A stretch of 64,000 nucleotides of DNA from Candidatus Latescibacterota bacterium (GTDB lineage Bacteria > Latescibacterota > UBA2968 > UBA8231), in NCBI GenBank assembly GCA_965200315.1, contig OZ241362.1:3808001-3872000 (forward strand), in the 5' to 3' direction. Position numbers and translations under genes: made by a program. Below the pieces are notes generated by a model, which saw nothing but the letters and a program-made list of their open reading frames with translations, had not been told where the DNA came from and searched no databases. This document shows, in pieces, positions 1 to 64,000 of this stretch (the first letter of the stretch is position 1; the number at the start of each line of letters is the position of its first letter).

Positions 1-176
1 TCAAACGGCGCATCGCACGCATGAGGTAGGATTGCTATAGCACCAGTCAAGGGGGAATTCAGGTTCACTATCTTCTGAAACCAGAATCGTCTTCGCTGCC
101 GCAGTACGAGTAAACAGGTAATCCTTTGCATATCAGAAGCAAGCGCAAGTGCGGGATGTCCTGATTGGTCCGTCCC

Positions 177-2732
177 TTATCCTTTCGCCCAATGAACCAA
201 GCCCATCTCCAAGGGATTTTGCAGGTCGGGATGCGAGGGCACCACGCGCAGGGTGTAGCCATGCGACCCAGCCGCCGCGCACGTGAAGGTGCCGACGAAG
301 TGGTAGGTGCCGTCGCCGTTGTGGCCGGCCAATTCCAGCGGGTACACCTCGGTCTGCACAAACTCGCGCTGGGCGTTGAGGCGGCCGGCGTAGATTTCGA
401 CGCGGACATCTTCGGGCGTTAGCTCGCCCAAAGTCACTGCGGTGCGCAACGGCACCTGCATCCCCACCTTGAGCAGCCGCGGAAATTCAGCATCCACCGC
501 GCCGATTTGGACCTGCGCCCACTTGGAGCGCACGTGCGACTTCCAATGCGTCAGCCGCTGCACCCGCTCGCGGTCGGCCGCCAATTCCTCAAAGCGGGCT
601 TGCCCGGGCAAGTAAAACCGCTCGACGTACTCGCGCACCATGCGGTGCGTGTTGTACTGCGGCACAAGCTGGGCAATGGTCTCCTTCATGCGGGCGATCC
701 AACCGCCGGGCAATCCGTCCGCATCGCGCTGGTAGAACAGCGGGATCACCTCGGTCTCTAGCAGGTCGTAGAGCGCGTTGGACTCGACGGCGTCTTGGTA
801 CTGTTCGTCGTCGTAATCCTCGCCGCGACCAATGGTCCAACCGGCATGGTTGTCGCAGGCTTCGTCCCACCAGCCATCGAATACGCTGACGTTGAGCACC
901 CCGTTGATCGCAGCCTTCATGCCCGACGTGCCCGACGCCTCCAAGGGGCGGCGGGGGTTGTTGAGCCAGACATCGCACCCCTGCACCAAGTAGCGGGCGA
1001 GGTTCATGTCGTAGTCTTGCAAAAAGAAAACCCGGCCATTAAAGGGCGCTTGCCGGGCGAGGTGGACGATTTGGCGGATCAACTCCTTGCCAGCGTCGTC
1101 GTGGGGGTGGGCCTTGCCGGCGAAGAGGATCTGCAAGGGCCGCTGCGAGTCGGCAAACAGGGCCTTGAGCCGCTCGATATTGCGGAAAATCAGGTTGCCG
1201 CGCTTATAGGTGGCAAAGCGGCGTGCAAAGCCAATGGTCAGCACCTCGGGGTCGAGCCGCGCTAAGGTCTGTTCAATTTTGGCCTTCGGCGCACCCTGGC
1301 TCCGCATCTGCTGGCGCAGGTGCTGGCGGGTTACGGCAATCAGCCGCTTGCGCCGCTGCTGGTGAGTATCCCACAGCTCGCGGTCGGGGATGCGATAAAC
1401 CGGGTCCCAGTCCCGCTCGTCAACCGATACCAACCGCCAAGTGTCGCCGAGATGGCGGTCCAACAACTCGGCCATTTCCAGCGAAGCCCACGTGTGGAGA
1501 TGAACGCCGTTGGTGACGTGGCCGATGGGGATTTCGCGTTCTGAAAAGTCGGGCCACAAGCCCTGCCACATGCGGCGGCTAACCGCGCCGTGTAGGCGAC
1601 TGACGCCATTGGCCCGGCCCGAGAGCCTGAGGGCCAAGACCGTCATGCAGAAGTCGGCTTGGGGGTCGCGAGGGTCAACTCGGCCCAAGCCGATAAATTC
1701 CTCGTGCGATAGGCCGAGCCACTCGCGGAAATAGCCCAAGTGCGCCTCGACCAAGTGCGCGGGGAACCAGTCGTTGCCCGCCGCGACCGGGGTGTGCGTG
1801 GTAAACACATTGCCCACGATGCTGGCTTCGAGGGCCGTGGCAAACGAATAGCCGTGCTCGGCCATGAGCCGGCGAATCCTCTCTAGAGCCAAAAAAGCCG
1901 AGTGCCCTTCGTTAATATGGCAGACAGTGGGTTCAATGCCCACGGCTTGGAGGGCGCGCAAACCGCCGATGCCGAGAAGGATCTCCTGCCGGATGCGCAT
2001 GGCCGCGTCGCCGCCGTAGAGGCGAGCGGTAATATCGCGGTCCGCCGGGGCGTTTTCGTCGAGGTTGGTATCGAGCAAATAGAGCCGCACCCGGCCCACC
2101 TGCACCTGCCAGAGCCGCGCTTGCACCATGCCGTGGGCAAAGGGAACCTCAATGCTCAGGTGCTCTCCGTTGCGGCCGTGGACCGGCTGCACGGGCATCT
2201 GGTAGAAGTCGTTTTCCGGGTTTTGCTCTATCTGCCAGCCATCGGCGTTGAGGGCTTGGTGGAAATAGCCCTCTCGGTAGAGCAAGCCAACCCCGACGAG
2301 GGGGACGCCTAGATCGCTGGCCGCCTTGAGATGGTCGCCAGCGAGTACGCCCAAACCGCCAGAATAGATGCGCAGGCTCTCGGTCAGGCCGAATTCCGCC
2401 GAGAAGTACGCAACCTGTAACTGGCTCTCGCCGTGCGTCTGGCCAAACCACGTCGGCTGCGACAAATAGCCCTCGAATTGCTCGACGACGCGCTCGATGC
2501 GACCCCGCAGTTGCTCGTCGGCGATTAGGGCATCGAGCTGGTCCGGCCGCAGGAAAGCCCAAAAGCGCAGGGGATTGCGCTGGCTCTCGATCCACGTTTC
2601 CGGGTCAATCTGGTAGAGAGTGCGGATGGTTTCCTTGCTCCAACTCCACCAGAGGTTGTACCCCAACTCCCACAGCGGCGTCAGTTGCTCGGGCAGGCAC
2701 GGAATGATATTGAGACGATGTAGCGGTTTCAT
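177..2732 (-). CDS. glgP: Alpha-glucan (glycogen/maltodextrin) phosphorylase
   Basis: 851 aa; motifs YFSAEFGL..YSGGLGVLAGDHLK, NEGH, GFARRFATYKR, EASGTSGMK (PLP lysine). Confidence 0.95.
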   Translation of the reverse strand: MKPLHRLNIIPCLPEQLTPLWELGYNLWWSWSKETIRTLYQIDPETWIESQRNPLRFWAFLRPDQLDALIADEQLRGRIERVVEQFEGYLSQPTWFGQTHGESQLQVAYFSAEFGLTESLRIYSGGLGVLAGDHLKAASDLGVPLVGVGLLYREGYFHQALNADGWQIEQNPENDFYQMPVQPVHGRNGEHLSIEVPFAHGMVQARLWQVQVGRVRLYLLDTNLDENAPADRDITARLYGGDAAMRIRQEILLGIGGLRALQAVGIEPTVCHINEGHSAFLALERIRRLMAEHGYSFATALEASIVGNVFTTHTPVAAGNDWFPAHLVEAHLGYFREWLGLSHEEFIGLGRVDPRDPQADFCMTVLALRLSGRANGVSRLHGAVSRRMWQGLWPDFSEREIPIGHVTNGVHLHTWASLEMAELLDRHLGDTWRLVSVDERDWDPVYRIPDRELWDTHQQRRKRLIAVTRQHLRQQMRSQGAPKAKIEQTLARLDPEVLTIGFARRFATYKRGNLIFRNIERLKALFADSQRPLQILFAGKAHPHDDAGKELIRQIVHLARQAPFNGRVFFLQDYDMNLARYLVQGCDVWLNNPRRPLEASGTSGMKAAINGVLNVSVFDGWWDEACDNHAGWTIGRGEDYDDEQYQDAVESNALYDLLETEVIPLFYQRDADGLPGGWIARMKETIAQLVPQYNTHRMVREYVERFYLPGQARFEELAADRERVQRLTHWKSHVRSKWAQVQIGAVDAEFPRLLKVGMQVPLRTAVTLGELTPEDVRVEIYAGRLNAQREFVQTEVYPLELAGHNGDGTYHFVGTFTCAAAGSHGYTLRVVPSHPDLQNPLEMGLVHWAKG

Positions 2733-2872
2733 GCTTAGTCTCTTCTAAGGGGTTGGGTTGTAAGGAGCCCTAAGACTGCGGTGAAGGTGATTTTTGTCAA
2801 TGTTTGTCCAAGCTCTATACTTAGGAGAATTGCGCCCACAACAAGTGTGGCCAGAAAACTCAAGGAAATCTC

Positions 2873-3883
2873 ATGCGCGAAACACCCAAGGTGATCATCA
2901 GCGGTTTTGCCGACGAGGGGCCGACGGACAAAAAGGCCGAAGCTCAGCTAGCCATGCTCGCGACGCTGGGCATGTCGCACTACAGCTTGCGCTTTGTGGA
3001 CGTGGGGCAGGGCGTCAAAAATGTGATGCAGCTAACGCAGCCCGAGACAGCGCGGCTGCGCCAGTTGCACGGCGAATTTGGGATTGCAGTGGCCTCGATC
3101 GGCTCGCCGATTGGCAAAGTCAAGCTGCTCAATGTGGAAGATGGCTCGGCCAATGCCTATATCCCGTTTGACCAGTACTTACAACAAGACGTGCAGCGGG
3201 CCGTGGATCTGGCCGGCGAGTTTGAGACGCGGCTGATTCGCGGGTTCTCGTTTTACCATCCCCAAGGCGAGGACCCAGCCGCTTACTTAGAGCCGGCGGC
3301 CGAGCGGTTGGCGCAAATCGCCGAGGTTTGCAGCCGGGGCGATGTCCTTTTCGGCCTAGAGGTTGAGGCCAATCTCGTCGGCCAGAACGGGCGGCTCCTG
3401 CAAGAGCTATTCGAGATGGTGGGCCACCCCAACCTGTACCTGATTTTCGACGGCGGCAATCTGTCGAGCCAAAACTTTACCCCGGTCGAGACCCTAGCCG
3501 AGTATCGCGCGATGCGCGAGGGGATTGGCTGGATGCACATCAAGGACTACAAGATCGACCCGGCTCTCCAATGGGAGGGCGTCGTAGATGAGGAGCGGCT
3601 CAAAAACTTTGTGCCCGCCGATCGCGGCGACTCCGCGCACGAGGCCATATTGCGCGACTTCCGCACCCGCATCCCAGCTCTGGAACGCAAGCTGAAGCAG
3701 CAGGGAGTCCCCGGCGTGTTCCTCGACTTGGAGCCGCACCTAAAGGGCGGCGGGCAGTTCGGCGGCTTCAGCGGCGTCGATGGGTTTGGGGTCGCGCTGC
3801 GGGCGCTGCTCAACCTGCTCGACTACGTGGGCATCGGCTACGCGCTAACGGACTACGAGGCCATCGCCCGGCAGCAGGACTAA
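2873..3883 (+). CDS. Sugar phosphate isomerase/epimerase (xylose-isomerase-like TIM barrel)
   Basis: ISGFADE start, SIGSPIGK, LEVE, FDGGN, HIKD and LEPHL metal-binding pattern; AAGGA RBS. Confidence 0.8.
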   Translation: MRETPKVIISGFADEGPTDKKAEAQLAMLATLGMSHYSLRFVDVGQGVKNVMQLTQPETARLRQLHGEFGIAVASIGSPIGKVKLLNVEDGSANAYIPFDQYLQQDVQRAVDLAGEFETRLIRGFSFYHPQGEDPAAYLEPAAERLAQIAEVCSRGDVLFGLEVEANLVGQNGRLLQELFEMVGHPNLYLIFDGGNLSSQNFTPVETLAEYRAMREGIGWMHIKDYKIDPALQWEGVVDEERLKNFVPADRGDSAHEAILRDFRTRIPALERKLKQQGVPGVFLDLEPHLKGGGQFGGFSGVDGFGVALRALLNLLDYVGIGYALTDYEAIARQQD

Positions 3884-5109
3884 CGCCCTTGCGCCAACAG
3901 AGCCTCGTGTCGCTTTTGGAAGGCCGCGCTGTGGTCGTCTTCAATCACCTCCAAATCGACGCCTTGCTCAAAGCCGGGGATGTTGCCAGCGTAGAAGGCC
4001 TGCTGATAGTGGGTTTCAGCTGTAAACTCCCACTCCCGCTCTTGGCCGTCCCCCGGCCAGTACACGCGGAGAATGCGCTTTTGGGCCAAGTAGCGGTGCT
4101 TGGGAGTCGGCTCGGCAGGATCCACCCGGTACTTTGCAATCGCCTCTTCATCCACCGAGACTCCCAAGCCGGGCGCGTCTGGAACCGGCATATAGCCGTC
4201 GCGGACTTCGATAGGCTCTTGCAGCAGATCGTCCTCCCACAGCTCGTGGCAGGTGATATAGGGCAGTTGGGCGTGCGAGAGCACCGAGCCGAGGTGGGCC
4301 GCATAAGTAGTGGTTAAGCCAGCACCGACGAGCTGGAGCCAAAAGGGCTTGTTTTGGGCCGCCGCGAGGGTTGCCGCCCGCCGGGTATCGGTCACGCCGC
4401 CGCCGATGACGAACCCATCGCAGCAGTTGTTGCGCAGATATTGGTCTTGGTAGTGCTCGACGATGGGTTTGCGCACCCGCTCGCGCAAAATCCGCGCCCC
4501 ATCTACGTCCGAGTGCAGGTAAAACGGGCTTTCGTACATGCCGACGTTGGGGTTTTCGTCGAGCTGTTGCAGGATGATCTCGGCCTTGGCTTGGTTGAGC
4601 AAGAAGCCGTTGAAGTCGACGTCGAACTTGTAGTCGGCCGGGACGACTTGGGCGACCGCATCGGTTTGGGCGATGATGTCGCGCCACGGGCGGGCCTTCA
4701 TCTTAAAGGTGGTGTATCCGCGCTTTAGCGATTCCTCGGCCTCGGCGACCCAGTCCTCGGGCGGCATATCTATATCCCACCAAGAGATGGGGCAGCGGTC
4801 GCGGAGCTTGACGCCGAGCAGCTCGTGTACGGGTACGCCGTTGTCTTGGCCCACTAGGTCGAGGCAGGCGACTTGCGGGCCAAAGCCAATATCGTCGCGG
4901 TTTATCAGGCTGGCCGGGTTTTGCCCGACGAGGCCATCGACCGATGGTTGGCCGTGGTTGTCGGCCCAGCCCACGAGGCCGTTGTCCGTCTCCAAGCGCA
5001 CGACCCACACGCGCTCGTCGTGGGTAGAGGCGCGCTGCATGGCGCGAGTGACGTGCTCGGCGTAGAAGGGGATGTTGAGGGCAATGGATTCAGCGTGGGT
5101 GATCTTCAT
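3880..5109 (-). CDS. Mandelate racemase/muconate lactonizing (enolase superfamily) enzyme
   Basis: FKMKARPW, DVDFN, YESP, C-terminal VPDAPGLGV. Confidence 0.8.
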   Translation of the reverse strand: MKITHAESIALNIPFYAEHVTRAMQRASTHDERVWVVRLETDNGLVGWADNHGQPSVDGLVGQNPASLINRDDIGFGPQVACLDLVGQDNGVPVHELLGVKLRDRCPISWWDIDMPPEDWVAEAEESLKRGYTTFKMKARPWRDIIAQTDAVAQVVPADYKFDVDFNGFLLNQAKAEIILQQLDENPNVGMYESPFYLHSDVDGARILRERVRKPIVEHYQDQYLRNNCCDGFVIGGGVTDTRRAATLAAAQNKPFWLQLVGAGLTTTYAAHLGSVLSHAQLPYITCHELWEDDLLQEPIEVRDGYMPVPDAPGLGVSVDEEAIAKYRVDPAEPTPKHRYLAQKRILRVYWPGDGQEREWEFTAETHYQQAFYAGNIPGFEQGVDLEVIEDDHSAAFQKRHEALLAQGR

Positions 5110-5218
5110 GGGGTCCTCCGCAGATAAGGGGTCACAGGGAATGGATAGAAGACACGCAAAAATTAGTCGGCGAGCAACCGTTAATTCAACCTCTTACCTC
5201 ACGCCACCAAGATCTCCG

Positions 5219-5244
5219 CCGGGTGCGCGGACGGCTCGCCCGCA
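5219..5244. repeat. REP-like GC-rich hairpin (family 1)
   Basis: Reverse complement TGCGGGCGAGCCGTCCGCGCACCCGG resembles copies at 39901, 42679 and 44163. Confidence 0.45.
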
Positions 5245-5313
5245 GAGCGAGTTAGAAGCCCGCCACCGCTCAACGTTATTTGGGTTTAACCTACCACAAC
5301 GAAAGGCAACGCC

Positions 5314-6813
5314 ATGAGCAATACGTATGAAACCTTTGTAGAACGCCTCCGCGAGCTATCCGACATAAACCATGCTCAGGGGCTGATGAGCTGGGATCAA
5401 GAGACCTACATGCCGCCGCGCGGCGCGGCCATGCGGGCCAGAGCGATGGGGACCTTGGCCGGTCTGCACCACGAGCGGCTCACCTCACCAGAGTTGGTCG
5501 CGCTCGTAGCCGACCTCAAGGACGCCGAGCTAACAGGCGACGCGACCGTCAACGTCCGCGAAATCGACCGCCAGCAGAGCCGGTCGCTCAAGCTACCCAA
5601 GGAGCTAGTCGTCGAGCTGAGCCAGACCGAGTCCTTGGGACACGAGGCTTGGATCGAGGCGCGAAAAAAATCGGACTTTGCGCTCTTCCAGCCTTGGCTA
5701 GAAAAAATTGTTTCGCTCAAAAAGGAGGTCGCCGAGCGGGTCGGCTACGAAGGCGCGATGTACAACGCGCTGCTCGACGAGTACGAGCCTTATGCACGGG
5801 CCGAGGAAATCGCCCCGGTCTTTGCCCAACTCAAAGCGCAGCTCGTGCCGCTAGTCGAGCAAATCGCCGCCACCGGGAAGTACCCGGCGCGGGGCGTACT
5901 CGACCAAGAATACCCCATCGAGCAACAGGAGCTTTTGGGCCAACAGGTGTTGGCGGACATAGGCTTTGACATGGAGGCCGGGCGGCTCGACTTGGCGGTG
6001 CATCCGTTTTGCGCGGGCACGTCCCGCGACGATGTGCGGCTGACGACTCGCTACAGTGCCGATTGGCTGCCCGGCTCGCTCTTTGGCACCATCCACGAGG
6101 CCGGGCACGGGCTGTACGAACAGGGCCTGCCCGCCGACGCCAGCGGCACCCCGGCCGGCGCGAGCATTTCGCTAGGGATCCACGAGTCGCAATCGCGGTT
6201 GTGGGAAAACATGGTCGGCCGCAGCAAAGCCTTCTGGACTCATTACCTGCCCAAGCTACGAGTGCTTTTTCCCCAGCAGCTCAGCACGGTCGATCTAGAC
6301 GCCTTTTACGCGGCGGTCAATCAAGTGGAGCCATCGCTGATCCGGGTCGAGGCCGACGAGGTGACGTACAACCTCCACATCCTGCTGCGTTTTGAGCTGG
6401 AATGCGATCTGCTTGAAGGGCGGGTTGCCGTGGCCGAATTGCCCGCGGCGTGGAACGAGCGGATGGAGCAATACTTGGGCATCCGTCCTCCCGACGACGC
6501 CTGCGGTGTGCTGCAAGACACGCACTGGTCTTGTGGTCTGCTGGGCTATTTTCCGACCTATGCGCTGGGCAACCTGTACGCAGCCCAGTTTTTTCACCAA
6601 GCCCACCAAGACTTACCCGGTCTTGAAGCGCAGATCGGGCAGGGCGAGCTCAGGCCGCTCAAGACTTGGCTCAACGAAAAAATCCACGCCCGCGGCGCAC
6701 GGGTGACGGCTGGCGAATTGGTCGAAGAGGTGACGGGTGCGCAGCTAAGTGCCGATTACTTCATCGACTATTTGCAGGAGAAGTTCGGGGCGCTCTACGG
6801 CCTCAGCCGATGA
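5314..6813 (+). CDS. Carboxypeptidase, M32 (Taq) family
   Basis: HPF, DVRLTTRY, HEAGH (HExxH), HESQSRLWEN, IRVEADE, GYFPTY. Confidence 0.95.
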   Translation: MSNTYETFVERLRELSDINHAQGLMSWDQETYMPPRGAAMRARAMGTLAGLHHERLTSPELVALVADLKDAELTGDATVNVREIDRQQSRSLKLPKELVVELSQTESLGHEAWIEARKKSDFALFQPWLEKIVSLKKEVAERVGYEGAMYNALLDEYEPYARAEEIAPVFAQLKAQLVPLVEQIAATGKYPARGVLDQEYPIEQQELLGQQVLADIGFDMEAGRLDLAVHPFCAGTSRDDVRLTTRYSADWLPGSLFGTIHEAGHGLYEQGLPADASGTPAGASISLGIHESQSRLWENMVGRSKAFWTHYLPKLRVLFPQQLSTVDLDAFYAAVNQVEPSLIRVEADEVTYNLHILLRFELECDLLEGRVAVAELPAAWNERMEQYLGIRPPDDACGVLQDTHWSCGLLGYFPTYALGNLYAAQFFHQAHQDLPGLEAQIGQGELRPLKTWLNEKIHARGARVTAGELVEEVTGAQLSADYFIDYLQEKFGALYGLSR

Positions 6814-7825
6814 CCTGTTGCAGGAACCGCAGTTGGTTTGCGCCGATAATTTTGCGGACATCGGCTTCGGCATAGCCGCGTTTGGCCAAGCCCACCGCAA
6901 TGTCCGGGAGGCAGGTCGCGTCTTCTAAGAGCAAGCCGCCGCCGTCAAAATCCGACCCCAAGCCGACGTGGTCGATGCCGGCGACCGCGACCGCGTGTTC
7001 AATATGGTCGAGCAGGCCGTCGAAGGTGGGGTTGTGCGCGTCGATAAAGTCTGGGACAAAGGTGATGGCCACGACCCCGCCCTTTTCGGCGAGGGCGCAC
7101 AACTGCTCGTCGCGGAGGTTGCGCGGGTGGTCGCAGAGGGCGCGGCAGCAGCTATGGGTGGCCATAAAGGGAGCTTGGGCCGCGTGGGCCACGTCCCAAA
7201 AGCCCGGCTCGTTGAGATGGGAGACGTCGACGACCACGCCTAGTTCGTTCATCTGCGCTAGGAGCTGGCGGCCAAAGCCGGTCAGGCCGCCTCCCCCTGC
7301 CACCTCGCAGCCATCTCCGGCCCAAGAGCGGGTGCTATGGGTGAGGGTCAGGGCGCGGACGCCCAACTGGTAGAGCAGCGGCAGGATGTGAGGGCTTTTT
7401 TCCAGCGCATCGCTGTTTTCCACTGCCAGTATGGCCGCCAAGCGGCCCTCGGCGCGGGCGCGCTCAATGTCGGCCGCGCAGTGCGCCACGGCCATGCCCT
7501 CGCTGTGATCTGCCACTTCTTGCAAAAAATGACCCAAGGCGTCCATGCAGTAGAGCAAGTGGTTGCCCCAAGGGCGGGTGCAATCAACGGCGAAAAAGGC
7601 CGCGTCTAGCCCGCCCTCGCGCGCCTTGGGCAAGTCGAGCTGAACGCCGCCATCCGGCGACTGGTATTGGCGCAAATAAGCGACAGCCCCGTCGCGTTGA
7701 TGGAAGTCAGGGCGCTGGGTGCCGTCGATGGACATACCCCGGCGGATCAGGGCGACGATGCTGTCGTTGTGCGAATCGATGACCAAGGAGTCTTGGTGCA
7801 GGCGGCGGGCGGTTTGTTCGTTCAT
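6803..7825 (-). CDS. Membrane dipeptidase (M19 family)
   Basis: IDSHND, VDVSH, ATHS, PRN, DHVGLGSDFDG. Confidence 0.9.
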   Translation of the reverse strand: MNEQTARRLHQDSLVIDSHNDSIVALIRRGMSIDGTQRPDFHQRDGAVAYLRQYQSPDGGVQLDLPKAREGGLDAAFFAVDCTRPWGNHLLYCMDALGHFLQEVADHSEGMAVAHCAADIERARAEGRLAAILAVENSDALEKSPHILPLLYQLGVRALTLTHSTRSWAGDGCEVAGGGGLTGFGRQLLAQMNELGVVVDVSHLNEPGFWDVAHAAQAPFMATHSCCRALCDHPRNLRDEQLCALAEKGGVVAITFVPDFIDAHNPTFDGLLDHIEHAVAVAGIDHVGLGSDFDGGGLLLEDATCLPDIAVGLAKRGYAEADVRKIIGANQLRFLQQVIG

Positions 7826-7832
7826 TGGCGTG

Positions 7833-8515
7833 TCATTCCTTATTCAGCGTTTCCAGTTTATGAAGCCATTCGCCGAAATGTGTACACTTCAGGCGCAACG
7901 TAGGCAATCCGATCTTCTCCGCAACAATGGGAGCCGCGGATGGTTTCATTTTCTCGTATTCCGGTATTTCGCCGATAATTCGCTTTGATGGAGCGGTAGT
8001 GTTTCCGTCATTGATGAGTTCCGGTGAATCAAAACTGGCGACCATATCGACAAGTTGCCGTATTCCAGTGCTGTTATCAAACTGCGAATCGAGTTTCTGA
8101 GGATCGGACAGCAATAATGCCTCAAACTCGTGAAGTTGAAAATGCGGGATAAATCGCCAATCAGAAATGTCTTCCTCCAGAGCGTCCTCCAGCATTTTGA
8201 TCCGTCCGTAGGGGTCGGAGATCTGCTTCGCGTCTCTGTAACCGGGAAAATCCGTCGGCAGACCGTACACGTCAAACATAGTTGTGAAACGCACGTCCGA
8301 ATTCCGATCTTCCTTTATCCAAGCGTTGATATCATTCCTAGCCTGCCCATAACTCTCAATACCTCCACGATGCTTAATGTTGTTCTTCCAACTCGTCAGG
8401 ACACAACGAACCTCTTCACATAGACTTCCAAATTCGCTAGGTGCGGGTTTAGAAGCCGCTTCACGAACGCTTCTTCGGTCTGCCCTTCAACAATGAAATT
8501 CAGTCTGATAGCCAC
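7833..8515 (-). pseudogene. DUF4276 (TOPRIM-like) protein, frameshifted near 8412
   Basis: 5' part IRLNFIVEGQTEEAFV..EVYVK continues in another frame as VRCVLTSWKNNIKHRGG..RFTTMFDVYGLP..LHEFEALL..PSKRI. Confidence 0.8.
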
Positions 8516-9621
8516 TACGGTCGCCCTCCGAGCACGTTCTTTTCCCATAACTCGGAAAGCGAATAATCTTCGAGCCATTCTTCGAGAGCCTCGGCGTTTA
8601 GCTGTCTGAAAGTAGAACTACGGCCTTCGCGCTCGACGACGACAATATCCGCTGGCTCAAAGCAATCGACCAATGCCGTGGATTGTGTAGCGACGATGAC
8701 CTGTACCTTGGTTGATGCGGCACTTATCAAACCGCCGACGATATTAATGGCGTAGGGGTGCAATCCAAGTTCTGGCTCGTCGAGAATCAAAACGTCCGGC
8801 AAATCCCGTTCTGGCTGAAGGAGAAGGGTAACAAGCGATAAGACCCGCAACATACCATCTGACGCCTGCGACACACTGAATACCTGATCGCTATTTCGCT
8901 CGCGCCAGCTCAGGAGAAGACGGTTATAGTTTGGCTCCAACACGAAATCAGAGAAGAAGGGCAGGATTAACCGAATGGTATCTACGATCCGCTGATAGCA
9001 CCTGTTATCATCTTCCTTCAAGCGAAACAGAACGGGCGCGACATTGGCAGCGTCCTCCTTCAACCATCGGTTATCATACATATTCCACATCCCGCGTATG
9101 CGAGCAGTGTCCGACGTATTATGGAATTGATACACGACGATTTTTTGCAGGAGCTCTCGAATGACGCGAGCAGTCGCGTCTTGGCTAGCCTTAACAAGAA
9201 GTTGCGGAAAGAGATGTCCAGCCCCTGTTTCGCGCCATCGCGCAAGAGTAGAGTAATTCTTGTTAGAGAATCGGTATCGCTCGTCCGCGAAAATCAACGT
9301 ATCTCCTGCCGCATAAAACAGCCGAAACGCATATTGATTTTCGCCAGCATCGGTCTTAATCGTCAGTTCTGTCTCGATCTCTCGGGTTTTAGCTGGGCCA
9401 TCGTGCAACAAGGTGCTGGCACCACCCTGTTGACTCACGTAAAGCTGAAGATGGTCTGGGTCTGATAATCCCCAACTTATCATACGAAAAAAAGAGATGA
9501 AATTGGATTTTCCAGCGCCGTTAGGTCCAATCAGCACTGTCAAGGGACGAGGCTTGAAATCCTTCAGCTCTCGAATAGTCTTGAACCCTTTGAGAGTTAT
9601 TGCATCAAGCCTATTTCTCAT
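8515..9621 (-). CDS. ABC-type/AAA_21 ATPase (SMC/RecF-like)
   Basis: Walker A GPNGAGKS, signature ASDG, Walker B ILDEPELGLHP, ATQS; stop overlaps the DUF4276 start. Confidence 0.9.
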   Translation of the reverse strand: MRNRLDAITLKGFKTIRELKDFKPRPLTVLIGPNGAGKSNFISFFRMISWGLSDPDHLQLYVSQQGGASTLLHDGPAKTREIETELTIKTDAGENQYAFRLFYAAGDTLIFADERYRFSNKNYSTLARWRETGAGHLFPQLLVKASQDATARVIRELLQKIVVYQFHNTSDTARIRGMWNMYDNRWLKEDAANVAPVLFRLKEDDNRCYQRIVDTIRLILPFFSDFVLEPNYNRLLLSWRERNSDQVFSVSQASDGMLRVLSLVTLLLQPERDLPDVLILDEPELGLHPYAINIVGGLISAASTKVQVIVATQSTALVDCFEPADIVVVEREGRSSTFRQLNAEALEEWLEDYSLSELWEKNVLGGRP

Positions 9622-9719
9622 GTTCTATTCCCTCGATATTTGTCGAGCGCATCCTCGTAGGCTTGAAATCGGACAGCTCCCATTTGAACCGGAAAATCGT
9701 CGAGCGCGAGTTTGTGATT

Positions 9720-10484
9720 TTAGCGGCGGTCGAAAGTTTCGCGGTAGAGAATGATGTCGGTCAGCGTTAGGTCGGCTGGGCCGTCGTAATCAAATAAACA
9801 ATAGACATCTTGGGGCTGGGTCAAAACAAAACGCAACGCGCTGGACCGATCAGCGGCAAAGGGGATCGACAGCCACCATGGCGGATGGCAGGAAAACCGA
9901 AACCAAGCTCCCACTTCGAGTGTAAACCATTAATAGCGGTGGTAGCGGCATAGAGGCCAATGGAGCGATAGCCACACGCCGGTCGCGCAAGCGGGCGAGG
10001 GCCAACAAGCCGAACAGAGCAAAGCAACAGATAGACGAACTGTTGAGGATGCCTTTGTCCACATGCAACCAATGGCCGGGCAAGGAGATATGGGCCAAAT
10101 GGCCATATTGAGAGCACCTTCGGCCCAAGCACCACTACCCGGACGGAGTGGCCCCATCGAGTCGTCGCTAAAGGCGTAGTGGAAGGCAATGAGGGTGTAC
10201 AGGCCGGCGGTGATGACCAAGCCAACGATGGGGAGGGCAAGATGCCGTCGCGGGCTGTACCAAGCTTGCAGCAGTACGCCGGCTCCTCAGAGGAGCCCCA
10301 AAGGGATATCGCGAGGGTGGAGGAAAGGCAGACCCCACAGCAGCAGGGTCAGGACCCCGAGCAGCGGCACCTCCCATCGCTCCAAGTCGAGGAGAAACGA
10401 GCGGGCGGAAGGTCGCACGATGCTGTAGAGGAAGATCAAAAGAATCGCATGACGAAGCTCAGTGGGACTCCATGTACTCGTCAA
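9720..10484 (-). pseudogene. Fragmented membrane-protein gene remnant
   Basis: Four short overlapping ORFs in different frames, each with hydrophobic segments; no intact long ORF. Confidence 0.45.
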
Positions 10485-11451
10485 AGTCGATCACAACGCC
10501 TTGCTCCGACGAGGCCCCCAAAGCGTTGATCAGGCCCACCGTGGCTAGGTTGCGCGGGCCAGAGAAAGGCGGCTCCACGTCGTTGAGCACGTAGTCGCGG
10601 AAGCCGTCCAAGAGGACTTCTTCGGGATGGGGGTTTTCATCCATCGGTATGATCTCGTCTGCTTCGGCCCCGGGCCGCCGAATCGCCAAGCCGCCGGAGA
10701 CCTCTTCGACCGTGCCCTTCTCGCAGTCCAGTCGCCAGCTTGAGCCGCCTTTGTGGGTGGCAAAGGTGCATTGGAAGTTGAACGTGGTGCCGTTGTGAAA
10801 CTCGATCCAGCCGTCGATGGCCGCGCCGCCGCTATACGGACTCCAAGGCGGGTTGAAGCTGTTGCAAAAGAGCCGCTTGGGCTCGGTGCTGAGCAGGTGG
10901 CGCAATTGGTCGAAGTCGTGGATGCCGCGCTCCCACAAGTAGGCGTGTTGGTCCGCGCCCGAATGATGCACCCGCGGACGCCATCCATATTTGGTCATCA
11001 AGCCAAAGGAAGGCTGTCCCAAGTCGCCGCTTTGCAGCAGGCGACGGATGGTTAAGACCGGCGGATAGTAACGGGCGTTCTGGGTAACAGCGACCTTGAG
11101 ACCGCGCTCGCTCGCCTCGGCGACGATCTGACGCGCTTGGCCGAGGTCTTTGGTGAAAGGCTTTTCCACCAGTACATGCTTGCCAGCGCGGACGGCCTCC
11201 AAGCACTGGGCGGCGTGCAGGTCGGGCGGCGTAATGACCACCACGGCGTCGGCATCAACGGCTTGCAAGGCATCGGCGGGCGTAGAAAAACACGCTGCCT
11301 CGCCTAGGCCGGTAGTCTCCCGCGCCGTGGCGAGGTTCTCCTCGCTAACATCAACTAGGGCGACGGCCTCGAAGTCGGTGCGGTCGCGGAAGCGGTTTAG
11401 GGGCCAGCGGCCGCGGCCACCAGCCCCTATGTGGATCGTGCGAATAGTCAT
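10459..11451 (-). CDS. Gfo/Idh/MocA family oxidoreductase
   Basis: Start MTIRTIHIGAGGRG overlapping the pepA stop; GKHVLVEKP, GIHDFD. Confidence 0.88.
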   Translation of the reverse strand: MTIRTIHIGAGGRGRWPLNRFRDRTDFEAVALVDVSEENLATARETTGLGEAACFSTPADALQAVDADAVVVITPPDLHAAQCLEAVRAGKHVLVEKPFTKDLGQARQIVAEASERGLKVAVTQNARYYPPVLTIRRLLQSGDLGQPSFGLMTKYGWRPRVHHSGADQHAYLWERGIHDFDQLRHLLSTEPKRLFCNSFNPPWSPYSGGAAIDGWIEFHNGTTFNFQCTFATHKGGSSWRLDCEKGTVEEVSGGLAIRRPGAEADEIIPMDENPHPEEVLLDGFRDYVLNDVEPPFSGPRNLATVGLINALGASSEQGVVIDFDEYMESH

Positions 11452-12935
11452 GCTGAGCTCCAATCGAGGGCAAGTTGGGTCAATAGGCGTACGCCGATGC
11501 CGACGCCGCCTCGTGGCACATAAGGTTTGGTCTTTTCGCACCAAGCGGTGCCGGCAATATCGAGGTGCGCCCAAGAGTAGTCGGCGAACTCGGCCAACAG
11601 CGCCGCAGCCGTGCTGGCGCCCGCTGGCCGACCGCCTGAGTTTTTCATGTCGGCGATGTCGCTGTCGATCTGGTCGCGGAACTCGGGCCACAGCGGCAAG
11701 CGCCAGAGCCGCTCGCCGGTTTGCTCTCCGGCGGCGAGCAGCCGATCCGCCAAATCATCGTCGTTGGCAAACAGGCCCGAAGCGTAGTGCCCCAGGGCAG
11801 TTACGCAAGCACCGGTGAGGGTGGCCAGATCGACGACTGCGGCCGGCTCGTAGCGGGTGGCGTAGGCGAGGGCGTCGGCCAAGACGAGGCGTCCTTCGGC
11901 GTCCGTGCTGACGATCTCGATGGTCTTACCCGCGAGGGTGCGCAGCACGTCATCGGGGCGAAAAGCCGTGCTGGAGGGCATGTTCTCGGCCGCGGCGATC
12001 AGGCCGACGACCCGCTGCTTGAGGCCGAGCGCGGCCACCGCCTGCATCGCGCCCAAGACCGCAGCAGCGCCGGACATGTCGGTCTTCATCGTGCGGATGC
12101 CATCAACGGTCTTGAGCGAGAGGCCGCCGCTGTCGAAGGTGATGCCCTTGCCGACAAACACCAGCGGCTCCCCCTCGCGAGGGCCGTGTTCAAGGACGAT
12201 AAAACGCGGCTTATTGGCACTGCCCTGGCCAACGGCCACTAGGGCACCCATGCCTAGCTCGGCTAAGCCCTTTGTACTGAAGACCCGGCAGCGCAGATCG
12301 TGGGTTTTGGCTAGGCGACGAGCCGTGTGGGCCAAGTAGGCCGGCGTCACTTCGCCGCCGGGGTGATTGACCAAGTCGCGGGCGAGGTAGGTGGCCTCGG
12401 CGAGGGCGCGGCCCCGACGAACTCCGCGCCGCACCGCTGTGAGCTTAGTCGAGTCGAACTCTACGACGTGCAGCGTGGCCAACGACGGCACTTGGGGATG
12501 CGAGCGGTATTCGTCAAAGCGATAGGCCGCCAACAGCGAGGCTTCGGCCACAGCTTGCGCGGCTGGCTCGACGGGCAGGTTGCCCGCGCCCGTGCCGTGC
12601 AGGATAGTGGCCGCGCTCTTAGCTCCCAAGCCGCCGAGGGTGCCGATGGCCGTGCCAGCGGCGCGGCGCGCTCTTTCGAGGTCAAAGCCCTCTTGCTCGC
12701 CCAAGCCGACGACGAGGACGCGCGGTGCTGGGAGCTGGCCGTGCGAGTACAGCAGCAAGGTCTGGCCGGCCTTGCCCTCGAAGTCTCCCAAGTCAATCGC
12801 CGCCGAGATTTGGCCGCCGAGGGCTTGGTCAACCGCACCCGTAGCGCCGCCCGGGCGCGCTCCAGCAAAGAGGTTGACCACGAGGACGTCCGCGTCCTGT
12901 TTTTGAATGGCTCCTTGAATTACTTTAATATCCAT
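11448..12935 (-). CDS. pepA: Leucyl aminopeptidase (M17)
   Basis: VGKGITFDSGG, MKTDMSGAA, STDAEGRL, DLATLTGA, WAHLDIAGT. Confidence 0.95.
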   Translation of the reverse strand: MDIKVIQGAIQKQDADVLVVNLFAGARPGGATGAVDQALGGQISAAIDLGDFEGKAGQTLLLYSHGQLPAPRVLVVGLGEQEGFDLERARRAAGTAIGTLGGLGAKSAATILHGTGAGNLPVEPAAQAVAEASLLAAYRFDEYRSHPQVPSLATLHVVEFDSTKLTAVRRGVRRGRALAEATYLARDLVNHPGGEVTPAYLAHTARRLAKTHDLRCRVFSTKGLAELGMGALVAVGQGSANKPRFIVLEHGPREGEPLVFVGKGITFDSGGLSLKTVDGIRTMKTDMSGAAAVLGAMQAVAALGLKQRVVGLIAAAENMPSSTAFRPDDVLRTLAGKTIEIVSTDAEGRLVLADALAYATRYEPAAVVDLATLTGACVTALGHYASGLFANDDDLADRLLAAGEQTGERLWRLPLWPEFRDQIDSDIADMKNSGGRPAGASTAAALLAEFADYSWAHLDIAGTAWCEKTKPYVPRGGVGIGVRLLTQLALDWSSA

Positions 12936-12983
12936 AACATTGGTGGTTCGGTAGTAGGTGGTTATTAACCACTAACCACTATC

Positions 12984-13137
12984 CATATTACTGTCAAGAA
13001 TGTCATGGGCCTATTTCTGATTCGCCACGGCGAGTCCACCAACAACGCGCTGACCGATAACATATTACTTTCGAGGATACTATGGACCTATTTCTGATTC
13101 GCCACGGCGAGTCCACTAACAACGCGCTGACCGATGT
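12984..13137 (+). repeat. 77-bp imperfect tandem duplication covering the upstream region and first 18 codons of the histidine phosphatase gene
   Basis: CATATTACT..ATGG(G/A)CCTATTTCTGATTCGCCACGGCGAGTCCAC(C/T)AACAACGCGCTGACCGAT begins at 12984 and at 13061. Confidence 0.9.
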
Positions 13138-13813
13138 TAGCCAGCGCGTCGCCGATCCCGAATTGACCGCTAACGGCCGGGCACAGGCCGAGCAAGTGGC
13201 CGCGTATCTAGCAGAAGGGTTGCACCTTGCGCCAGCCGAACGCACAGCGGATCGGCCCTTTTTTGATCGGCTTTATTGCAGTCCAATGATCCGCACCCTG
13301 CACACCGCGCAAGCGATCGGACAGGCCATGGAATCGGAGTCGGCGATCTGGGTAGCTATTCACGAGATGGGCGGCATTTACCTCGACCACGGCGGCGAGC
13401 GGGGAATCGTTGGCTATCCCGGCCTGACGCGGGCGGAAATTGCCGCGCGTTTTCTCACTAGCGTCGCGTCAGCGGAAGTCGGCGAAGACGGATGGTGGGA
13501 CGCGGGCAAGGAAACGAATCAGCAGGCCCAGCGCCGCGCTATCGGCGTAGCTGCAGACTTGCGAGCGCGGGCGGGAGAAGAGACGCGCATCGGCTTGGTG
13601 ACGCACGGCGGCTTTATGAGCCTGTTGCTCTCGGCCTTGGGCAACCAAGCAATGGACGACGGCTCCTATTACGAGCACAACAACACGGCGATTACTCGCA
13701 TCGCGCTCGCGCCCGGCGGTACCACGGTCGTCAAGTATGTCAACCGCACCGAGCACCTGTCCGACGAGTTGCAACGACTGCGTCCAGGCCTGCGATGGAT
13801 CGCGCCGCCCTGA
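13082..13813 (+). CDS. Histidine phosphatase (phosphoglycerate mutase-like) family protein
   Basis: LIRHGES, CSPMIRT, IHE, LVTHGG. Confidence 0.9.
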   Translation: MDLFLIRHGESTNNALTDVSQRVADPELTANGRAQAEQVAAYLAEGLHLAPAERTADRPFFDRLYCSPMIRTLHTAQAIGQAMESESAIWVAIHEMGGIYLDHGGERGIVGYPGLTRAEIAARFLTSVASAEVGEDGWWDAGKETNQQAQRRAIGVAADLRARAGEETRIGLVTHGGFMSLLLSALGNQAMDDGSYYEHNNTAITRIALAPGGTTVVKYVNRTEHLSDELQRLRPGLRWIAPP

Positions 13814-15174
13814 TACGCGATCTCGGCACCTTCCTACGTCCAGACCAACTGTTGACCTCGGCTGAGGATTGCAGCGTCTATGCCTTCGACGGGACCGCCC
13901 TGCTGCACCAGCGACCCGCTTGCGTGGCCTTGCCGGAAAGTAGGGAAGAGGTCGCCCAGCTCTTGGCTCTGTGCAACCAGCGCGGGGTGCCCGTGGTGCC
14001 GCGTGGCTCGGGCACCGGGTTGGCTGGGGGGTCCGTACCCTCGCAAGGGGGGGTCGCGCTCTGCTTGGTCCGGTTCAATCAAATCCTAGAGCTAGACGCG
14101 GCCAACCTAGTCATGGTCGTCCAGCCGGGCGTTCTCACTCAGCAGATCGCCGACGCAGCCCAAGCCGCTGGCCTATTTTATCCCCCGGATCCCGGCTCGA
14201 TCAAGATCTCGACTATCGGCGGCAATGTGGCCAACAATTCCGGGGGGCTGCGCGGATTAAAATACGGCGTGACGCGCGACTACGTGATGGGGTTGGAGGT
14301 CGTCTTGGCCGACGGCCAGGTTTTGGAGACCGGCAACAAATGCGTCAAAGACGTGGCCGGCTTCACGCTCAAAGACCTCTTTATCGGCTCCGAGGGAATG
14401 CTCGGCGTCATTACCAAGATCGCGCTGAAGCTGGTCCCAGCACCCGCGAGCAAAAAGACCTTGCTTGGCCTATACGACGAGATGACGCAGGCGGCGGCCA
14501 CGGTCTCGGCGATTATCGCGCACAAAATCATCCCCTGCACCCTCGAATTCCTCGACCGCACTACCATCGAATGCGTGGAGGCCCACGCCGACATTGGCCT
14601 GCCGACGGACTGCGAGGCCGTGCTGCTGATGGAAGTAGATGGGCACCCAGTGCAGGTTGCCGAGCAGGCCGCCCAGATCGAGGCCATTGCCCGCGAGGGC
14701 GGCGCTCGCTCGGTGCGACTGGCTGCCTCAGATGCAGAGGCCCAGCAACTCGCCGCAGCCCGGCGCACAGCCTTTAGCGCGCTGGCGCGACTAGCACCGA
14801 CGGTCGTGCTAGAGGACGTCACCGTGCCGCGCAGCGAGCTAGCGGCCATGGTCGCCTACGTGCAGGAGGTCGGTCAGCGGCACCAAGTGCGGGTGGGGAC
14901 CTTCGGCCACTTCGGCGACGGCAACCTGCACCCCACCTTCCTGTGCGACGAGCGCGACGCTGCGGAAATGGCCCGCGTCGAAAAGGCCATGGCCGAGGTT
15001 TTTGCCCACGCCGTAGAATTGGGCGGGACCATCACCGGCGAGCACGGAGTCGGCTTGGCCAAAAAGCCCTACTTGCCCGGGCAGCTCGGGCCGGTGGGGC
15101 TGGAAATTCTCAAGCGGGTCAAGACCGCCTTCGACCCAAAGGGTATCTTAAACCGAGGGAACATGTTCGATTGA
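13795..15174 (+). CDS. glcD: FAD-linked glycolate/D-2-hydroxyacid oxidase subunit GlcD
   Basis: PRGSGTGLAGG, YPPDPGS, STIGGN, GSEGMLG, GHFGDGNLH, TGEHGVG. Confidence 0.85.
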   Translation: MDRAALIRDLGTFLRPDQLLTSAEDCSVYAFDGTALLHQRPACVALPESREEVAQLLALCNQRGVPVVPRGSGTGLAGGSVPSQGGVALCLVRFNQILELDAANLVMVVQPGVLTQQIADAAQAAGLFYPPDPGSIKISTIGGNVANNSGGLRGLKYGVTRDYVMGLEVVLADGQVLETGNKCVKDVAGFTLKDLFIGSEGMLGVITKIALKLVPAPASKKTLLGLYDEMTQAAATVSAIIAHKIIPCTLEFLDRTTIECVEAHADIGLPTDCEAVLLMEVDGHPVQVAEQAAQIEAIAREGGARSVRLAASDAEAQQLAAARRTAFSALARLAPTVVLEDVTVPRSELAAMVAYVQEVGQRHQVRVGTFGHFGDGNLHPTFLCDERDAAEMARVEKAMAEVFAHAVELGGTITGEHGVGLAKKPYLPGQLGPVGLEILKRVKTAFDPKGILNRGNMFD

Positions 15175-16508
15175 GCGACGGCCTGAACTTACTCCGAGAC
15201 TTGGATTACTCGATCCTCCAGCAGTGCATGCACTGCGGCCTCTGCCTGCCGACCTGCCCGACGTACGACGCGACTCTGCGCGAGCGTTCTTCGCCGCGGG
15301 GGCGGATCGCCATGATGCGAGCCATCGCCGATGGCGAGCTAGAGGCGAGTACGATCTTTGCCGAAGAGATGTACTTCTGCCTCGGCTGCCTCGCCTGTCA
15401 GACCGCGTGTCCGGCCGGAGTGGATTACGCCGCGCTATTTGAAAACGCCCGCGCCGAAGTGGAGCGGCAGGGCTTGCTCAATGGCACAGTGCGGAATTTT
15501 GTGCGCCGTTGGGTCCTCGGCTGGCTCTTCGCCAAACAGACGCGGTTGCAGGCTATCGCCCGCACGGTGCGCTTCTTGCAGCGCAGCGGTCTGCAAACCC
15601 TAACGCGCCGCAGCGGTCTCCTCAGGCTGCTGCCTTTTGGCTTGGGCGAACTGGAGCCGCTGGCACCGCAGATTTCTCCGCGCTTTACCGACCAGTTGTA
15701 TCGCCGGGATTTGCAGCAGGCGAATCCGTCCGCACCGCGCTACCGGGTCGCGCTGTTGGCCGGCTGCGTCCAAGACATATCCTTTGCCGAGGTAAACGCC
15801 GATACGATATGCGTCTTGCAGCACAACGGCTGCCACGTGCTGCTGCCGGAGGGCCAAGCGTGTTGCGGCTCGCTGCACGCGCACAACGGCGCGGTCGAAC
15901 AGGCGCAGCAACAGGCACGGCTCAACATTGACGCCTTTGACGCCAAAAACCTAGACGCAATCGTCGTCAACGCTGGTGGCTGCGGATTGCACTGCAAGCA
16001 CTACGACCGCTTGCTGGCCGACGACCCCACCTATGCGGAGCGGGCCGCTGTGTGGAGCTCAAAAGTAAAGGATGTCCACGAGTGGCTCGCCGAAATCGGC
16101 TTGCGCCGGCCCCGCGCTGCAATGCCCTCACAACAAGTCGCCTACCACGAGTCGTGCCACCTCAAACACGGACAGCGGGTTTCCACTGCCCCACACGAGG
16201 TGCTGCAAGCCGTGCCCAATTTGGAGCTCGTGCCGCTGGTAGAGGCCGACTGGTGCTGCGGCAGTGCCGGCATCTACAACATCACCCAGCCCGAGCTGTC
16301 CATGCAGCTACTCGACCGCAAAATGGCACACGTGTGTGCGACCGGCGCGACCGCAGTGGCCACGGGCAACACCGGCTGCGCCATCCAACTCCAGTATGGA
16401 GTCCGTCGCGCAAACGCCGCCGTGGACATCGTCCACCCGGTGTCGCTTTTGGCCGCAGCCTATCGCGCTGAAAATCAAGGAGGAACGCAATGCAGCACTT
16501 TGGCCTAA
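15171..16508 (+). CDS. glcF: Glycolate oxidase iron-sulfur subunit GlcF-like
   Basis: Two CxxCxxCxxxCP 4Fe-4S motifs and two CCG domains; TTG start overlapping the glcD stop. Confidence 0.85.
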   Translation: MSDGLNLLRDLDYSILQQCMHCGLCLPTCPTYDATLRERSSPRGRIAMMRAIADGELEASTIFAEEMYFCLGCLACQTACPAGVDYAALFENARAEVERQGLLNGTVRNFVRRWVLGWLFAKQTRLQAIARTVRFLQRSGLQTLTRRSGLLRLLPFGLGELEPLAPQISPRFTDQLYRRDLQQANPSAPRYRVALLAGCVQDISFAEVNADTICVLQHNGCHVLLPEGQACCGSLHAHNGAVEQAQQQARLNIDAFDAKNLDAIVVNAGGCGLHCKHYDRLLADDPTYAERAAVWSSKVKDVHEWLAEIGLRRPRAAMPSQQVAYHESCHLKHGQRVSTAPHEVLQAVPNLELVPLVEADWCCGSAGIYNITQPELSMQLLDRKMAHVCATGATAVATGNTGCAIQLQYGVRRANAAVDIVHPVSLLAAAYRAENQGGTQCSTLA

Positions 16509-16834
16509 CCATTGAGTTGAAGGACGATCCCGAACTGATCGCCCAGTACAAGGCATACCACGCCGACCCTTGGCCCGAGCCGCTTCAGGGCCTAGGCGAA
16601 GTCGGCATCACCGACATGAAAATTTTTCTCTTGGGCCAGCGGATGTTCATGTACATGACCGCTACCGACGAGTTCGATCCGGCCCGCGACTTCCCGCGCT
16701 ACGTCGAGCAAAACCCCAAGGCGAAGGAGTGGGACGAGCTGATGCGAACCTTTCAGCAGCAGGTGCCCGAAGCCAAAGAGGGAGAGTGGTGGGCCAATAT
16801 GGAGCTCGTGTTTGACCTGCAATTGCACGTGTGA
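16490..16834 (+). CDS. L-rhamnose mutarotase family protein
   Basis: YKAYH..WPE, GITDMKIF, WDELM, ELVFDL; GGAGG RBS. Confidence 0.8.
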   Translation: MQHFGLTIELKDDPELIAQYKAYHADPWPEPLQGLGEVGITDMKIFLLGQRMFMYMTATDEFDPARDFPRYVEQNPKAKEWDELMRTFQQQVPEAKEGEWWANMELVFDLQLHV

Positions 16835-16841
16835 GAAGCTA

Positions 16842-17078
16842 TGAGGCCAAATAAGACTCACTCTTGGATCACCTTCCAAATCGATCGGCACGAGGCCCAT
16901 ATTCGGGCTAGATGAAACTGGAAAAATTCAAAGAGACGAGGGAATAATGAGCAACAGTGGCTCAACGATCATTGAAGAAATTGATCGGCTGAAAGGAGAA
17001 CTGGACAAATTGCGTCCATTGCCTGCTGACGTCGTGGGGCGGATAGAGCAAACTTCTGACACAGGAGATCAACTATGA
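16842..17078 (+). pseudogene. Two truncated N-termini of Fic-family genes
   Basis: MRPNKTHSWITFQID.. (16842) and MSNSGSTIIEEIDRLKGELDKLRPLPADVVGRIEQ.. (16947-17078); no Fic motif follows. Confidence 0.5.
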
Positions 17079-17830
17079 ACAAAGGTCGAATCGCCGGTAA
17101 AGCGGCCATTGTAACGGGTGCAGCTTCGGGAATCGGGGAAGTCACCGCGCAAGTTCTGGCGCGCGAAGGCGCGTCCGTCTGCGTGGCAGATGTCAACGCC
17201 GCCGGCGGCCAGCGGGTCGTCGATAAAATCAAGGCTGATGGCGGCGAAGCCATTTTCGTCCGCACCGATGTGGGCGAATCCGCCCAAGTCATCGAGATGT
17301 TTGAGCTCACCGAAGCAGCCTTTAGCCGCGTGGACATCGTCCACAACAACGCAATATGGTATCGCCACGGCCCGGCGACCGAACTCGAGGAAAAGGATTG
17401 GGACGGGACGCTGAACATCGGCCTAAAGGCGATTTTCCTCGCCGCCAAATACGGCATCCCGGTCATGCGCAAAACTGGGGGCGGAGTGATTATCAACACC
17501 GGTTCGGTGCATTCCCTGGTCAGCTTTGCCACAGCCACGGCTTACGACGCGGCCAAGGCCGGAGTTTTGGGCCTGACGCGGACCCTCGCCATTGATTACG
17601 GGCCAGACATCCGCGTCTGTGCTGTACTCCCCGGAGCGATTCTGACGCCCTTGTGGGAGGGAGTACCCGAGCGGGAACAGCGGCGCTACGCCAAAATGGT
17701 CCCGGCTCAGCGCTTGGGCACGAGCGAAGACATCGCCAACGCCGTGCTGTTTTTGGCCTCGGACGAAGCGTCCTTCATCACCGGAACTTCGTTGACAGTG
17801 GATGGCGGGATGCTGGCACGGACCGAATAG
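17075..17830 (+). CDS. Short-chain dehydrogenase/reductase
   Basis: TGAASGIG, NNA, YDAAK, PG, VDGG. Confidence 0.92.
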   Translation: MNKGRIAGKAAIVTGAASGIGEVTAQVLAREGASVCVADVNAAGGQRVVDKIKADGGEAIFVRTDVGESAQVIEMFELTEAAFSRVDIVHNNAIWYRHGPATELEEKDWDGTLNIGLKAIFLAAKYGIPVMRKTGGGVIINTGSVHSLVSFATATAYDAAKAGVLGLTRTLAIDYGPDIRVCAVLPGAILTPLWEGVPEREQRRYAKMVPAQRLGTSEDIANAVLFLASDEASFITGTSLTVDGGMLARTE

Positions 17831-18976
17831 ATGACCAAGCCAGCAGTTAAACCGCAAAATCCCTGCTTTTCCTCCGGCCCCTGCGCCAAGCGGCCGGGAT
17901 GGAATTTTGCGGCCCTAAAAGACTCGGCCGTAGGGCGCTCTCACCGCGCCACAGTCGGGCGGGCCAAGCTGCAAGAAGTCATCGAGCGGTCGCGTGCGCT
18001 GCTGGGAGTACCGACTGATTACCGCATGGCCGTAGTGCCGGGTTCGGATACGGGTGCTGTAGAGATGTGCCTGTGGTCCATGCTCGGTACGCGCGGCGTC
18101 GATGTGCTGTCTTGGGAGAGCTTCAGCAAGGGCTGGGTGACGGACATCACCCAACACTTGCGGCTAGAGGATATACGCGTCTTCGACGCGGATTTCGGAG
18201 AGTTGCCCGACTTGTCCCAAGTTGATTGCAACCGCGACGTAGTCTTCGCGTGGAACGGCACGACCTCCGGGGTGAAGGTGCCCAACAGCGAGTGGATCGC
18301 CGCCGACCGCGAGGGCCTGACCATCTGCGACGCGACGTCTGCGGTCTTCGCCGCGGAGCTGCCTTGGAAAAAGCTCGACGTAGTAACCTACTCTTGGCAA
18401 AAGGTCATGGGCGGCGAGGCCGCACACGGAATGCTCATCCTCAGCCCACAGGCAGTCGAGCGGCTCGTCAGCTTCACGCCACCTTGGCCCGTGCCCAAAC
18501 TTTTCCGCATGACTCAAGGCGGCCAACTCAACGAGGCCCTGTTCAAGGGCGACACCATCAACACGCCCTCCCTGCTGTGCGTGGAAGACGCGCTCGACGG
18601 GCTGCGCTGGGCCGAAAGCATCGGCGGCTTGCCCGAACTCGTGCGGCGCACACAGGCCAACCTCGCGGCGTTAGAACAGTGGGAAGCCGCAAGCGAGTGG
18701 ATCGCGTTTTTGCCCGTACGCCGCGCGATTCGCTCTAGCACGTCGATTTGCCTGCGGATCGCCGATGAGTGGTTTACCGGCTTAACCGAGGACGACCAGC
18801 GGGCAAAAGTCAAAGCACTCGTCGCTAAGCTGGAGGACGAGGGCGTCGCCTACGACATCAACGGCTACCGCGCCGCGCCCCCCGGCCTGCGGATCTGGGG
18901 CGGGGCGACGGTGGAAACCAGCGACATCGAGGCGCTAGTCCCGTGGCTGGATTGGGCGTGGACGGAAGGGGTGTAA
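17831..18976 (+). CDS. serC: Phosphoserine aminotransferase (Methanosarcina/alphaproteobacterial type)
   Basis: [43 protein letters not shown]. Confidence 0.92.
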
Positions 18977-18978
18977 CG

Positions 18979-19539
18979 TCAACCTAACAAATCAGCGGCG
19001 GCCAATGCGAGTTGAGGGATCGTCGGCGAGGCGAGGGTGGCGTCGGCTGTGACTTCGACGCGCTGTTGATACGCACCCCCTTGGGGCCGGGCGTACACTT
19101 CGATGCAGCCTTTTTGCAGGTCAATCAGCCACACTTCGGGCAGGCCGGCTTGCGCATAGAGCGGCACCTTGACCTGGCGGTCGTAGTCGGCCGACGTATC
19201 GGCAACTTCGACGGCCAGTAGCACATCGGCTGCCGACGGATGGGCCGCCGCGTAGAAATCGGCGCGGGGACTGAGTAGCACCAAGTCAGGCTCCGGCTCG
19301 GAGTGCGCGTCGAGGGCGATGGGGTCTTGGACGCCGATCAGCAGAGAATCCCCGACCATTTTTCCCATCAACAAATTGAGGCGTTTTACACAAGCGGCGT
19401 GGCGGCTGCCGATGGGGCTCATGGCGACGATCTGCCCGGCGATAAGCTCAACTCGGTCCTCTTCGGTAAGGATGGCGGCCTCGGCCATGCGGTAGTATTC
19501 GCCGACTGTGAAGGCGCGGTTTTGCGGCTGAGTGGTCAT
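18979..19539 (-). CDS. Uma2 family (PD-(D/E)XK) endonuclease-fold protein, copy 2
   Basis: RVELIAG..MSPIGSRH, EPEPD, VEVADTS, KVPLYA. Confidence 0.9.
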   Translation of the reverse strand: MTTQPQNRAFTVGEYYRMAEAAILTEEDRVELIAGQIVAMSPIGSRHAACVKRLNLLMGKMVGDSLLIGVQDPIALDAHSEPEPDLVLLSPRADFYAAAHPSAADVLLAVEVADTSADYDRQVKVPLYAQAGLPEVWLIDLQKGCIEVYARPQGGAYQQRVEVTADATLASPTIPQLALAAADLLG

Positions 19540-19541
19540 AG

Positions 19542-20105
19542 CTATGCCCCCAATACATCAGCAACTGCCAGTTCTAGACGGGCCACCGTCGGCGAGGCGA
19601 GGGTGGCGTCGGCTGTGACTTCGACGCGCTGTTGATACGCACCCCCTTGGGGCCGGGCGTACACTTCGATGCAGCCTTTTTGCAGGTCAATCAGCCACAC
19701 TTCGGGCAGGCCGGCTTGCGCATAGAGCGGCACCTTGACCTGGCGGTCGTAGTCGGCCGACGTATCGGCAACTTCGACGGCCAGTAGCACATCGGCTGCC
19801 GACGGATGGGCCGCCGCGTAGAAATCGGCGCGGGGACGGAGTAGCACCAAGTCGGGCTCCGGCTCGGAGTACGCGTCGAGGGCGATGGGGCTTTGGACGC
19901 GGACGATACCGGCTGGCCTCGGCTGGCGATGCAATAGACTGTTCAGACGATCTACGCAAGCGGCGTGGCGGCTGCCGATGGGGCTCATGGCGACGATCTG
20001 CCCGGCGATAAGCTCAACTCGGTCCTCCTCGGTAAGGATGGCGGCCTCGGCCATGCGGTAGTATTCGCCGACTGTGAAGGCGCGGTTTTGCGGCTGTGTA
20101 GTCAT
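19542..20105 (-). CDS. Uma2 family endonuclease-fold protein, copy 1
   Basis: Same motifs; near-identical DNA to copy 2; GGAGAG RBS before ATG at 20105. Confidence 0.9.
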   Translation of the reverse strand: MTTQPQNRAFTVGEYYRMAEAAILTEEDRVELIAGQIVAMSPIGSRHAACVDRLNSLLHRQPRPAGIVRVQSPIALDAYSEPEPDLVLLRPRADFYAAAHPSAADVLLAVEVADTSADYDRQVKVPLYAQAGLPEVWLIDLQKGCIEVYARPQGGAYQQRVEVTADATLASPTVARLELAVADVLGA

Positions 20106-20188
20106 AGTAACTCTCCTATATAAGTTGCGCCCACTCCTAGACGATATGGGACTGGGCGCAACCTGCACAAAAACGCATGACGCTGCTA

Positions 20189-21586
20189 CTATTTCTTTTT
20201 ATTACCCGCCTGCAATCGGTCTGCCGCACCCACCGAACCAATGTGCAGCGTATCGTACGCCTGTTGCGCAGTCTCGAACGGCCCCTCGTGCGTCTTTGAG
20301 CCATGCCATTGCAAATTGGTGTACATCGGGTTGGTCGCGTCCGTTTCGCGCTCGCGCTTGGCGCCCCACGCCTCCATTCGCTCCTTCAGCATAGCAACGA
20401 TCCCCGGTTCTTTTTGGGCCAAGTTTTCCAACTCCAGCGGATCGTTGACCAAGTTGTACAGCTCAATCTCGGGCTTGAAGTGAAAGTCCGGCTCCAGCGC
20501 GACGATCAGCTTCCACTCCGGGGTGCGCCAGCCGTGCTTGCGCATCCAAGTACATTCGGTGATGTAGAAGTCCGAGTAGTTGGAGGCTTTCTCACCTGCG
20601 ACCAGCGGCAGTAGCGACTGGCCGTCAAAGGCGATGTCCGTGCGGATGCCGAGGAGTTCGAGGATGGTCGGCACCAAGTCTTGGTGCAAGGTGATACCAG
20701 AGACGCGTTCGCCAGCCGGCAGCGCGCCGGGTAGGCGGACAATCAGCGGCACGTAGAGGGTGTTTTCGTACGTGCCGTGATGGTCGTACCAGCACTCGTG
20801 CTCGTACAGGGTCTCGCCGTGGTCGCCGTTGATGACGATCAGGGTATTGTCGCTCAAGCCCAACTCTTCAACGCGAGTGAGGATGCGCTGAATGCAGGCG
20901 TCCATATAGGCGACAGCACCGTCGTACTGGGCATCGACATAGTGGCGGTCGCGCACTCCGGGCGGCATCCAGTCGGCGAAAAAGTCGCAGAAGGGCTTGA
21001 AGCTAAACACCGGATCCATGCTCTCGTTTGTTGGGTCGAATTCGTCGCCGCTGTAAAACATCCGCTCAAAGGGAGCCGGCGGCAGATACGGGGCGTGCGG
21101 ATCCATGTGGCGCAAGAAGAGAAAGAAGGGCTGCTCGGCCTGCGCTAGCCGTTCCAGTTCGGGAATGGCAACCTCGTTGAGGTTTTCGGCCTTGGGGCTG
21201 CGGCCTTCGACAAACGAACCCCAACTGGCATAGCTGAAATAGCGGTCGAAGCCGCGCGAACTGGGATTGCCGCTAAAGCCTACGCACGAGGTATCGTAGC
21301 CGTTCTGGCGCAGGATTTCGGGGAGGGTGCGGATGCGCTCGGGCAAGCCACCTTGGTGGCGTAGGGCAACGACGCTGGTGCCGAAGCAGTCGAGGCCGGT
21401 GAGCATGGAGGCGTAGGCCGAAGTGGTGGGTATGTGGGCCGAGTAGTTGCGCTCAAAGAGCACGGCGCTTTCGGCAAAGCGGTCAATGTGGGGCGTGGTC
21501 TGGCGGTGGTAGCCATAACAGCTCATATGATCGGCGCGCAGGCTGTCGATGCCGAAGAGAATGACGTTGGGCTTTTTAGCTGGCAT
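20189..21586 (-). CDS. Sulfatase-like alkaline-phosphatase-superfamily hydrolase
   Basis: PNVIL..DSLRADH, TPHID, DPHAPY, GDHGE, ELYNL..DP. Confidence 0.85.
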   Translation of the reverse strand: MPAKKPNVILFGIDSLRADHMSCYGYHRQTTPHIDRFAESAVLFERNYSAHIPTTSAYASMLTGLDCFGTSVVALRHQGGLPERIRTLPEILRQNGYDTSCVGFSGNPSSRGFDRYFSYASWGSFVEGRSPKAENLNEVAIPELERLAQAEQPFFLFLRHMDPHAPYLPPAPFERMFYSGDEFDPTNESMDPVFSFKPFCDFFADWMPPGVRDRHYVDAQYDGAVAYMDACIQRILTRVEELGLSDNTLIVINGDHGETLYEHECWYDHHGTYENTLYVPLIVRLPGALPAGERVSGITLHQDLVPTILELLGIRTDIAFDGQSLLPLVAGEKASNYSDFYITECTWMRKHGWRTPEWKLIVALEPDFHFKPEIELYNLVNDPLELENLAQKEPGIVAMLKERMEAWGAKRERETDATNPMYTNLQWHGSKTHEGPFETAQQAYDTLHIGSVGAADRLQAGNKKK

Positions 21587-21628
21587 TAGATCCTCTCGAT
21601 TAGGGGTAGGTATTGGCGTGTCATCGGG

Positions 21629-22042
21629 TTATTTGAGGACCGCACCGGGCCATTGGCTGTCGCTGGCCGTCACATCTACGGTAATGCCGTCGGGGTCTTC
21701 GACCTTGAAGGCTCCTTCTTGGATATTGTGGACATCAATCGGCTCTTTGCCTCCCAAGCCGTCGGAAAAAATCTCGTAACCCATGTCCAACAGGCGGCGA
21801 CCGGTCTCTTCGAGGTCGGGCACCCGCACACCGATATGCAGATAGTCGAGCATTCCGCTGACGTGGGGCGGGCGGGCCGGGCCGTTGTGCTGGAAGACCC
21901 GGAAATTGTGGTGGCCGTCGCTGAGGTCGTAGCAGCTTCCGTGGGTCGAGACCACGGGCAGACCGAGGCCGTCGCGCCAAAAGCGAATGGTCTTTTCGAG
22001 GTCTGTGGCCCGGACGCCAATGTGGACGAGTACTGTACTCAT
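21629..22042 (-). CDS. VOC (glyoxalase/bleomycin resistance) family protein
   Basis: HIGVRATDLEKTIRFW..GLG, HIGVRVPDL, EDPDG; AAGGAG RBS. Confidence 0.82.
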   Translation of the reverse strand: MSTVLVHIGVRATDLEKTIRFWRDGLGLPVVSTHGSCYDLSDGHHNFRVFQHNGPARPPHVSGMLDYLHIGVRVPDLEETGRRLLDMGYEIFSDGLGGKEPIDVHNIQEGAFKVEDPDGITVDVTASDSQWPGAVLK

Positions 22043-22274
22043 GGCATTTCTCCTTTCTCGTAGGCTCATAGCCGTTGTGCCATTAGTACCCATAATCTAA
22101 TAAACAAAGCACCGCACGGCACTACCGAGTTTGCAGGCCGGGATACTCTTCGTTTCATTGCATCTTAATGGAAATTTATTAAACTGAAAAAGTTTTTTTA
22201 TATCAATAAGTTATTGTTTTTTGGTTAGATGGAAAATCCCCCGTAAAACGAGGCAAAAAAAGGGGGCAAATTTC

Positions 22275-22303
22275 TTGACTTATATACAAATGTTTACTAT
22301 CTT
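22275..22303 (+). promoter_or_regulatory. Sigma70-like promoter of the small-ORF/ssb operon
   Basis: TTGACT-17 nt-TATCTT in an AT-rich intergenic region. Confidence 0.55.
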
Positions 22304-22342
22304 TTTGTGCAGGTAATCGGAGTAAAAAGGGCCTTTTTTTCG

Positions 22343-22474
22343 GTGGAAATCAAGCACTCAAGACCTCATCGCAAGGAGCAAAATCACAGGCGACGCGAGA
22401 TCATCAATCAGGGCCTGATGTACGCCCTCGTCAGCCTCTTCGTACTCGCGGTAAAACCGCTTCTCAACTCATAG
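22343..22474 (+). CDS. Putative 43-aa small membrane peptide
   Basis: GTG start; basic N-terminus followed by hydrophobic LMYALVSLFVLAV. Confidence 0.35.
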   Translation: MEIKHSRPHRKEQNHRRREIINQGLMYALVSLFVLAVKPLLNS

Positions 22475-22499
22475 TCGCTAGCCCTAGGAGAGCCGATCC

Positions 22500-22643
22500 A
22501 TGAACCCTATTTTTGCGTTTCACGCCTTGCGCGAAGTGAGCAAAAACAAACGCACCCAGCGCCAAGTAAGCCGGCTAGGGCCGATGTGTACAGGAGCGAT
22601 TTTCGTCGTCTGGAGCTTTCCCGTTTTCCGCTATCTCACCTAA
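22500..22643 (+). CDS. Putative 47-aa small membrane peptide
   Basis: AGGAG RBS; MNPIFAFHALREVSKNKRTQRQVSRLGPMCTGAIFVVWSFPVFRYLT. Confidence 0.45.
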   Translation: MNPIFAFHALREVSKNKRTQRQVSRLGPMCTGAIFVVWSFPVFRYLT

Positions 22644-22676
22644 CCTTCGGCTGAGCTCAGCCGAGCTGTCGAAGCC
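22644..22676. repeat. REP-like palindrome (family 2, GAGC.TGTCGAA core)
   Basis: CTTCGGCTGAGCTCAGCCGAGCTGTCGAAG; related GGCGTTGAGCCTGTCGAAACGCC at 24271-24293. Confidence 0.4.
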
Positions 22677-22696
22677 TAGCCCAAAAGGAGAAACTC

Positions 22697-22906
22697 ATGC
22701 CGCCTATCGCCAAAGATCGCATCGAACGCGCCGCACGAATCTATGCCAGCAACCACGACGCCGGCTCGGCCTTGGGCATTGCCCCGGGCAGCTTTAGCCG
22801 CCTCTGCCGCCGCTACGGCATCGAGACGCCTCAAGCGCGCAAGCGCCGTCAGCGCAGCGAGTGGACGCAGGATCACTTCAGCCTGCACAACCGAGAGGAG
22901 CAGTAA
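22697..22906 (+). CDS. Small helix-turn-helix-like protein
   Basis: AAGGAG RBS; [22 protein letters not shown] is a Fis-like HTH pattern. Confidence 0.7.
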
Positions 22907-22907
22907 C

Positions 22908-23321
22908 ATGTCAAGTCTCAACAAGGTTTTACTCATCGGCAACTTAGGGTCCGATCCCGAGACGCGCTTTACCCCCAGCGGCGCTCAGGTGGCCAACTTC
23001 AGCATGGCCACCAGCGAATCGTGGAACGACAAGAACGGGCAGCGCCAAGAGCGCACCGAATGGCACCGCATCGTCTTGTGGCAGCGCCTCGCCGAAATCG
23101 CTGGTCAGTACCTAAAAAAGGGCAGCAAGGTCTACATCGAGGGCAAGCTGCAAACGCGCTCGTGGGAAGATCAGCAGGGCCAGAAGCGCCAGACCATCGA
23201 GATCGTCGCCAACACCATGAAAATGCTCGGCGCCGAGCGAGCCGCCGAGGTCAACGGCAACGGCCATGCACTCGCCGCTGTTCCCGCGGCCGGTCCCGAT
23301 CGCGACGATCTGCCCTTTTAG
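22908..23321 (+). CDS. ssb: Single-stranded DNA-binding protein
   Basis: [38 protein letters not shown]-terminal DDLPF. Confidence 0.95.
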
Positions 23322-23370
23322 CCCTTCCACCCTTCCGCCGGGTTGACGCTCGGACGAGATGTATTAGCTT

Positions 23371-23407
23371 GGTCGCGGTCCGCAAAGGATGCGCGGCCAT
23401 TTTTTTA
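23371..23407 (+). terminator. Probable intrinsic terminator after ssb
   Basis: GGTCGCG..CGCGGCC stem followed by a T-run. Confidence 0.45.
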
Positions 23408-23427
23408 TTCTTTTCTAAGGAGCGATC

Positions 23428-24264
23428 ATGGCGTTTGAACTCAACGCGCCGAGCAAAATAAAGAACATAACGAGCGCGTATTCAGGCCCGCGCTTTCGCG
23501 ACGGGCGGCCCAAAGTTGACGACGATGTCGTCGAACGGATGAAGCGGGTGACCATTGAGGAAGCCTGGGGTGTGCTGATGGGCAAGGGGCATTCGTTTCA
23601 GTTCGACGGCGACTGGATCAACCTGCATCCAAACCGCGTGCTAGTCGGCCGTGCGGTAACGGCCCGCTATATCCCACATCGGCCCGACTTCAACGACGTC
23701 GTGCAGGCCGAGGGCGAGCGGCACGGGCGGATCGGCGGCCAGAATAGCTGGGTCATCGACACCTTAGTCGCCAACGACTTATTGGTCGTCGATTTGTTCG
23801 GCAAGGTGCTGCGCGGGACCTTTATCGGAGACAACCTCGGCACGGCGATCGCGACCAACACTGGCGGTACGGGCCTAATCGTCGATGGCGGTATCCGCGA
23901 CGACCACCGCGTGCGCAAGCTGCCGATCAACGTGCTCTGTAGGGGGCTGCATCCCTCGGCAATCGGCGAGGTGACCATGGCCGAGATCAACGGCCCGGTG
24001 CGGGTGGGTGAGGCAACCTGTATGCCCGGCGATATCGTGCTGGCAACCCCCACGGGCGCAATTTTCGTGCCGCCGCAATACGCCCGCGAGGTCGTGGAGT
24101 CATCCGAAAACACCCGCCTGCGCGACTATTGGGGCAAAAAGAGCATTGCCGACGGCCGCTACACGCCCGGAGAAGTGGATCGCAAGTGGTCGCCAAAGAT
24201 GGACAAAGAATTCGCCAAGTGGAAGGAAACGGCGGACATAGAGGCTATTTTCGCCGAATTATAA
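23428..24264 (+). CDS. RraA/HMG-aldolase family protein
   Basis: LVGRAVT, IGDNL, VDGGIRD, PGDIV. Confidence 0.82.
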   Translation: MAFELNAPSKIKNITSAYSGPRFRDGRPKVDDDVVERMKRVTIEEAWGVLMGKGHSFQFDGDWINLHPNRVLVGRAVTARYIPHRPDFNDVVQAEGERHGRIGGQNSWVIDTLVANDLLVVDLFGKVLRGTFIGDNLGTAIATNTGGTGLIVDGGIRDDHRVRKLPINVLCRGLHPSAIGEVTMAEINGPVRVGEATCMPGDIVLATPTGAIFVPPQYAREVVESSENTRLRDYWGKKSIADGRYTPGEVDRKWSPKMDKEFAKWKETADIEAIFAEL

Positions 24265-24330
24265 AAAACAGGCGTTGAGCCTGTCGAAACGCCACCGGCG
24301 ACGAAATAGGGTAGCTGCACTCGTCTCCTT

Positions 24331-25410
24331 TCACCGCGCCAGCCAAGCACTGAAGCGCTCGTTCATTTCGTCCATGTTGTCGCTCCACCAGCGCCAGTCG
24401 CTGCGCAGTGCGCCCGCCGCGTTGGCTGGATATGTAGGCATGTGCGGAGCCATTGTCTCACCGGTCTCGGCATGCGCATGCACCAAGTCCATGCCCGAAC
24501 GACGCGCTGGCGCATAGGCGATATGGCAGCCCACACCGGCCATGGACGACGGCCGCGCCGCAAAGGCGAGGAACTTGCGCGCGGCCTCCAAATTTGGCGC
24601 ACCCGCCGCGATGACTAACTGGCCCGTGTCCAGCACTTGGCCGTCCCAGACGATGGTAAACGTCTGCTTCTCCAAGACCTGCGCGTTGAAGATGCGCCCG
24701 TTGTACGCCGTGGTCATCACCACTTCGCCATCGGCGAGCATCTGCGGCGGCTGCGCGCCGGTCTCCCACCAAACCACCTGATCCTTGATGGTGTCGAGCT
24801 TGCGGAATGCGCGATTGACTCCTTCGGGCGTGGCGAGGGTGGCGTACACCTCGTCCCGGGGCACTCCGTCGGCCATCAGGGCAAACTCCAAGTTGACGGC
24901 TGGCACGCGCCGCATCCCGCGCCGCCCCGGGAACGTTTCAAGGTCGAAAAAGTCGGCGATGGTCTCTGGTTTGCGCTCCTTAAAATGCTCCGCGTGGTAC
25001 GCATAAACAGTCGAGTAGAACAACGTGCCGATGCCGCACTCGCCCATCGTTTCCGGGTAGAAGTCGTCCTCGGGCGCTTCGCCGTTTGCCCCAAGAGGCA
25101 TCTCTAAGTCCAGCACTTCGAGGAGACCCTCGTCGCAGCCGGTCATGGCATCGGCGAGTTCCATATCTATCACGTCCCAATACACGGCCCCCGCATCCAC
25201 TTGGGCGCGCAATTGGGCGAGGCCGCCGTTGTAGTCCTCCAAGCGGACTTCTATGCCCGTCTCTTCCGTGAACGCCTCGTGATAGCCTTTCGCGCAGGCG
25301 CGCGCATACGAACCACCCCAAGACACCACAGTCAGGGATTCCGCGTTGGCCGCCGCACACCACGTCAGCGCGGCCAACGCCCCCGTCCAAACTAGCCTAG
25401 TTAAATTCAT
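24331..25410 (-). CDS. ABC transporter substrate-binding protein (PotD/polyamine-like)
   Basis: Signal peptide; VVSWGGSY, DFFDLETFPGRRG, LEFALMADG, AYNGR. Confidence 0.88.
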   Translation of the reverse strand: MNLTRLVWTGALAALTWCAAANAESLTVVSWGGSYARACAKGYHEAFTEETGIEVRLEDYNGGLAQLRAQVDAGAVYWDVIDMELADAMTGCDEGLLEVLDLEMPLGANGEAPEDDFYPETMGECGIGTLFYSTVYAYHAEHFKERKPETIADFFDLETFPGRRGMRRVPAVNLEFALMADGVPRDEVYATLATPEGVNRAFRKLDTIKDQVVWWETGAQPPQMLADGEVVMTTAYNGRIFNAQVLEKQTFTIVWDGQVLDTGQLVIAAGAPNLEAARKFLAFAARPSSMAGVGCHIAYAPARRSGMDLVHAHAETGETMAPHMPTYPANAAGALRSDWRWWSDNMDEMNERFSAWLAR

Positions 25411-25416
25411 AATCGC

Positions 25417-26052
25417 TTACTTTCTTGGCTGCGGGGTAACGCGCAAGTAGGGCTTAACTGCCGTAAAGCCCTCGGGGAATTTCTCAGTGGCTTCCTCGTC
25501 CGAGAGGGCCGGGACCACGATGCAGTCGTCGCCATCTTGCCAATTGGCCGGGGTAGCGACCGAGTAATTCGCCGTCAGTTGCAGCGAGTCGATCACGCGC
25601 AAAATTTCGTCGAAGTTGCGGCCGGTCGAGGCCGGGTACGTCAGCGTCAACTTGACCTTTTTGTCCGGGCCGATGACAAAAACCGAGCGCACGGTCATAT
25701 TGTCGAGCGCGTTGGGGTGGATCATGTCGTAGAGCCCGGAGACCTTGCGGTCGGGATCGGCGATCATCGGAAAATTGACATGGGCGTTTTGGGTCTCGTT
25801 GATGTCGTCGATCCAGCCCTCGTGATCGTCAACCGAGTTAACGCTCAAGGCGATGACCTTGACGCCGCGCTTTTTGAACTCCTCTTCGATATTGGCCACT
25901 ACACCTAACTCTGTGGTGCAGACCGGGGTGAAGTCGGCGGGGTGGGAAAAGAGCACTCCCCAAGAGCCGCCGAGCCATTCGTGAAAGTTGATGGGGCCTG
26001 CGGTGGTTTCCGCACTGAAATTCGGGGCTTCGTCGCCGAGTCGGATTGCCAT
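25417..26052 (-). CDS. 1-Cys peroxiredoxin (Prx6)
   Basis: FSHPADFTPVCTTE, YPASTGRNFDE, ATPANW. Confidence 0.95.
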   Translation of the reverse strand: MAIRLGDEAPNFSAETTAGPINFHEWLGGSWGVLFSHPADFTPVCTTELGVVANIEEEFKKRGVKVIALSVNSVDDHEGWIDDINETQNAHVNFPMIADPDRKVSGLYDMIHPNALDNMTVRSVFVIGPDKKVKLTLTYPASTGRNFDEILRVIDSLQLTANYSVATPANWQDGDDCIVVPALSDEEATEKFPEGFTAVKPYLRVTPQPRK

Positions 26053-26127
26053 GATGGTTCTCCTTACTTCCTGCGTGTGAGAGGGTTAAAAACGAGTGCT
26101 TAAATATCAAAGTACACCTAGCGGTCG

Positions 26128-26955
26128 TCAATTAGTCGCCAACAGCCGCTTGAGATAGCGAGCGCTTGCGCGGACCGCGGCTTCTGTGCCCAGTTCGGCC
26201 GAGGCCTGATGGACTGTTACATAGCCCTCGTAGCCGACCGCACGCAGCGCGTCAATCAGCGGCGCAAAGCTAATCCCTCCTTCCTCCCACAAGGGAATCT
26301 GGCGGAACCGCACCTCGCCGCGGCACCACGTATTGAGCGCGTCTGGACCATCGGCGGTCAAGACGTGATTTTGCAGATACACATTGAATAGGTGCGGCGC
26401 AAAGCGGCGGATGGTATCGAGCCTATAAGGCTGGCCGCATAGCTCTAGATTGGCTGGTTCGTAGATCAGGCCGAAATTGGCGCGGCCAATGCTCGCCAAA
26501 ACTTGCAGCGAGCGGTCGATTTCCTCGAAGAGGCTGCGGGTGTGGCACTGGTGCGCGAGGCGCAGACCGCGCTCGGCGGCTTCGTCCGCGGCCCGGCGTG
26601 CCCAAGCGATATCTTCGTCTTTTTTCAAGCAGACGCGCAGCAGCGGAGCGCCGAGCTGTTCGGCCAAGTTGAGATAGGGCGTTATATTGCGGAGGGCATC
26701 CGGCCCTTGATCGGAGTTTTCCGGGATGGGAAAGTCGCCGGTGAGCATGGAGACGGCCAGCGGGTAGCGGTCGAGCAGGGCGCGCACAGCGGCGACCGTC
26801 TCTGGCGGGCTGTGGACGCCCACTTGCGAAGCGCGCATACACAGCCCGCTGTACCCGTGGTCGGTGGCGAGGGCTGCCAATTGCTCGAGCGTCATATTGG
26901 CTTCGCGCTTGGCGTGGAATTTTTCGGCCACGCGGACCGAGAGCGAAAGTTTCAT
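26128..26955 (-). CDS. Sugar phosphate isomerase/epimerase TIM-barrel protein
   Basis: Start MKLSLSVRVAE; LAHQCH, LIYEPAN, GYEGYVTVH. Confidence 0.72.
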   Translation of the reverse strand: MKLSLSVRVAEKFHAKREANMTLEQLAALATDHGYSGLCMRASQVGVHSPPETVAAVRALLDRYPLAVSMLTGDFPIPENSDQGPDALRNITPYLNLAEQLGAPLLRVCLKKDEDIAWARRAADEAAERGLRLAHQCHTRSLFEEIDRSLQVLASIGRANFGLIYEPANLELCGQPYRLDTIRRFAPHLFNVYLQNHVLTADGPDALNTWCRGEVRFRQIPLWEEGGISFAPLIDALRAVGYEGYVTVHQASAELGTEAAVRASARYLKRLLATN

Positions 26956-27022
26956 GGAGTTCCTCGCGGTTGGGGTTGTTGGCGGCTTCGGGTAATCTGC
27001 ACAAAGAAAGGATAGCAAACCA

Positions 27023-27883
27023 ATGGGAACAATCCGCGCAATACGGCTTGCAGTGGTCGCTGGCTTGGTGGCCGTTCCAGCCGAGGCTTGGTGGGGGGAT
27101 GGACACGGGATTCTGACCGAGGGGGCCGTGCTGGCTCTGCCGGAGGACATGCCGGCTTTCTTTCGCCAAGGTGGCACCATTGCCAGCCACGTGGTCTTCG
27201 ATCCAGACCTGTTTAAGAATCGCCGCGCTCCCTTGCTGAGCCACGCCGAGCACGGAGAGCACTATTTCGATCTGGAGTACCTTGGCGGGCGAGCGATTCC
27301 GGCGAAGCGCTATGACTTTATAGCCTTGTGCTTTGAGCTACAACTCGATCCGACCAAGGTCGGAATGGCTCCCTACGCCATTGCCGAGTGGACCGAGCGG
27401 CTAACTGTGGCCTTTGCCGAGCATCGCCAGTGGCCGGAGAACGAGGCGATTCAACAGAAGTGCCTCGTCTATGCGGGCATTCTCGCTCACTATGCCGAAG
27501 ACATCTGCCAGCCCCTGCACGCGACTTGGGACTACAACGGCAAAAAGCAAGCAGACGGCACGATTATCGGCAAGGGCATCCACGAACAGGTGGATTCATC
27601 GGTGGAACGGCTCGGGTTTGCGCCCGAGGATTTGGCGGCCGAGCAGGACATTGTAGTCTTTAATTCGCTGATGAAGGCCATCACCGACCGGATCAGAGCA
27701 AGCAACTGGCGAGTGGAAGAAGTGTACGCGCTGTGGGGCCACTGGGAAGACGAGAACGACGCCCAAGTGCGCGCCTTGACCTTAGATTTGGCCCGCACCT
27801 CCGTGCGCTTTACGGCCTCACTTTACCTGACAGCTTGGCACCAGTCTGCTGAAATTCGCTTGCCGAGGTGGTTGGAGAGGTGA
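27023..27883 (+). CDS. Secreted S1/P1 nuclease / zinc-dependent phospholipase C family protein
   Basis: Signal peptide then W..GH, PD, HYFD, HYAEDICQPLH, HEQVD zinc ligands. Confidence 0.8.
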   Translation: MGTIRAIRLAVVAGLVAVPAEAWWGDGHGILTEGAVLALPEDMPAFFRQGGTIASHVVFDPDLFKNRRAPLLSHAEHGEHYFDLEYLGGRAIPAKRYDFIALCFELQLDPTKVGMAPYAIAEWTERLTVAFAEHRQWPENEAIQQKCLVYAGILAHYAEDICQPLHATWDYNGKKQADGTIIGKGIHEQVDSSVERLGFAPEDLAAEQDIVVFNSLMKAITDRIRASNWRVEEVYALWGHWEDENDAQVRALTLDLARTSVRFTASLYLTAWHQSAEIRLPRWLER

Positions 27884-28014
27884 GCGGACAGTTGTTTGTA
27901 TGGCAAAATTCAGGTGTATTGATTTGACTAGGTACTATTAAAGGGCGTGATTTTTCAAGATTGATCTCGCTCGTTTTCGCGTTCTGCATTACCCTCAACC
28001 CACAGGTCATCTCC

Positions 28015-31000
28015 ATGAACGCTTCGACGTCATCCATTGTCCCTAGTGTCACCGACAAGCTCAACCGGCTGAAGGCCCTGCTGCGCGATATGTTCCAACT
28101 CGACCGCGGAGACCTCGACTTCGGCCTGTATCGCATCATGAACATGAAGGCTGGCGAAATCTCGGCGTTTCTCGACAATGATCTACTGCCGCAGGTGAAA
28201 GAGGCCTTGGAGGGGCTCACTGGCAATCAAGTCACCGAAATAGAAGGGAAACTGAACGAGACCATCGAAACCTTGCAGGGCCTGAGAGTCAATCCGGACG
28301 AGAACGAAGTCGTCCAAGAGCTCCGTGCACGACTCGCCGAAGCAAGGCGCGACGCAGATGCTGAGGCCGACGTGTACAATCATCTCGCCAACTTTTTTTT
28401 TCGTTACTATGCCGAGGGCGACTTCATCTCGCAGCGTCGTTACTCAAGCGGTGGGCGTACGGCTTACCTTATCCCTTACGATGGTGAGGAGGTCAAGTTA
28501 CACTGGGCTAATGCGGACCAGTACTACGTCAAGACGACAGAGAACTACGCCTCTTATATTTTCATAGTTGGCACAGGTGAAGCGGAGAGGCGCGTACGTT
28601 TTGAAATCGCCGCAGCCAATAACGAGAGAGACAACATCAAGGAAGCCGACAGCAAGCAACGTCGTTTCGTACTCGAGAGTGGCAATGATGCCATTGCGGT
28701 TGAAGATGACGCGCTCATTGTGCGCTTTGAACACCGTCCGCTGACCGATAGCGAAAAGCAGATGTGGACGGGCAATGGTGTTAGACAACAGGGTAAGATC
28801 AACGAGGCGGTGGTCAAGCGGATTCTCAAGGAGGTAACCCCAGACTGGCTGGCTCTACTAGATGTGTCGGTACCTACGGATGCCAATAGTGATCGGACGT
28901 TGCTTGAGAAGCACGTCGAGCGATACACGGCTAAGAACAGTTTTGATTACTTTATCCACAAGGACCTCGGCGGCTTTTTGTGCCGCGAGTTGGACCTGTA
29001 CCTGAACACGGAAGTGCTGAACTTGGACGATCTGGAGCAGGGCGACACCTCTCGGCTGGACCGGGCACTGGCGCGTGTGCGTGCGACCCGTCATATCGGC
29101 GGGAAGATCATCGACTTTCTAGCGCAACTGGAGGACTTTCAGAAGCAACTCTGGCTAAAGAAAAAATTTGTGCTCGAAACCGACTGGTGCGTCACTCTGG
29201 ACCGCGTCCCTGAAGTTCTATATTCCGAAATCGCCGCCAACGCAGCACAATGCGAGGAATGGGTTGATCTATTTGCCGTTGACGAGATCCCGGGCGATCT
29301 GATAAATGGAGGCGAGACCTATAACAACCCGCCGAGTGTCGATTTTCTCAAAGCCAATCCCTACTTGGTGCTGGACACGCGGCACTTTGAACACGACTTC
29401 ACCGACCGGCTGCTGGCGGCACTTTCCGAGGACGGACCGCTAGATGAGCAGATGGACGGGCTGTTGGTACACGGAGAGAATTTTCAGGCGTTGAATCTGC
29501 TGCAAGCACGGTATCATGGGCAAGTGCAGTGTATTTATATTGATCCTCCGTACAACGCCAAGTCATCGGAAATTATCTACAAGAACACTTACCGGAATTC
29601 CAGTTGGATCTCCCTTATCGAGAATAGGCTAGCAGAGGTACGCAACCTTGAATCCGCCCAAGCAGTGGTGGTAATAGCTATTGACGAAGTTGAGCAGGAA
29701 TACCTTGGATGTCTCCTAAATGTAGTGTTTGCAGACAAGGCGAAGACCTGTGTCACTGTCGTTCACAACGCGACAGGCCAACAGGGCAATAACTTCTCGT
29801 CAACGCACGAATACGCCTACTTTTTATATCCCATCAATGGTCAAAGTATTGGACTCCAAGAACGCGCAGATAATCCAGACATCCGGCCTCTCAGGGATGT
29901 CAGTAAGGGTGAACATCTACGGACAGATGCAGCTAACTGCTTCTATCCAATCCTTGTACTTGATGGTGAGATCATCGGCTTTGGTGAGGTGTGCTCTGAT
30001 GACTTCCACCCTGGAGGAATCAACGTGGTTCGGGAGAATGGAATGGTTGAGGTTTATCCGATTGACCCTTCTGGGACAGAGCGTAAATGGGTATTTGCCC
30101 GGCAGAGTGTCGAGGACATAAGAGCCGAACTCTTTGCAGAACAGGATGCTGAGACAGGTGAGTGGGACATTATCCGAAAAAAGAGCCACTTCAACTATAA
30201 GACTGCGTGGACCGAAAAGCGATATTCCGCTAATTCGTGGGGGAGTAGGGTACTCAATAACATCTTGAAGGATAATGAGTTTTCCTATCCTAAGTCGGTA
30301 CACACTGTTCGGGATTGTATTGACGCGGCCCTCAATAACGAATCGTCCGGTACAGTACTCGACTACTTCGCTGGCTCCGGTACCACCGGCCATGCGGTTA
30401 TCAACCTCAACCGAGAGGATGACGGACAGCGTAAATATACTTTGGTAGAAATAGGCGACCACTTCGACACGGTTCTATTGCCGCGTATGAAGAAGGTCGT
30501 CTACTCGCCGGACTGGAAGGATGGCAAGCCATTTTCGCGCAATGGCGTCACACAGTTGTTCAAGTACATCCGACTGGAATCGTATGAAGATACGATGGAC
30601 AGTCTTGAAGTGACGCCGCCCTCGGAGGCACAGCAGGATTTATTGGCCAAGAACCCCGCGTTGGCCGAGGATTATCGGCTACGCTACGCGCTCGGCGTGG
30701 AAACGGCTGGTAGCGCGTGTCTGTTGGGCAAGGCATTCATCGATCCCTTCGCCTACACGCTCTCCGTCGTGCGCGATGGTGTGCGCCGAGAGGTTCAGGT
30801 TGACCTACCCGAGACTTTCAACTATTTGATAGGTTTACGCGTAACATCCCACCAGCGGATTGACGATGTGCTCGCTATCACAGGCATGGACCCCGAAGGG
30901 CGCAACTGTCTGATCCTCTGGCGCAATCTCGACGAGATGGACTACGCCGCGCTAGACGCTTGGTTTGATCGCAACCGCGAGCAGTTCGCTGAATCGCTGG

Positions 31001-31128
31001 ATGTTATTTACACCAACGGCGATCACACCCTAAACGCCATGCAGCAGCCCGGCGAAAATTGGACCGCTAAGACCATTGAGCCAATTTTTCGTGAATTGAT
31101 ATTTGGAGGATATAATGATGTTATCTAA
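28015..31128 (+). CDS. mod: Type III restriction-modification Mod subunit (m6A methyltransferase)
   Basis: DLDFGLYRI, EEVKLHWANADQYY, DYFIHKDL, YIDPPYN, YPKS, LDYFAGSGTT, LESYED, DLPETFNYLIG. Confidence 0.9.
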   Translation: MNASTSSIVPSVTDKLNRLKALLRDMFQLDRGDLDFGLYRIMNMKAGEISAFLDNDLLPQVKEALEGLTGNQVTEIEGKLNETIETLQGLRVNPDENEVVQELRARLAEARRDADAEADVYNHLANFFFRYYAEGDFISQRRYSSGGRTAYLIPYDGEEVKLHWANADQYYVKTTENYASYIFIVGTGEAERRVRFEIAAANNERDNIKEADSKQRRFVLESGNDAIAVEDDALIVRFEHRPLTDSEKQMWTGNGVRQQGKINEAVVKRILKEVTPDWLALLDVSVPTDANSDRTLLEKHVERYTAKNSFDYFIHKDLGGFLCRELDLYLNTEVLNLDDLEQGDTSRLDRALARVRATRHIGGKIIDFLAQLEDFQKQLWLKKKFVLETDWCVTLDRVPEVLYSEIAANAAQCEEWVDLFAVDEIPGDLINGGETYNNPPSVDFLKANPYLVLDTRHFEHDFTDRLLAALSEDGPLDEQMDGLLVHGENFQALNLLQARYHGQVQCIYIDPPYNAKSSEIIYKNTYRNSSWISLIENRLAEVRNLESAQAVVVIAIDEVEQEYLGCLLNVVFADKAKTCVTVVHNATGQQGNNFSSTHEYAYFLYPINGQSIGLQERADNPDIRPLRDVSKGEHLRTDAANCFYPILVLDGEIIGFGEVCSDDFHPGGINVVRENGMVEVYPIDPSGTERKWVFARQSVEDIRAELFAEQDAETGEWDIIRKKSHFNYKTAWTEKRYSANSWGSRVLNNILKDNEFSYPKSVHTVRDCIDAALNNESSGTVLDYFAGSGTTGHAVINLNREDDGQRKYTLVEIGDHFDTVLLPRMKKVVYSPDWKDGKPFSRNGVTQLFKYIRLESYEDTMDSLEVTPPSEAQQDLLAKNPALAEDYRLRYALGVETAGSACLLGKAFIDPFAYTLSVVRDGVRREVQVDLPETFNYLIGLRVTSHQRIDDVLAITGMDPEGRNCLILWRNLDEMDYAALDAWFDRNREQFAESLDVIYTNGDHTLNAMQQPGENWTAKTIEPIFRELIFGGYNDVI

Positions 31129-31311
31129 CGAACTTGAGTGCATTGTGGAGCGCCTAGATCAAATGATTGTGTGTGGATTCTCTCGGGCTATTGTCCTTTT
31201 GGAAGATGGTTGTGAAGAGTTTAGTAACTGACGTTACGCAGTGTTACAATCTCTTGGTCTCAGAAAAATGCTTTGAACGATTCGAGCGGTGGATCGTCTT
31301 GTGCCTCCTAT

Positions 31312-31348
31312 TCTGCGTCTATCTGCGTCCATCTGCGTCCATCTGCGG
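31312..31348. repeat. Short tandem decamer repeat (ATCTGCGTCC-like)
   Basis: TTCTGCGTCT ATCTGCGTCC ATCTGCGTCC ATCTGCGG. Confidence 0.75.
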
Positions 31349-31537
31349 ATTATCTGGTAAATGATGTAGGGTTGCTATAGGATTTGCAAAAGGTAATATC
31401 AGGGGGTATTTCAGGATATCCGAGAGGTTCTTGAGCGCGAAGGACTGCTGCCGGTTAATTCGTAGATCATTTGTTAATCCGATATGTACCATCCGATATA
31501 AATTGTACAACGTGAACTAAACAGGACATCCATTGTA

Positions 31538-32044
31538 ATGCCACAACGCCGTCGTCAGACAGGGAACGCACGCCTACAAAACCGCCTTGCCCTCCATCGC
31601 TTCGTCTGCCGTGAGTTTGGCTACGATGACATGGACGCTATGCTCGAGCGGTTGCACTATGCCCGGGGCGAAATCACCTCGGAAGGCGAGCTCGACTATG
31701 CCCAATCGCTACACCCCCATCCTACACACGCCCGCGTTACCGCCGACCAGTTTACCGAATACGACGCCAACATCACGGCACACAGCCGCCGGCTGCGTAT
31801 GACAGAGGAGCACGGTCGGACATGGAAACCCCACCAATACCTCGCCCTATTATTTACCGAACATTACTTATACCGCTATTTCGACAATCCCGAAGCCCTG
31901 TGTGCTGATCTCAATCATGAGAAAGCCAGCCATCGTCCGACCTCGTTCTTGCCGGACTATAAGATGGACGACTTGCACACGCTCGCTTTCCAGAGTGCGA
32001 CGGGTTCTGGCAAAACGCTCCTTATGCACACCCATATTCTGCAA
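31538..32044 (+). pseudogene. res: Type III Res subunit, N-terminal fragment truncated by IS
   Basis: WKPHQYLALLFTE, Walker A ATGSGKT; ORF stops inside the IS terminal repeat and no downstream remainder is visible. Confidence 0.85.
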
Positions 32045-32118
32045 GGCAATTAGTATTTAAGGGCTTGCCATATCTTCTTTATTTTCCTATCTTTATAGTA
32101 GTTAAAGGAGGTACGAAA

Positions 32119-32991
32119 ATGAACCTAATAAGCATCTTCAATCAGTACCCCGACCAAGCCGCTTGCATCGCTCATCTAGAGCAAATCCGCTGGAATAATG
32201 CCCCCTATTGCCCGTTGTGCGGCGATTGTGACGTTGCCCGCAAAGCGGAGAATGAGCGTGTAGGCCGCTGGAACTGCCACGGCTGCCATTCTAGTTTTAA
32301 TGTCTTGTCCCAAACCATTTTTCAGGGGACCAAAATCCCGCTGCAAAAGTGGTTCTTGGCCATCTCGCTAATGGCCAACGCCAAAAAGAGCTTGTCGAGT
32401 TGCCAGCTAGCCCGCGATCTGGAACTCAACCAGAAAAGCGCGTGGTTCATGCAACAGCGGATTCGCGCCGCTATGGCATCGGACGAAAAGGCCCTACTGC
32501 GCGGCATCATCGAGGCCGACGAAACGTATGTAGGCGGTAAGCCTCGCTACAAGAACGACAACAACAAGCGCGGGCGCGGTACTGGCAAAACGCCCGTCGT
32601 TGGAGCCGTCCAGCGCGGGGGGCGCGTCAAAGCCGCTGTACCAGACGACACTAAGGCCGCGACCGTCTTGGACTTTATCGCGCAGTCTGTCGAGGTAGAA
32701 GAATCGTCGTTGATTACGGACGAGTACACGGTTTATTTCAACGCTCACAAGCTGATGCCGCACCGCACCGTCAACCACCGCACCGAGGAATACGTTGACG
32801 CCAGCAACAAGACCCTACACACCAATACCATTGAAGGCTTTTGGTCGTTGCTCAAACGCGCTTGGTACGGCTCGCATCATAAGTACACGAAAGGTTGGTC
32901 GCCCTTGTTCGTAGCAGAAGCGGTCTGGAAATACAACCACCGCAAAGACGCCGACGCCTTCAACGGTTTCTTGCGGGCCTGCTTTGCGTAG
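32119..32991 (+). CDS. IS1595-family DDE transposase
   Basis: Zn-ribbon CPLC..CHGC, HTH, EADETYVGG, ITDE, HTNTIEGFWSLLKR; AAGGAGG RBS; TTGCCA-17-TATCTT promoter at 32065-32093. Confidence 0.95.
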   Translation: MNLISIFNQYPDQAACIAHLEQIRWNNAPYCPLCGDCDVARKAENERVGRWNCHGCHSSFNVLSQTIFQGTKIPLQKWFLAISLMANAKKSLSSCQLARDLELNQKSAWFMQQRIRAAMASDEKALLRGIIEADETYVGGKPRYKNDNNKRGRGTGKTPVVGAVQRGGRVKAAVPDDTKAATVLDFIAQSVEVEESSLITDEYTVYFNAHKLMPHRTVNHRTEEYVDASNKTLHTNTIEGFWSLLKRAWYGSHHKYTKGWSPLFVAEAVWKYNHRKDADAFNGFLRACFA

Positions 32992-33001
32992 CCATACGGA
33001 G

Positions 33002-33253
33002 TCAATCAAATGACTGCTCCTCAGCAGGGTGGTTCTGGTGGTAATTTGCAAAAAAATCAGCCAGTACAAGAGCCTCATTTCGAGGAATCAAATAGTGGCA
33101 TTCATCGAAAGACAGCAAAAAGTGAGAAGCAGGGTCCGGCTCAACAGGCAAAACGCGAATCTCTCCTGCCTTATAGATTTGAAATTGTTTTTCTATCCCC
33201 ATCTCGGCTAGTACATGCAAGAGATTTTTCCCCGTAATTGGCACAATCGCCAT
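33002..33253 (-). CDS. Hypothetical IS passenger protein (83 aa)
   Basis: ORF with AAGGA RBS inside the TIRs; no family recognised. Confidence 0.5.
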   Translation of the reverse strand: MAIVPITGKNLLHVLAEMGIEKQFQIYKAGEIRVLPVEPDPASHFLLSFDECHYLIPRNEALVLADFFANYHQNHPAEEQSFD

Positions 33254-33286
33254 CGTCGTCCTTTCTGTTGGTTAGGGGTAGTACTT

Positions 33287-33317
33287 AGCCCGTAGAAGTT
33301 CGCACCTTCTACGGGCT
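33287..33317. terminator. Stem-loop between the IS passenger genes
   Basis: AGCCCGTAGAAG / CTTCTACGGGCT perfect 12-bp stem. Confidence 0.6.
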
Positions 33318-33320
33318 TTC

Positions 33321-33831
33321 TCATGGTATCAAACGTTTCCTTAGTGCTTTTTCTTGTAGTCGGTATTTTTCGGTTAGCTGCTGGGCTAATTCAACGCTTT
33401 GACGGGCTTTCCCCAATAGTTCCGCTATAACTTGTTGTTCGGAGAGGGGGGGTAGATCGAAGAGGATAGTTGCAAGAGATTTCCCATGTACGTGGGGGAT
33501 CGTAGTACCCGTTCTTGTTGCTTTTTCTCTTACAGGCTGCGTAGAAAAAGTCAAGATCAACGATTTGAGTATTGGGATTAAGCAGGGCAACCGTCGAAGA
33601 TACTACGCCTCTCTTGGCTCGTATAAAGTCCCCAGCGTTTGCCCCATCCCATAGCAGTAGGATGTCTCCATCGGACGCCAGAAGGCTATTAGAATCGGGT
33701 TTGACTAGCGGCGGTTCGTTTTTTTCCCCGCGAAGGTACTCCATCGTCAGATAGGGTATATCTCCATCAAAGGCGGTCGGAGCAGCCCCCTTGCGGACGG
33801 TACAAATATCGCCAAGTCTAACTCTGTTCAT
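33321..33831 (-). pseudogene. hsdS: Half type I R-M specificity subunit (single TRD plus coiled coil), frameshifted near 33525
   Basis: RVRLGDIC..GDILLLWDGANAG..GVVSST..DFFY, then a shifted frame TGTTIPHV..LPPLSEQQVIA. Confidence 0.78.
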
Positions 33832-33972
33832 ACAGAGAAAAGTACTAGAGAATCAAGGGACAGTCAAGCCCTTAAATACTAATTGCCAAATGCAAACTGC
33901 CATATTCTCTTGGCACCGATCATTTGAATCGGCAACTTACGCTTTTCTAATATCCCACAAAGAGGAAACTCC

Positions 33973-35349
33973 ATGACTGCATTCGACTTAGTAGTCATCG
34001 GCGCAGGGCCGGGCGGCTATGTGGCCGCAAGTAAGGCGGCGCAACTCGGCATGAAGGTGGCCTGTATCGACAAAAGCTACCTCGGCGGCACCTGCCTCAA
34101 TGTCGGCTGTATCCCCAGCAAGGCCCTGCTGGAGTCGAGTGATTTGTTCTACCGGGCGAAGAAGGGGTTGGGGCATCACGGGATTGGTCAGGGCGAAGTG
34201 GGCTTGGACTTGCAGGCCATGATGGCGCGGAAAGAGAAGATCGTGCAGACCATGACCAAGGGCATTGAAGGGCTGTTTAAGGGCCAGGGGGTGACGCATT
34301 TCGTCGGCGCGGGACAAGTCCGCGCCCCGGGTAGCGTGTCGGTGCAAGGTGCTGGCGGCGAGCAGATCCTGTCTGCCAAGCACATCCTATTGGCCACCGG
34401 GAGCGTACCCATAGAGCTGCCGAACCTGCCTTTTGACGGCGAGCACATAATCAGTTCCACCGAAGCCCTAACGCTAAAAAAGGTGCCTGAGCGGCTCGTC
34501 GTCATTGGCGGCGGTGCCATTGGGTTGGAACTGGGGTCCGTGTGGGCGCGGCTAGGTGCCCAAGTGCTCGTAGTGGAAGCCATGGATCAGATTTTGCCGG
34601 AGATGGATCAAGAGATGGCTAAGCAGCTAGAGCGGCTGCTCAAGCGACAAGGGCTAAAGTTTCTGCTCGGAGCCAAGGCCCAAGAAGCCGCGATCGAAAA
34701 AGGTCAAGTCGCGCTGACCATAGCAGCCGGCGCTCAAGAGCACGTCGAGACGTGCGATCTGGTATTAGTGGCCGTGGGGCGCAAACCATGCAGCGCAGGA
34801 TTGGGGCTGGAAGACGTGGGTGTGGCGCTCAACGAGCGCGGACAGGTCCTAGTTGACGCGCAGGGGCGCACCAATGTCGAGGGCATCTGGGCTATCGGCG
34901 ACCTCGTGCCCGGACCGATGCTGGCCCACAAGGCCGAGGCCGAAGGCGTCGCAGTCGCCGAGCGGATGGCCGGACGCGCCGGGCAGGTCAACTACGATGC
35001 CATACCCTCGGTCGTGTACACCCACCCAGAACTAGCCTCTGTGGGCGCGAGCGAGGAAGCAGCCACAGCAGCCGGCCACGAGGTCGCCATCGGCAAACAC
35101 CAATTTCGCAGCAATGCCCGCGCCCACTGCATGGACGACATCAACGGCCTAGTCCAGGTTGTCGCCGATGCACACACCGACCAGCTCTTGGGGATGCACA
35201 TCCTCGGCCCGCAGGCTTCGCACCTGATCGCCGAGGGCGTCTTGGCCTTAGAGTTCGGCGCGAGTGCCGAGGATGTCGCCCGCACCGTTCACGCGCATCC
35301 GGCGCTGTCAGAAGTCATAGGCGAAGCAGCGCGAGCCGTAGCCTCGTGA
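33973..35349 (+). CDS. lpdA: Dihydrolipoyl dehydrogenase
   Basis: GAGPGGY, GGTCLNVGCIPSK, GGGAIGLE, PMLAHKA, HAHPALSE. Confidence 0.95.
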   Translation: MTAFDLVVIGAGPGGYVAASKAAQLGMKVACIDKSYLGGTCLNVGCIPSKALLESSDLFYRAKKGLGHHGIGQGEVGLDLQAMMARKEKIVQTMTKGIEGLFKGQGVTHFVGAGQVRAPGSVSVQGAGGEQILSAKHILLATGSVPIELPNLPFDGEHIISSTEALTLKKVPERLVVIGGGAIGLELGSVWARLGAQVLVVEAMDQILPEMDQEMAKQLERLLKRQGLKFLLGAKAQEAAIEKGQVALTIAAGAQEHVETCDLVLVAVGRKPCSAGLGLEDVGVALNERGQVLVDAQGRTNVEGIWAIGDLVPGPMLAHKAEAEGVAVAERMAGRAGQVNYDAIPSVVYTHPELASVGASEEAATAAGHEVAIGKHQFRSNARAHCMDDINGLVQVVADAHTDQLLGMHILGPQASHLIAEGVLALEFGASAEDVARTVHAHPALSEVIGEAARAVAS

Positions 35350-36119
35350 AGCTCGCCGACAAAGTAGTACTCATCACCGGCGCGGGCGCGGGCATCGGCC
35401 GCCAAACCGCGCTGCACTGCGCCCGTGAGGGCGCGCACATTGCGGCCGTTGACATCAACGCAGCCACAGCCGAGGAAACGGCCGCCACCATCGCCGCTGA
35501 CAACGGGCAAGCCATCGCCATCGCGGCCGACGTGTCCCGCGCCGCCGACTGCGAGCGCATGGTGCAGCAGACCGAAGCCGCTTATGGCCGCCTCGGTGTG
35601 CTGTTCAACAACGCCGGTATCTCACACCACGCCGACGCCGACGCCATCGACACCGAAGAAGCGGTGTGGGACTTGACCATGGCCGTCAATCTCAAGGGCG
35701 TCTTTTTGGGCTGCAAATACGGCATTCCAGCCCTGCGCCGCGCCGGCGGTGGCGCGATCGTCAACACCGCCTCTTTTGTCGCCTTGCTCGGAGCAGCCAC
35801 GCCGCAACTGGCCTATACCGCCAGCAAGGGCGGCGTCCTCGCCCTGACGCGCGAGCTAGCCGTTGTCCACGCCCGCGAAAACATCCGCGTCAACGCGCTC
35901 TGCCCTGGCCCCCTACGCACCGAGCTACTGATGAAATACCTCGACAGCGAGGCCAAGCGTCAGCGTCGCTTGGTCCACATCCCCATGGGCCGCTTCGGCG
36001 AGGCCGAGGAGATCGCCCGCACGGTCGTCTTCTTGGCCTCGGACGACGCCTCCTTCATCACGGGCGCTACCTTTGTCGTCGATGGCGGCATCACCGCGGC
36101 CTACGTCACTCCAGAGTGA
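35346..36119 (+). CDS. Short-chain dehydrogenase/reductase
   Basis: TGAGAGIG, NNAGI, YTASK, VDGG. Confidence 0.92.
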   Translation: MKLADKVVLITGAGAGIGRQTALHCAREGAHIAAVDINAATAEETAATIAADNGQAIAIAADVSRAADCERMVQQTEAAYGRLGVLFNNAGISHHADADAIDTEEAVWDLTMAVNLKGVFLGCKYGIPALRRAGGGAIVNTASFVALLGAATPQLAYTASKGGVLALTRELAVVHARENIRVNALCPGPLRTELLMKYLDSEAKRQRRLVHIPMGRFGEAEEIARTVVFLASDDASFITGATFVVDGGITAAYVTPE

Positions 36120-36126
36120 GGCCGCC

Positions 36127-36777
36127 ATGCGCTTTGCGGCCACAGTTTTCGACCTCGACGGCACCCTGCTCGACACGCTCGCAGACTTGGCGGATTCGAC
36201 CAACGCCGCACTCGCCGCAGCCGGGCACCCACCCCATCCCACCGACGCGTACCGCTACTTCATCGGCAACGGCATTGAAAACTTGGTGCGCTGCGCCCTG
36301 CCAGCCACGGCCCGCGACGACGCTTCTGTCGCCTGTGCCAAGGCCGCAATGGAAGCCGAGTACAGTCGGCGCTGGCAGGACAAAACCCAGCCCTACGCGG
36401 GCGTACCCGAGCTACTCGACGCATTGAGTACCCGCCAGATGCCCATGGCCATCCTCTCCAACAAACCCCAAGCCTTTGCGCGCCTCGCCGTTGATGCACT
36501 GCTGCCGCGCTGGTCCTTCCACCCGGTCTGCGGGGCGCAGCCCGATGTCCCGCGCAAGCCCGAGCCGGCGGCGGCCCTGCACATCGCCGCCACCCTCGGC
36601 CTCAGCCCGGCGGCCTGCCTTTACTTGGGCGACACGGACACGGATATGCAGACCGCCACGCGGGCTGGCATGTACGCCTTGGGGGCCACGTGGGGCTTTC
36701 GCTCCGCGGACGAACTCCGCCAAAGTGGTGCCCGCGCCTTGCTCGCCAAACCGCTGGACCTGTTGAATTTTCTGTAA
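36127..36777 (+). CDS. HAD-family phosphatase (phosphoglycolate phosphatase-like)
   Basis: [22 protein letters not shown]. Confidence 0.88.
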
Positions 36778-36806
36778 CCCACCGCCTAACTCAGAAAGGG
36801 CAAACC

Positions 36807-38081
36807 ATGAGCGAATTTTTTCAGGGCATCAAAAAAATTGCCTACGAAGGCCCGGATTCTAAGAACCCCCTATCCTTCAAGCACTACGACGCCGAGGGCA
36901 CAATCGGCGGCAAGACCATGGCCGAGCACCTGCGCTTCTCCGTGGCCTTTTGGCACAGCTTTAAGGGCGGGGGTATCGATCCTTTCGGCCCGACTCCGGT
37001 GTACGACCGGCCTTGGGACCGCGCGGCCTTTGAGTTCATCACCAAGCTCGGCGCACCCTTCTACTGCTGGCACGACCGCGACATCGCGCCCGAAGGCGAG
37101 ACCCTCAAAGAGAGCAACGACCGCCTCGACCACATCGTAGGGCTGGCCGAGCAATTACAGGCCGATACGGGCGTTCGCTTGCTCTGGGGCACGTCCAATT
37201 GCTTCTCGCACGCGCGCTTTACCCACGGGGCCGCCACCAACCCGGACGCCCACGTCTTCGCGTGGGCCGCGGCTCAGATCAAGAAGGCCATGGAATGCAC
37301 TCATCGGCTCGGGGGGGCCAACTACGTGTTTTGGGGTGGGCGCGAGGGGTACTCCAGCCTGCTCAACACCCAGATGGCCCACGAGCAGGACCAACTCGCG
37401 CGCTTCTTGCAGATGGCCGTTGAGCACAAAAAGGCACTCGGCTTTACCGGCACCCTGCTCGTGGAGCCCAAGCCCAAAGAGCCGACCAAGCACCAGTACG
37501 ACTACGACGCGGCCACCGTCTTGAGCTTTCTCCGCAAATACGACCTGTTGGACGAGTTCAAGCTCAACATCGAAGCCAATCACGCCACCTTGGCTGGCCA
37601 CACCTTTGAGCACGATCTCCAGCTCGCCTCAGCCGAGGGCAAACTAGGCAGCATTGACGCCAATCGCGGCGACTACCTGCTCGGCTGGGACACCGACCAG
37701 TTCCCCACGGACCTCTACTCCTCCACCTATGCCATGTTGGCGATTCTCAAACAAGACGGCATCGCGCCCGGCGGCATCAACTTCGACGCCAAGGTGCGGC
37801 GCGGCTCTTGCGATTTGGAAGATCTCTTCCACGCCCACATCGGCGGCATGGACTCGTTTGCCCGCGGGCTAACGCTAGCCCAGCGCATCATCGACGACGG
37901 CGCACTCGACGCCTTTGTCGAGGCGCGCTATGCCTCGTACCGCAGCGGCATTGGCGAGAAAATCATGCGCGGCGATACCAACTTCGCCGAGCTAGAGGCC
38001 TACGTCCACCAGCACGGCGAACCGGAACGGCGCAGCGGCCGCGAGGAAATGCTAGAGAATATCGTCAATAGTTATTTATAG
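36807..38081 (+). CDS. xylA: Xylose isomerase (class II), apparently with a short in-frame deletion
   Basis: [42 protein letters not shown]; 424 aa. Confidence 0.93.
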
Positions 38082-38148
38082 CGGGTTAAAGGGAGCGGGC
38101 TATACGGAAATCAGATACACTTCCACTTATCGTACATGATGGAGTATT

Positions 38149-38674
38149 ATGATGCTGCTCGACGATTTGGTCGGCGCGATTGACATCCTCAAAGAACGCA
38201 TCCGCACCCACGTTCCAGATTTGCAAGCCAACGAAACACGCACACGGATGGCACTTATTGACCCACTGCTACAAGTGCTGGAGTGGGATCCGGCCGATCC
38301 AGCGTTGGTGATTCCGGAATACGCCTCTGACTCTGGTCCGGTTGACTATTCCCGGCGAGAGCAGGAATGAGAATAAGATCCAAGAGTGGAAGGATATTTT
38401 AGTGAATACGGCAGAGTGGCTTTATTCAAAAGGCTTGCTCACGAATAACATCCCTGTGTTTAGCGCAAAAGAAAAGCATTATATCGTCCATAAAGAGAAA
38501 AAACATCCAAGTGGATCGCCTTTCAAAAGACCACAACGTCTCAAAGAGGGATTATGGGTGGAAGCGAGAGGTGGCCAACATGCAATAAGAAATGCACGTC
38601 GCCTGTTGAGAGCCTGTGGCCAGAATCCAGCAGAGGTTTGGGTACTCATTATCAAAAAATCGAATTCGGCATGA
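38149..38674 (+). pseudogene. Remnant of an HsdR-N-like restriction-endonuclease-domain gene (internally deleted)
   Basis: NETRTRMALIDPLLQVLEWD..VIPEY..VDY breaks before the catalytic E-x-K; a separate-frame C-terminal part follows. Confidence 0.6.
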
Positions 38675-39642
38675 ACGAAGAGTACTTGGACAAAATCACA
38701 CGCGGCGACTGCCGAGATCACATTTCGCGCTTGGCCGACAACAGCATTGAACTTTTCCTGTCGGATATTCCCTATGGAATTAGCCTAGACGACTGGGATG
38801 TCTTACACGACAATACAAACTCAGCACTGTTGGGACAGTCGCCCGCCCAAGCTGGGAAATCGGCCTTTAAGAGGCGCGGCAAGCCCATCAATGGCTGGTC
38901 GCAGGCTGATAGGAACATTGGACGCGAGTATCAGCAGTGGTGTCAAAGCTGGACTGAACAGCTTTTGCCAAAAATGAAGCGCGGCGCATCGCTTTTTGTT
39001 TTCGGCGCACGCCGCACCATACACCGCGTCGTCAACGCTTTTGAAGACAGTGGCTTTCTGCTCAAGGACATGCTCGCTTGGCAGAAAGAGTCGGCGCATC
39101 ATCGAGCGCAAAGGGTGAGCATTGTCTTTGCGAGGCGTGGGTTAGAAGCCGAGGCCAAAGCGTGGCGCGGCTGGCGTTTGGGGAACCTCGCACCCGTATA
39201 TGAGCCGATTGCTTGGTTCGTAAAACCCTACAAGATTGGCGGAACCATTGCTGACAACATCCTCGAGCAAGGCGTAGGGGCCATGAATATAGAAGCATGT
39301 CAGATCCATGGCGCGACCCCAACCAATCTCTTGGCGTTTGGTTTCCAAAAGGACGAACAAAAAATTCACGAGGCCCAGAAGCCGCTGCAGCTCATCGAGT
39401 TCCTGATCAAGCTCACAACACAAGAGGGCCAAGTGGTCTTGGATCCGTTCATGGGCAGCGGCACTACGGCCGTTGCCGCACGGCGACTCAACAGGCACTT
39501 CATAGGCTTTGAGATCGCTCCCGAATTTCATCGGGCCGCACTTCAGAGGTTGGATTTAGAATGCGGGATGAGAGATGCAAAAGACGCCCAATCGCTTCAG
39601 CAAATGCTCTTTGAAAAAGCGCGAGATGAATGCAGGGGATAA
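38671..39642 (+). CDS. Beta-class amino-methyltransferase, M.HindIII-like
   Basis: SDIPYGI..DDWD.LH.NTNSALLG, FKRRGKP.NGWS, HRAQR, H.AQKPL, LDPFMGSGTT; resembles M.HindIII as recalled. Confidence 0.85.
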   Translation: MNEEYLDKITRGDCRDHISRLADNSIELFLSDIPYGISLDDWDVLHDNTNSALLGQSPAQAGKSAFKRRGKPINGWSQADRNIGREYQQWCQSWTEQLLPKMKRGASLFVFGARRTIHRVVNAFEDSGFLLKDMLAWQKESAHHRAQRVSIVFARRGLEAEAKAWRGWRLGNLAPVYEPIAWFVKPYKIGGTIADNILEQGVGAMNIEACQIHGATPTNLLAFGFQKDEQKIHEAQKPLQLIEFLIKLTTQEGQVVLDPFMGSGTTAVAARRLNRHFIGFEIAPEFHRAALQRLDLECGMRDAKDAQSLQQMLFEKARDECRG

Positions 39643-39900
39643 TTTTATCGGCAATAAGTACTTCTAACGCATCCCCCACAGCCTTGTTCTGTCGGCTGTT
39701 AGCTGCGAAAGAAATTCAGGAACACTGTTGACATAGCAATCCGAAATGAGTTGCGGGGCTTGAAGGATTGCACATGCATCAGCGTGGTGGTCGGTGCAGG
39801 CGTCCTTGGCCCGCGCGCGCTGCGCATCTTAGCGGCGGTCTGCAAGTTCTCATTGGGTGGGGCGACGAGGCGGGTGCGTGGTCTTAGCCGCCGGCGTTTT

Positions 39901-39927
39901 TCGAGGGCGAGACGCCCTCGATCCCAG
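39901..39927. repeat. REP-like hairpin (family 1)
   Basis: CGAGGGCG-AGA-CGCCCTCG followed by ATCCCAG. Confidence 0.5.
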
Positions 39928-39949
39928 ATCCTTGGAGCCCAATGGGGGT

Positions 39950-40266
39950 TTTCAGACCGGTTTTAAGGTCGGCTTGAGCAGCGCGGCGAGCTCCTCAAAC
40001 CAAGCGGCGTAGGCTCCTTTTTCTTTTTCTCAAAATAAGTGCCCGTTATAATTTTTCGTAAGGTTGTAGGGAGGATCGAGAATGAGGAGATCGGCGAAGC
40101 AGGTGGGCAGTAAGGGAAGGACGCGAAAGGCGTCCCCGTAAATAATTCTATTGGCGGTTTGATCGAGTGCCGCTGGCTCGGTCAGCACTAGCAAGTCGCG
40201 TGCAAGACTCTCGAACTCTTCGGCGTCACAAGTGAGCGTTCTGTTCCTCAGGGCTCTTTTCTTTAT
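39950..40266 (-). pseudogene. Truncated DNA methyltransferase remnant
   Basis: KKRALRNRTLT..NRIIYGDAF..DLLILDPPYNLTKNYNGHLF*EKEK; internal TGA and 3' part missing. Confidence 0.75.
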
Positions 40267-40270
40267 GCCA

Positions 40271-40330
40271 CAAAAAACTCAGTGGTCCCGCGGCACCGCC
40301 ATCATCCACTCCAACGCCCGCCGCGCCCCG
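40271..40330 (-). repeat. Duplicate copy of the nadA 3' end
   Basis: 56/60 identity to 41341-41400, offset 1070 bp. Confidence 0.9.
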
Positions 40331-40342
40331 GCAACCCCTCGC

Positions 40343-40957
40343 TCAAGTTTGAATTTGTTTTTTCTCTTTTGTACCGCAATACTGGGAGAGCCTTTTTTCT
40401 ACTCCATCTCCAAATTCTTCCAAACAGGATTTTAAGTGTTCTCGAACCTTCTGTATCGCTTCTTGCAACGTCTCTATACGCCGCCGAATATGTGGGTGAG
40501 GCTCCAAGGCGTACAGTTGTTTAGATACTTCTACATCCAATTCAAGCCGACCTATCGCATTATAAAAATACGAAATTTTCTTCCTATACTTTTCTACATC
40601 ACCGTCCACCACCTCATTAATCTCATCCCAATCAAAAATAATCGGCTGAGAGTCTTCAAGGGAAACCTCCTTGAATCCCATTTTCCATTCCCTTGCTAGC
40701 TTTCGCAGTGCAGGCAATCGTTCCGGCCAATTATAAAGAATATCTGGCGAAAATTCTGCTCCATTGGGCCACGTCAGCAGATCATCCTCTATGCTAACTT
40801 GGTTAAACAAGGAAAGATCTTTTAGGGGGCTAAAGATCCGACCTGCCAAAACCGGACGAAAGTCTATATCTTGGTGCGCATCGTCCTCGAAAAAGACACG
40901 CAGCCTGTACGGCCCTAGGACCTTAAAGCTCATCACACTATGAAGGATAGATTCCAT
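40343..40957 (-). CDS. DUF2442 family protein with a long C-terminal extension
   Basis: YRLRVFFED..IDFRPVL.G.IFSPLKD..LF.QV..LTWPNGAEFSPD.LY, plus ~120 extra aa. Confidence 0.75.
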   Translation of the reverse strand: MESILHSVMSFKVLGPYRLRVFFEDDAHQDIDFRPVLAGRIFSPLKDLSLFNQVSIEDDLLTWPNGAEFSPDILYNWPERLPALRKLAREWKMGFKEVSLEDSQPIIFDWDEINEVVDGDVEKYRKKISYFYNAIGRLELDVEVSKQLYALEPHPHIRRRIETLQEAIQKVREHLKSCLEEFGDGVEKRLSQYCGTKEKKQIQT

Positions 40958-40962
40958 CTGTA

Positions 40963-41238
40963 TTACTCCAGCGGCTCAATTGGACCAGGAGATAGGCCTT
41001 GTTGTAACAGATCCCAAGCGGTCTCAAGCTCTATTCTATGCTCCGTCGCCCATTTCATTACTTGTCGATGCTTATTTCTAGGTAGTGAACCCTCAAGCTT
41101 CTCTATCTTACCCTGAGCAATCGCATAAACAGCCTGATGACCTGAGTACCTCGCATGAAAATGCGACCGATGGTGAGGGCTACCTACTTCTGGAAACATT
41201 CGGATAATAATTCCATAAAATTCTGCGAGTTTCGCCAT
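40963..41238 (-). CDS. DUF4160 family protein (putative TA toxin)
   Basis: FYGIIIRMF..HHRSHFHARY..GSLP..W..IEPL; AGGAG RBS. Confidence 0.82.
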   Translation of the reverse strand: MAKLAEFYGIIIRMFPEVGSPHHRSHFHARYSGHQAVYAIAQGKIEKLEGSLPRNKHRQVMKWATEHRIELETAWDLLQQGLSPGPIEPLE

Positions 41239-41348
41239 ACACTCCTGTTAGACAGAATCAGTTTAGTGGATTTGCAACGTTTCATCTGTATAACTCGTTA
41301 CCAAAAAAATGAACTCTGTCGTTTTCGAGTACTAATGCTCCAAAAAAC

Positions 41349-42335
41349 TCAATTGTCCCGCGGCACCGCCATCATCCGCTCCAACGCCCGCCGCGCCCCC
41401 ACAATCACCTCGTCGTCCAGTGTAATTTCGTAGCGCTCGTAGAGCAGCGAAAAGTACACGTCTTGCAGGTCGGTGATTTTCATGTAGGGGCAGTGTAGCC
41501 GGCAGCCAATGCAGCCATCGGCCGCGACGAACTCTTGGTGCGGGAAGCGCTGCCGGAGCTGATGCAACATGCCGTTTTCCGTGGCGATGATGAAGCTCTT
41601 GGCCTCGGGATACTTTTCGACGGCCTTGAGCATCCCGGTGGTCGAGCACACTTCGTGCGCGATTTCGACCACATCTTGGCGGCATTCCGGGTGCGCGATG
41701 ATGACGGCCTCGGGAAACTCGCTACGAGTGCGCTCGACGCTAGCGGCGCGCAGCACGTCGTGCGTCGGGCAAGCACCGTCGTACACGACGACCTCTTTCT
41801 CCGGCACCTGCTCGGCCACCCAACGGCCTAAGTTGCGGTCCGGCGTAAAGAGAATCTTGTCGCTGTCGAGGCTGCGCACCACCGAGACGGCGTTGGCCGA
41901 GGTGCAGCAGATGTCGGACTCGGCCTTCACCTCGGCCGTGGAGTTGACATACGTCACCACCGCGTGATCGGGATAGTCCGCTTTCCAATCGTCGAGGCTT
42001 TCCGGGGTGATGGAGTCGGCCAGCGAACAGCCCGCGCCCAAATGAGGCAAGAACACTTGCTTGTCGGGGCTGAGGATTTTGGCCGACTCGGCCATGAAAT
42101 GCACACCGCAAAAAACGATGCGCTCGGCATCCGCCTTGGCAGCTTCCACCGACAGCCCGAGCGAATCGCCCGTGAAGTCGGCCAAGTCCTGGATCGGCGG
42201 AATCTGGTAGTTGTGCGCGAGGATGACCGCGTTTTTCTCGCGGCGCAAGTGGTTGATCTGGGTAATGAGCTCCTCGGCGGGCAGGTCGCTGTGGTACTGC
42301 GCTGCGGCTGGGGCGATCGTCTCTGAGTAGGTCAT
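41349..42335 (-). CDS. nadA: Quinolinate synthase A
   Basis: ILAHNYQ, GDSL, CGVHFMAE, GCSLA, YVNS, CCTS, AHPEC, CPYMK. Confidence 0.95.
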   Translation of the reverse strand: MTYSETIAPAAAQYHSDLPAEELITQINHLRREKNAVILAHNYQIPPIQDLADFTGDSLGLSVEAAKADAERIVFCGVHFMAESAKILSPDKQVFLPHLGAGCSLADSITPESLDDWKADYPDHAVVTYVNSTAEVKAESDICCTSANAVSVVRSLDSDKILFTPDRNLGRWVAEQVPEKEVVVYDGACPTHDVLRAASVERTRSEFPEAVIIAHPECRQDVVEIAHEVCSTTGMLKAVEKYPEAKSFIIATENGMLHQLRQRFPHQEFVAADGCIGCRLHCPYMKITDLQDVYFSLLYERYEITLDDEVIVGARRALERMMAVPRDN

Positions 42336-42541
42336 GGCTTGACTTGCGCTCCTTCGTCGGGGGGAATGGTCTCGGTGCCGTTGGGGAAAACGCGCCAAAA
42401 CTCCTTGCGAATGAGGCCGGTGATCATGGCACTCTTGCTGCTGCCGTGATAGCGGGCAATCGCGTCGAGCATCTCGTGATCCCGGTCGGGCGCCGAAAAG
42501 GTCCTCACCTTGGCCCGGCGACTGTGGTCTTTGGGTGGCAT
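42332..42541 (-). CDS. Small ribbon-helix-helix-like DNA-binding protein
   Basis: KVRTFS strand plus helices EMLDAIARYHG-SKSAMITGLIRKE; ATGA overlap with nadA. Confidence 0.65.
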   Translation of the reverse strand: MPPKDHSRRAKVRTFSAPDRDHEMLDAIARYHGSSKSAMITGLIRKEFWRVFPNGTETIPPDEGAQVKP

Positions 42542-42581
42542 TATATCTTTCTTATATAAAATTTGATTAAATTATGTATGT

Positions 42582-42610
42582 AATCTAACGAATCGCTGGC
42601 GGCGAGTCAA
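42582..42610 (-). promoter_or_regulatory. Sigma70-like promoter for the RHH-nadA operon
   Basis: TTGACT-17 nt-TAGATT on the minus strand. Confidence 0.6.
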
Positions 42611-42742
42611 TATAGATGCTAAATACACGACACCTACTCTGCGTACGCGTCTTCTCCGCAATCCTTAATCGCGCCCACGCGAGCGAGACGCCCGCGCTCC
42701 CAGCTAAGACCGTAGTGTCGTGTACGTAAGATATAGATGTAA
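42610..42742. repeat. Inverted-repeat-bounded element containing a REP-like hairpin
   Basis: TACACGACACCTAC (42624) / GTAGTGTCGTGTA (42712); flanking direct repeats ATATAGATG; family-1 REP at 42679-42703. Confidence 0.5.
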
Positions 42743-42800
42743 CCATTTTTAACGGAATTTTCGCAAACGAGCCGCAACGATAGGAAGGATAGACCCGGCC

Positions 42801-44027
42801 CTAGAGTTGGCTAATCCGCGCCATGGCCTCTTCGATCCGGTCGCGGTGGTTAAAGGCCGACAGGCGCAAGTACCCCTCCCCAGCCGCGCCAAAACCCGCC
42901 CCCGGCGTCCCGACGATGTGAGCCTTGTCGAGCAAGTAGTCGAAGTAAGCCCAACTGTCCTGCCCGTCGGGCGTGGCCACCCACAAATAGGGAGCGTGCT
43001 CGCCCCCGTACACGGTAAGCCCGGCCGCCCCCAACTGCTGGCGCATGATCGCGGCGTTTTCCATGTAGAACGCAATGCGCTCGGCAATGCCCTGCTGGCC
43101 AGCCGGCGAATACGCGGCCTCCGCAGCGCGCTGCACCGGATACGCCACACCGTTGAACTTGGTCGAGTGCCGCCGCGCCCACAGCCGATGCAAATCCACT
43201 TCCTCGCCCGAGGCAGCGCGGCCGGCAAGCTCCTTCGGCACCACGATGTACCCACAGCGCAGGCCGGTAAAGCCGGCGTTCTTGGAAAAACTGCGAAATT
43301 CTATCGCCACCTCGCGGGCGCCTTCGACCTCGTAGATAGAGCGCGGGAGCACCGGATCGGCAATGTAGCTTTCATAGGCCGCGTCAAATAGAATGACGGC
43401 CTGCTCGCGACGGGCGTATTCGACCCAGCGGGCCAAGGCACTGCGGGTCATGGCCGCGCCCGTGGGATTGTTGGGCGAGCACAAGTAGATCAGATCGACG
43501 TGACCGGCGGGCAGGTCTGGGATGAAGTCATTGGCGGCCGTACATGGCATGTAGATCAAGCCGGCGTACGAACCATTCGCGTCGGCTGGGCCCGTGCGGC
43601 CGGCCATGACGTTGGAATCGCAGTACACCGGATAGACCGGATCGGTCAGCGCGACCACGCAATCGCTGGCAAAAATTTCCTGCACCGCGCCCGAGTCGCA
43701 CTTGGACCCGTCGGAGACAAAAATCTCGTCGCTGTGAACGCGTACGCCGCGCGCGCTAAAGTCGTGCTCGACAATGGCCTCGCGCAAAAAATCCTGGCCC
43801 TGGTCGGGCGGATAGCCCTGCAAGGTGTCGTCGTGCGCCATTTCCTCGACGGCCTCTTTCATCGCATCGACCATCGGCCGCGGGATGCCCTTGACCACAT
43901 CGCCGATCCCCAAGCGGATCACGTCGGCTTGGGGATGAGCAGCGGCAAACGCATCGACCCGGCGGGCGATTTCGGGAAAGAGGTACCCGGCTTTGAGCTT
44001 GAGATAGTGATCGTTGATATGCACCAT
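42801..44027 (-). CDS. dapL: LL-diaminopimelate aminotransferase
   Basis: [52 protein letters not shown]. Confidence 0.93.
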
Positions 44028-44232
44028 GGTATTTGCTTTCTTGGAAGGTATTGGAAATTGGGAAGTAGGAATTATCAATCATTAGTTCCTAGTTCGCAAT
44101 TCCCAACTGATGTTACGCATTGTAGGGGCAACCTTCTTGGAGCCGGCCGGCTGAATGCGTCGTGCGGCGGGACGCCCCCACACCTACCGATTCGGCGGCA
44201 ATTCCCTAATTCATTCAAAAGGAGACTCGCTC

Positions 44233-45183
44233 GTGGATATAAGCTTTATGACCAGTGCCGGCGGCCCCCACCATTGGACCCTCGACGAATGCGCCCGCTG
44301 GGCGCGAGAGCACGATTTCGACTGCGTACGCCTAAACGACTCCGGCGCCCTCGACTCGGACCACATTCTAGCGGTCGGGCCAGACTCGGTGCTAGCGACC
44401 TTGCGCCAGCACGGCCTGTACCTCGCCGCCCTCACCGCGCACTACAACTTGCTCGACGACGACCGCGAGCAGGCCCGCGCCGCCCAAGCCAAGCTGCTCA
44501 AGGCCATTGCGTCGGCCCGCGCCCTCGGCTGCCCAGTCATCGTCACCAGCAGCGGCGCGCCCGTGCGCAACGGCCAGTTCTACGGCATGTTCTCCTCCGA
44601 ACCCGGCAATCCCAGCGACCGCTCCGACGAACTAGTAAGCCGCTTCCAAGCCATGTTTGAACCCGTGGTACAAGCGGCCGAAGACAGCGGCGTCCGGCTC
44701 GCGCTCGACGTGGCCGTGCGCATGGGCCAAATAGGCTGCAACCCAGAGATGTGGGAAAAAATCCTCGACGCCGTGCCCTCCGATCACCTCGGCTTATCCT
44801 GCGACCCCTCGCACTGGCTGTGGATGCACATCCTGCCGGTCGAAGACGTCATCCGCGACTTTGCCGGCCATTGGTACTACGCCGATGTCAAGGACTGCGA
44901 GATTAGCCAGCGGATGCTCTACCGCCAAGGCATCATCGGCAATTGGTGGTGGCAATACCGCGTCCCCGGCCGCGGCCAGCTCAACTGGAGCACCATCATC
45001 GGCGCACTGTGGGAATCCGGCTACGACTACGTGCTGTGCGTCGAAAACGAGGACCGCGGCTTCCCCGGCCTAGAGGGCTTTGCCTTTGGCGGCCAACACC
45101 TGCGCAGCTTGCTGCCGCCCAAGGAGGCAGGCTTTAAGCGGCAAGGGGGGCATTGGCAGACGAGCGGGTGGGAGCGCAAGTAA
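44233..45183 (+). CDS. Sugar phosphate isomerase/epimerase TIM-barrel protein
   Basis: AAGGAG RBS; GLSCDPSH, DVKD, YRVPGRGQLNW, CVENED. Confidence 0.8.
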   Translation: MDISFMTSAGGPHHWTLDECARWAREHDFDCVRLNDSGALDSDHILAVGPDSVLATLRQHGLYLAALTAHYNLLDDDREQARAAQAKLLKAIASARALGCPVIVTSSGAPVRNGQFYGMFSSEPGNPSDRSDELVSRFQAMFEPVVQAAEDSGVRLALDVAVRMGQIGCNPEMWEKILDAVPSDHLGLSCDPSHWLWMHILPVEDVIRDFAGHWYYADVKDCEISQRMLYRQGIIGNWWWQYRVPGRGQLNWSTIIGALWESGYDYVLCVENEDRGFPGLEGFAFGGQHLRSLLPPKEAGFKRQGGHWQTSGWERK

Positions 45184-45258
45184 GGAGCAACTTGCCGTTA
45201 GGACCATTTGCCCTTCTATTATTTTAATTGCTGCGTTGCCAACAGCCACAGAGGATCC

Positions 45259-46932
45259 ATGAGCACAGACAAAAACCGCGACTTCATCCGCGAAGCCATC
45301 GACACCGACCTCAAAAACGGCCGCTACGACCGCGTCATCACCCGCTTCCCGCCAGAGCCTAACGCGCATCTGCACATCGGCCACGCCAAGGCGATCTGCA
45401 TCAATTTCGGCATTGCCGCCTCCTATGGTGGCCAGTGCAATCTCCGCTACGACGACACCAATCCCACCCGCGAAGAGCAGGAATACGTGGACTCCATGCA
45501 GGAAGACATCCGCTGGCTCGGCTTCGACTGGGGGCCGCAGCCGTACTATGCTTCCGACTATTTCGGCCAACTCTACGAATGGGCCGTCGCACTCGTCAAA
45601 AAGGGCTTGGCGTACGTGGATGACCAAACCGCGGACGAGATCCGGGAAAATCGCGGCACGCTTACCGAACCGGGCAAAAACAGCCCGTACCGCGACCGCT
45701 CCATCGCGGAAAACCTCGACCTATTCGCGCAGATGAAAGACGGCTCATTCCCCGATGGCTCGCGTGTGTTGCGCGCCAAAATTGACATGGCCGCACCCAA
45801 CATCAACCTGCGCGACCCCGTCATGTACCGCATCATGCACACCACCCATCACCGCACCGGCAACGCTTGGTGCATTTATCCCATGTACGACTGGGCCCAC
45901 GGCCAGAGCGACGCCATCGAGGGCGTTACGCATTCGCTGTGCTCAGACGAATTTACCAACAACCGACCGCTCTACGACTGGTTCATCGAAAAACTCGGCA
46001 TCTTCCCCTCGCGCCAAATCGAGTATGCCCGCGGCAACATCACCTACACACTCCTCTCCAAGCGATACCTGCTGTCGCTCATCGAGCAAAATCTCGTCTC
46101 CGGTTGGGACGATCCCCGGCTCTACACCCTGCGCGGCCTGCGCCGCTTGGGCTACCCACCGGCGGCCATCCGCCGCTTCTGGACCGAAGCCGGCATTGCC
46201 AAACGCGGCAACAACATCGACATCGCCCTCCTCGAATACTGCATCCGCGACCAGCTCAACCAGACCGCGCCTAGGCGCATGGCCGTGCTCAATCCGCTCA
46301 AGGTCGTCATTGAAAACTACCCAGAAGACCAAAGCGAGATACTAACGGCCATCAACAACCCGGAAGACGACAGCGCCGGCACCCGCACTATCCCCTTTTC
46401 GCGGCACCTCTACATCGAGCGTGAGGACTTTATGGAAGACCCGCCGCGCAAGTTCTTTCGCCTCGCCCCGGGCCGCGAGGTCCGCTTGCGCTACGCCTAC
46501 TTCATCACCTGTACCGAGGTCGTCAAAGACGCCAGCGGCGAAATCGTCGAGTTGCGCTGCACGTACGACCCGGCCACCCGCGGCGGCAACGCGCCCGATG
46601 GCCGCAAGGTCAAGGCCACCCTGCACTGGGTCTCGGTCCCCCACGCGGTCCCCGCCGAGGTGCGGCTCTACGACCGGCTCTTCAAGGTCGAAAAACCGCT
46701 CGAAGCACCACCCGGGGGCACCTGGTTGGACAACCTCAACCCAGACTCGCTCAAAGTCCTCAGCCCTTGCTATCTAGAGCCGTCCCTCGCCGACATGGCC
46801 CCGGGGGACTCCTGCCAGTTTGAGCGGCTCGGCTACTTCTGCGCCGACCGCGAGGACCACGCGCCAGACGCGCCCGTCTTCAACCGCACCGTCACCTTGC
46901 GCGACACTTGGGCGCGGATGCAGAAGGGCTAG
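45259..46932 (+). CDS. glnS: Glutamine--tRNA ligase
   Basis: [45 protein letters not shown]. Confidence 0.95.
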
Positions 46933-46950
46933 CCACACCCACCGCCGCAC

Positions 46951-47721
46951 ATGCGGATTTCGCGTCTCCTATTGGCCCTGCTACTCTCGGCACCCGTCGC
47001 CGCCGAAGAGGTCGTCGTGCCAGCCGGTCACTTCACCATGGGCATCGACCACCCGCGAGCCACCGACGAAAAGCCCAGCCGCCAAATCTATCTGAGCGCC
47101 TTTTCCATCGACCGCTACGAAGTCACCAACGCCCACTTCGCCGCCTTTGTCGCGGCCACCGGCTATCAGACGAAGGCGGAAAAACGCGGGGCTGAAAAGG
47201 CCGACGGCATTAGCTGGCGGCAGCCCCACGGCCCCGGTTCGGCAGCCGAGCCAACCCATCCGGTCGTCTATGTCAACTGGCAGGATGCCCACGCGTATTG
47301 CGCTTGGCGCGGCGGACGGCTGCCCACCGAAGCCGAGTGGGAAAAAAGTGCGCGCGGCAGCGACGGTCGCCTCTGGCCCTGGGGCACAAAGTTTGCGGCA
47401 GGACGCGCCAATCTCTGGGGCGCGGAAGACAGATACGAACAACTGGCACCAGTCGGCTCTTTTCCAGCAGGGGCCAGCCCATACGGCGCGCTCGACATGG
47501 CCGGCAACGTATGGGAGTGGTGCGCCGACTGGTACGACGCCAACTACTATGCCACCGGCCCGACCAAAGACCCGCAAGGGCCAGAGACGGGCCGCTTCAA
47601 GGTCTTGCGCGGCGGCTCGTGGATCAACCCAGCACCGGTCCTGCGCAGCATCAATCGCTTCGAGGTTTTGCCCGTAGAGCGCAGCCCCTATATCGGTTTC
47701 CGCTGCGCCCGCTCTCCATGA
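46951..47721 (+). CDS. Secreted FGE-sulfatase-fold (SUMF1/EgtB/PvdO family) protein
   Basis: Signal peptide; EVTN, PVV.V.W, RLPTEAEWEK, DMAGNVWEW, RGGSW, GFRC. Confidence 0.9.
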   Translation: MRISRLLLALLLSAPVAAEEVVVPAGHFTMGIDHPRATDEKPSRQIYLSAFSIDRYEVTNAHFAAFVAATGYQTKAEKRGAEKADGISWRQPHGPGSAAEPTHPVVYVNWQDAHAYCAWRGGRLPTEAEWEKSARGSDGRLWPWGTKFAAGRANLWGAEDRYEQLAPVGSFPAGASPYGALDMAGNVWEWCADWYDANYYATGPTKDPQGPETGRFKVLRGGSWINPAPVLRSINRFEVLPVERSPYIGFRCARSP

Positions 47722-49358
47722 CCCTGCTTACCGCACTCTGCGTCGCGCTTCTGGCCGCGTGCGACGCGCCCCCACCAAACCTCACCTCCGTCCGCTTCAC
47801 CGACGTTACCGCAGCGTGCGGCTTGGATTTCCGCATGTACTCGGGCAGCCGAGTCAAAAACTACATCATTGAGGCCAAGGGCGGCGGTGGTGCCTTCCTC
47901 GACTACGACGGCGATGGCTGGCTCGACATCTACTTGGTCAACGGCTCGCGCCTCGAAGGCTATCCCAACCCGACCGCGGCCCCGACCAACGCCCTCTACC
48001 GCAACATGGGCGACGGCACCTTCACGAACCATACCCGCACAGCCGGGGTCGGCGATGCAGGTTGGGGCATGGGCTGCGCAGCGGCCGACTACGACGGGGA
48101 TGGAGACCTCGATCTCTACGTGACCAATTACGGCCCCAACATCCTCTATCGGAACGAAGGCAACGGCCGATTCCGCGACGTCGGCCCGGCCGCAGGCGTC
48201 GCCCTAGCAGGATGGAGCACGGGTGCCAGCTTCGGCGACTACGATGGCGATGGCGATCCAGACCTCTACGTGGCCCAGTACTTGCACTTTGCGCCCGAGC
48301 GCGTTCCGCCTCGCGGCGGGATGTGGAAGGGCGTTCTCGTGTTCGCCGGCCCGCTCGGCCTCCTTGGGGCGCAGGATGTCCTCTACCGCAACGAAGGCGA
48401 TGGCACCTTTCGCAATGTCACCCGCCAAGCTCACCTCGAGCAAGCAGAGCCGACCTACGGACTCGGTGCCCTTTTTTGCGACTACGACCAAGACGGCGAC
48501 CCAGACCTCTACGTGGCCAATGACTCGGCACCCAATTTTCTCTACCGCAACGAAGGCAACGGCCAATTCCGCGACGTCGGCGTGGAAGCCGGAGCCGCCC
48601 TCAGCGCCGAGGGAGGCGCACAGGCTGGCATGGGCATCGCCTATGGGGATTACGACCGCGACGGGTTTGGAGATTTTCTGGTGACTCATTTTGAGGACGA
48701 TTACAACACCCTCTATCGCAATCGCAGCGATGGGACCTTTGCCGTGGCTAGCGCCACCGTTGGCCTCGCCGAGCCGAGCCTGCCGCACTTATCCTTCGGC
48801 ACGTTCTTTTTCGATTACGACAACGATCAAGACCAAGACCTGTTTGTGGCCAACGGCCACGTCTATCCCCAGATCAGGCACCTTGCGCCCGATGGCTACG
48901 CCGAACCCAACCAACTCTTCGCCAATCAGGGCCCAACCGGCGCCTACCGCTTCTCAGAAGTCGCAGCCGGAGATGTGAGCCGCCCCGCCGTCAGCCGCGG
49001 TGCCGCCAAAGGGGACTACGACAACGATGGGGACGTAGATGTTTTGGTCTTCAACCTCGACGGTCCGCCGCAACTTTTGCGCAACGACGGCGGCAATCAG
49101 CGCAACTGGCTGAGCCTGCGCTTGGTCGGCGGTGGTCTAGGGGCGAAAGTCGCCAGCGCCAGCGGCGGGGTCGAGCAGGTCGCGGAGATCGTCAGCGGCG
49201 GCAGCTTCCTCTCGCACAGCGACGGGCGCGTCCACTTTGGTCTGGGCTCCAATCAGGCAGCCGATTGGCTCGAGATTCGCTGGCCCTCGGGTCGCGTCCA
49301 GCGCTTCGAGAACGTGGCCGCGAATCAGTTTTTAGTGGTGGAAGAGCCGAGGCGCTAG
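47718..49358 (+). CDS. CRTAC1/ASPIC-UnbV family lipoprotein with FG-GAP repeats
   Basis: Lipobox LAAC; repeated D.D.DG..DLYV.N..LYRN.G.G.F; C-terminal HFGLG..IRWPSG. Confidence 0.88.
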   Translation: MTLLTALCVALLAACDAPPPNLTSVRFTDVTAACGLDFRMYSGSRVKNYIIEAKGGGGAFLDYDGDGWLDIYLVNGSRLEGYPNPTAAPTNALYRNMGDGTFTNHTRTAGVGDAGWGMGCAAADYDGDGDLDLYVTNYGPNILYRNEGNGRFRDVGPAAGVALAGWSTGASFGDYDGDGDPDLYVAQYLHFAPERVPPRGGMWKGVLVFAGPLGLLGAQDVLYRNEGDGTFRNVTRQAHLEQAEPTYGLGALFCDYDQDGDPDLYVANDSAPNFLYRNEGNGQFRDVGVEAGAALSAEGGAQAGMGIAYGDYDRDGFGDFLVTHFEDDYNTLYRNRSDGTFAVASATVGLAEPSLPHLSFGTFFFDYDNDQDQDLFVANGHVYPQIRHLAPDGYAEPNQLFANQGPTGAYRFSEVAAGDVSRPAVSRGAAKGDYDNDGDVDVLVFNLDGPPQLLRNDGGNQRNWLSLRLVGGGLGAKVASASGGVEQVAEIVSGGSFLSHSDGRVHFGLGSNQAADWLEIRWPSGRVQRFENVAANQFLVVEEPRR

Positions 49359-49363
49359 CGGTC

Positions 49364-51193
49364 TCATCGATCTCGCTCCAATCGCGCCAACTGTTGTCGT
49401 GCCTCGGCGTGATCGGGGTCGTGTTGCAAGGCGCTGGCAAAAGCGCCCCGAGCCTCGTCCGCTGAACCATGGCGCACCAACAGCAAGCCCTGCCTATAAA
49501 GAGCTTCCACGTCGCTGGGATCTAGCTCAACACACGCCTGCAAGCTGCGCCAAGCTGGGCGCGGCTGCCCCAATTGCAGATACGCCAGGCCGAGCAAATA
49601 GTAGCTGTCGCGGTGATCGGGGTCGCTGGCCAAGGCGCGCTGGCTGGCAATCACCGCGGCCTGCGGATCGCCAGCTTGGTACGCTACCTTGGCTAGGCCG
49701 TGATGCGCTCGCACGGAAGTAGAATCCGCGCCAAGCGCTTGGGCAAAGAAATGGCGCGCAGAGTCTGGCTGGCCGCTGGCTGCGTACGCCTCGCCTAATA
49801 GACAGTGAATCTCCAGATGACCTGGAGCCAGCGTGCGCGCGCGTTTGAGGACCGAGACGCCTTGGGAGAGTGCATCTTGATACAGATAGACCATGCCCAA
49901 GCGAATGTGCGCCAGTACGTGAGAGGAGTCAGCCGCCACCGCTTGGGCCAGCAGAGTAGCTGCGCGATCCCAAGAGCCGCGATTGGCATTGCGCAGCCCC
50001 TCTTTGTAGTGGCGATCGGCCGCACTTAGCCGCTGGAACTCGGCCGCGGCTGCCGCAGCTTGATCCGGCTGGCCCACCTGCGCGTATGCCAAGCTCAATA
50101 GATAACAGATGCTGTGATCGGCCGGATTTAACTGAAGAGCACGTTCCAAGGCAACGACTGCTTCGGGATGACGCTGCTCCTTGGTATAGACGCCGGCCAA
50201 ATCGACGAGGGCCGCTGCGTTCTTCGGCTCCAAGGCCAAGACCCTTTTAAGCCCGGTCTCAGCCGCAGCCAAATCGCCGCTGCGGGCGAGCAAGTCGCTA
50301 CGCCGGTACAAGGCTTTGGCATGGTCGGGTTGTAGTGTGAGCACCGCACCGTACGCGGTCAAAGCCCCCTCAAAGTCCGCCAAAGATCGACGTACCTCTC
50401 CGAGGCGAAAGTGGTAGTGGGGCTGGTCCGCACTCCGTTCAATGGCCCGCTGAAAACAAACTGCCGCGCCCTCGTACTGGTGCTGCATCTGCAAGGCGGT
50501 GCCTAATGAGTAGTGAAAGTCGGCCTTTTCCGGCGCTAGGGCTACGGCCCGTTCAAACGCGGATGCGGCCCGTTCGTTTTCATCCAAGCGGGCATGGGCC
50601 AACCCCATATAGAAGTGCGTCTGTGCGAGGTCTGGAGCATGCGCGGCCGCTCGTTCCAGCACGGCGAGGGCCTTGCGGTGGCGGCCTTGCTTGAGCAACG
50701 CTCCCCCGCGCTGACTCAACAGGCCCCCCCACTGCTGGCCCTTGTGCACCAGCAATGAATCTGGCAACGCCCGTTCCAGCGGATCGGGATAGACGCGCAC
50801 CTCGTGGCCGCGCCGTTCTCGCAAGCTCGCCAACAAAGCCCCGCGCTCGCCCTTCATTAGGGCGGCTGGGTACTGATTTTGGTAATAAGCGCGGATCTCT
50901 TCTGTGGCTAGCTCGGTGCTGTCCAAGCCCTGAGCACGGGCCTCCGCCAGCAATAAATAGCGATCTATGATGAGCTGGAGGTATTGGCGTCTAACCGCTG
51001 CCGCATCTTGGGCTCGGACTGCATCCAATAGGCTGAGGGCTTCGGCTGGAAGCTGTGCAACGTAAGTGCGCAACGCGTCGGCCTCAATCCGGTGCGGACC
51101 AAGCTCGGCGACGACGGGTGCGTCGGCCGGCTTACACGCTGGCAGCAGGCCGGCCCAAACGACCCACCACAGCGCACCCCTTCCCCAGTGCAT
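49364..51193 (-). CDS. TPR lipoprotein with SurA/PrsA-like N-terminal segment
   Basis: LLPAC lipobox; VVAELG..LLLAEARAQGLD; more than ten TPR repeats. Confidence 0.75.
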   Translation of the reverse strand: MHWGRGALWWVVWAGLLPACKPADAPVVAELGPHRIEADALRTYVAQLPAEALSLLDAVRAQDAAAVRRQYLQLIIDRYLLLAEARAQGLDSTELATEEIRAYYQNQYPAALMKGERGALLASLRERRGHEVRVYPDPLERALPDSLLVHKGQQWGGLLSQRGGALLKQGRHRKALAVLERAAAHAPDLAQTHFYMGLAHARLDENERAASAFERAVALAPEKADFHYSLGTALQMQHQYEGAAVCFQRAIERSADQPHYHFRLGEVRRSLADFEGALTAYGAVLTLQPDHAKALYRRSDLLARSGDLAAAETGLKRVLALEPKNAAALVDLAGVYTKEQRHPEAVVALERALQLNPADHSICYLLSLAYAQVGQPDQAAAAAAEFQRLSAADRHYKEGLRNANRGSWDRAATLLAQAVAADSSHVLAHIRLGMVYLYQDALSQGVSVLKRARTLAPGHLEIHCLLGEAYAASGQPDSARHFFAQALGADSTSVRAHHGLAKVAYQAGDPQAAVIASQRALASDPDHRDSYYLLGLAYLQLGQPRPAWRSLQACVELDPSDVEALYRQGLLLVRHGSADEARGAFASALQHDPDHAEARQQLARLERDR

Positions 51194-51198
51194 CTGAA

Positions 51199-53331
51199 TC
51201 AATAGACGAGCGAGATAGTGCCGACCCGGCTCGCGGTCTCTGCGTCCGTATCCAGTGAGATGCGGTAGATATAGTGGCCCGGAGGCACCGGCTGACCCGC
51301 ATCGTCGCGGCCATCCCACACGGGCACGGCTGCACCGCGGTCGAACAAGCCTCGAATCGCGCTTAGGTGCTTTAGCCGGCGCACCGGACGGCCAGCCAGA
51401 TCGTAGATGCCAACAATCAGATCGCGCTGCACCGACACATCGTGTAACTGAAAACGAAATTCGGCCGCGTCGTTGAGGCCATCGCCGTTGGGGGTAAATG
51501 GATTGGGCGCGACGCGAACTTGCGCGAGTGGATTCGCGCCCAATTCGTCGGTGCGCACCCCAAGGGAATTGCCCGGAAAGTCGATGTTTGCGTCCCCGGG
51601 GGCAATGAGTTGTTTGACGCCGTCGCTCTCGCTGTCGAAGACCCAGCCTTGGAATTGGGTTCCATAGCGCACCACGTGGGTAGCGAACTCTACCTCAATG
51701 AGCTTGAACGTGTCGCTCGTGCCCGCCAGCTTGGGCAGGGCCACGACGATGCGGTCGTCGAGAATTTCGACCGGAAAGTCGCTGCCCAAGGCGACGCCAT
51801 CAACGCGCACGGCATGCACGGCCTCGGCGCGGGTCAGCGTGAAAATTTCCAGCCGATCAAAGCCCGTGTCGCTCGGATCAAAGGTTGGGCGCACGCTATA
51901 AGTGAAGTCCGTGCTCTCGCTGCGCGAGACGTCCTGAGGCCAGATCTCCCCGACGACCTCTAAAGCGGCTGGCGGTGCGAACTGAATCTCCAACTCGCGC
52001 AGCGCACCGGCTTGGTACAGGCTCGATAAGAAGATGACCTGAATTTGCAAATAGCGCTCGGGGCCGGGCGAGAGAATGGGAGTGCCGTCCACCCACGCTG
52101 ACACCTCTGCGGTAGAATCGCGCTGACCGGCCGTCAGCGCGTAGGGAGCCGACCAGAAACTCCAGTTTTCTTCGTCGAGGGTCGTAAAGCGCACGGACAA
52201 ATCGGCGCGTTCAAACTCCTTGCGGATTAGCTGCGTCGGCTCGCCTTCTATGTTGCTCGGCACCCAGTACAAATTGGGGTCTGGATCGCGGCCCGAGCGA
52301 GTGCGAATAATCACACTAGACCCCTCCTCAAACGCGCCGTCCCAGCGGATCTTGCCCCACGCCATGGGCGTACCAAAGTCGAGCACGGCCGTGGTGTACA
52401 CGGCGCGTTCGACAAAGCCCTCGCCGAAGATCTCGAGTTCGGCGATTTCCCAGTTTTCAATCGGGTTGAGCGGGCGCACAGCCACCCACTGGAATTGCTG
52501 GGTTGGGAAGCGGACATCGACGATTGGGTCCAAATTTTCGGTTTCCCTGCTCAGCGTAATCAGCCGCGGGTCGTTGGGCGGGTCCACGCGACGGCTGCTT
52601 ATCCGGGTGAACCAGCGGTTCGAGGGAGTGCTCAGATAGCAGTGAGAAGCAAAGTTGTTGAAGCTGTTGGCCGCCGAGACCTCGTACCACGGCAGAAAGT
52701 TCTCGGTAAAATCCTCCTCGGCCAAGTTTTCCTTGGCCAAGCGCGGCTCTCCCATCACCTCGAGCAGTTCGTCGATTTTGGGGTTGGCAGTGCCCAGCCG
52801 CGGGTAGAAGCGGATCCGATTGATAGGATAGTTGACGCCTAGTTCGACAATCGAATTCTGGACGTACAACCGACTCTGGATCCCGCTGCTTTCGCTGGTG
52901 CTGACGTTGAAAAACGCCGCCGTGTTGGGATCGCCATCGAACATGGGCGCAACCTGCACCAATTGGGTGGAGATGTCGCTGCAGCTCCCGCTGGTGGTGA
53001 TGTTGTTGGAAATGCCGCGGGCAATGCGCGTGCGGACATCGGGATGCGCTAAGTTCAAGTCTGGCGGCACGAAAAACGGGCGCATCCACTGCCCATTGTC
53101 CGCATCGACGATCTCGTTGAGCGTGTCTTCCCAAGTGGCGTACTCGATATTAGAAGCCACCGGTCGCATCTCGAGCGGCAGGCCCGCAGAATCGAGCACT
53201 GCGTAGTGGCCCGGCTCAAAAGACAGAGCCGTCGTCCAAGCATTACCGTCCTCGCCGCCGAGTTTGTACGCGTTGAAAGCAAGGGCCGGCGGGACAACCA
53301 GTGCGCCGAGCAAAAGACCAACAAAGAGCAT
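51199..53331 (-). CDS. Large secreted protein with C-terminal CHU_C/FlgD-Ig-like domain (paralog A)
   Basis: Signal peptide; INRIRFYPR, FGEGF, PNPFTPNGDGLND, IYDLAGR, WDGRD..G..VPPG.Y. Confidence 0.82.
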   Translation of the reverse strand: MLFVGLLLGALVVPPALAFNAYKLGGEDGNAWTTALSFEPGHYAVLDSAGLPLEMRPVASNIEYATWEDTLNEIVDADNGQWMRPFFVPPDLNLAHPDVRTRIARGISNNITTSGSCSDISTQLVQVAPMFDGDPNTAAFFNVSTSESSGIQSRLYVQNSIVELGVNYPINRIRFYPRLGTANPKIDELLEVMGEPRLAKENLAEEDFTENFLPWYEVSAANSFNNFASHCYLSTPSNRWFTRISSRRVDPPNDPRLITLSRETENLDPIVDVRFPTQQFQWVAVRPLNPIENWEIAELEIFGEGFVERAVYTTAVLDFGTPMAWGKIRWDGAFEEGSSVIIRTRSGRDPDPNLYWVPSNIEGEPTQLIRKEFERADLSVRFTTLDEENWSFWSAPYALTAGQRDSTAEVSAWVDGTPILSPGPERYLQIQVIFLSSLYQAGALRELEIQFAPPAALEVVGEIWPQDVSRSESTDFTYSVRPTFDPSDTGFDRLEIFTLTRAEAVHAVRVDGVALGSDFPVEILDDRIVVALPKLAGTSDTFKLIEVEFATHVVRYGTQFQGWVFDSESDGVKQLIAPGDANIDFPGNSLGVRTDELGANPLAQVRVAPNPFTPNGDGLNDAAEFRFQLHDVSVQRDLIVGIYDLAGRPVRRLKHLSAIRGLFDRGAAVPVWDGRDDAGQPVPPGHYIYRISLDTDAETASRVGTISLVY

Positions 53332-53455
53332 ATCCCGACCTCGACAACTTTTAAGGGGTGGGGGGCGTGAGTGCAACATACTAAAAAAAAACTCGCTATG
53401 CACTCTTTTGGCTAGGGTCTATATTAGCATGTCCATCTCTAATAGTCAGGTTTTT

Positions 53456-56134
53456 ATGCCTTATCGGCTCGTGGTGGGCATTCTCTGGGGCCTCCTAGCG
53501 CTCGGGACCGACCTGCTGGCACTCGATACCCTACGCGTGGGCAACAACGGCAACGTTTCTTGGGCCGGGCAAACCTTCGGCTCAGCCGTGCAGCCGCTCT
53601 CCGCCGAATACAAGGTCAGTCGGTTCTTCACCGAGGTCGGCAATGTACCGGGCAACGTCATCGACTTGTCCAACCTAGCGGTGGTAAGCCCCCAAGTGCT
53701 GGTCAAGACCCTCATCCAAGCACCGCCCGAATTGCTTTCCGGGGAAGTGGCCCTAGCAGAGGAAAAGCTGCTAGACGCAGTCTCGGCCCTGCCGGGAGTG
53801 ACGGCGATTACGCCTTCTCAGCGCGAGGGGCTCTCCCTGATTCGCATTGATCTTGCGGACGACATCCTTCTCGACGAGGCCGTGGCACAGGTTGCCGCCG
53901 CACTAGCGCCGGTGCGTTCGACCGGCGTTGATCCGCTCATTCTGCCGGTCTTGTTAAGCCCGGATCACGTCGTCCGCGGTGAAAACGTGGCCCTGCGCGC
54001 CCTCGGATGGGGCGGCGGCATTACGGCACCGGCCATCAAGGACGTGCCCGCATCTACTCTGGAGGAGACTCTGCTGGAGCTAATCGAGCCGGGCGGAGCC
54101 GAAGACGCGTTCGCCCGCAAGGGGGCTTTTGGGGCCTTGGGCACCTTTATCGTCCTCGATCTCGGCAGTCCCATTGGCATCAACCGAATCCGCTTCTATC
54201 CGCGCAACACCGTGCAGAACGCACCCCAATACCCCTTTCAGACGGATTTTATCCGCCAGTTCGAGTTGCTCGCCCACGACGGGCAAGAGCTCGTCTTAGA
54301 CGGCACCGGACGCCTCGTGCCCCAGCTCGACGACTTCGAGATGCTGCTGAAGACCTCGGCCAACGAAGAGTCGGTAGTAGAAGTGGTGATTGACCCCGCC
54401 GAAACCGCACGCTTTGTGCGGCTCAAATCCACGTCCTCCTTCCCCTATGAAATCGACGAGTTTGAGGTTTTCGGCGAGGGCTTTATCGGCACCAGCCGCT
54501 ACATCTCCCACGTGTACGACTTGGGTGCGCCGGCTACTTGGGGGAATATAAGTTGGCGCGAAAAAATCGTGGATTTGCGCGTCCGCAGCGATCTAACCGG
54601 ACCCGCTCCCCAAGCCAGCGCCTGCCGCATCGAATCCGCGGTGTTCATCAAGCCCGACGACATCCCAAGCGACTACGGCGACTGCGCCCCAACGTCGCGT
54701 TTTACCGATGATCAAGGCTACACCAACGTGTACGAGTGCTTCCAGACCCACTGCGGCGAGGCCGTGCTGCCGGGCCGCCAGCAAAGTGCTGAGCCAACAA
54801 CCAACGAACCCGCGCACCCGTTGGGGCGCACCAACGACGTCTCCGAGATCATCGTCCGCACTCGCACGGGGACCGATCCGACCCCGGTGCTCTACAAGCG
54901 CGGCAACGTGCAGCGCGTGTCAGACGACCAACTCGGCACCTCCATCGACTCCCCGGGCGAACAGCTCGCACGCGACGAATATCTCGATCTCGAGCCTGAT
55001 CTCGAAGCCGTACCTCCGCAGGTTTGGGGCAAGGGAGCAATCGAAGAGGACCTGCAAAACTGGAGTCCCTGGTCGTCGCCCCATCAAGGGGGGGAACGAG
55101 AGGGCGGCACACCGGTTTTATCGCCAGGGCCGCGTCGCTACATCCAGTTTTCAGTCGATTTCCGCAACAGCGAAATCAACGCCACTAAGGCACTGGAACA
55201 GCTAGCCATTGAATACTTGCTGCCGCCGATAGCCGAGGAACTCGTCGCCGAGATTTTCCCACGGGAAGTGGAGGTCTTTGAATCGGTGGATTTCACCTAT
55301 GCCGTGCGTGCTAAAATGGAGTTTGAGGGTGTCAAGGGGTTCGACACCTTTGAACTATTGACCTCTAACCGAGTGCTGGGCATCGACAAAATCGAAATCT
55401 GGGAACTCCCCGACCGACTAGTGACAGAGCAGGCCCTGAACGCCGACATCGTGACGGCTCCCAATGGTCAAGCGGCGGTCCAAACATCCGATGGCACCCA
55501 ACACGCCCTGCCCTACACGGTAGAATCCGCCGATGGCGGCTCCTTTGTCATCCAAGCGGTAACCGAGCGCAACGCGATCGTGCGCTTTCCCCAAATCACC
55601 CGGCCAGCCGATGGCGGCCAGATGCTGCTAAAAATCAAGTTCCGCGGGCGCGTACTGCTGTACAGCACCTTGTTTCGCGGGCAGGCCGTGCTCTCGTCGC
55701 AGGCCGGCAGCATCCAGCGCATCTCCGCCGGCAACGCCGACTTCTTAGGGGAAGGCGACCTGCCCACGGCCTCTGGAATCACCGTGCTGAGCCCAGACAT
55801 CACCAAGGGCGACCTGTTCGGCTCCTTTGCCATCGAACCGAGCGTGTTCACCCCCAATGGCGACGCCATAAACGACGCCGCGACCATCGGCTACGACATC
55901 CTCGCGGTGACCCGACCAACCTCCGTAGAAGTACAGGTCTTTGACCTGTCTGGCCGCCTCGTAAAGTCGCTCTACTCAGGAGCTGAGCTGAGCGGGCACT
56001 ACGACCACCTGTCTTGGGATGGACGCGACGCCGACGGCAACCGGGTGCCGCCGGGGCTGTACTTGGTATCGCTTTCCGTAGATGGCGACGCACGTCAGAC
56101 GCGCAGGGTGCGCACGGTAGGCGTGGCGTATTGA
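53456..56134 (+). CDS. Large secreted protein with C-terminal CHU_C/FlgD-Ig-like domain (paralog B)
   Basis: Same motif series as paralog A; FTPNGDAIND, VFDLSGR, WDGRD..G..VPPGLY. Confidence 0.82.
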   Translation: MPYRLVVGILWGLLALGTDLLALDTLRVGNNGNVSWAGQTFGSAVQPLSAEYKVSRFFTEVGNVPGNVIDLSNLAVVSPQVLVKTLIQAPPELLSGEVALAEEKLLDAVSALPGVTAITPSQREGLSLIRIDLADDILLDEAVAQVAAALAPVRSTGVDPLILPVLLSPDHVVRGENVALRALGWGGGITAPAIKDVPASTLEETLLELIEPGGAEDAFARKGAFGALGTFIVLDLGSPIGINRIRFYPRNTVQNAPQYPFQTDFIRQFELLAHDGQELVLDGTGRLVPQLDDFEMLLKTSANEESVVEVVIDPAETARFVRLKSTSSFPYEIDEFEVFGEGFIGTSRYISHVYDLGAPATWGNISWREKIVDLRVRSDLTGPAPQASACRIESAVFIKPDDIPSDYGDCAPTSRFTDDQGYTNVYECFQTHCGEAVLPGRQQSAEPTTNEPAHPLGRTNDVSEIIVRTRTGTDPTPVLYKRGNVQRVSDDQLGTSIDSPGEQLARDEYLDLEPDLEAVPPQVWGKGAIEEDLQNWSPWSSPHQGGEREGGTPVLSPGPRRYIQFSVDFRNSEINATKALEQLAIEYLLPPIAEELVAEIFPREVEVFESVDFTYAVRAKMEFEGVKGFDTFELLTSNRVLGIDKIEIWELPDRLVTEQALNADIVTAPNGQAAVQTSDGTQHALPYTVESADGGSFVIQAVTERNAIVRFPQITRPADGGQMLLKIKFRGRVLLYSTLFRGQAVLSSQAGSIQRISAGNADFLGEGDLPTASGITVLSPDITKGDLFGSFAIEPSVFTPNGDAINDAATIGYDILAVTRPTSVEVQVFDLSGRLVKSLYSGAELSGHYDHLSWDGRDADGNRVPPGLYLVSLSVDGDARQTRRVRTVGVAY

Positions 56135-56158
56135 GGGAACCGGCGAATGGGATAGAAT

Positions 56159-56362
56159 ATGCCTACGGTCCCCCATCGCTTTCACTTTCTATCAAGTGAT
56201 CGAACCGAACCACCGCACGTTCATGTGAAGCGAGATAATGGATTTGCCAAGTTCTGGCTGAACCCTGTACAATTGCAAAAAAGCGACAACTTTACCGCAA
56301 GGGAACGTCGCATCATTCACAGGATGGTTGAACAAAATCAAGCAGCATTTCTGGAGGCTTAG
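56159..56362 (+). pseudogene. DUF4160 family gene, degraded
   Basis: EPPHVHV..AKFWL.PV; premature TAG where W is expected (LEA*CDYFDD); N-terminus looks shortened. Confidence 0.7.
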
Positions 56363-56363
56363 T

Positions 56364-56700
56364 GTGACTACTTCGATGATTGAATTAGAAGTGCCCGATG
56401 CAAAGAGCATTGCGGTTACAGAAGCTAAACTCACCGTCGAGCTTGCAGACGGTCGCATGATCTCCGTTCCGCTAGCTTGGTACCCGCGGCTCGTCCACGC
56501 GACACCAGCCGAACGCAACAATTGGGAGTTGATCGCTGCGAACCGCCACATCCACTCGGAAGATTTGGACGAGGACATTAGCGTGGAAGGGCTGCTGGCG
56601 GGCCGTCGCTCCGGGGAGAGCGAGGCTTCGTTCAAACGCTGGCTCGAAGCGAACGGGACGGGGCGTCGCGCTCTACGAACTCGGACGTGCCAAACGCTAG
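56364..56700 (+). pseudogene. DUF2442 family gene with a probable 3' frameshift
   Basis: LADGR.ISVPLAWYPRL..AT..ER..W..DLDEDISVEGLL; shifted frame ends GRGVALYELGRAKR* at 56700. Confidence 0.7.
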
Positions 56701-58898
56701 CGCCCACTTCCCCTCAACTGCCCTTCCCACTGCTCTCTAAGCTGCTCAAAAATCTCCGCCGAGCGTCCCTCTCGGTAGTACTCTGTAAACTGCTCTAAGT
56801 GCTGCACTCCTTTGAGCGTATCTCCCAAAACCATGTACAAATGGCCGGCCAAGCGGTTGCCCTGATAGTGCTCTGGCTGAACGGCCAAAATAGCCTGCAC
56901 CTGTTCCATCGCGGCCGCAGCGCGGTGCTCGACGATATACTGGGTGGCCAATAGCAAGCGGGCATCGACCGCGTCCGAGTTGCGGGCAATCACTTGCTGC
57001 AAATGGAGCTTGGCTTCCTCGGCTTGGTTGGCAAAAAAGAGCAAGCGAGCCAAGCGGTAGCGCGCCGCAGCGTCCAGCGAATCCGCCGCTAGGATCTGCC
57101 GGTATTCGGCGCGTGCTGCATCCAAGCGTTCCAACTGCTCGTATAGCTCGCCCAATTGCAGGCGCGCCTGTAGTGAATCCGGCTTAGCAGCTACGAGCTC
57201 CTCATACGCGACCGCAGCTTGCCCCAACTGCCCCAACTGAGCGTGGGCATAACCGAGCCGCCCGTAGAGATCCGCCGCGTCCGCATCTTCGGCACTCAAC
57301 AGGCCCTCGTATGCAGTGATCGCTTCGGCATAGCGACCGGTTCGCAAATAGACGTTTCCCAGCGCCAGCCGCGCCCGCGACACTTCGGGAAAGCGGCCGA
57401 TGAATTCGCCGTATGCAGCAGTGGCCCGGTTGTACTCGCCGCTCCGGGCATACAGAGAGGCCAAGTTGAAACGCGCCCACTTGATATCCGGGTCGAGAGC
57501 CAGCGCTTGCTCATAAGCGGCCACAGCATTGATGGGCAGACCCTTTTTCTCGTACACATAGCCCAGTCGATAATGCGTCTGGGCATCGCCCTCCACATTC
57601 ATCCCTCCCACGCGAAAATTGCACGCGACCGCCAACAGAGATGCGACACCGCAACCAATGAGTAGGTCTCGGTACGCTCCCCGTCGCCCCAGCAGGTAGA
57701 GCTCCCGACCACCATACGCGGCAAATATCAGTAGGATGGGGACCACAGGCAGGCGATAGCGTGCGCTAATAAAAAAAGCCACCACCGTCAGCATGTACGC
57801 ACCGGCGAACAAGGCGAGCAACAGGGGTTCGGGGCGGCGCAGCAAGCCGCTCCGATAGCTCAAGCCCAACCCCAGCAGCGCGAGCGGTGCCAGCAGCCCA
57901 AAGGGGAAGGCCACGCCGTACTTCCAAAGCAAGACTTGCAGCAACGGCGCGTACTGGCGGGCAAAGTACAGGTCCTGATTGCGGCCAATCTCGTCGCCAT
58001 GCCAAAACAGATACAGCTTGTACAGCAGCAGCTTCAGGTAGGCAAAAGGCTGATGAAAAATAAAATCCCAAGCCTCGGCAAAGAAAAAGCGGGATTGGGC
58101 CGAAGGCTGGGTCGCGTCGGCTTCCACGCGCGGCCGCGCAGTCAATTCCAGCCACGCCGGCCCCGGCTGGATCGCCACGGTCTCGTCGTACTGGGCGTTG
58201 TTGCCAATGTAAAAATTAAGACCCGCGTTGGAAGAAATAAGCACCCAATCGCCGCCCACATAGTAGTTGCGCAAGGTGACCGGCGCGATGGCCAAAGCGG
58301 TCCCCAACAACAGCACACACACCCCCACTAGCCGGCCGCGACGCGCCCATACCAACCACAGCGCAGCCACCGGCACAAACGCCAGCACATTAGCCACACA
58401 TAGCGCGGAAAGGCCGAAGATAAACCCGGGCAGCAGAAGCCGCTGCGGCCGCCCCTGGGCCGCCCATAGCAGTGCCCATAGCGCGAGCAGGTTTAGAACC
58501 AGCGCAAGGACCGGCGGCAGCAACTCGGCCTCAAAGAAGATGAAAGGCCCATAGCAAGCGGCTAGTCCGGCCGCTAGATAGCCTACGGCGGGAGAAAAGA
58601 CGCACCCCAAGCGAAAAATCAGCAGGCACAGCGTGGCCCCCAGCGCGGCTTGGACTAACCGCGGCAGGGTAAAACTCGGCTCAAAAAGCGCGTAGAGCGC
58701 ACCGAGAAAATGCGGGTAGAGCGGAGGTTGCCAAAAGGGCTGATCGCCGAAGTGGCCGAGGGCCATAGCGGCAGCCGCTTGGGTATAGGTCTTGGCATCA
58801 ACGAGGGGAAAATCGTAGAACGGGCTGCGCTGGCTCTGGATGATGTACAATAGCCGCAGCGCAAAGGCCGCGCCCCAGATGAGCGCGAGTTTTCCCAC
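56697..58898 (-). CDS. GT-C (ArnT/PMT-like) membrane glycosyltransferase fused to TPR repeats
   Basis: LVDAKTY, QPPLYP.FL, many TM helices, RNY..NFYIGNN, RYRLP, C-terminal TPRs. Confidence 0.82.
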   Translation of the reverse strand: MGKLALIWGAAFALRLLYIIQSQRSPFYDFPLVDAKTYTQAAAAMALGHFGDQPFWQPPLYPHFLGALYALFEPSFTLPRLVQAALGATLCLLIFRLGCVFSPAVGYLAAGLAACYGPFIFFEAELLPPVLALVLNLLALWALLWAAQGRPQRLLLPGFIFGLSALCVANVLAFVPVAALWLVWARRGRLVGVCVLLLGTALAIAPVTLRNYYVGGDWVLISSNAGLNFYIGNNAQYDETVAIQPGPAWLELTARPRVEADATQPSAQSRFFFAEAWDFIFHQPFAYLKLLLYKLYLFWHGDEIGRNQDLYFARQYAPLLQVLLWKYGVAFPFGLLAPLALLGLGLSYRSGLLRRPEPLLLALFAGAYMLTVVAFFISARYRLPVVPILLIFAAYGGRELYLLGRRGAYRDLLIGCGVASLLAVACNFRVGGMNVEGDAQTHYRLGYVYEKKGLPINAVAAYEQALALDPDIKWARFNLASLYARSGEYNRATAAYGEFIGRFPEVSRARLALGNVYLRTGRYAEAITAYEGLLSAEDADAADLYGRLGYAHAQLGQLGQAAVAYEELVAAKPDSLQARLQLGELYEQLERLDAARAEYRQILAADSLDAAARYRLARLLFFANQAEEAKLHLQQVIARNSDAVDARLLLATQYIVEHRAAAAMEQVQAILAVQPEHYQGNRLAGHLYMVLGDTLKGVQHLEQFTEYYREGRSAEIFEQLREQWEGQLRGSGR

Positions 58899-58902
58899 CT
58901 CG

Positions 58903-61611
58903 CTAGATGCCCAAGCCGGCGTACACCGTTATAAAACCCTCGGTCACCGTGCGGGTTTTGATGTCTGGGTCTTCAAAGTCGCGGGCGTCGAACTTCAGGC
59001 CGACCTGCGTGGTCAGCACGTAGCCCTGATATTCGGCCACATTGGTGACTTGAGCGGCCGTGATGAAAGACTGGAAGTTATTGATCTCGGCCACCAGATC
59101 CCGAAGCAGCACGTATTCGACGCCGGTGGCTATGGTGGTGCGACGCATCACGGGCAGTTCTACTACCACGCCGAATATCTCGGTCAGCTCCTCGCGGGCG
59201 TCCTTGGTAAACAGGTCGTAGGTCTGGCGGCGGTATTCGCTTTTCCATCTCGGCAGCACCCGTAGGCGCGACAACTCGACGAGATAGTCGGCCTTGTTGA
59301 TGACGCCAAAGAAAAACTCGTCCTCGCCCAAGCCGAACTGGGTGCGCGCTGTTTGGCCGAGGCGCTGGTGCCACAGGTCGTATTTGAGCGAATTTTTAAT
59401 TGTCAAATCTTCCAGCGGTTCGTACGTATGGCCGATGTACAGCGAATTGTTGAGCGCGTCGCGCGCCAACAGCGGGTCCAGCACTTCCACATTGCGGGAG
59501 TCGCGCAAGGTGTTGCGGTTGTCCCACTGGATTAGGTTGTCAGGAATGTCGTCCTTCACGCTTTTGAGCACTTCCATGACCTTGAGCCGCCCCCAATTCG
59601 GATGGTTCACATCGACGGTCATCACGCCATATATGGCGCGGTTGCGCTGGTCTGAGGTGATCCGCTCCTCGCGCAAATGCCCGACGGTCGCGCGGATTTC
59701 TGGGGTGATATTGACGCCAGCGTACACGTTGAAGCCACTGCGGTCGCGCTTGTAGGGGAAGTCCGGCTCGTTGTCGTTTTCAAAGCGATCTACCCAGCCG
59801 TTGTTGTTGGCGTCAATGCCGTAGAGAAATTCGGGCCGATCTACGTGTTGGCGGAGGAAAGGCTCCTCGTAGTCTGGAATCAGATTGATAACGCGGCCAT
59901 TGTCGTTTTGGTTGAAATCGGGGATGAAGTCGTTGTTTTCGTCCCAACCCGGAAAGACCGCACGATCTACCGACAGGGCGTCGTTGCGGCCCCAATCCGG
60001 GGTGCGGTCTTGATCGTCGTTGTCCTCGACGAATTCCACCAAGAACCGCTCGTTGCTACCCGGGTTGTGGTCGGCAAAATAACCAGAGTTGTAATCGATA
60101 AAGCCGTCCTGCTCGCTGATGTACGTCGAAGTGGCATAATCCGGGTCCATATGAAATACCTCGGCAAAAAAGAAATACGGAGAAGCGCGCTTCCAAAGAT
60201 TGAGCATAAAAGCGTCCGCCGAGGGATTCTCGGACGTACCCGCCGAGGTACTGTGATCGGTATTGCCTTGGTCGGCACTCGGATAGGGATACTTGCGATA
60301 CGTGCGGCTGTTGTCCCACTCGCCATACAAGTGTAAGCCCTTGACATCTTCCAATGCGAGCGTGAACCCAAATATCTGCGTTGCAGTGGGCAGGCCGTAC
60401 TCAAACGACACGACCCGCAAATTGGTGTTGTCCTTGACGTTGCCTGTGGCCCGCACGACCAGTAGGAATATGGGGTCGTTGCTGCGGCCGGTTTGGCGGT
60501 TGGACGTAGCCTGCACCTTGTAGTCGTTGCCCAGCACCAAGTCGAACTGGACCTTGCGAATCTGCGACTTGTCCTGAGACGCGACTAGCAAAAAATCCGT
60601 GCTGTTGAAATCGTAGCGCAGGCGGATTTGCTCATTGCCGTCGGCCGAGATAAACCCTTCCTGCGGGAAACCGCCTTCGACGACCGGTTCAAACCCAATT
60701 TCCTTGCCGCGGTCCACGCTGCCGTCCAAATAGGTGATGATGATATCCGAGCCGGCACTAAAAAACGCCGCGCCACCCTCGCCATCGGCCGGCGAGTCGT
60801 CGCTGAGCAAAATTTCAATCCAAGAGATGGCTTCGTTCTTTTGGTCCACGGTCAATTCGCCCGTGAGGGGATTGCCGCCAAAGCCGTCGGTGAGCGTATT
60901 CGACTGGTGTGCGTTGACGAAGTTGAACCCCAACGTGGTAAAATCTCCCACTTGAACGGTGGTGCGCCCCCCCATCAGCGAGGTGTTGTTGGTGCGGTTG
61001 ATGCCCTCGACATTCGTGCCTGAGCCACCCGATTCGCTCAGCCGCGAATACAGAAAGGTGAGCAAGTATTTGTCCGTAGCTAAGTCGAACTGGACCCCGT
61101 CAAAATCGGGCTTGGAAAAAGTCATGGGCGTCAGGGTCGTGCGGATGCCGTTGCCAATGGTGAGGGCGTAGTGGTATTCGCCGATGGAGTCCGAAGCGAT
61201 CAGCAGGCTGTTAAACCAAGTGCCAAAACGGGCGTCCTTGAACAGCTCGTTGCCGCGCTGCAAGGGCTGGCTCTGGCTATTGTTGTAAATGAGCCAACCG
61301 CGATTGACGAAATTGCCGAAGAAGTCGTAGAAGTAGCTGCCTTCCAACGCCACATCGACGTAGCGCTGGTACTGCGTCCGTGCGTAATTGGAATACTCCC
61401 ACTGCCGCCAGCGGTACTCGTTGAAGAGCTCCTGCGGGATGTACCACTTTTTTACGGCCGGGTCTATCGCATCGAAGAGAACGCCCGACCCCTGTGGCTC
61501 GAACGTGGTCCTGCCGCCGCGCTGAACGCCCAGCCGATTGCCGTAGTCCTGGGCACTGGCCGCGGCGGCGAGGAGGCATAACAAAGACGCAAGAAAAAAA
61601 GGTGATCTCAT
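58903..61611 (-). CDS. Large hypothetical exported / outer-membrane protein with Ca-binding-like DxNxD repeats
   Basis: 902 aa; signal peptide; DENND, DANNNG, DNDDQD motifs; amphipathic beta-strands at the C-terminus. Confidence 0.75.
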   Translation of the reverse strand: MRSPFFLASLLCLLAAAASAQDYGNRLGVQRGGRTTFEPQGSGVLFDAIDPAVKKWYIPQELFNEYRWRQWEYSNYARTQYQRYVDVALEGSYFYDFFGNFVNRGWLIYNNSQSQPLQRGNELFKDARFGTWFNSLLIASDSIGEYHYALTIGNGIRTTLTPMTFSKPDFDGVQFDLATDKYLLTFLYSRLSESGGSGTNVEGINRTNNTSLMGGRTTVQVGDFTTLGFNFVNAHQSNTLTDGFGGNPLTGELTVDQKNEAISWIEILLSDDSPADGEGGAAFFSAGSDIIITYLDGSVDRGKEIGFEPVVEGGFPQEGFISADGNEQIRLRYDFNSTDFLLVASQDKSQIRKVQFDLVLGNDYKVQATSNRQTGRSNDPIFLLVVRATGNVKDNTNLRVVSFEYGLPTATQIFGFTLALEDVKGLHLYGEWDNSRTYRKYPYPSADQGNTDHSTSAGTSENPSADAFMLNLWKRASPYFFFAEVFHMDPDYATSTYISEQDGFIDYNSGYFADHNPGSNERFLVEFVEDNDDQDRTPDWGRNDALSVDRAVFPGWDENNDFIPDFNQNDNGRVINLIPDYEEPFLRQHVDRPEFLYGIDANNNGWVDRFENDNEPDFPYKRDRSGFNVYAGVNITPEIRATVGHLREERITSDQRNRAIYGVMTVDVNHPNWGRLKVMEVLKSVKDDIPDNLIQWDNRNTLRDSRNVEVLDPLLARDALNNSLYIGHTYEPLEDLTIKNSLKYDLWHQRLGQTARTQFGLGEDEFFFGVINKADYLVELSRLRVLPRWKSEYRRQTYDLFTKDAREELTEIFGVVVELPVMRRTTIATGVEYVLLRDLVAEINNFQSFITAAQVTNVAEYQGYVLTTQVGLKFDARDFEDPDIKTRTVTEGFITVYAGLGI

Positions 61612-61790
61612 ACTAGGCTCCTTGTCTGCGAATCTGTAGGCTGAGGAGTTTGGGAGAAGTCAACAACCTTAAACCCGTGCTCCTGCTCTCTCTGTCGCAA
61701 CGCTATCGCCAAGCGATCAAGATCATATTCAAATTGCCGAGCCAGTGCGTCTTTTGCTTTCCATACGTCTTCGATTATTTCATCTTTCAT
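61608..61790 (-). CDS. Small PIN-associated (antitoxin-like) protein
   Basis: MKDEIIEDVWKAKDALARQFEYDLDRL; directly after the PIN remnant. Confidence 0.6.
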   Translation of the reverse strand: MKDEIIEDVWKAKDALARQFEYDLDRLAIALRQREQEHGFKVVDFSQTPQPTDSQTRSLV

Positions 61791-62056
61791 CTAACCGTCT
61801 CCCATGAGTTCTTGCGAAGTGCAGATCTCTGGATAGTAATGACTATACAGCATACAAAGTTCACGGATACTTGGTTTGAAGTTCCAAGTCATAAGATAAT
61901 CGCTCCGATGAACAGCAGAGCGCGCAATATGAAGCGCATCATCTATTGCTTTTTCCGCTAAAGGGCCTTCGTTTATCATTCTGCGAGCTAACCCAACCGC
62001 AGAATCTGTTGTTGCGAGTATAGGTATTCCCTCAAGGAAGTTTCGTCGCCGAATCT
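61791..62056 (-). pseudogene. PIN-domain (VapC-like) toxin remnant
   Basis: ..DALHIA.SAVH..DYLMTWNFK..PEICT.QEL; N-terminus absent and the segment after WNFK deleted. Confidence 0.68.
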
Positions 62057-62139
62057 AATCCTTTGCTTTAATTCAGCGGCCGCTGAAGGTAGACAGCATC
62101 TGGACCATCACGAAACGCGGGATTTTAAGAGGCTTTCAT

Positions 62140-62175
62140 AAAAATAAGGCGATGGGCTTGACTAGCCCATCGCCT
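62140..62175 (-). terminator. Intrinsic terminator
   Basis: AGGCGATGGGCT/AGCCCATCGCCT stem followed by TATTTTT on the minus strand. Confidence 0.8.
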
Positions 62176-62213
62176 GTAAATCTAAACCGAATGCCGGGTC
62201 GAGCCAGCAGGAC

Positions 62214-63119
62214 CTAGCGATTAAACTCGGTCTTGATGCGGCCCCAAGTGCTGGATTCAACGGCTGTGGAAGAAGCGGCTCCCCAGTCAATGGCGTCGTC
62301 GAGCTCGCTCATGACCATGTCGTTGTCCGCGCGGCAGCATTTGTTGGGCGAAGTTGACCAAAAACCTTGGTAGTCTTCAAGTACAGAGCCGCCTTCAATG
62401 TCGAAGTCGCCGAAGGTCCAGCTAATGGCGATGATCTGGCCTTCTTCGAGGTCGGTCTCCTCAGCAGCGTCCCGGTCGCCATCGTCGGGAATGAAGTCAA
62501 AGGGCCGGATCCAAGCCTCGTATAAATACGTGCTCTCGCCGAACTCTTCCCCTTCAAACGTGTACGCGAATTTCCAAGCATCGTTGTTGTCTGGATCGAG
62601 GACCCAATCAAACGGGGGATTGTAACCGCCCCACGCGCCAGCCGTCGGCGGCATGGACCAGTTGTATCCCACCTTGAGGATGCCGCCTTCTTGGCCGGGG
62701 GCATAGCCACCGCCGCCCTCAACCTCGGGGTGGGTCGGCGACACATAGACTTCCCAAGCGTCGTCGGACCACCAAGCATTCGGCTCTTCAGCGTCGCGGG
62801 TGTGGACGTTATCGAACACTTCGGCCATGAAATAGAGCAAGTTGGTGTTGTCGTTCCAGCCGACAATCTGCCGTACGCTCAGGTCGCTTACGTCGATCTC
62901 ACCGCGCGCCTTGCTGTACACCGAATCCGAGTACTTGTCGTTGCCGACTTCGTAGGGAATCTGAGGCACAGCAGCCCAATCGGCGTGATTACCGTCAATG
63001 ACCGGTATGTTTTCATCTGGGAACTGCACGGCGAACAGGAGTTCGCCAGGCGGAAAGTGAGCCAGAGCCGGTAGCGCAACCACCGCGGCGAGTAAGGCAC
63101 TTACTAACATTTGGCGCAT
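62214..63119 (-). CDS. Secreted acidic CBM9/DOMON-like protein with C-terminal TWGRIK motif
   Basis: AAGGAG RBS, signal peptide; PVIDG..DW, VGWN..LY...V.D, DAWE; ends AVESSTWGRIKTEFNR. Confidence 0.72.
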   Translation of the reverse strand: MRQMLVSALLAAVVALPALAHFPPGELLFAVQFPDENIPVIDGNHADWAAVPQIPYEVGNDKYSDSVYSKARGEIDVSDLSVRQIVGWNDNTNLLYFMAEVFDNVHTRDAEEPNAWWSDDAWEVYVSPTHPEVEGGGGYAPGQEGGILKVGYNWSMPPTAGAWGGYNPPFDWVLDPDNNDAWKFAYTFEGEEFGESTYLYEAWIRPFDFIPDDGDRDAAEETDLEEGQIIAISWTFGDFDIEGGSVLEDYQGFWSTSPNKCCRADNDMVMSELDDAIDWGAASSTAVESSTWGRIKTEFNR

Positions 63120-63235
63120 CTCTATCTCCTTGTGAAAGAGGGCATAAGAAAACGAGCTCTTGGGCATAGCAAGGCTCAAGATACTTCCAACAACATTGAA
63201 AGTCAATATCCTTGCGCCGTTGGGGGCCGCGATTC

Positions 63236-64000
63236 CTACCGCTGTCCCAGCATCTGACGAATGCGCTCGGCCTCGCGGTGCGCTGGGTCGAGACGCAGCA
63301 AGGTCGTCCAAGCAGCCGCCATTTCCTCGCGGCGTTGCTGGCGGCGGTATAGCTCGCCCAAGCGGTAATACGCCTTGGTCGCTTCGGGATTCAACGCCAC
63401 GAGCGCTGTGTATTGCCGGATGGCGTCTTCTGTGCGGCCGACGCGCTCGTAGGCACGGCCTAAGTTGTAGTAAGCTCTCAGATGGTTCGGCACCAAATTC
63501 AGTACCTTACCATAGTGTCCTATAGCCTCCTCGTAGCACCCAGTTTTCTGATAGGTTAGGCCGAGGTTGAAGTGCGTTTCAACGTGGGTGGGATTCAGGG
63601 CCAGTGAGGTTTTGAAGGACGCGATAGCCTCCTCGTAGCGCCGCGCCGCACTGTGCAGGATGCCGAGATTGAAATGTGCTCGCAGCCGAGTCGGCTGGAT
63701 GGCCACGGCCCGCTGATAGTGGCGGAAAGCGCGGGCGTATTGCTTCTGCTGATAGTACGCAAACGCGAGATTGTCGTGGGCGCGGGCGTTGTCTGGATAA
63801 TGAGTCAAAACCGCGGCAAACAAGCGGGCGTCGCTGTGCCAATCTCGGTTGCGGACGATGGTACGCGCACCACACAGCACAACCGCGACCAGCACGACCG
63901 CCCAAATCAGGCGTCGCTGTCCCGGACTTCTCCGCAGATAGCACTGCCCAGCCCACCCCCAAGTCAAGGCCACCGGAATCATGGCCAAGTGCAGATAGCG
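63236..64000 (-). CDS. TMTC-like membrane protein with TPR repeats (3' part; runs off the window)
   Basis: RYLHL, RTIVRNRDW, followed by TPR repeats. Confidence 0.75.
   Translation of the reverse strand, partial: RYLHLAMIPVALTWGWAGQCYLRRSPGQRRLIWAVVLVAVVLCGARTIVRNRDWHSDARLFAAVLTHYPDNARAHDNLAFAYYQQKQYARAFRHYQRAVAIQPTRLRAHFNLGILHSAARRYEEAIASFKTSLALNPTHVETHFNLGLTYQKTGCYEEAIGHYGKVLNLVPNHLRAYYNLGRAYERVGRTEDAIRQYTALVALNPEATKAYYRLGELYRRQQRREEMAAAWTTLLRLDPAHREAERIRQMLGQR

Follow-up and report, generated by a model that had tools for sequence, protein, structure and literature searches.

A recurrent Latescibacterota gene cassette that pairs a very large predicted outer-membrane barrel with putative sugar-binding surface proteins

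The question raised by this locus is whether a run of genes for exported and envelope proteins, at positions 46951 to 64000 of a 64,000-nucleotide stretch of Latescibacterota DNA (the window), belongs together and, if so, what it does. A first-pass annotation had read these genes as a candidate dedicated locus for export, glycosylation and display, matching no named system. Every gene that it listed was found at its place by Pfam searches and ORF inspection; the observation is confirmed and the interpretation partly supported. Rather than a single dedicated locus, the window carries one of about 28 paralogous cassettes in one uncultured genome of 5.36 Mb, of which the 28 cassettes occupy about 9.5%. 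No description of the system was found in the literature searched, and no Pfam or NCBIfam model or sequence match to a solved structure names it. The gene set combines a very large predicted outer-membrane barrel with surface proteins of a putative sugar-binding type; it is undescribed, as had been supposed, and its role is probably sugar capture or display at the cell surface.

In our best reading, the ~900-aa barrel OM902 shares the core of the cassette with two or three non-catalytic tailed surface proteins and a CBM9-like protein that bears a short conserved tail. A SurA-like PPIase lipoprotein and a GT-C/TPR membrane enzyme also belong to this core, often joined by a polytopic inner-membrane protein of the DUF6785/DUF6784 type. 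Across the genome there are 40 paralogous OM902 ORFs (870 aa or longer in 36 cases), about 102 tailed, 37 DUF6785 and 25 SurA-like paralogues, and 38 tail-bearing proteins. A tailed gene is found in 27 of the 28 cassettes, a SurA-like gene in 20, a CBM9-like gene in 19, GT-C and ASPIC genes in 14 each and DUF6785 in 13. The decisive test of a real conserved module, set beforehand, was co-occurrence in other genomes, and the core came through it: around 78 OM902 homologues the neighbours include the tailed family in 77 cases, the SurA-like chaperone in 60, the CBM9-like family in 56, GT-C in 49 and DUF6785 in 38. Three genes that had been counted as part of the module are looser companions (FGE 6/78, ASPIC 30/78, TPR lipoprotein 5/78). 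The gene order of the window is retained in orthologous loci (L059-L067), and the gene immediately upstream of the barrel gene encodes a tailed protein at most loci. Since the gene set recurs 28 times in the genome and around 77 of 78 homologues elsewhere, such clustering goes far beyond what chance would give. In f10, a distant family of the phylum, the neighbours of OM902 homologues are mixed and comprise metal transporters, a GH141-like protein and an esterase.

OM902 itself (58903..61611, minus strand) is an acidic protein of 902 aa (pI 4.67) from an unnamed family, with no sequence match in Pfam, NCBIfam or the PDB. Its AF2 model (pLDDT 74.7, pTM 0.72) has long antiparallel strands, roughly 25-28 as counted from the model's strand list, and its fold matches are outer-membrane barrels only: MtrB of MtrCAB (6r2q_B, E 2.8e-11), then Deinococcus SlpA, LptD of LptD-LptE, TonB-dependent transporters and FimD. 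SlpA/SDBC (7zgx_A; Foldseek E 1.5e-9) gave the best VIA Z, 13.3 over 423 aa, LptD chains lie at about E 1e-6, and the usher FimD, the polysaccharide porins PgaA, PelB and BcsC, and SprA follow at Z 9-11. Porins and LptD score nearly as high as SlpA, so the match is a generic one. MtrB, SlpA and LptD each work with partner proteins in or on the barrel, but their sequence identity to OM902 is only 6-12%, the resemblance is one of barrel size, and the cassette has no cytochromes, SLH domain or Lpt genes. OM902 thus models as a very large outer-membrane beta-barrel of no known family, which bears out its first assignment as a barrel; a transport function is not readable from the barrel fold alone. 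No Plug domain was found in it by Pfam; the genome does encode 15 TonB-dependent receptors with a Plug, all of them at other places. Nothing that could energise import is apparent apart from ExbD genes beside a distant OM902 subfamily. Most invariant columns of a 40-sequence OM902 alignment fall in an acidic Asp/Asn-rich block (residues 528-620; 59752..60030, minus strand), which contains an EF-hand-like loop, DANNNGWVDRFE, at residues 600-611; the model is poor in this block (pLDDT <50 at residues 540-576).

The tailed surface proteins A (51199..53331, minus strand; 710 aa from the likely start) and B (53429..56134, plus strand) are paralogues, as first described, with 30% identity over 448 residues (E 3e-42), and both end in FTPNGD..ND...WDGRD. 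They score 31.7 and 27.7 bits, respectively, with Pfam CHU_C (cut-off 27) and 18.3 and 36.2 bits with FlgD_ig, while the tails stay below the cut-off of 35 bits of the NCBIfam type B sorting model (22.4 and 20.9 bits). The AF2 model of A (pLDDT 78.2) starts with a small N-terminal domain. Residues ~90-305 resemble the CBM32 structure 4zxe_A (Z 14.7, rmsd 2.4 over 128 aa), and residues 599-711 resemble PorU's own C-terminal domain (6za2_B, Z 12.2) and that of PorZ (5m11, Z 10.3), in agreement with the earlier view of the tails as T9SS-type. The model also matches SusE-like BT2857 (Z 10.7), and no catalytic domain was found in it. In the model, a CBM32-like lectin domain is thus followed by Ig-like domains and, at the C-terminus, by a domain of T9SS type; all domain boundaries are taken from predicted models of pLDDT 75-78.

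Is the locus then a secretion system in its own right? SprA (622 bits) and PorU (615 bits) are encoded elsewhere in the genome, with a PorV-like gene adjacent, and SprA is also present in sister families that lack the barrel (16/16 genomes in f2 and 3/3 in f3, against barrel counts of 0/30 and 0/19), which speaks against that part of the first-pass annotation. Unlike these three T9SS genes, PorP/SprF, GldK, GldL and GldM were not found in the genome; these are weak negatives, the PorP search having no positive control. PorU is the sortase for type A cargo, and because PorU is present and the tail of A folds like its C-terminal domain, attachment to lipopolysaccharide is equally possible.

The exported CBM9-like protein (62214..63119, minus strand; 301 aa from the likely start) has 17-19 paralogues in the genome. 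Its CBM9_1 match is sub-threshold (E 3e-4, 21.1 bits, cut-off 23.4), and a profile of 21 paralogues matches the CBM9 structure 1i82 (T. maritima Xyn10A CBM9-2) with E 1.5e-4. The protein ends in TWGRIKTEFNR, within a C-terminal tail TAVESSTWGRIKTEFNR (62217..62267, minus strand; consensus TAVExx[ST]WGxIKxxF) that is kept in 18 of the 21 aligned paralogues. Of the 40 proteome matches to [ST]WG.[IVLM]K, 38 are found no more than 12 residues from a C-terminus, and the DNA pattern of the tail is present in 79 of 151 genomes of the phylum (reversed-pattern control, 0). If CBM9-like domains do occur as fusions with the outer-membrane barrel DUF5916, this would set a precedent for CBM9 acting together with a barrel, but here the module is a separate protein ending in the conserved tail, and no DUF5916 was found at OM902 loci, both matches in the genome being other genes. 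Very deep contigs cover the CBM9-like gene in four RNA libraries, with a contig depth, a weak measure of expression, of 178-470, whereas other parts of the locus lie at 2-18.

Directly downstream of the barrel gene, the usual place of the GT-C gene in related loci, lies a polytopic GT-C-type membrane protein with a C-terminal TPR domain (56697..58898, minus strand; PMT_2 32.5 bits, cut-off 26.1; about 10-12 hydrophobic segments). The second such protein (580 aa; 63236..64000, minus strand) runs off the window with its TPR end inside and its N-terminal PMT_2 part (40.6 bits) just beyond, so that both TPR-bearing GT-C-like proteins of the earlier account are upheld. Three more cassette genes follow past the window. 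They encode a 554-aa SurA-like lipoprotein of PPIase type, a third tailed protein, 1077 aa long, and a 650-aa membrane protein of the DUF6785/DUF6784 type; DUF6785 has about 10 hydrophobic segments. A weak lead connects DUF6785 with OPT transporters, in that 11% of one Atlas cluster carry the OPT family. Many of the 75 other proteins in or beside cassettes are sugar-catabolic enzymes or transporters (four MR_MLE, five PhyH, three Amidohydro, two sulfatases, a lactonase, an FGGY kinase, a 3-keto-disaccharide hydrolase, SSF, MFS, SBP_bac_5 and an ABC permease). None of the 75 matched a glycoside hydrolase family, so the cassette is not a classic polysaccharide utilisation locus (PUL).

The reading that we prefer, at a probability of roughly 40%, is that the region holds one copy of a surface module for glycan capture, supplied by T9SS and arranged around a new barrel, a 'barrel plus lectin' cassette. 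All parts would be exported by Sec, as the signal peptides or lipoboxes visible in the sequences suggest. The tailed lectins would cross the outer membrane through the single T9SS translocon (SprA, PorV-like, PorU) and remain on the surface at or near the barrel, which would be a platform and probably a conduit. Lectins and barrel together could capture glycans or glycoconjugates, which would move inward to the DUF6785-type permease and be passed on to the products of the catabolic genes for sugars and sugar acids found beside many cassettes. SurA-like and TPR lipoproteins may aid assembly, and the GT-C enzymes may glycosylate cassette proteins in the periplasm. The whole would be a Sus-type capture unit without SusC or SusD, fed by T9SS and diversified into about 28 specificities. 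Bacteroidota Sus-like systems and PULs likewise multiply a big barrel together with non-catalytic, multi-domain glycan-binding surface proteins and have catabolic and transporter genes nearby; in contrast, OM902 has neither a Plug or TonB-dependent receptor signature nor any Pfam match, its binding proteins are T9SS-tailed instead of being lipoproteins, and glycoside hydrolases are missing from the 75 neighbours. The lack of such neighbours and of a Plug, the mixed f10 neighbourhoods and a barrel-partner contact that is only putative count against glycan capture. In its favour we counted a published description of glycoside hydrolase enrichment in Latescibacteria of sponges (class UBA2968; PMC8163846).

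A close rival, possible though doubtful in our judgement, holds that OM902 imports nothing and is the functional counterpart of Bacteroidota PorP/SprF, holding the adjacent type-B-like tailed lectins on the cell surface as adhesins for host matrix, particles or other cells. Type B cargo of Bacteroidota is bound to a PorP-like barrel, as in the pairs PorP-PG1035 (P. gingivalis) and SprF-SprB (F. johnsoniae; PMC9143113). A shared feature is that the barrel gene adjoins the cargo gene: at most loci here, a tailed gene immediately precedes that of the barrel. The tailed proteins' Ig-like C-terminal domains carry FTPNGDG.ND and pass Pfam CHU_C, SprA is in the genome, and the lectins have no catalytic domain and the neighbourhood no glycoside hydrolase. 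The PorP/SprF family was not found in the genome, which fits this rival, but that search had no positive control. However, OM902, with its ~900 aa and ~25-28 strands, exceeds PorP/SprF threefold in size and does not match that family in sequence, its binding of cargo is putative, and the tails miss the NCBIfam type B model; with PorU present and a tail like PorU's C-terminal domain, lipopolysaccharide attachment is an equal option. The Latescibacterota system also differs in having two or three lectin paralogues per barrel along with CBM9-like, SurA-like, GT-C and DUF6785 genes, 28 copies per genome and, as weak negatives, no GldK, GldL or GldM. A pure anchor leaves the recurrent DUF6785 membrane protein and the catabolic neighbours unexplained.

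It seems unlikely that barrel, lectin-like proteins and GT-C enzymes instead build a glycosylated sheath or surface layer akin to the barrel-based SlpA complex of Deinococcus, with the copies serving surface variation. SlpA/SDBC is among the best fold matches, the GT-C/TPR enzymes belong to the cassette, about 10% of the genome is devoted to its families and the deep CBM9-like contigs would suit an abundant structural protein; but the SlpA match is generic, contig depth measures expression poorly, no SLH or coiled-coil part was found by Pfam, and 28 divergent copies with CBM32 and CBM9 modules resemble a specificity repertoire more than one lattice. Quite improbable is the stronger form of the earlier idea, in which OM902 is a secretion or usher-type pore, independent of SprA, for the adjacent proteins or for a glycan that the GT-C enzymes produce. 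Synthase-dependent exopolysaccharide porins are accompanied by TPR domains and glycosyltransferases, as OM902 is, and FimD, PgaA, PelB, BcsC and SprA are among its fold matches. Those matches are no better than the ones to ordinary porins, though, and neither a cytoplasmic glycan synthase nor an ATPase recurs in the cassette; the cargo has a T9SS-type domain in a genome with SprA, PorU and a PorV-like gene, and GT-C enzymes with TPR domains serve protein or lipid glycosylation and are not known to export polymers.

The remaining genes of the region are not counted in this core. The two small inserts described as TA are indeed small genes in pairs, but their TA identity stays putative: one is a DUF4160/DUF2442 pair outside the cassette (56159..56798, plus strand; Pfam E 3.4e-15 and 2.2e-17), and the two ORFs of 60 and 62 aa between the barrel and CBM9-like genes (61608..61979, minus strand) belong to no Pfam or NCBIfam family. 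The exported FGE-sulfatase-domain protein (46951..47721, plus strand; Pfam E 2.1e-69) scores 100.9 bits with the GldK model, whose cut-off is 350. In the TPR-repeat lipoprotein (49364..51193, minus strand; lipobox LLPAC), the TPR part is strong (E down to 1.7e-54), while the SurA-N-like start once assigned to it is weak because SurA_N_3 (E 0.005, 17.1 bits) falls under its cut-off of 27.2. Members of that lipoprotein family adjoin ASPIC genes in many cassettes, and the ASPIC/UnbV and FG-GAP lipoprotein of the window (47718..49358, plus strand; UnbV_ASPIC E 3.3e-21, FG-GAP_3 E 1e-57; lipobox LLAAC) has 42 paralogues in the genome.

The locus at 46951-64000 of the window belongs to a conserved, multiplied gene module that comprises a new outer-membrane barrel, lectins with type IX secretion system (T9SS) tails, a tagged CBM9-like protein, a chaperone and a GT-C enzyme, to which a permease-like protein is often added. 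The gene inventory of the first-pass annotation for this stretch was upheld by ORF listing and profile searches. Encoded there are an exported protein with an FGE-sulfatase domain, a lipoprotein with ASPIC/UnbV and FG-GAP matches, and a TPR lipoprotein whose proposed SurA-N likeness reached E 0.005, below cut-off. They are accompanied by two paralogous acidic proteins that end in FTPNGD..ND...WDGRD and match CHU_C and FlgD_ig (the tailed proteins; 51199-53331, minus strand, and 53429-56134, plus strand), one complete GT-C (PMT_2) membrane protein with TPRs and a second represented by its TPR end, an acidic protein of 902 residues and pI 4.67 (OM902; 58903-61611, minus strand), and a CBM9-like protein ending in TWGRIKTEFNR. 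Both small inserts described as toxin-antitoxin genes are present; one is a DUF4160/DUF2442 pair at 56159-56798, whose insertion separates the second tailed gene from the GT-C gene, and the other matched no family. A 5-base insertion at 56644, seen in RNA-library contigs of two runs, is probably strain variation. Past the window end the second GT-C gene is completed, and the cassette further encodes a SurA-like double-PPIase lipoprotein of 554 residues, a third tailed protein of 1077 residues, and a DUF6785/DUF6784 protein of 650 residues (locus handle and coordinates L048:5994-7946). The G+C content of the window is 50-53% at 8001-10000, 28001-34000 and 38001-42000, compared with about 60-64% elsewhere, and these segments may be islands.

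The locus had been taken for a single dedicated one; instead, it is one of 28 paralogous cassettes in this genome. The cassettes, which were delimited by a simple greedy gene call and each hold an OM902 gene, span 507 kb in total, or 9.5% of the genome, a single contig of 5.36 Mb on which the window occupies G000:C1:3808001-3872000. Tailed proteins are found in 27 of the 28, the SurA-like lipoprotein in 20, the CBM9-like protein in 19, GT-C and ASPIC proteins in 14 each, and the DUF6785 protein in 13. Four other cassettes carry most of the window families, namely the CBM9-like protein, two tailed proteins of ~700 residues and one of ~1050, the barrel and the GT-C protein, and the SurA-like gene is present in three of these four. 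Genome-wide there are 40 paralogous OM902 ORFs (36 of them of at least 870 residues; identity 24-57%), about 102 tailed, 42 ASPIC, 37 DUF6785 and 25 SurA-like lipoprotein paralogues, and 17-19 paralogues of the CBM9-like protein.

Conservation extends well beyond this genome. A pattern scan with one genome per species yielded at least 659 confirmed OM902 relatives; the best 78 of these at least 659 loci come nearly all from metagenome-assembled genomes of Latescibacterota, some being labelled Gemmatimonadetes, and the homologues bear the names Candidatus Latescibacteria or Latescibacterota. The predicted co-occurrence of the families in other genomes holds around these 78 homologues: tblastn found, within 10 kb, the tailed family at 77, the SurA-like lipoprotein at 60, the CBM9-like protein at 56, the GT-C protein at 49, DUF6785 at 38, ASPIC at 30, FGE at 6, and the TPR lipoprotein, by its N-terminal part, at 5. 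The commonest gene order is SurA-like, long tailed, barrel, GT-C, two tailed and CBM9-like, and the order of the window is retained in the orthologous loci L059-L067 (70-97% identity).

The OM902 profile matched 95 of 151 genomes of the phylum (63 of 63 in the genome's own family and 13 of 13 in family f10), and none of the 30 and 19 genomes of the sister families f2 and f3. SprA was found in 56 of 61 phylum genomes, in f2 in 16 of 16 and in f3 in 3 of 3. Because SprA is present in f2 and f3 and OM902 is absent there, the cassette is, judged by gene distribution, accessory to a phylum-wide T9SS and not one of its core components. When stripped of its tail, the lectin body (alignment A4) matched 17 of 41 genomes, and at E 1e-15 or better none of eight f2 and nine f10 genomes. 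Three OM902 loci of one f10 genome (G006) have mixed gene contexts that give no clear functional hint; at two of them the barrel gene still has tailed, CBM9-like and GT-C relatives beside it, though weaker ones.

That OM902 is an outer-membrane barrel, as had been proposed, is supported by its model and by fold matches. The model, built from a 40-sequence alignment (pLDDT 74.7, pTM 0.72), has long antiparallel strands, roughly 25-28 as counted from the strand list, with an inserted beta domain at about 264-390. The conserved N-terminal 80 residues were modelled poorly (pLDDT <50 at 16-68), as was an acidic block at residues 528-620 that holds most of the invariant columns of the alignment and, within it, an EF-hand-like loop, DANNNGWVDRFE. 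Foldseek and a Foldseek-independent search returned outer-membrane barrels only, among them MtrB, Deinococcus SlpA, LptD, TonB-dependent receptors, FimD and porins, with no standout relative. In sequence searches OM902 had no match in Pfam, none in NCBIfam at E 0.01 or better, and its profile found nothing among PDB sequences up to E 1. It differs from PorP/SprF in having no sequence match to TIGR03519, and from TonB-dependent transporters of the SusC type, in which an N-terminal Plug lies within a 22-strand barrel, in having no Plug or TonB_dep_Rec match. All 15 Plug matches in the genome lie away from OM902 loci. Two named families were considered and rejected: DUF6029, the nearest named Atlas cluster (0.89), matches another gene and no OM902 locus, and DUF5916 has both of its matches at genes outside the OM902 loci.

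The tailed protein at 51199-53331 (model pLDDT 78.2) consists, from N to C terminus, of a small domain, a CBM32/discoidin-type domain, Ig/Fn3-like domains and a C-terminal domain similar to those of PorU and PorZ. Its CBM32 fold is closest to 4zxe_A (Z 14.7, rmsd 2.4 over 128 residues); many galactose- or fucose-binding CBM32 modules (Z 11-14) and the SusE-like BT2857 (Z 10.7) also match this region. In Pfam, CBM32 gave no match to the tailed proteins at E 0.01 or better, and the assignment is by fold only. The tailed proteins are putative lectins whose CBM32-like domain may bind sugar, and no catalytic domain was found in this model. Residues 599-711 superimpose on the C-terminal domain of PorU (6za2_B; Z 12.2, rmsd 2.5 over 99 residues, 23% identity) and on PorZ (5m11; Z 10.3). 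CHU_C (PF13585) scores were 31.7 and 27.7 bits for the two tailed proteins of the window and 42.8 for the third paralogue (cut-off 27), and the type B and type A sorting profiles both stayed below cut-off (TIGR04131, 22.4 and 20.9 bits vs 35; TIGR04183, 17.5 bits vs 23).

A T9SS translocon is encoded in this genome. SprA is present (622 bits), as is PorU (615 bits), whose gene adjoins a PorV-like gene (149.8 bits; cut-off 250) at G000:C1:1598517-1602835 on the contig of this genome; PorU and PorV are likewise adjacent in Bacteroidota. Terminal PorU-CTD-like domains are encoded by at least 50 further genes. GldK, GldL and GldM were not found. The GldK search returned FGE-domain matches only, all below cut-off, which leaves GldK unfound in the genome and rules out the window FGE protein as PorK/GldK. 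PorP/SprF (TIGR03519), GldM and GldL gave no match in the genome, and these absences are weak negatives because the searches had no positive control (the TIGR03519 control genomes were also silent) and the genome is 94.7% complete.

We tentatively assign the CBM9-like protein to CBM9 because it has a sub-threshold Pfam match (CBM9_1, 21.1 bits vs cut-off 23.4), a tail-bearing paralogue reaches 41.4 bits, and the family profile matches 1i82 (E 1.5e-4 over ~65 residues). A linker leads to a C-terminal TAVExx[ST]WGxIKxxF, at 62217-62267 on the minus strand. Of 40 proteome matches to [ST]WG.[IVLM]K, 38 lie 12 residues or less from the C terminus. The carriers, all exported, are the CBM9-like family, a relative of it (f9), a single FGE protein and some 15 further small proteins that lie outside any cassette; 21 of the 38 tail-bearing proteins are in cassettes and 17 elsewhere. 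The tail is retained in 18 of 21 aligned CBM9-like paralogues and replaced by a PKD-like domain in the other three (G000:C1:2915260-2916330, 655279-656343 and 5060573-5061667). Its DNA pattern occurs in 79 of 151 phylum genomes, with up to 71 copies per genome, and a reversed-pattern control gave none in the 151. The pattern is confined to families with OM902, but f10 has the barrel without it and some barrel-rich genomes have only two copies; the tail therefore accompanies the system without being obligatory for the barrel. It resembles a tag for docking or sorting. A complex prediction that paired residues 21-902 of OM902 with the C-terminal 52 residues of the CBM9-like protein scored 0.00 against a mark of 0.32, a result that speaks neither for nor against binding.

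Of the words sampled from a 9.9-kb part of the locus, 58-82% were present in four metatranscriptome runs, all from a single study. RNA-library contigs covered nearly the whole locus at a word depth of 2-18 and the CBM9-like gene at 178-470 in all four runs, these being contigs and not reads, so that DNA carry-over, related strains and a single depth figure per contig limit inference. Contig depth over the CBM9-like gene (62118-63385) exceeds that of the other parts of the locus by 10-100 times, and these contigs end near 63130, a short way upstream of the start codon. Such contigs are no reliable guide to transcript ends or to levels, and low or zero cover is no sign of silence. The data hint that RNA of the CBM9-like gene is abundant.

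The two GT-C proteins scored 32.5 and 40.6 bits against PMT_2 (cut-off 26.1) and have multiple hydrophobic segments, which by profile places them among the GT-C glycosyltransferases. The DUF6785/DUF6784 protein is polytopic. In one largely archaeal Atlas cluster with DUF6785, 11% of members carry the OPT oligopeptide-transporter family, a weak lead that DUF6785 may be a divergent OPT-type permease; the protein matched no PDB sequence, and our literature search found no publication on it. Two further cassette families, f7 and f9, had no significant Pfam match. A neighbour scan took in 75 of 78 unlabelled non-TPR proteins of at least 180 residues in or next to the 28 cassettes, leaving out three large proteins (two TPR, one DUF4175-like). 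No glycoside hydrolase family was matched among the 75. Recurrent neighbours are enolase-superfamily dehydratases (4), PhyH dioxygenases (5), amidohydrolases (3), GDSL esterases (3) and sulfatases (2). The scan also turned up one lactonase, one sugar kinase and one 3-keto-disaccharide hydrolase, along with several transporters and four further proteins with FlgD_ig tails; about 30 of the 75 had no family. Beside one cassette, a protein of 1142 residues (G000:C1:2070503-2073931) has ThuA, glucose/sorbosone dehydrogenase, PKD and CBM6 domains together with a type A Por_Secre_tail, and is a candidate secreted sugar-oxidising enzyme.

What, then, might the module do? The reading we prefer, to which we give a probability of about 0.4, is Sus-like: the lectins would be displayed by SprA/PorV/PorU and placed together with the barrel, and the unit would capture glycans and hand them inward. 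Speaking against import, no glycoside hydrolase turned up among the 75 scanned neighbours, and the barrel has no plug and no evident energy coupling. An anchor-and-display role would be analogous to that of PorP/SprF with type B cargo (PMC9143113; PMC12618676). It is a possible reading and a somewhat less probable one, and a pure anchor is hard to square with the catabolic neighbours and with the repeated presence of a permease-like gene. That the barrel serves a surface layer seems improbable, and that it is an autonomous export pore more improbable still.

Beyond the Sus-like reading, the module might represent an unrecognised uptake architecture, which we consider unlikely. In it, a barrel of ~26 strands that lacks a plug and bears a conserved acidic loop, putatively calcium-binding, would be fed by lectins that the T9SS delivers and by the CBM9-like protein; docking of the latter would use a new C-terminal tag of 15 residues, TAVExxSWGxIKxxF, and the barrel would be coupled to the DUF6785 permease. 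If true, this would add a third way of importing glycans to those by porins and by TonB-dependent SusCD, with dozens of specificities occupying about one tenth of the genome.

Members of the Latescibacterota, which occur widely and are uncultured, are portrayed in published work as polysaccharide degraders. For their substrate uptake, a 2015 genome analysis assumed non-specific porins (PMC4454575). We found no description of the cassette in the literature searched on Latescibacteria with T9SS or polysaccharide utilization (including PMC4454575 and PMC8163846). Since the gene set takes up ~10% of the genome, is retained in most families of the phylum and centres on a barrel that fits no known family, it probably has a central part in the contact of the cell with its surroundings, and it would mean that outside Bacteroidota T9SS cargo can be organised with a barrel other than PorP. 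Experiments gain two handles from it, the new barrel family with its EF-hand-like loop and the short C-terminal tag.

A distant OM902 subfamily (24-28% identity) occurs as runs of two or three barrel genes at G000:C1:3932286-3949809, 1359597-1372807 and 4837433-4856219. In two of the three regions a TPR protein of 1080-1090 residues and two ExbD genes lie alongside; the third shares the TPR family. The first region also encodes a DUF4159 protein, whose family recurs in the third. The ExbD genes are the sole link that we observed between the barrel family and an energy-coupling system.
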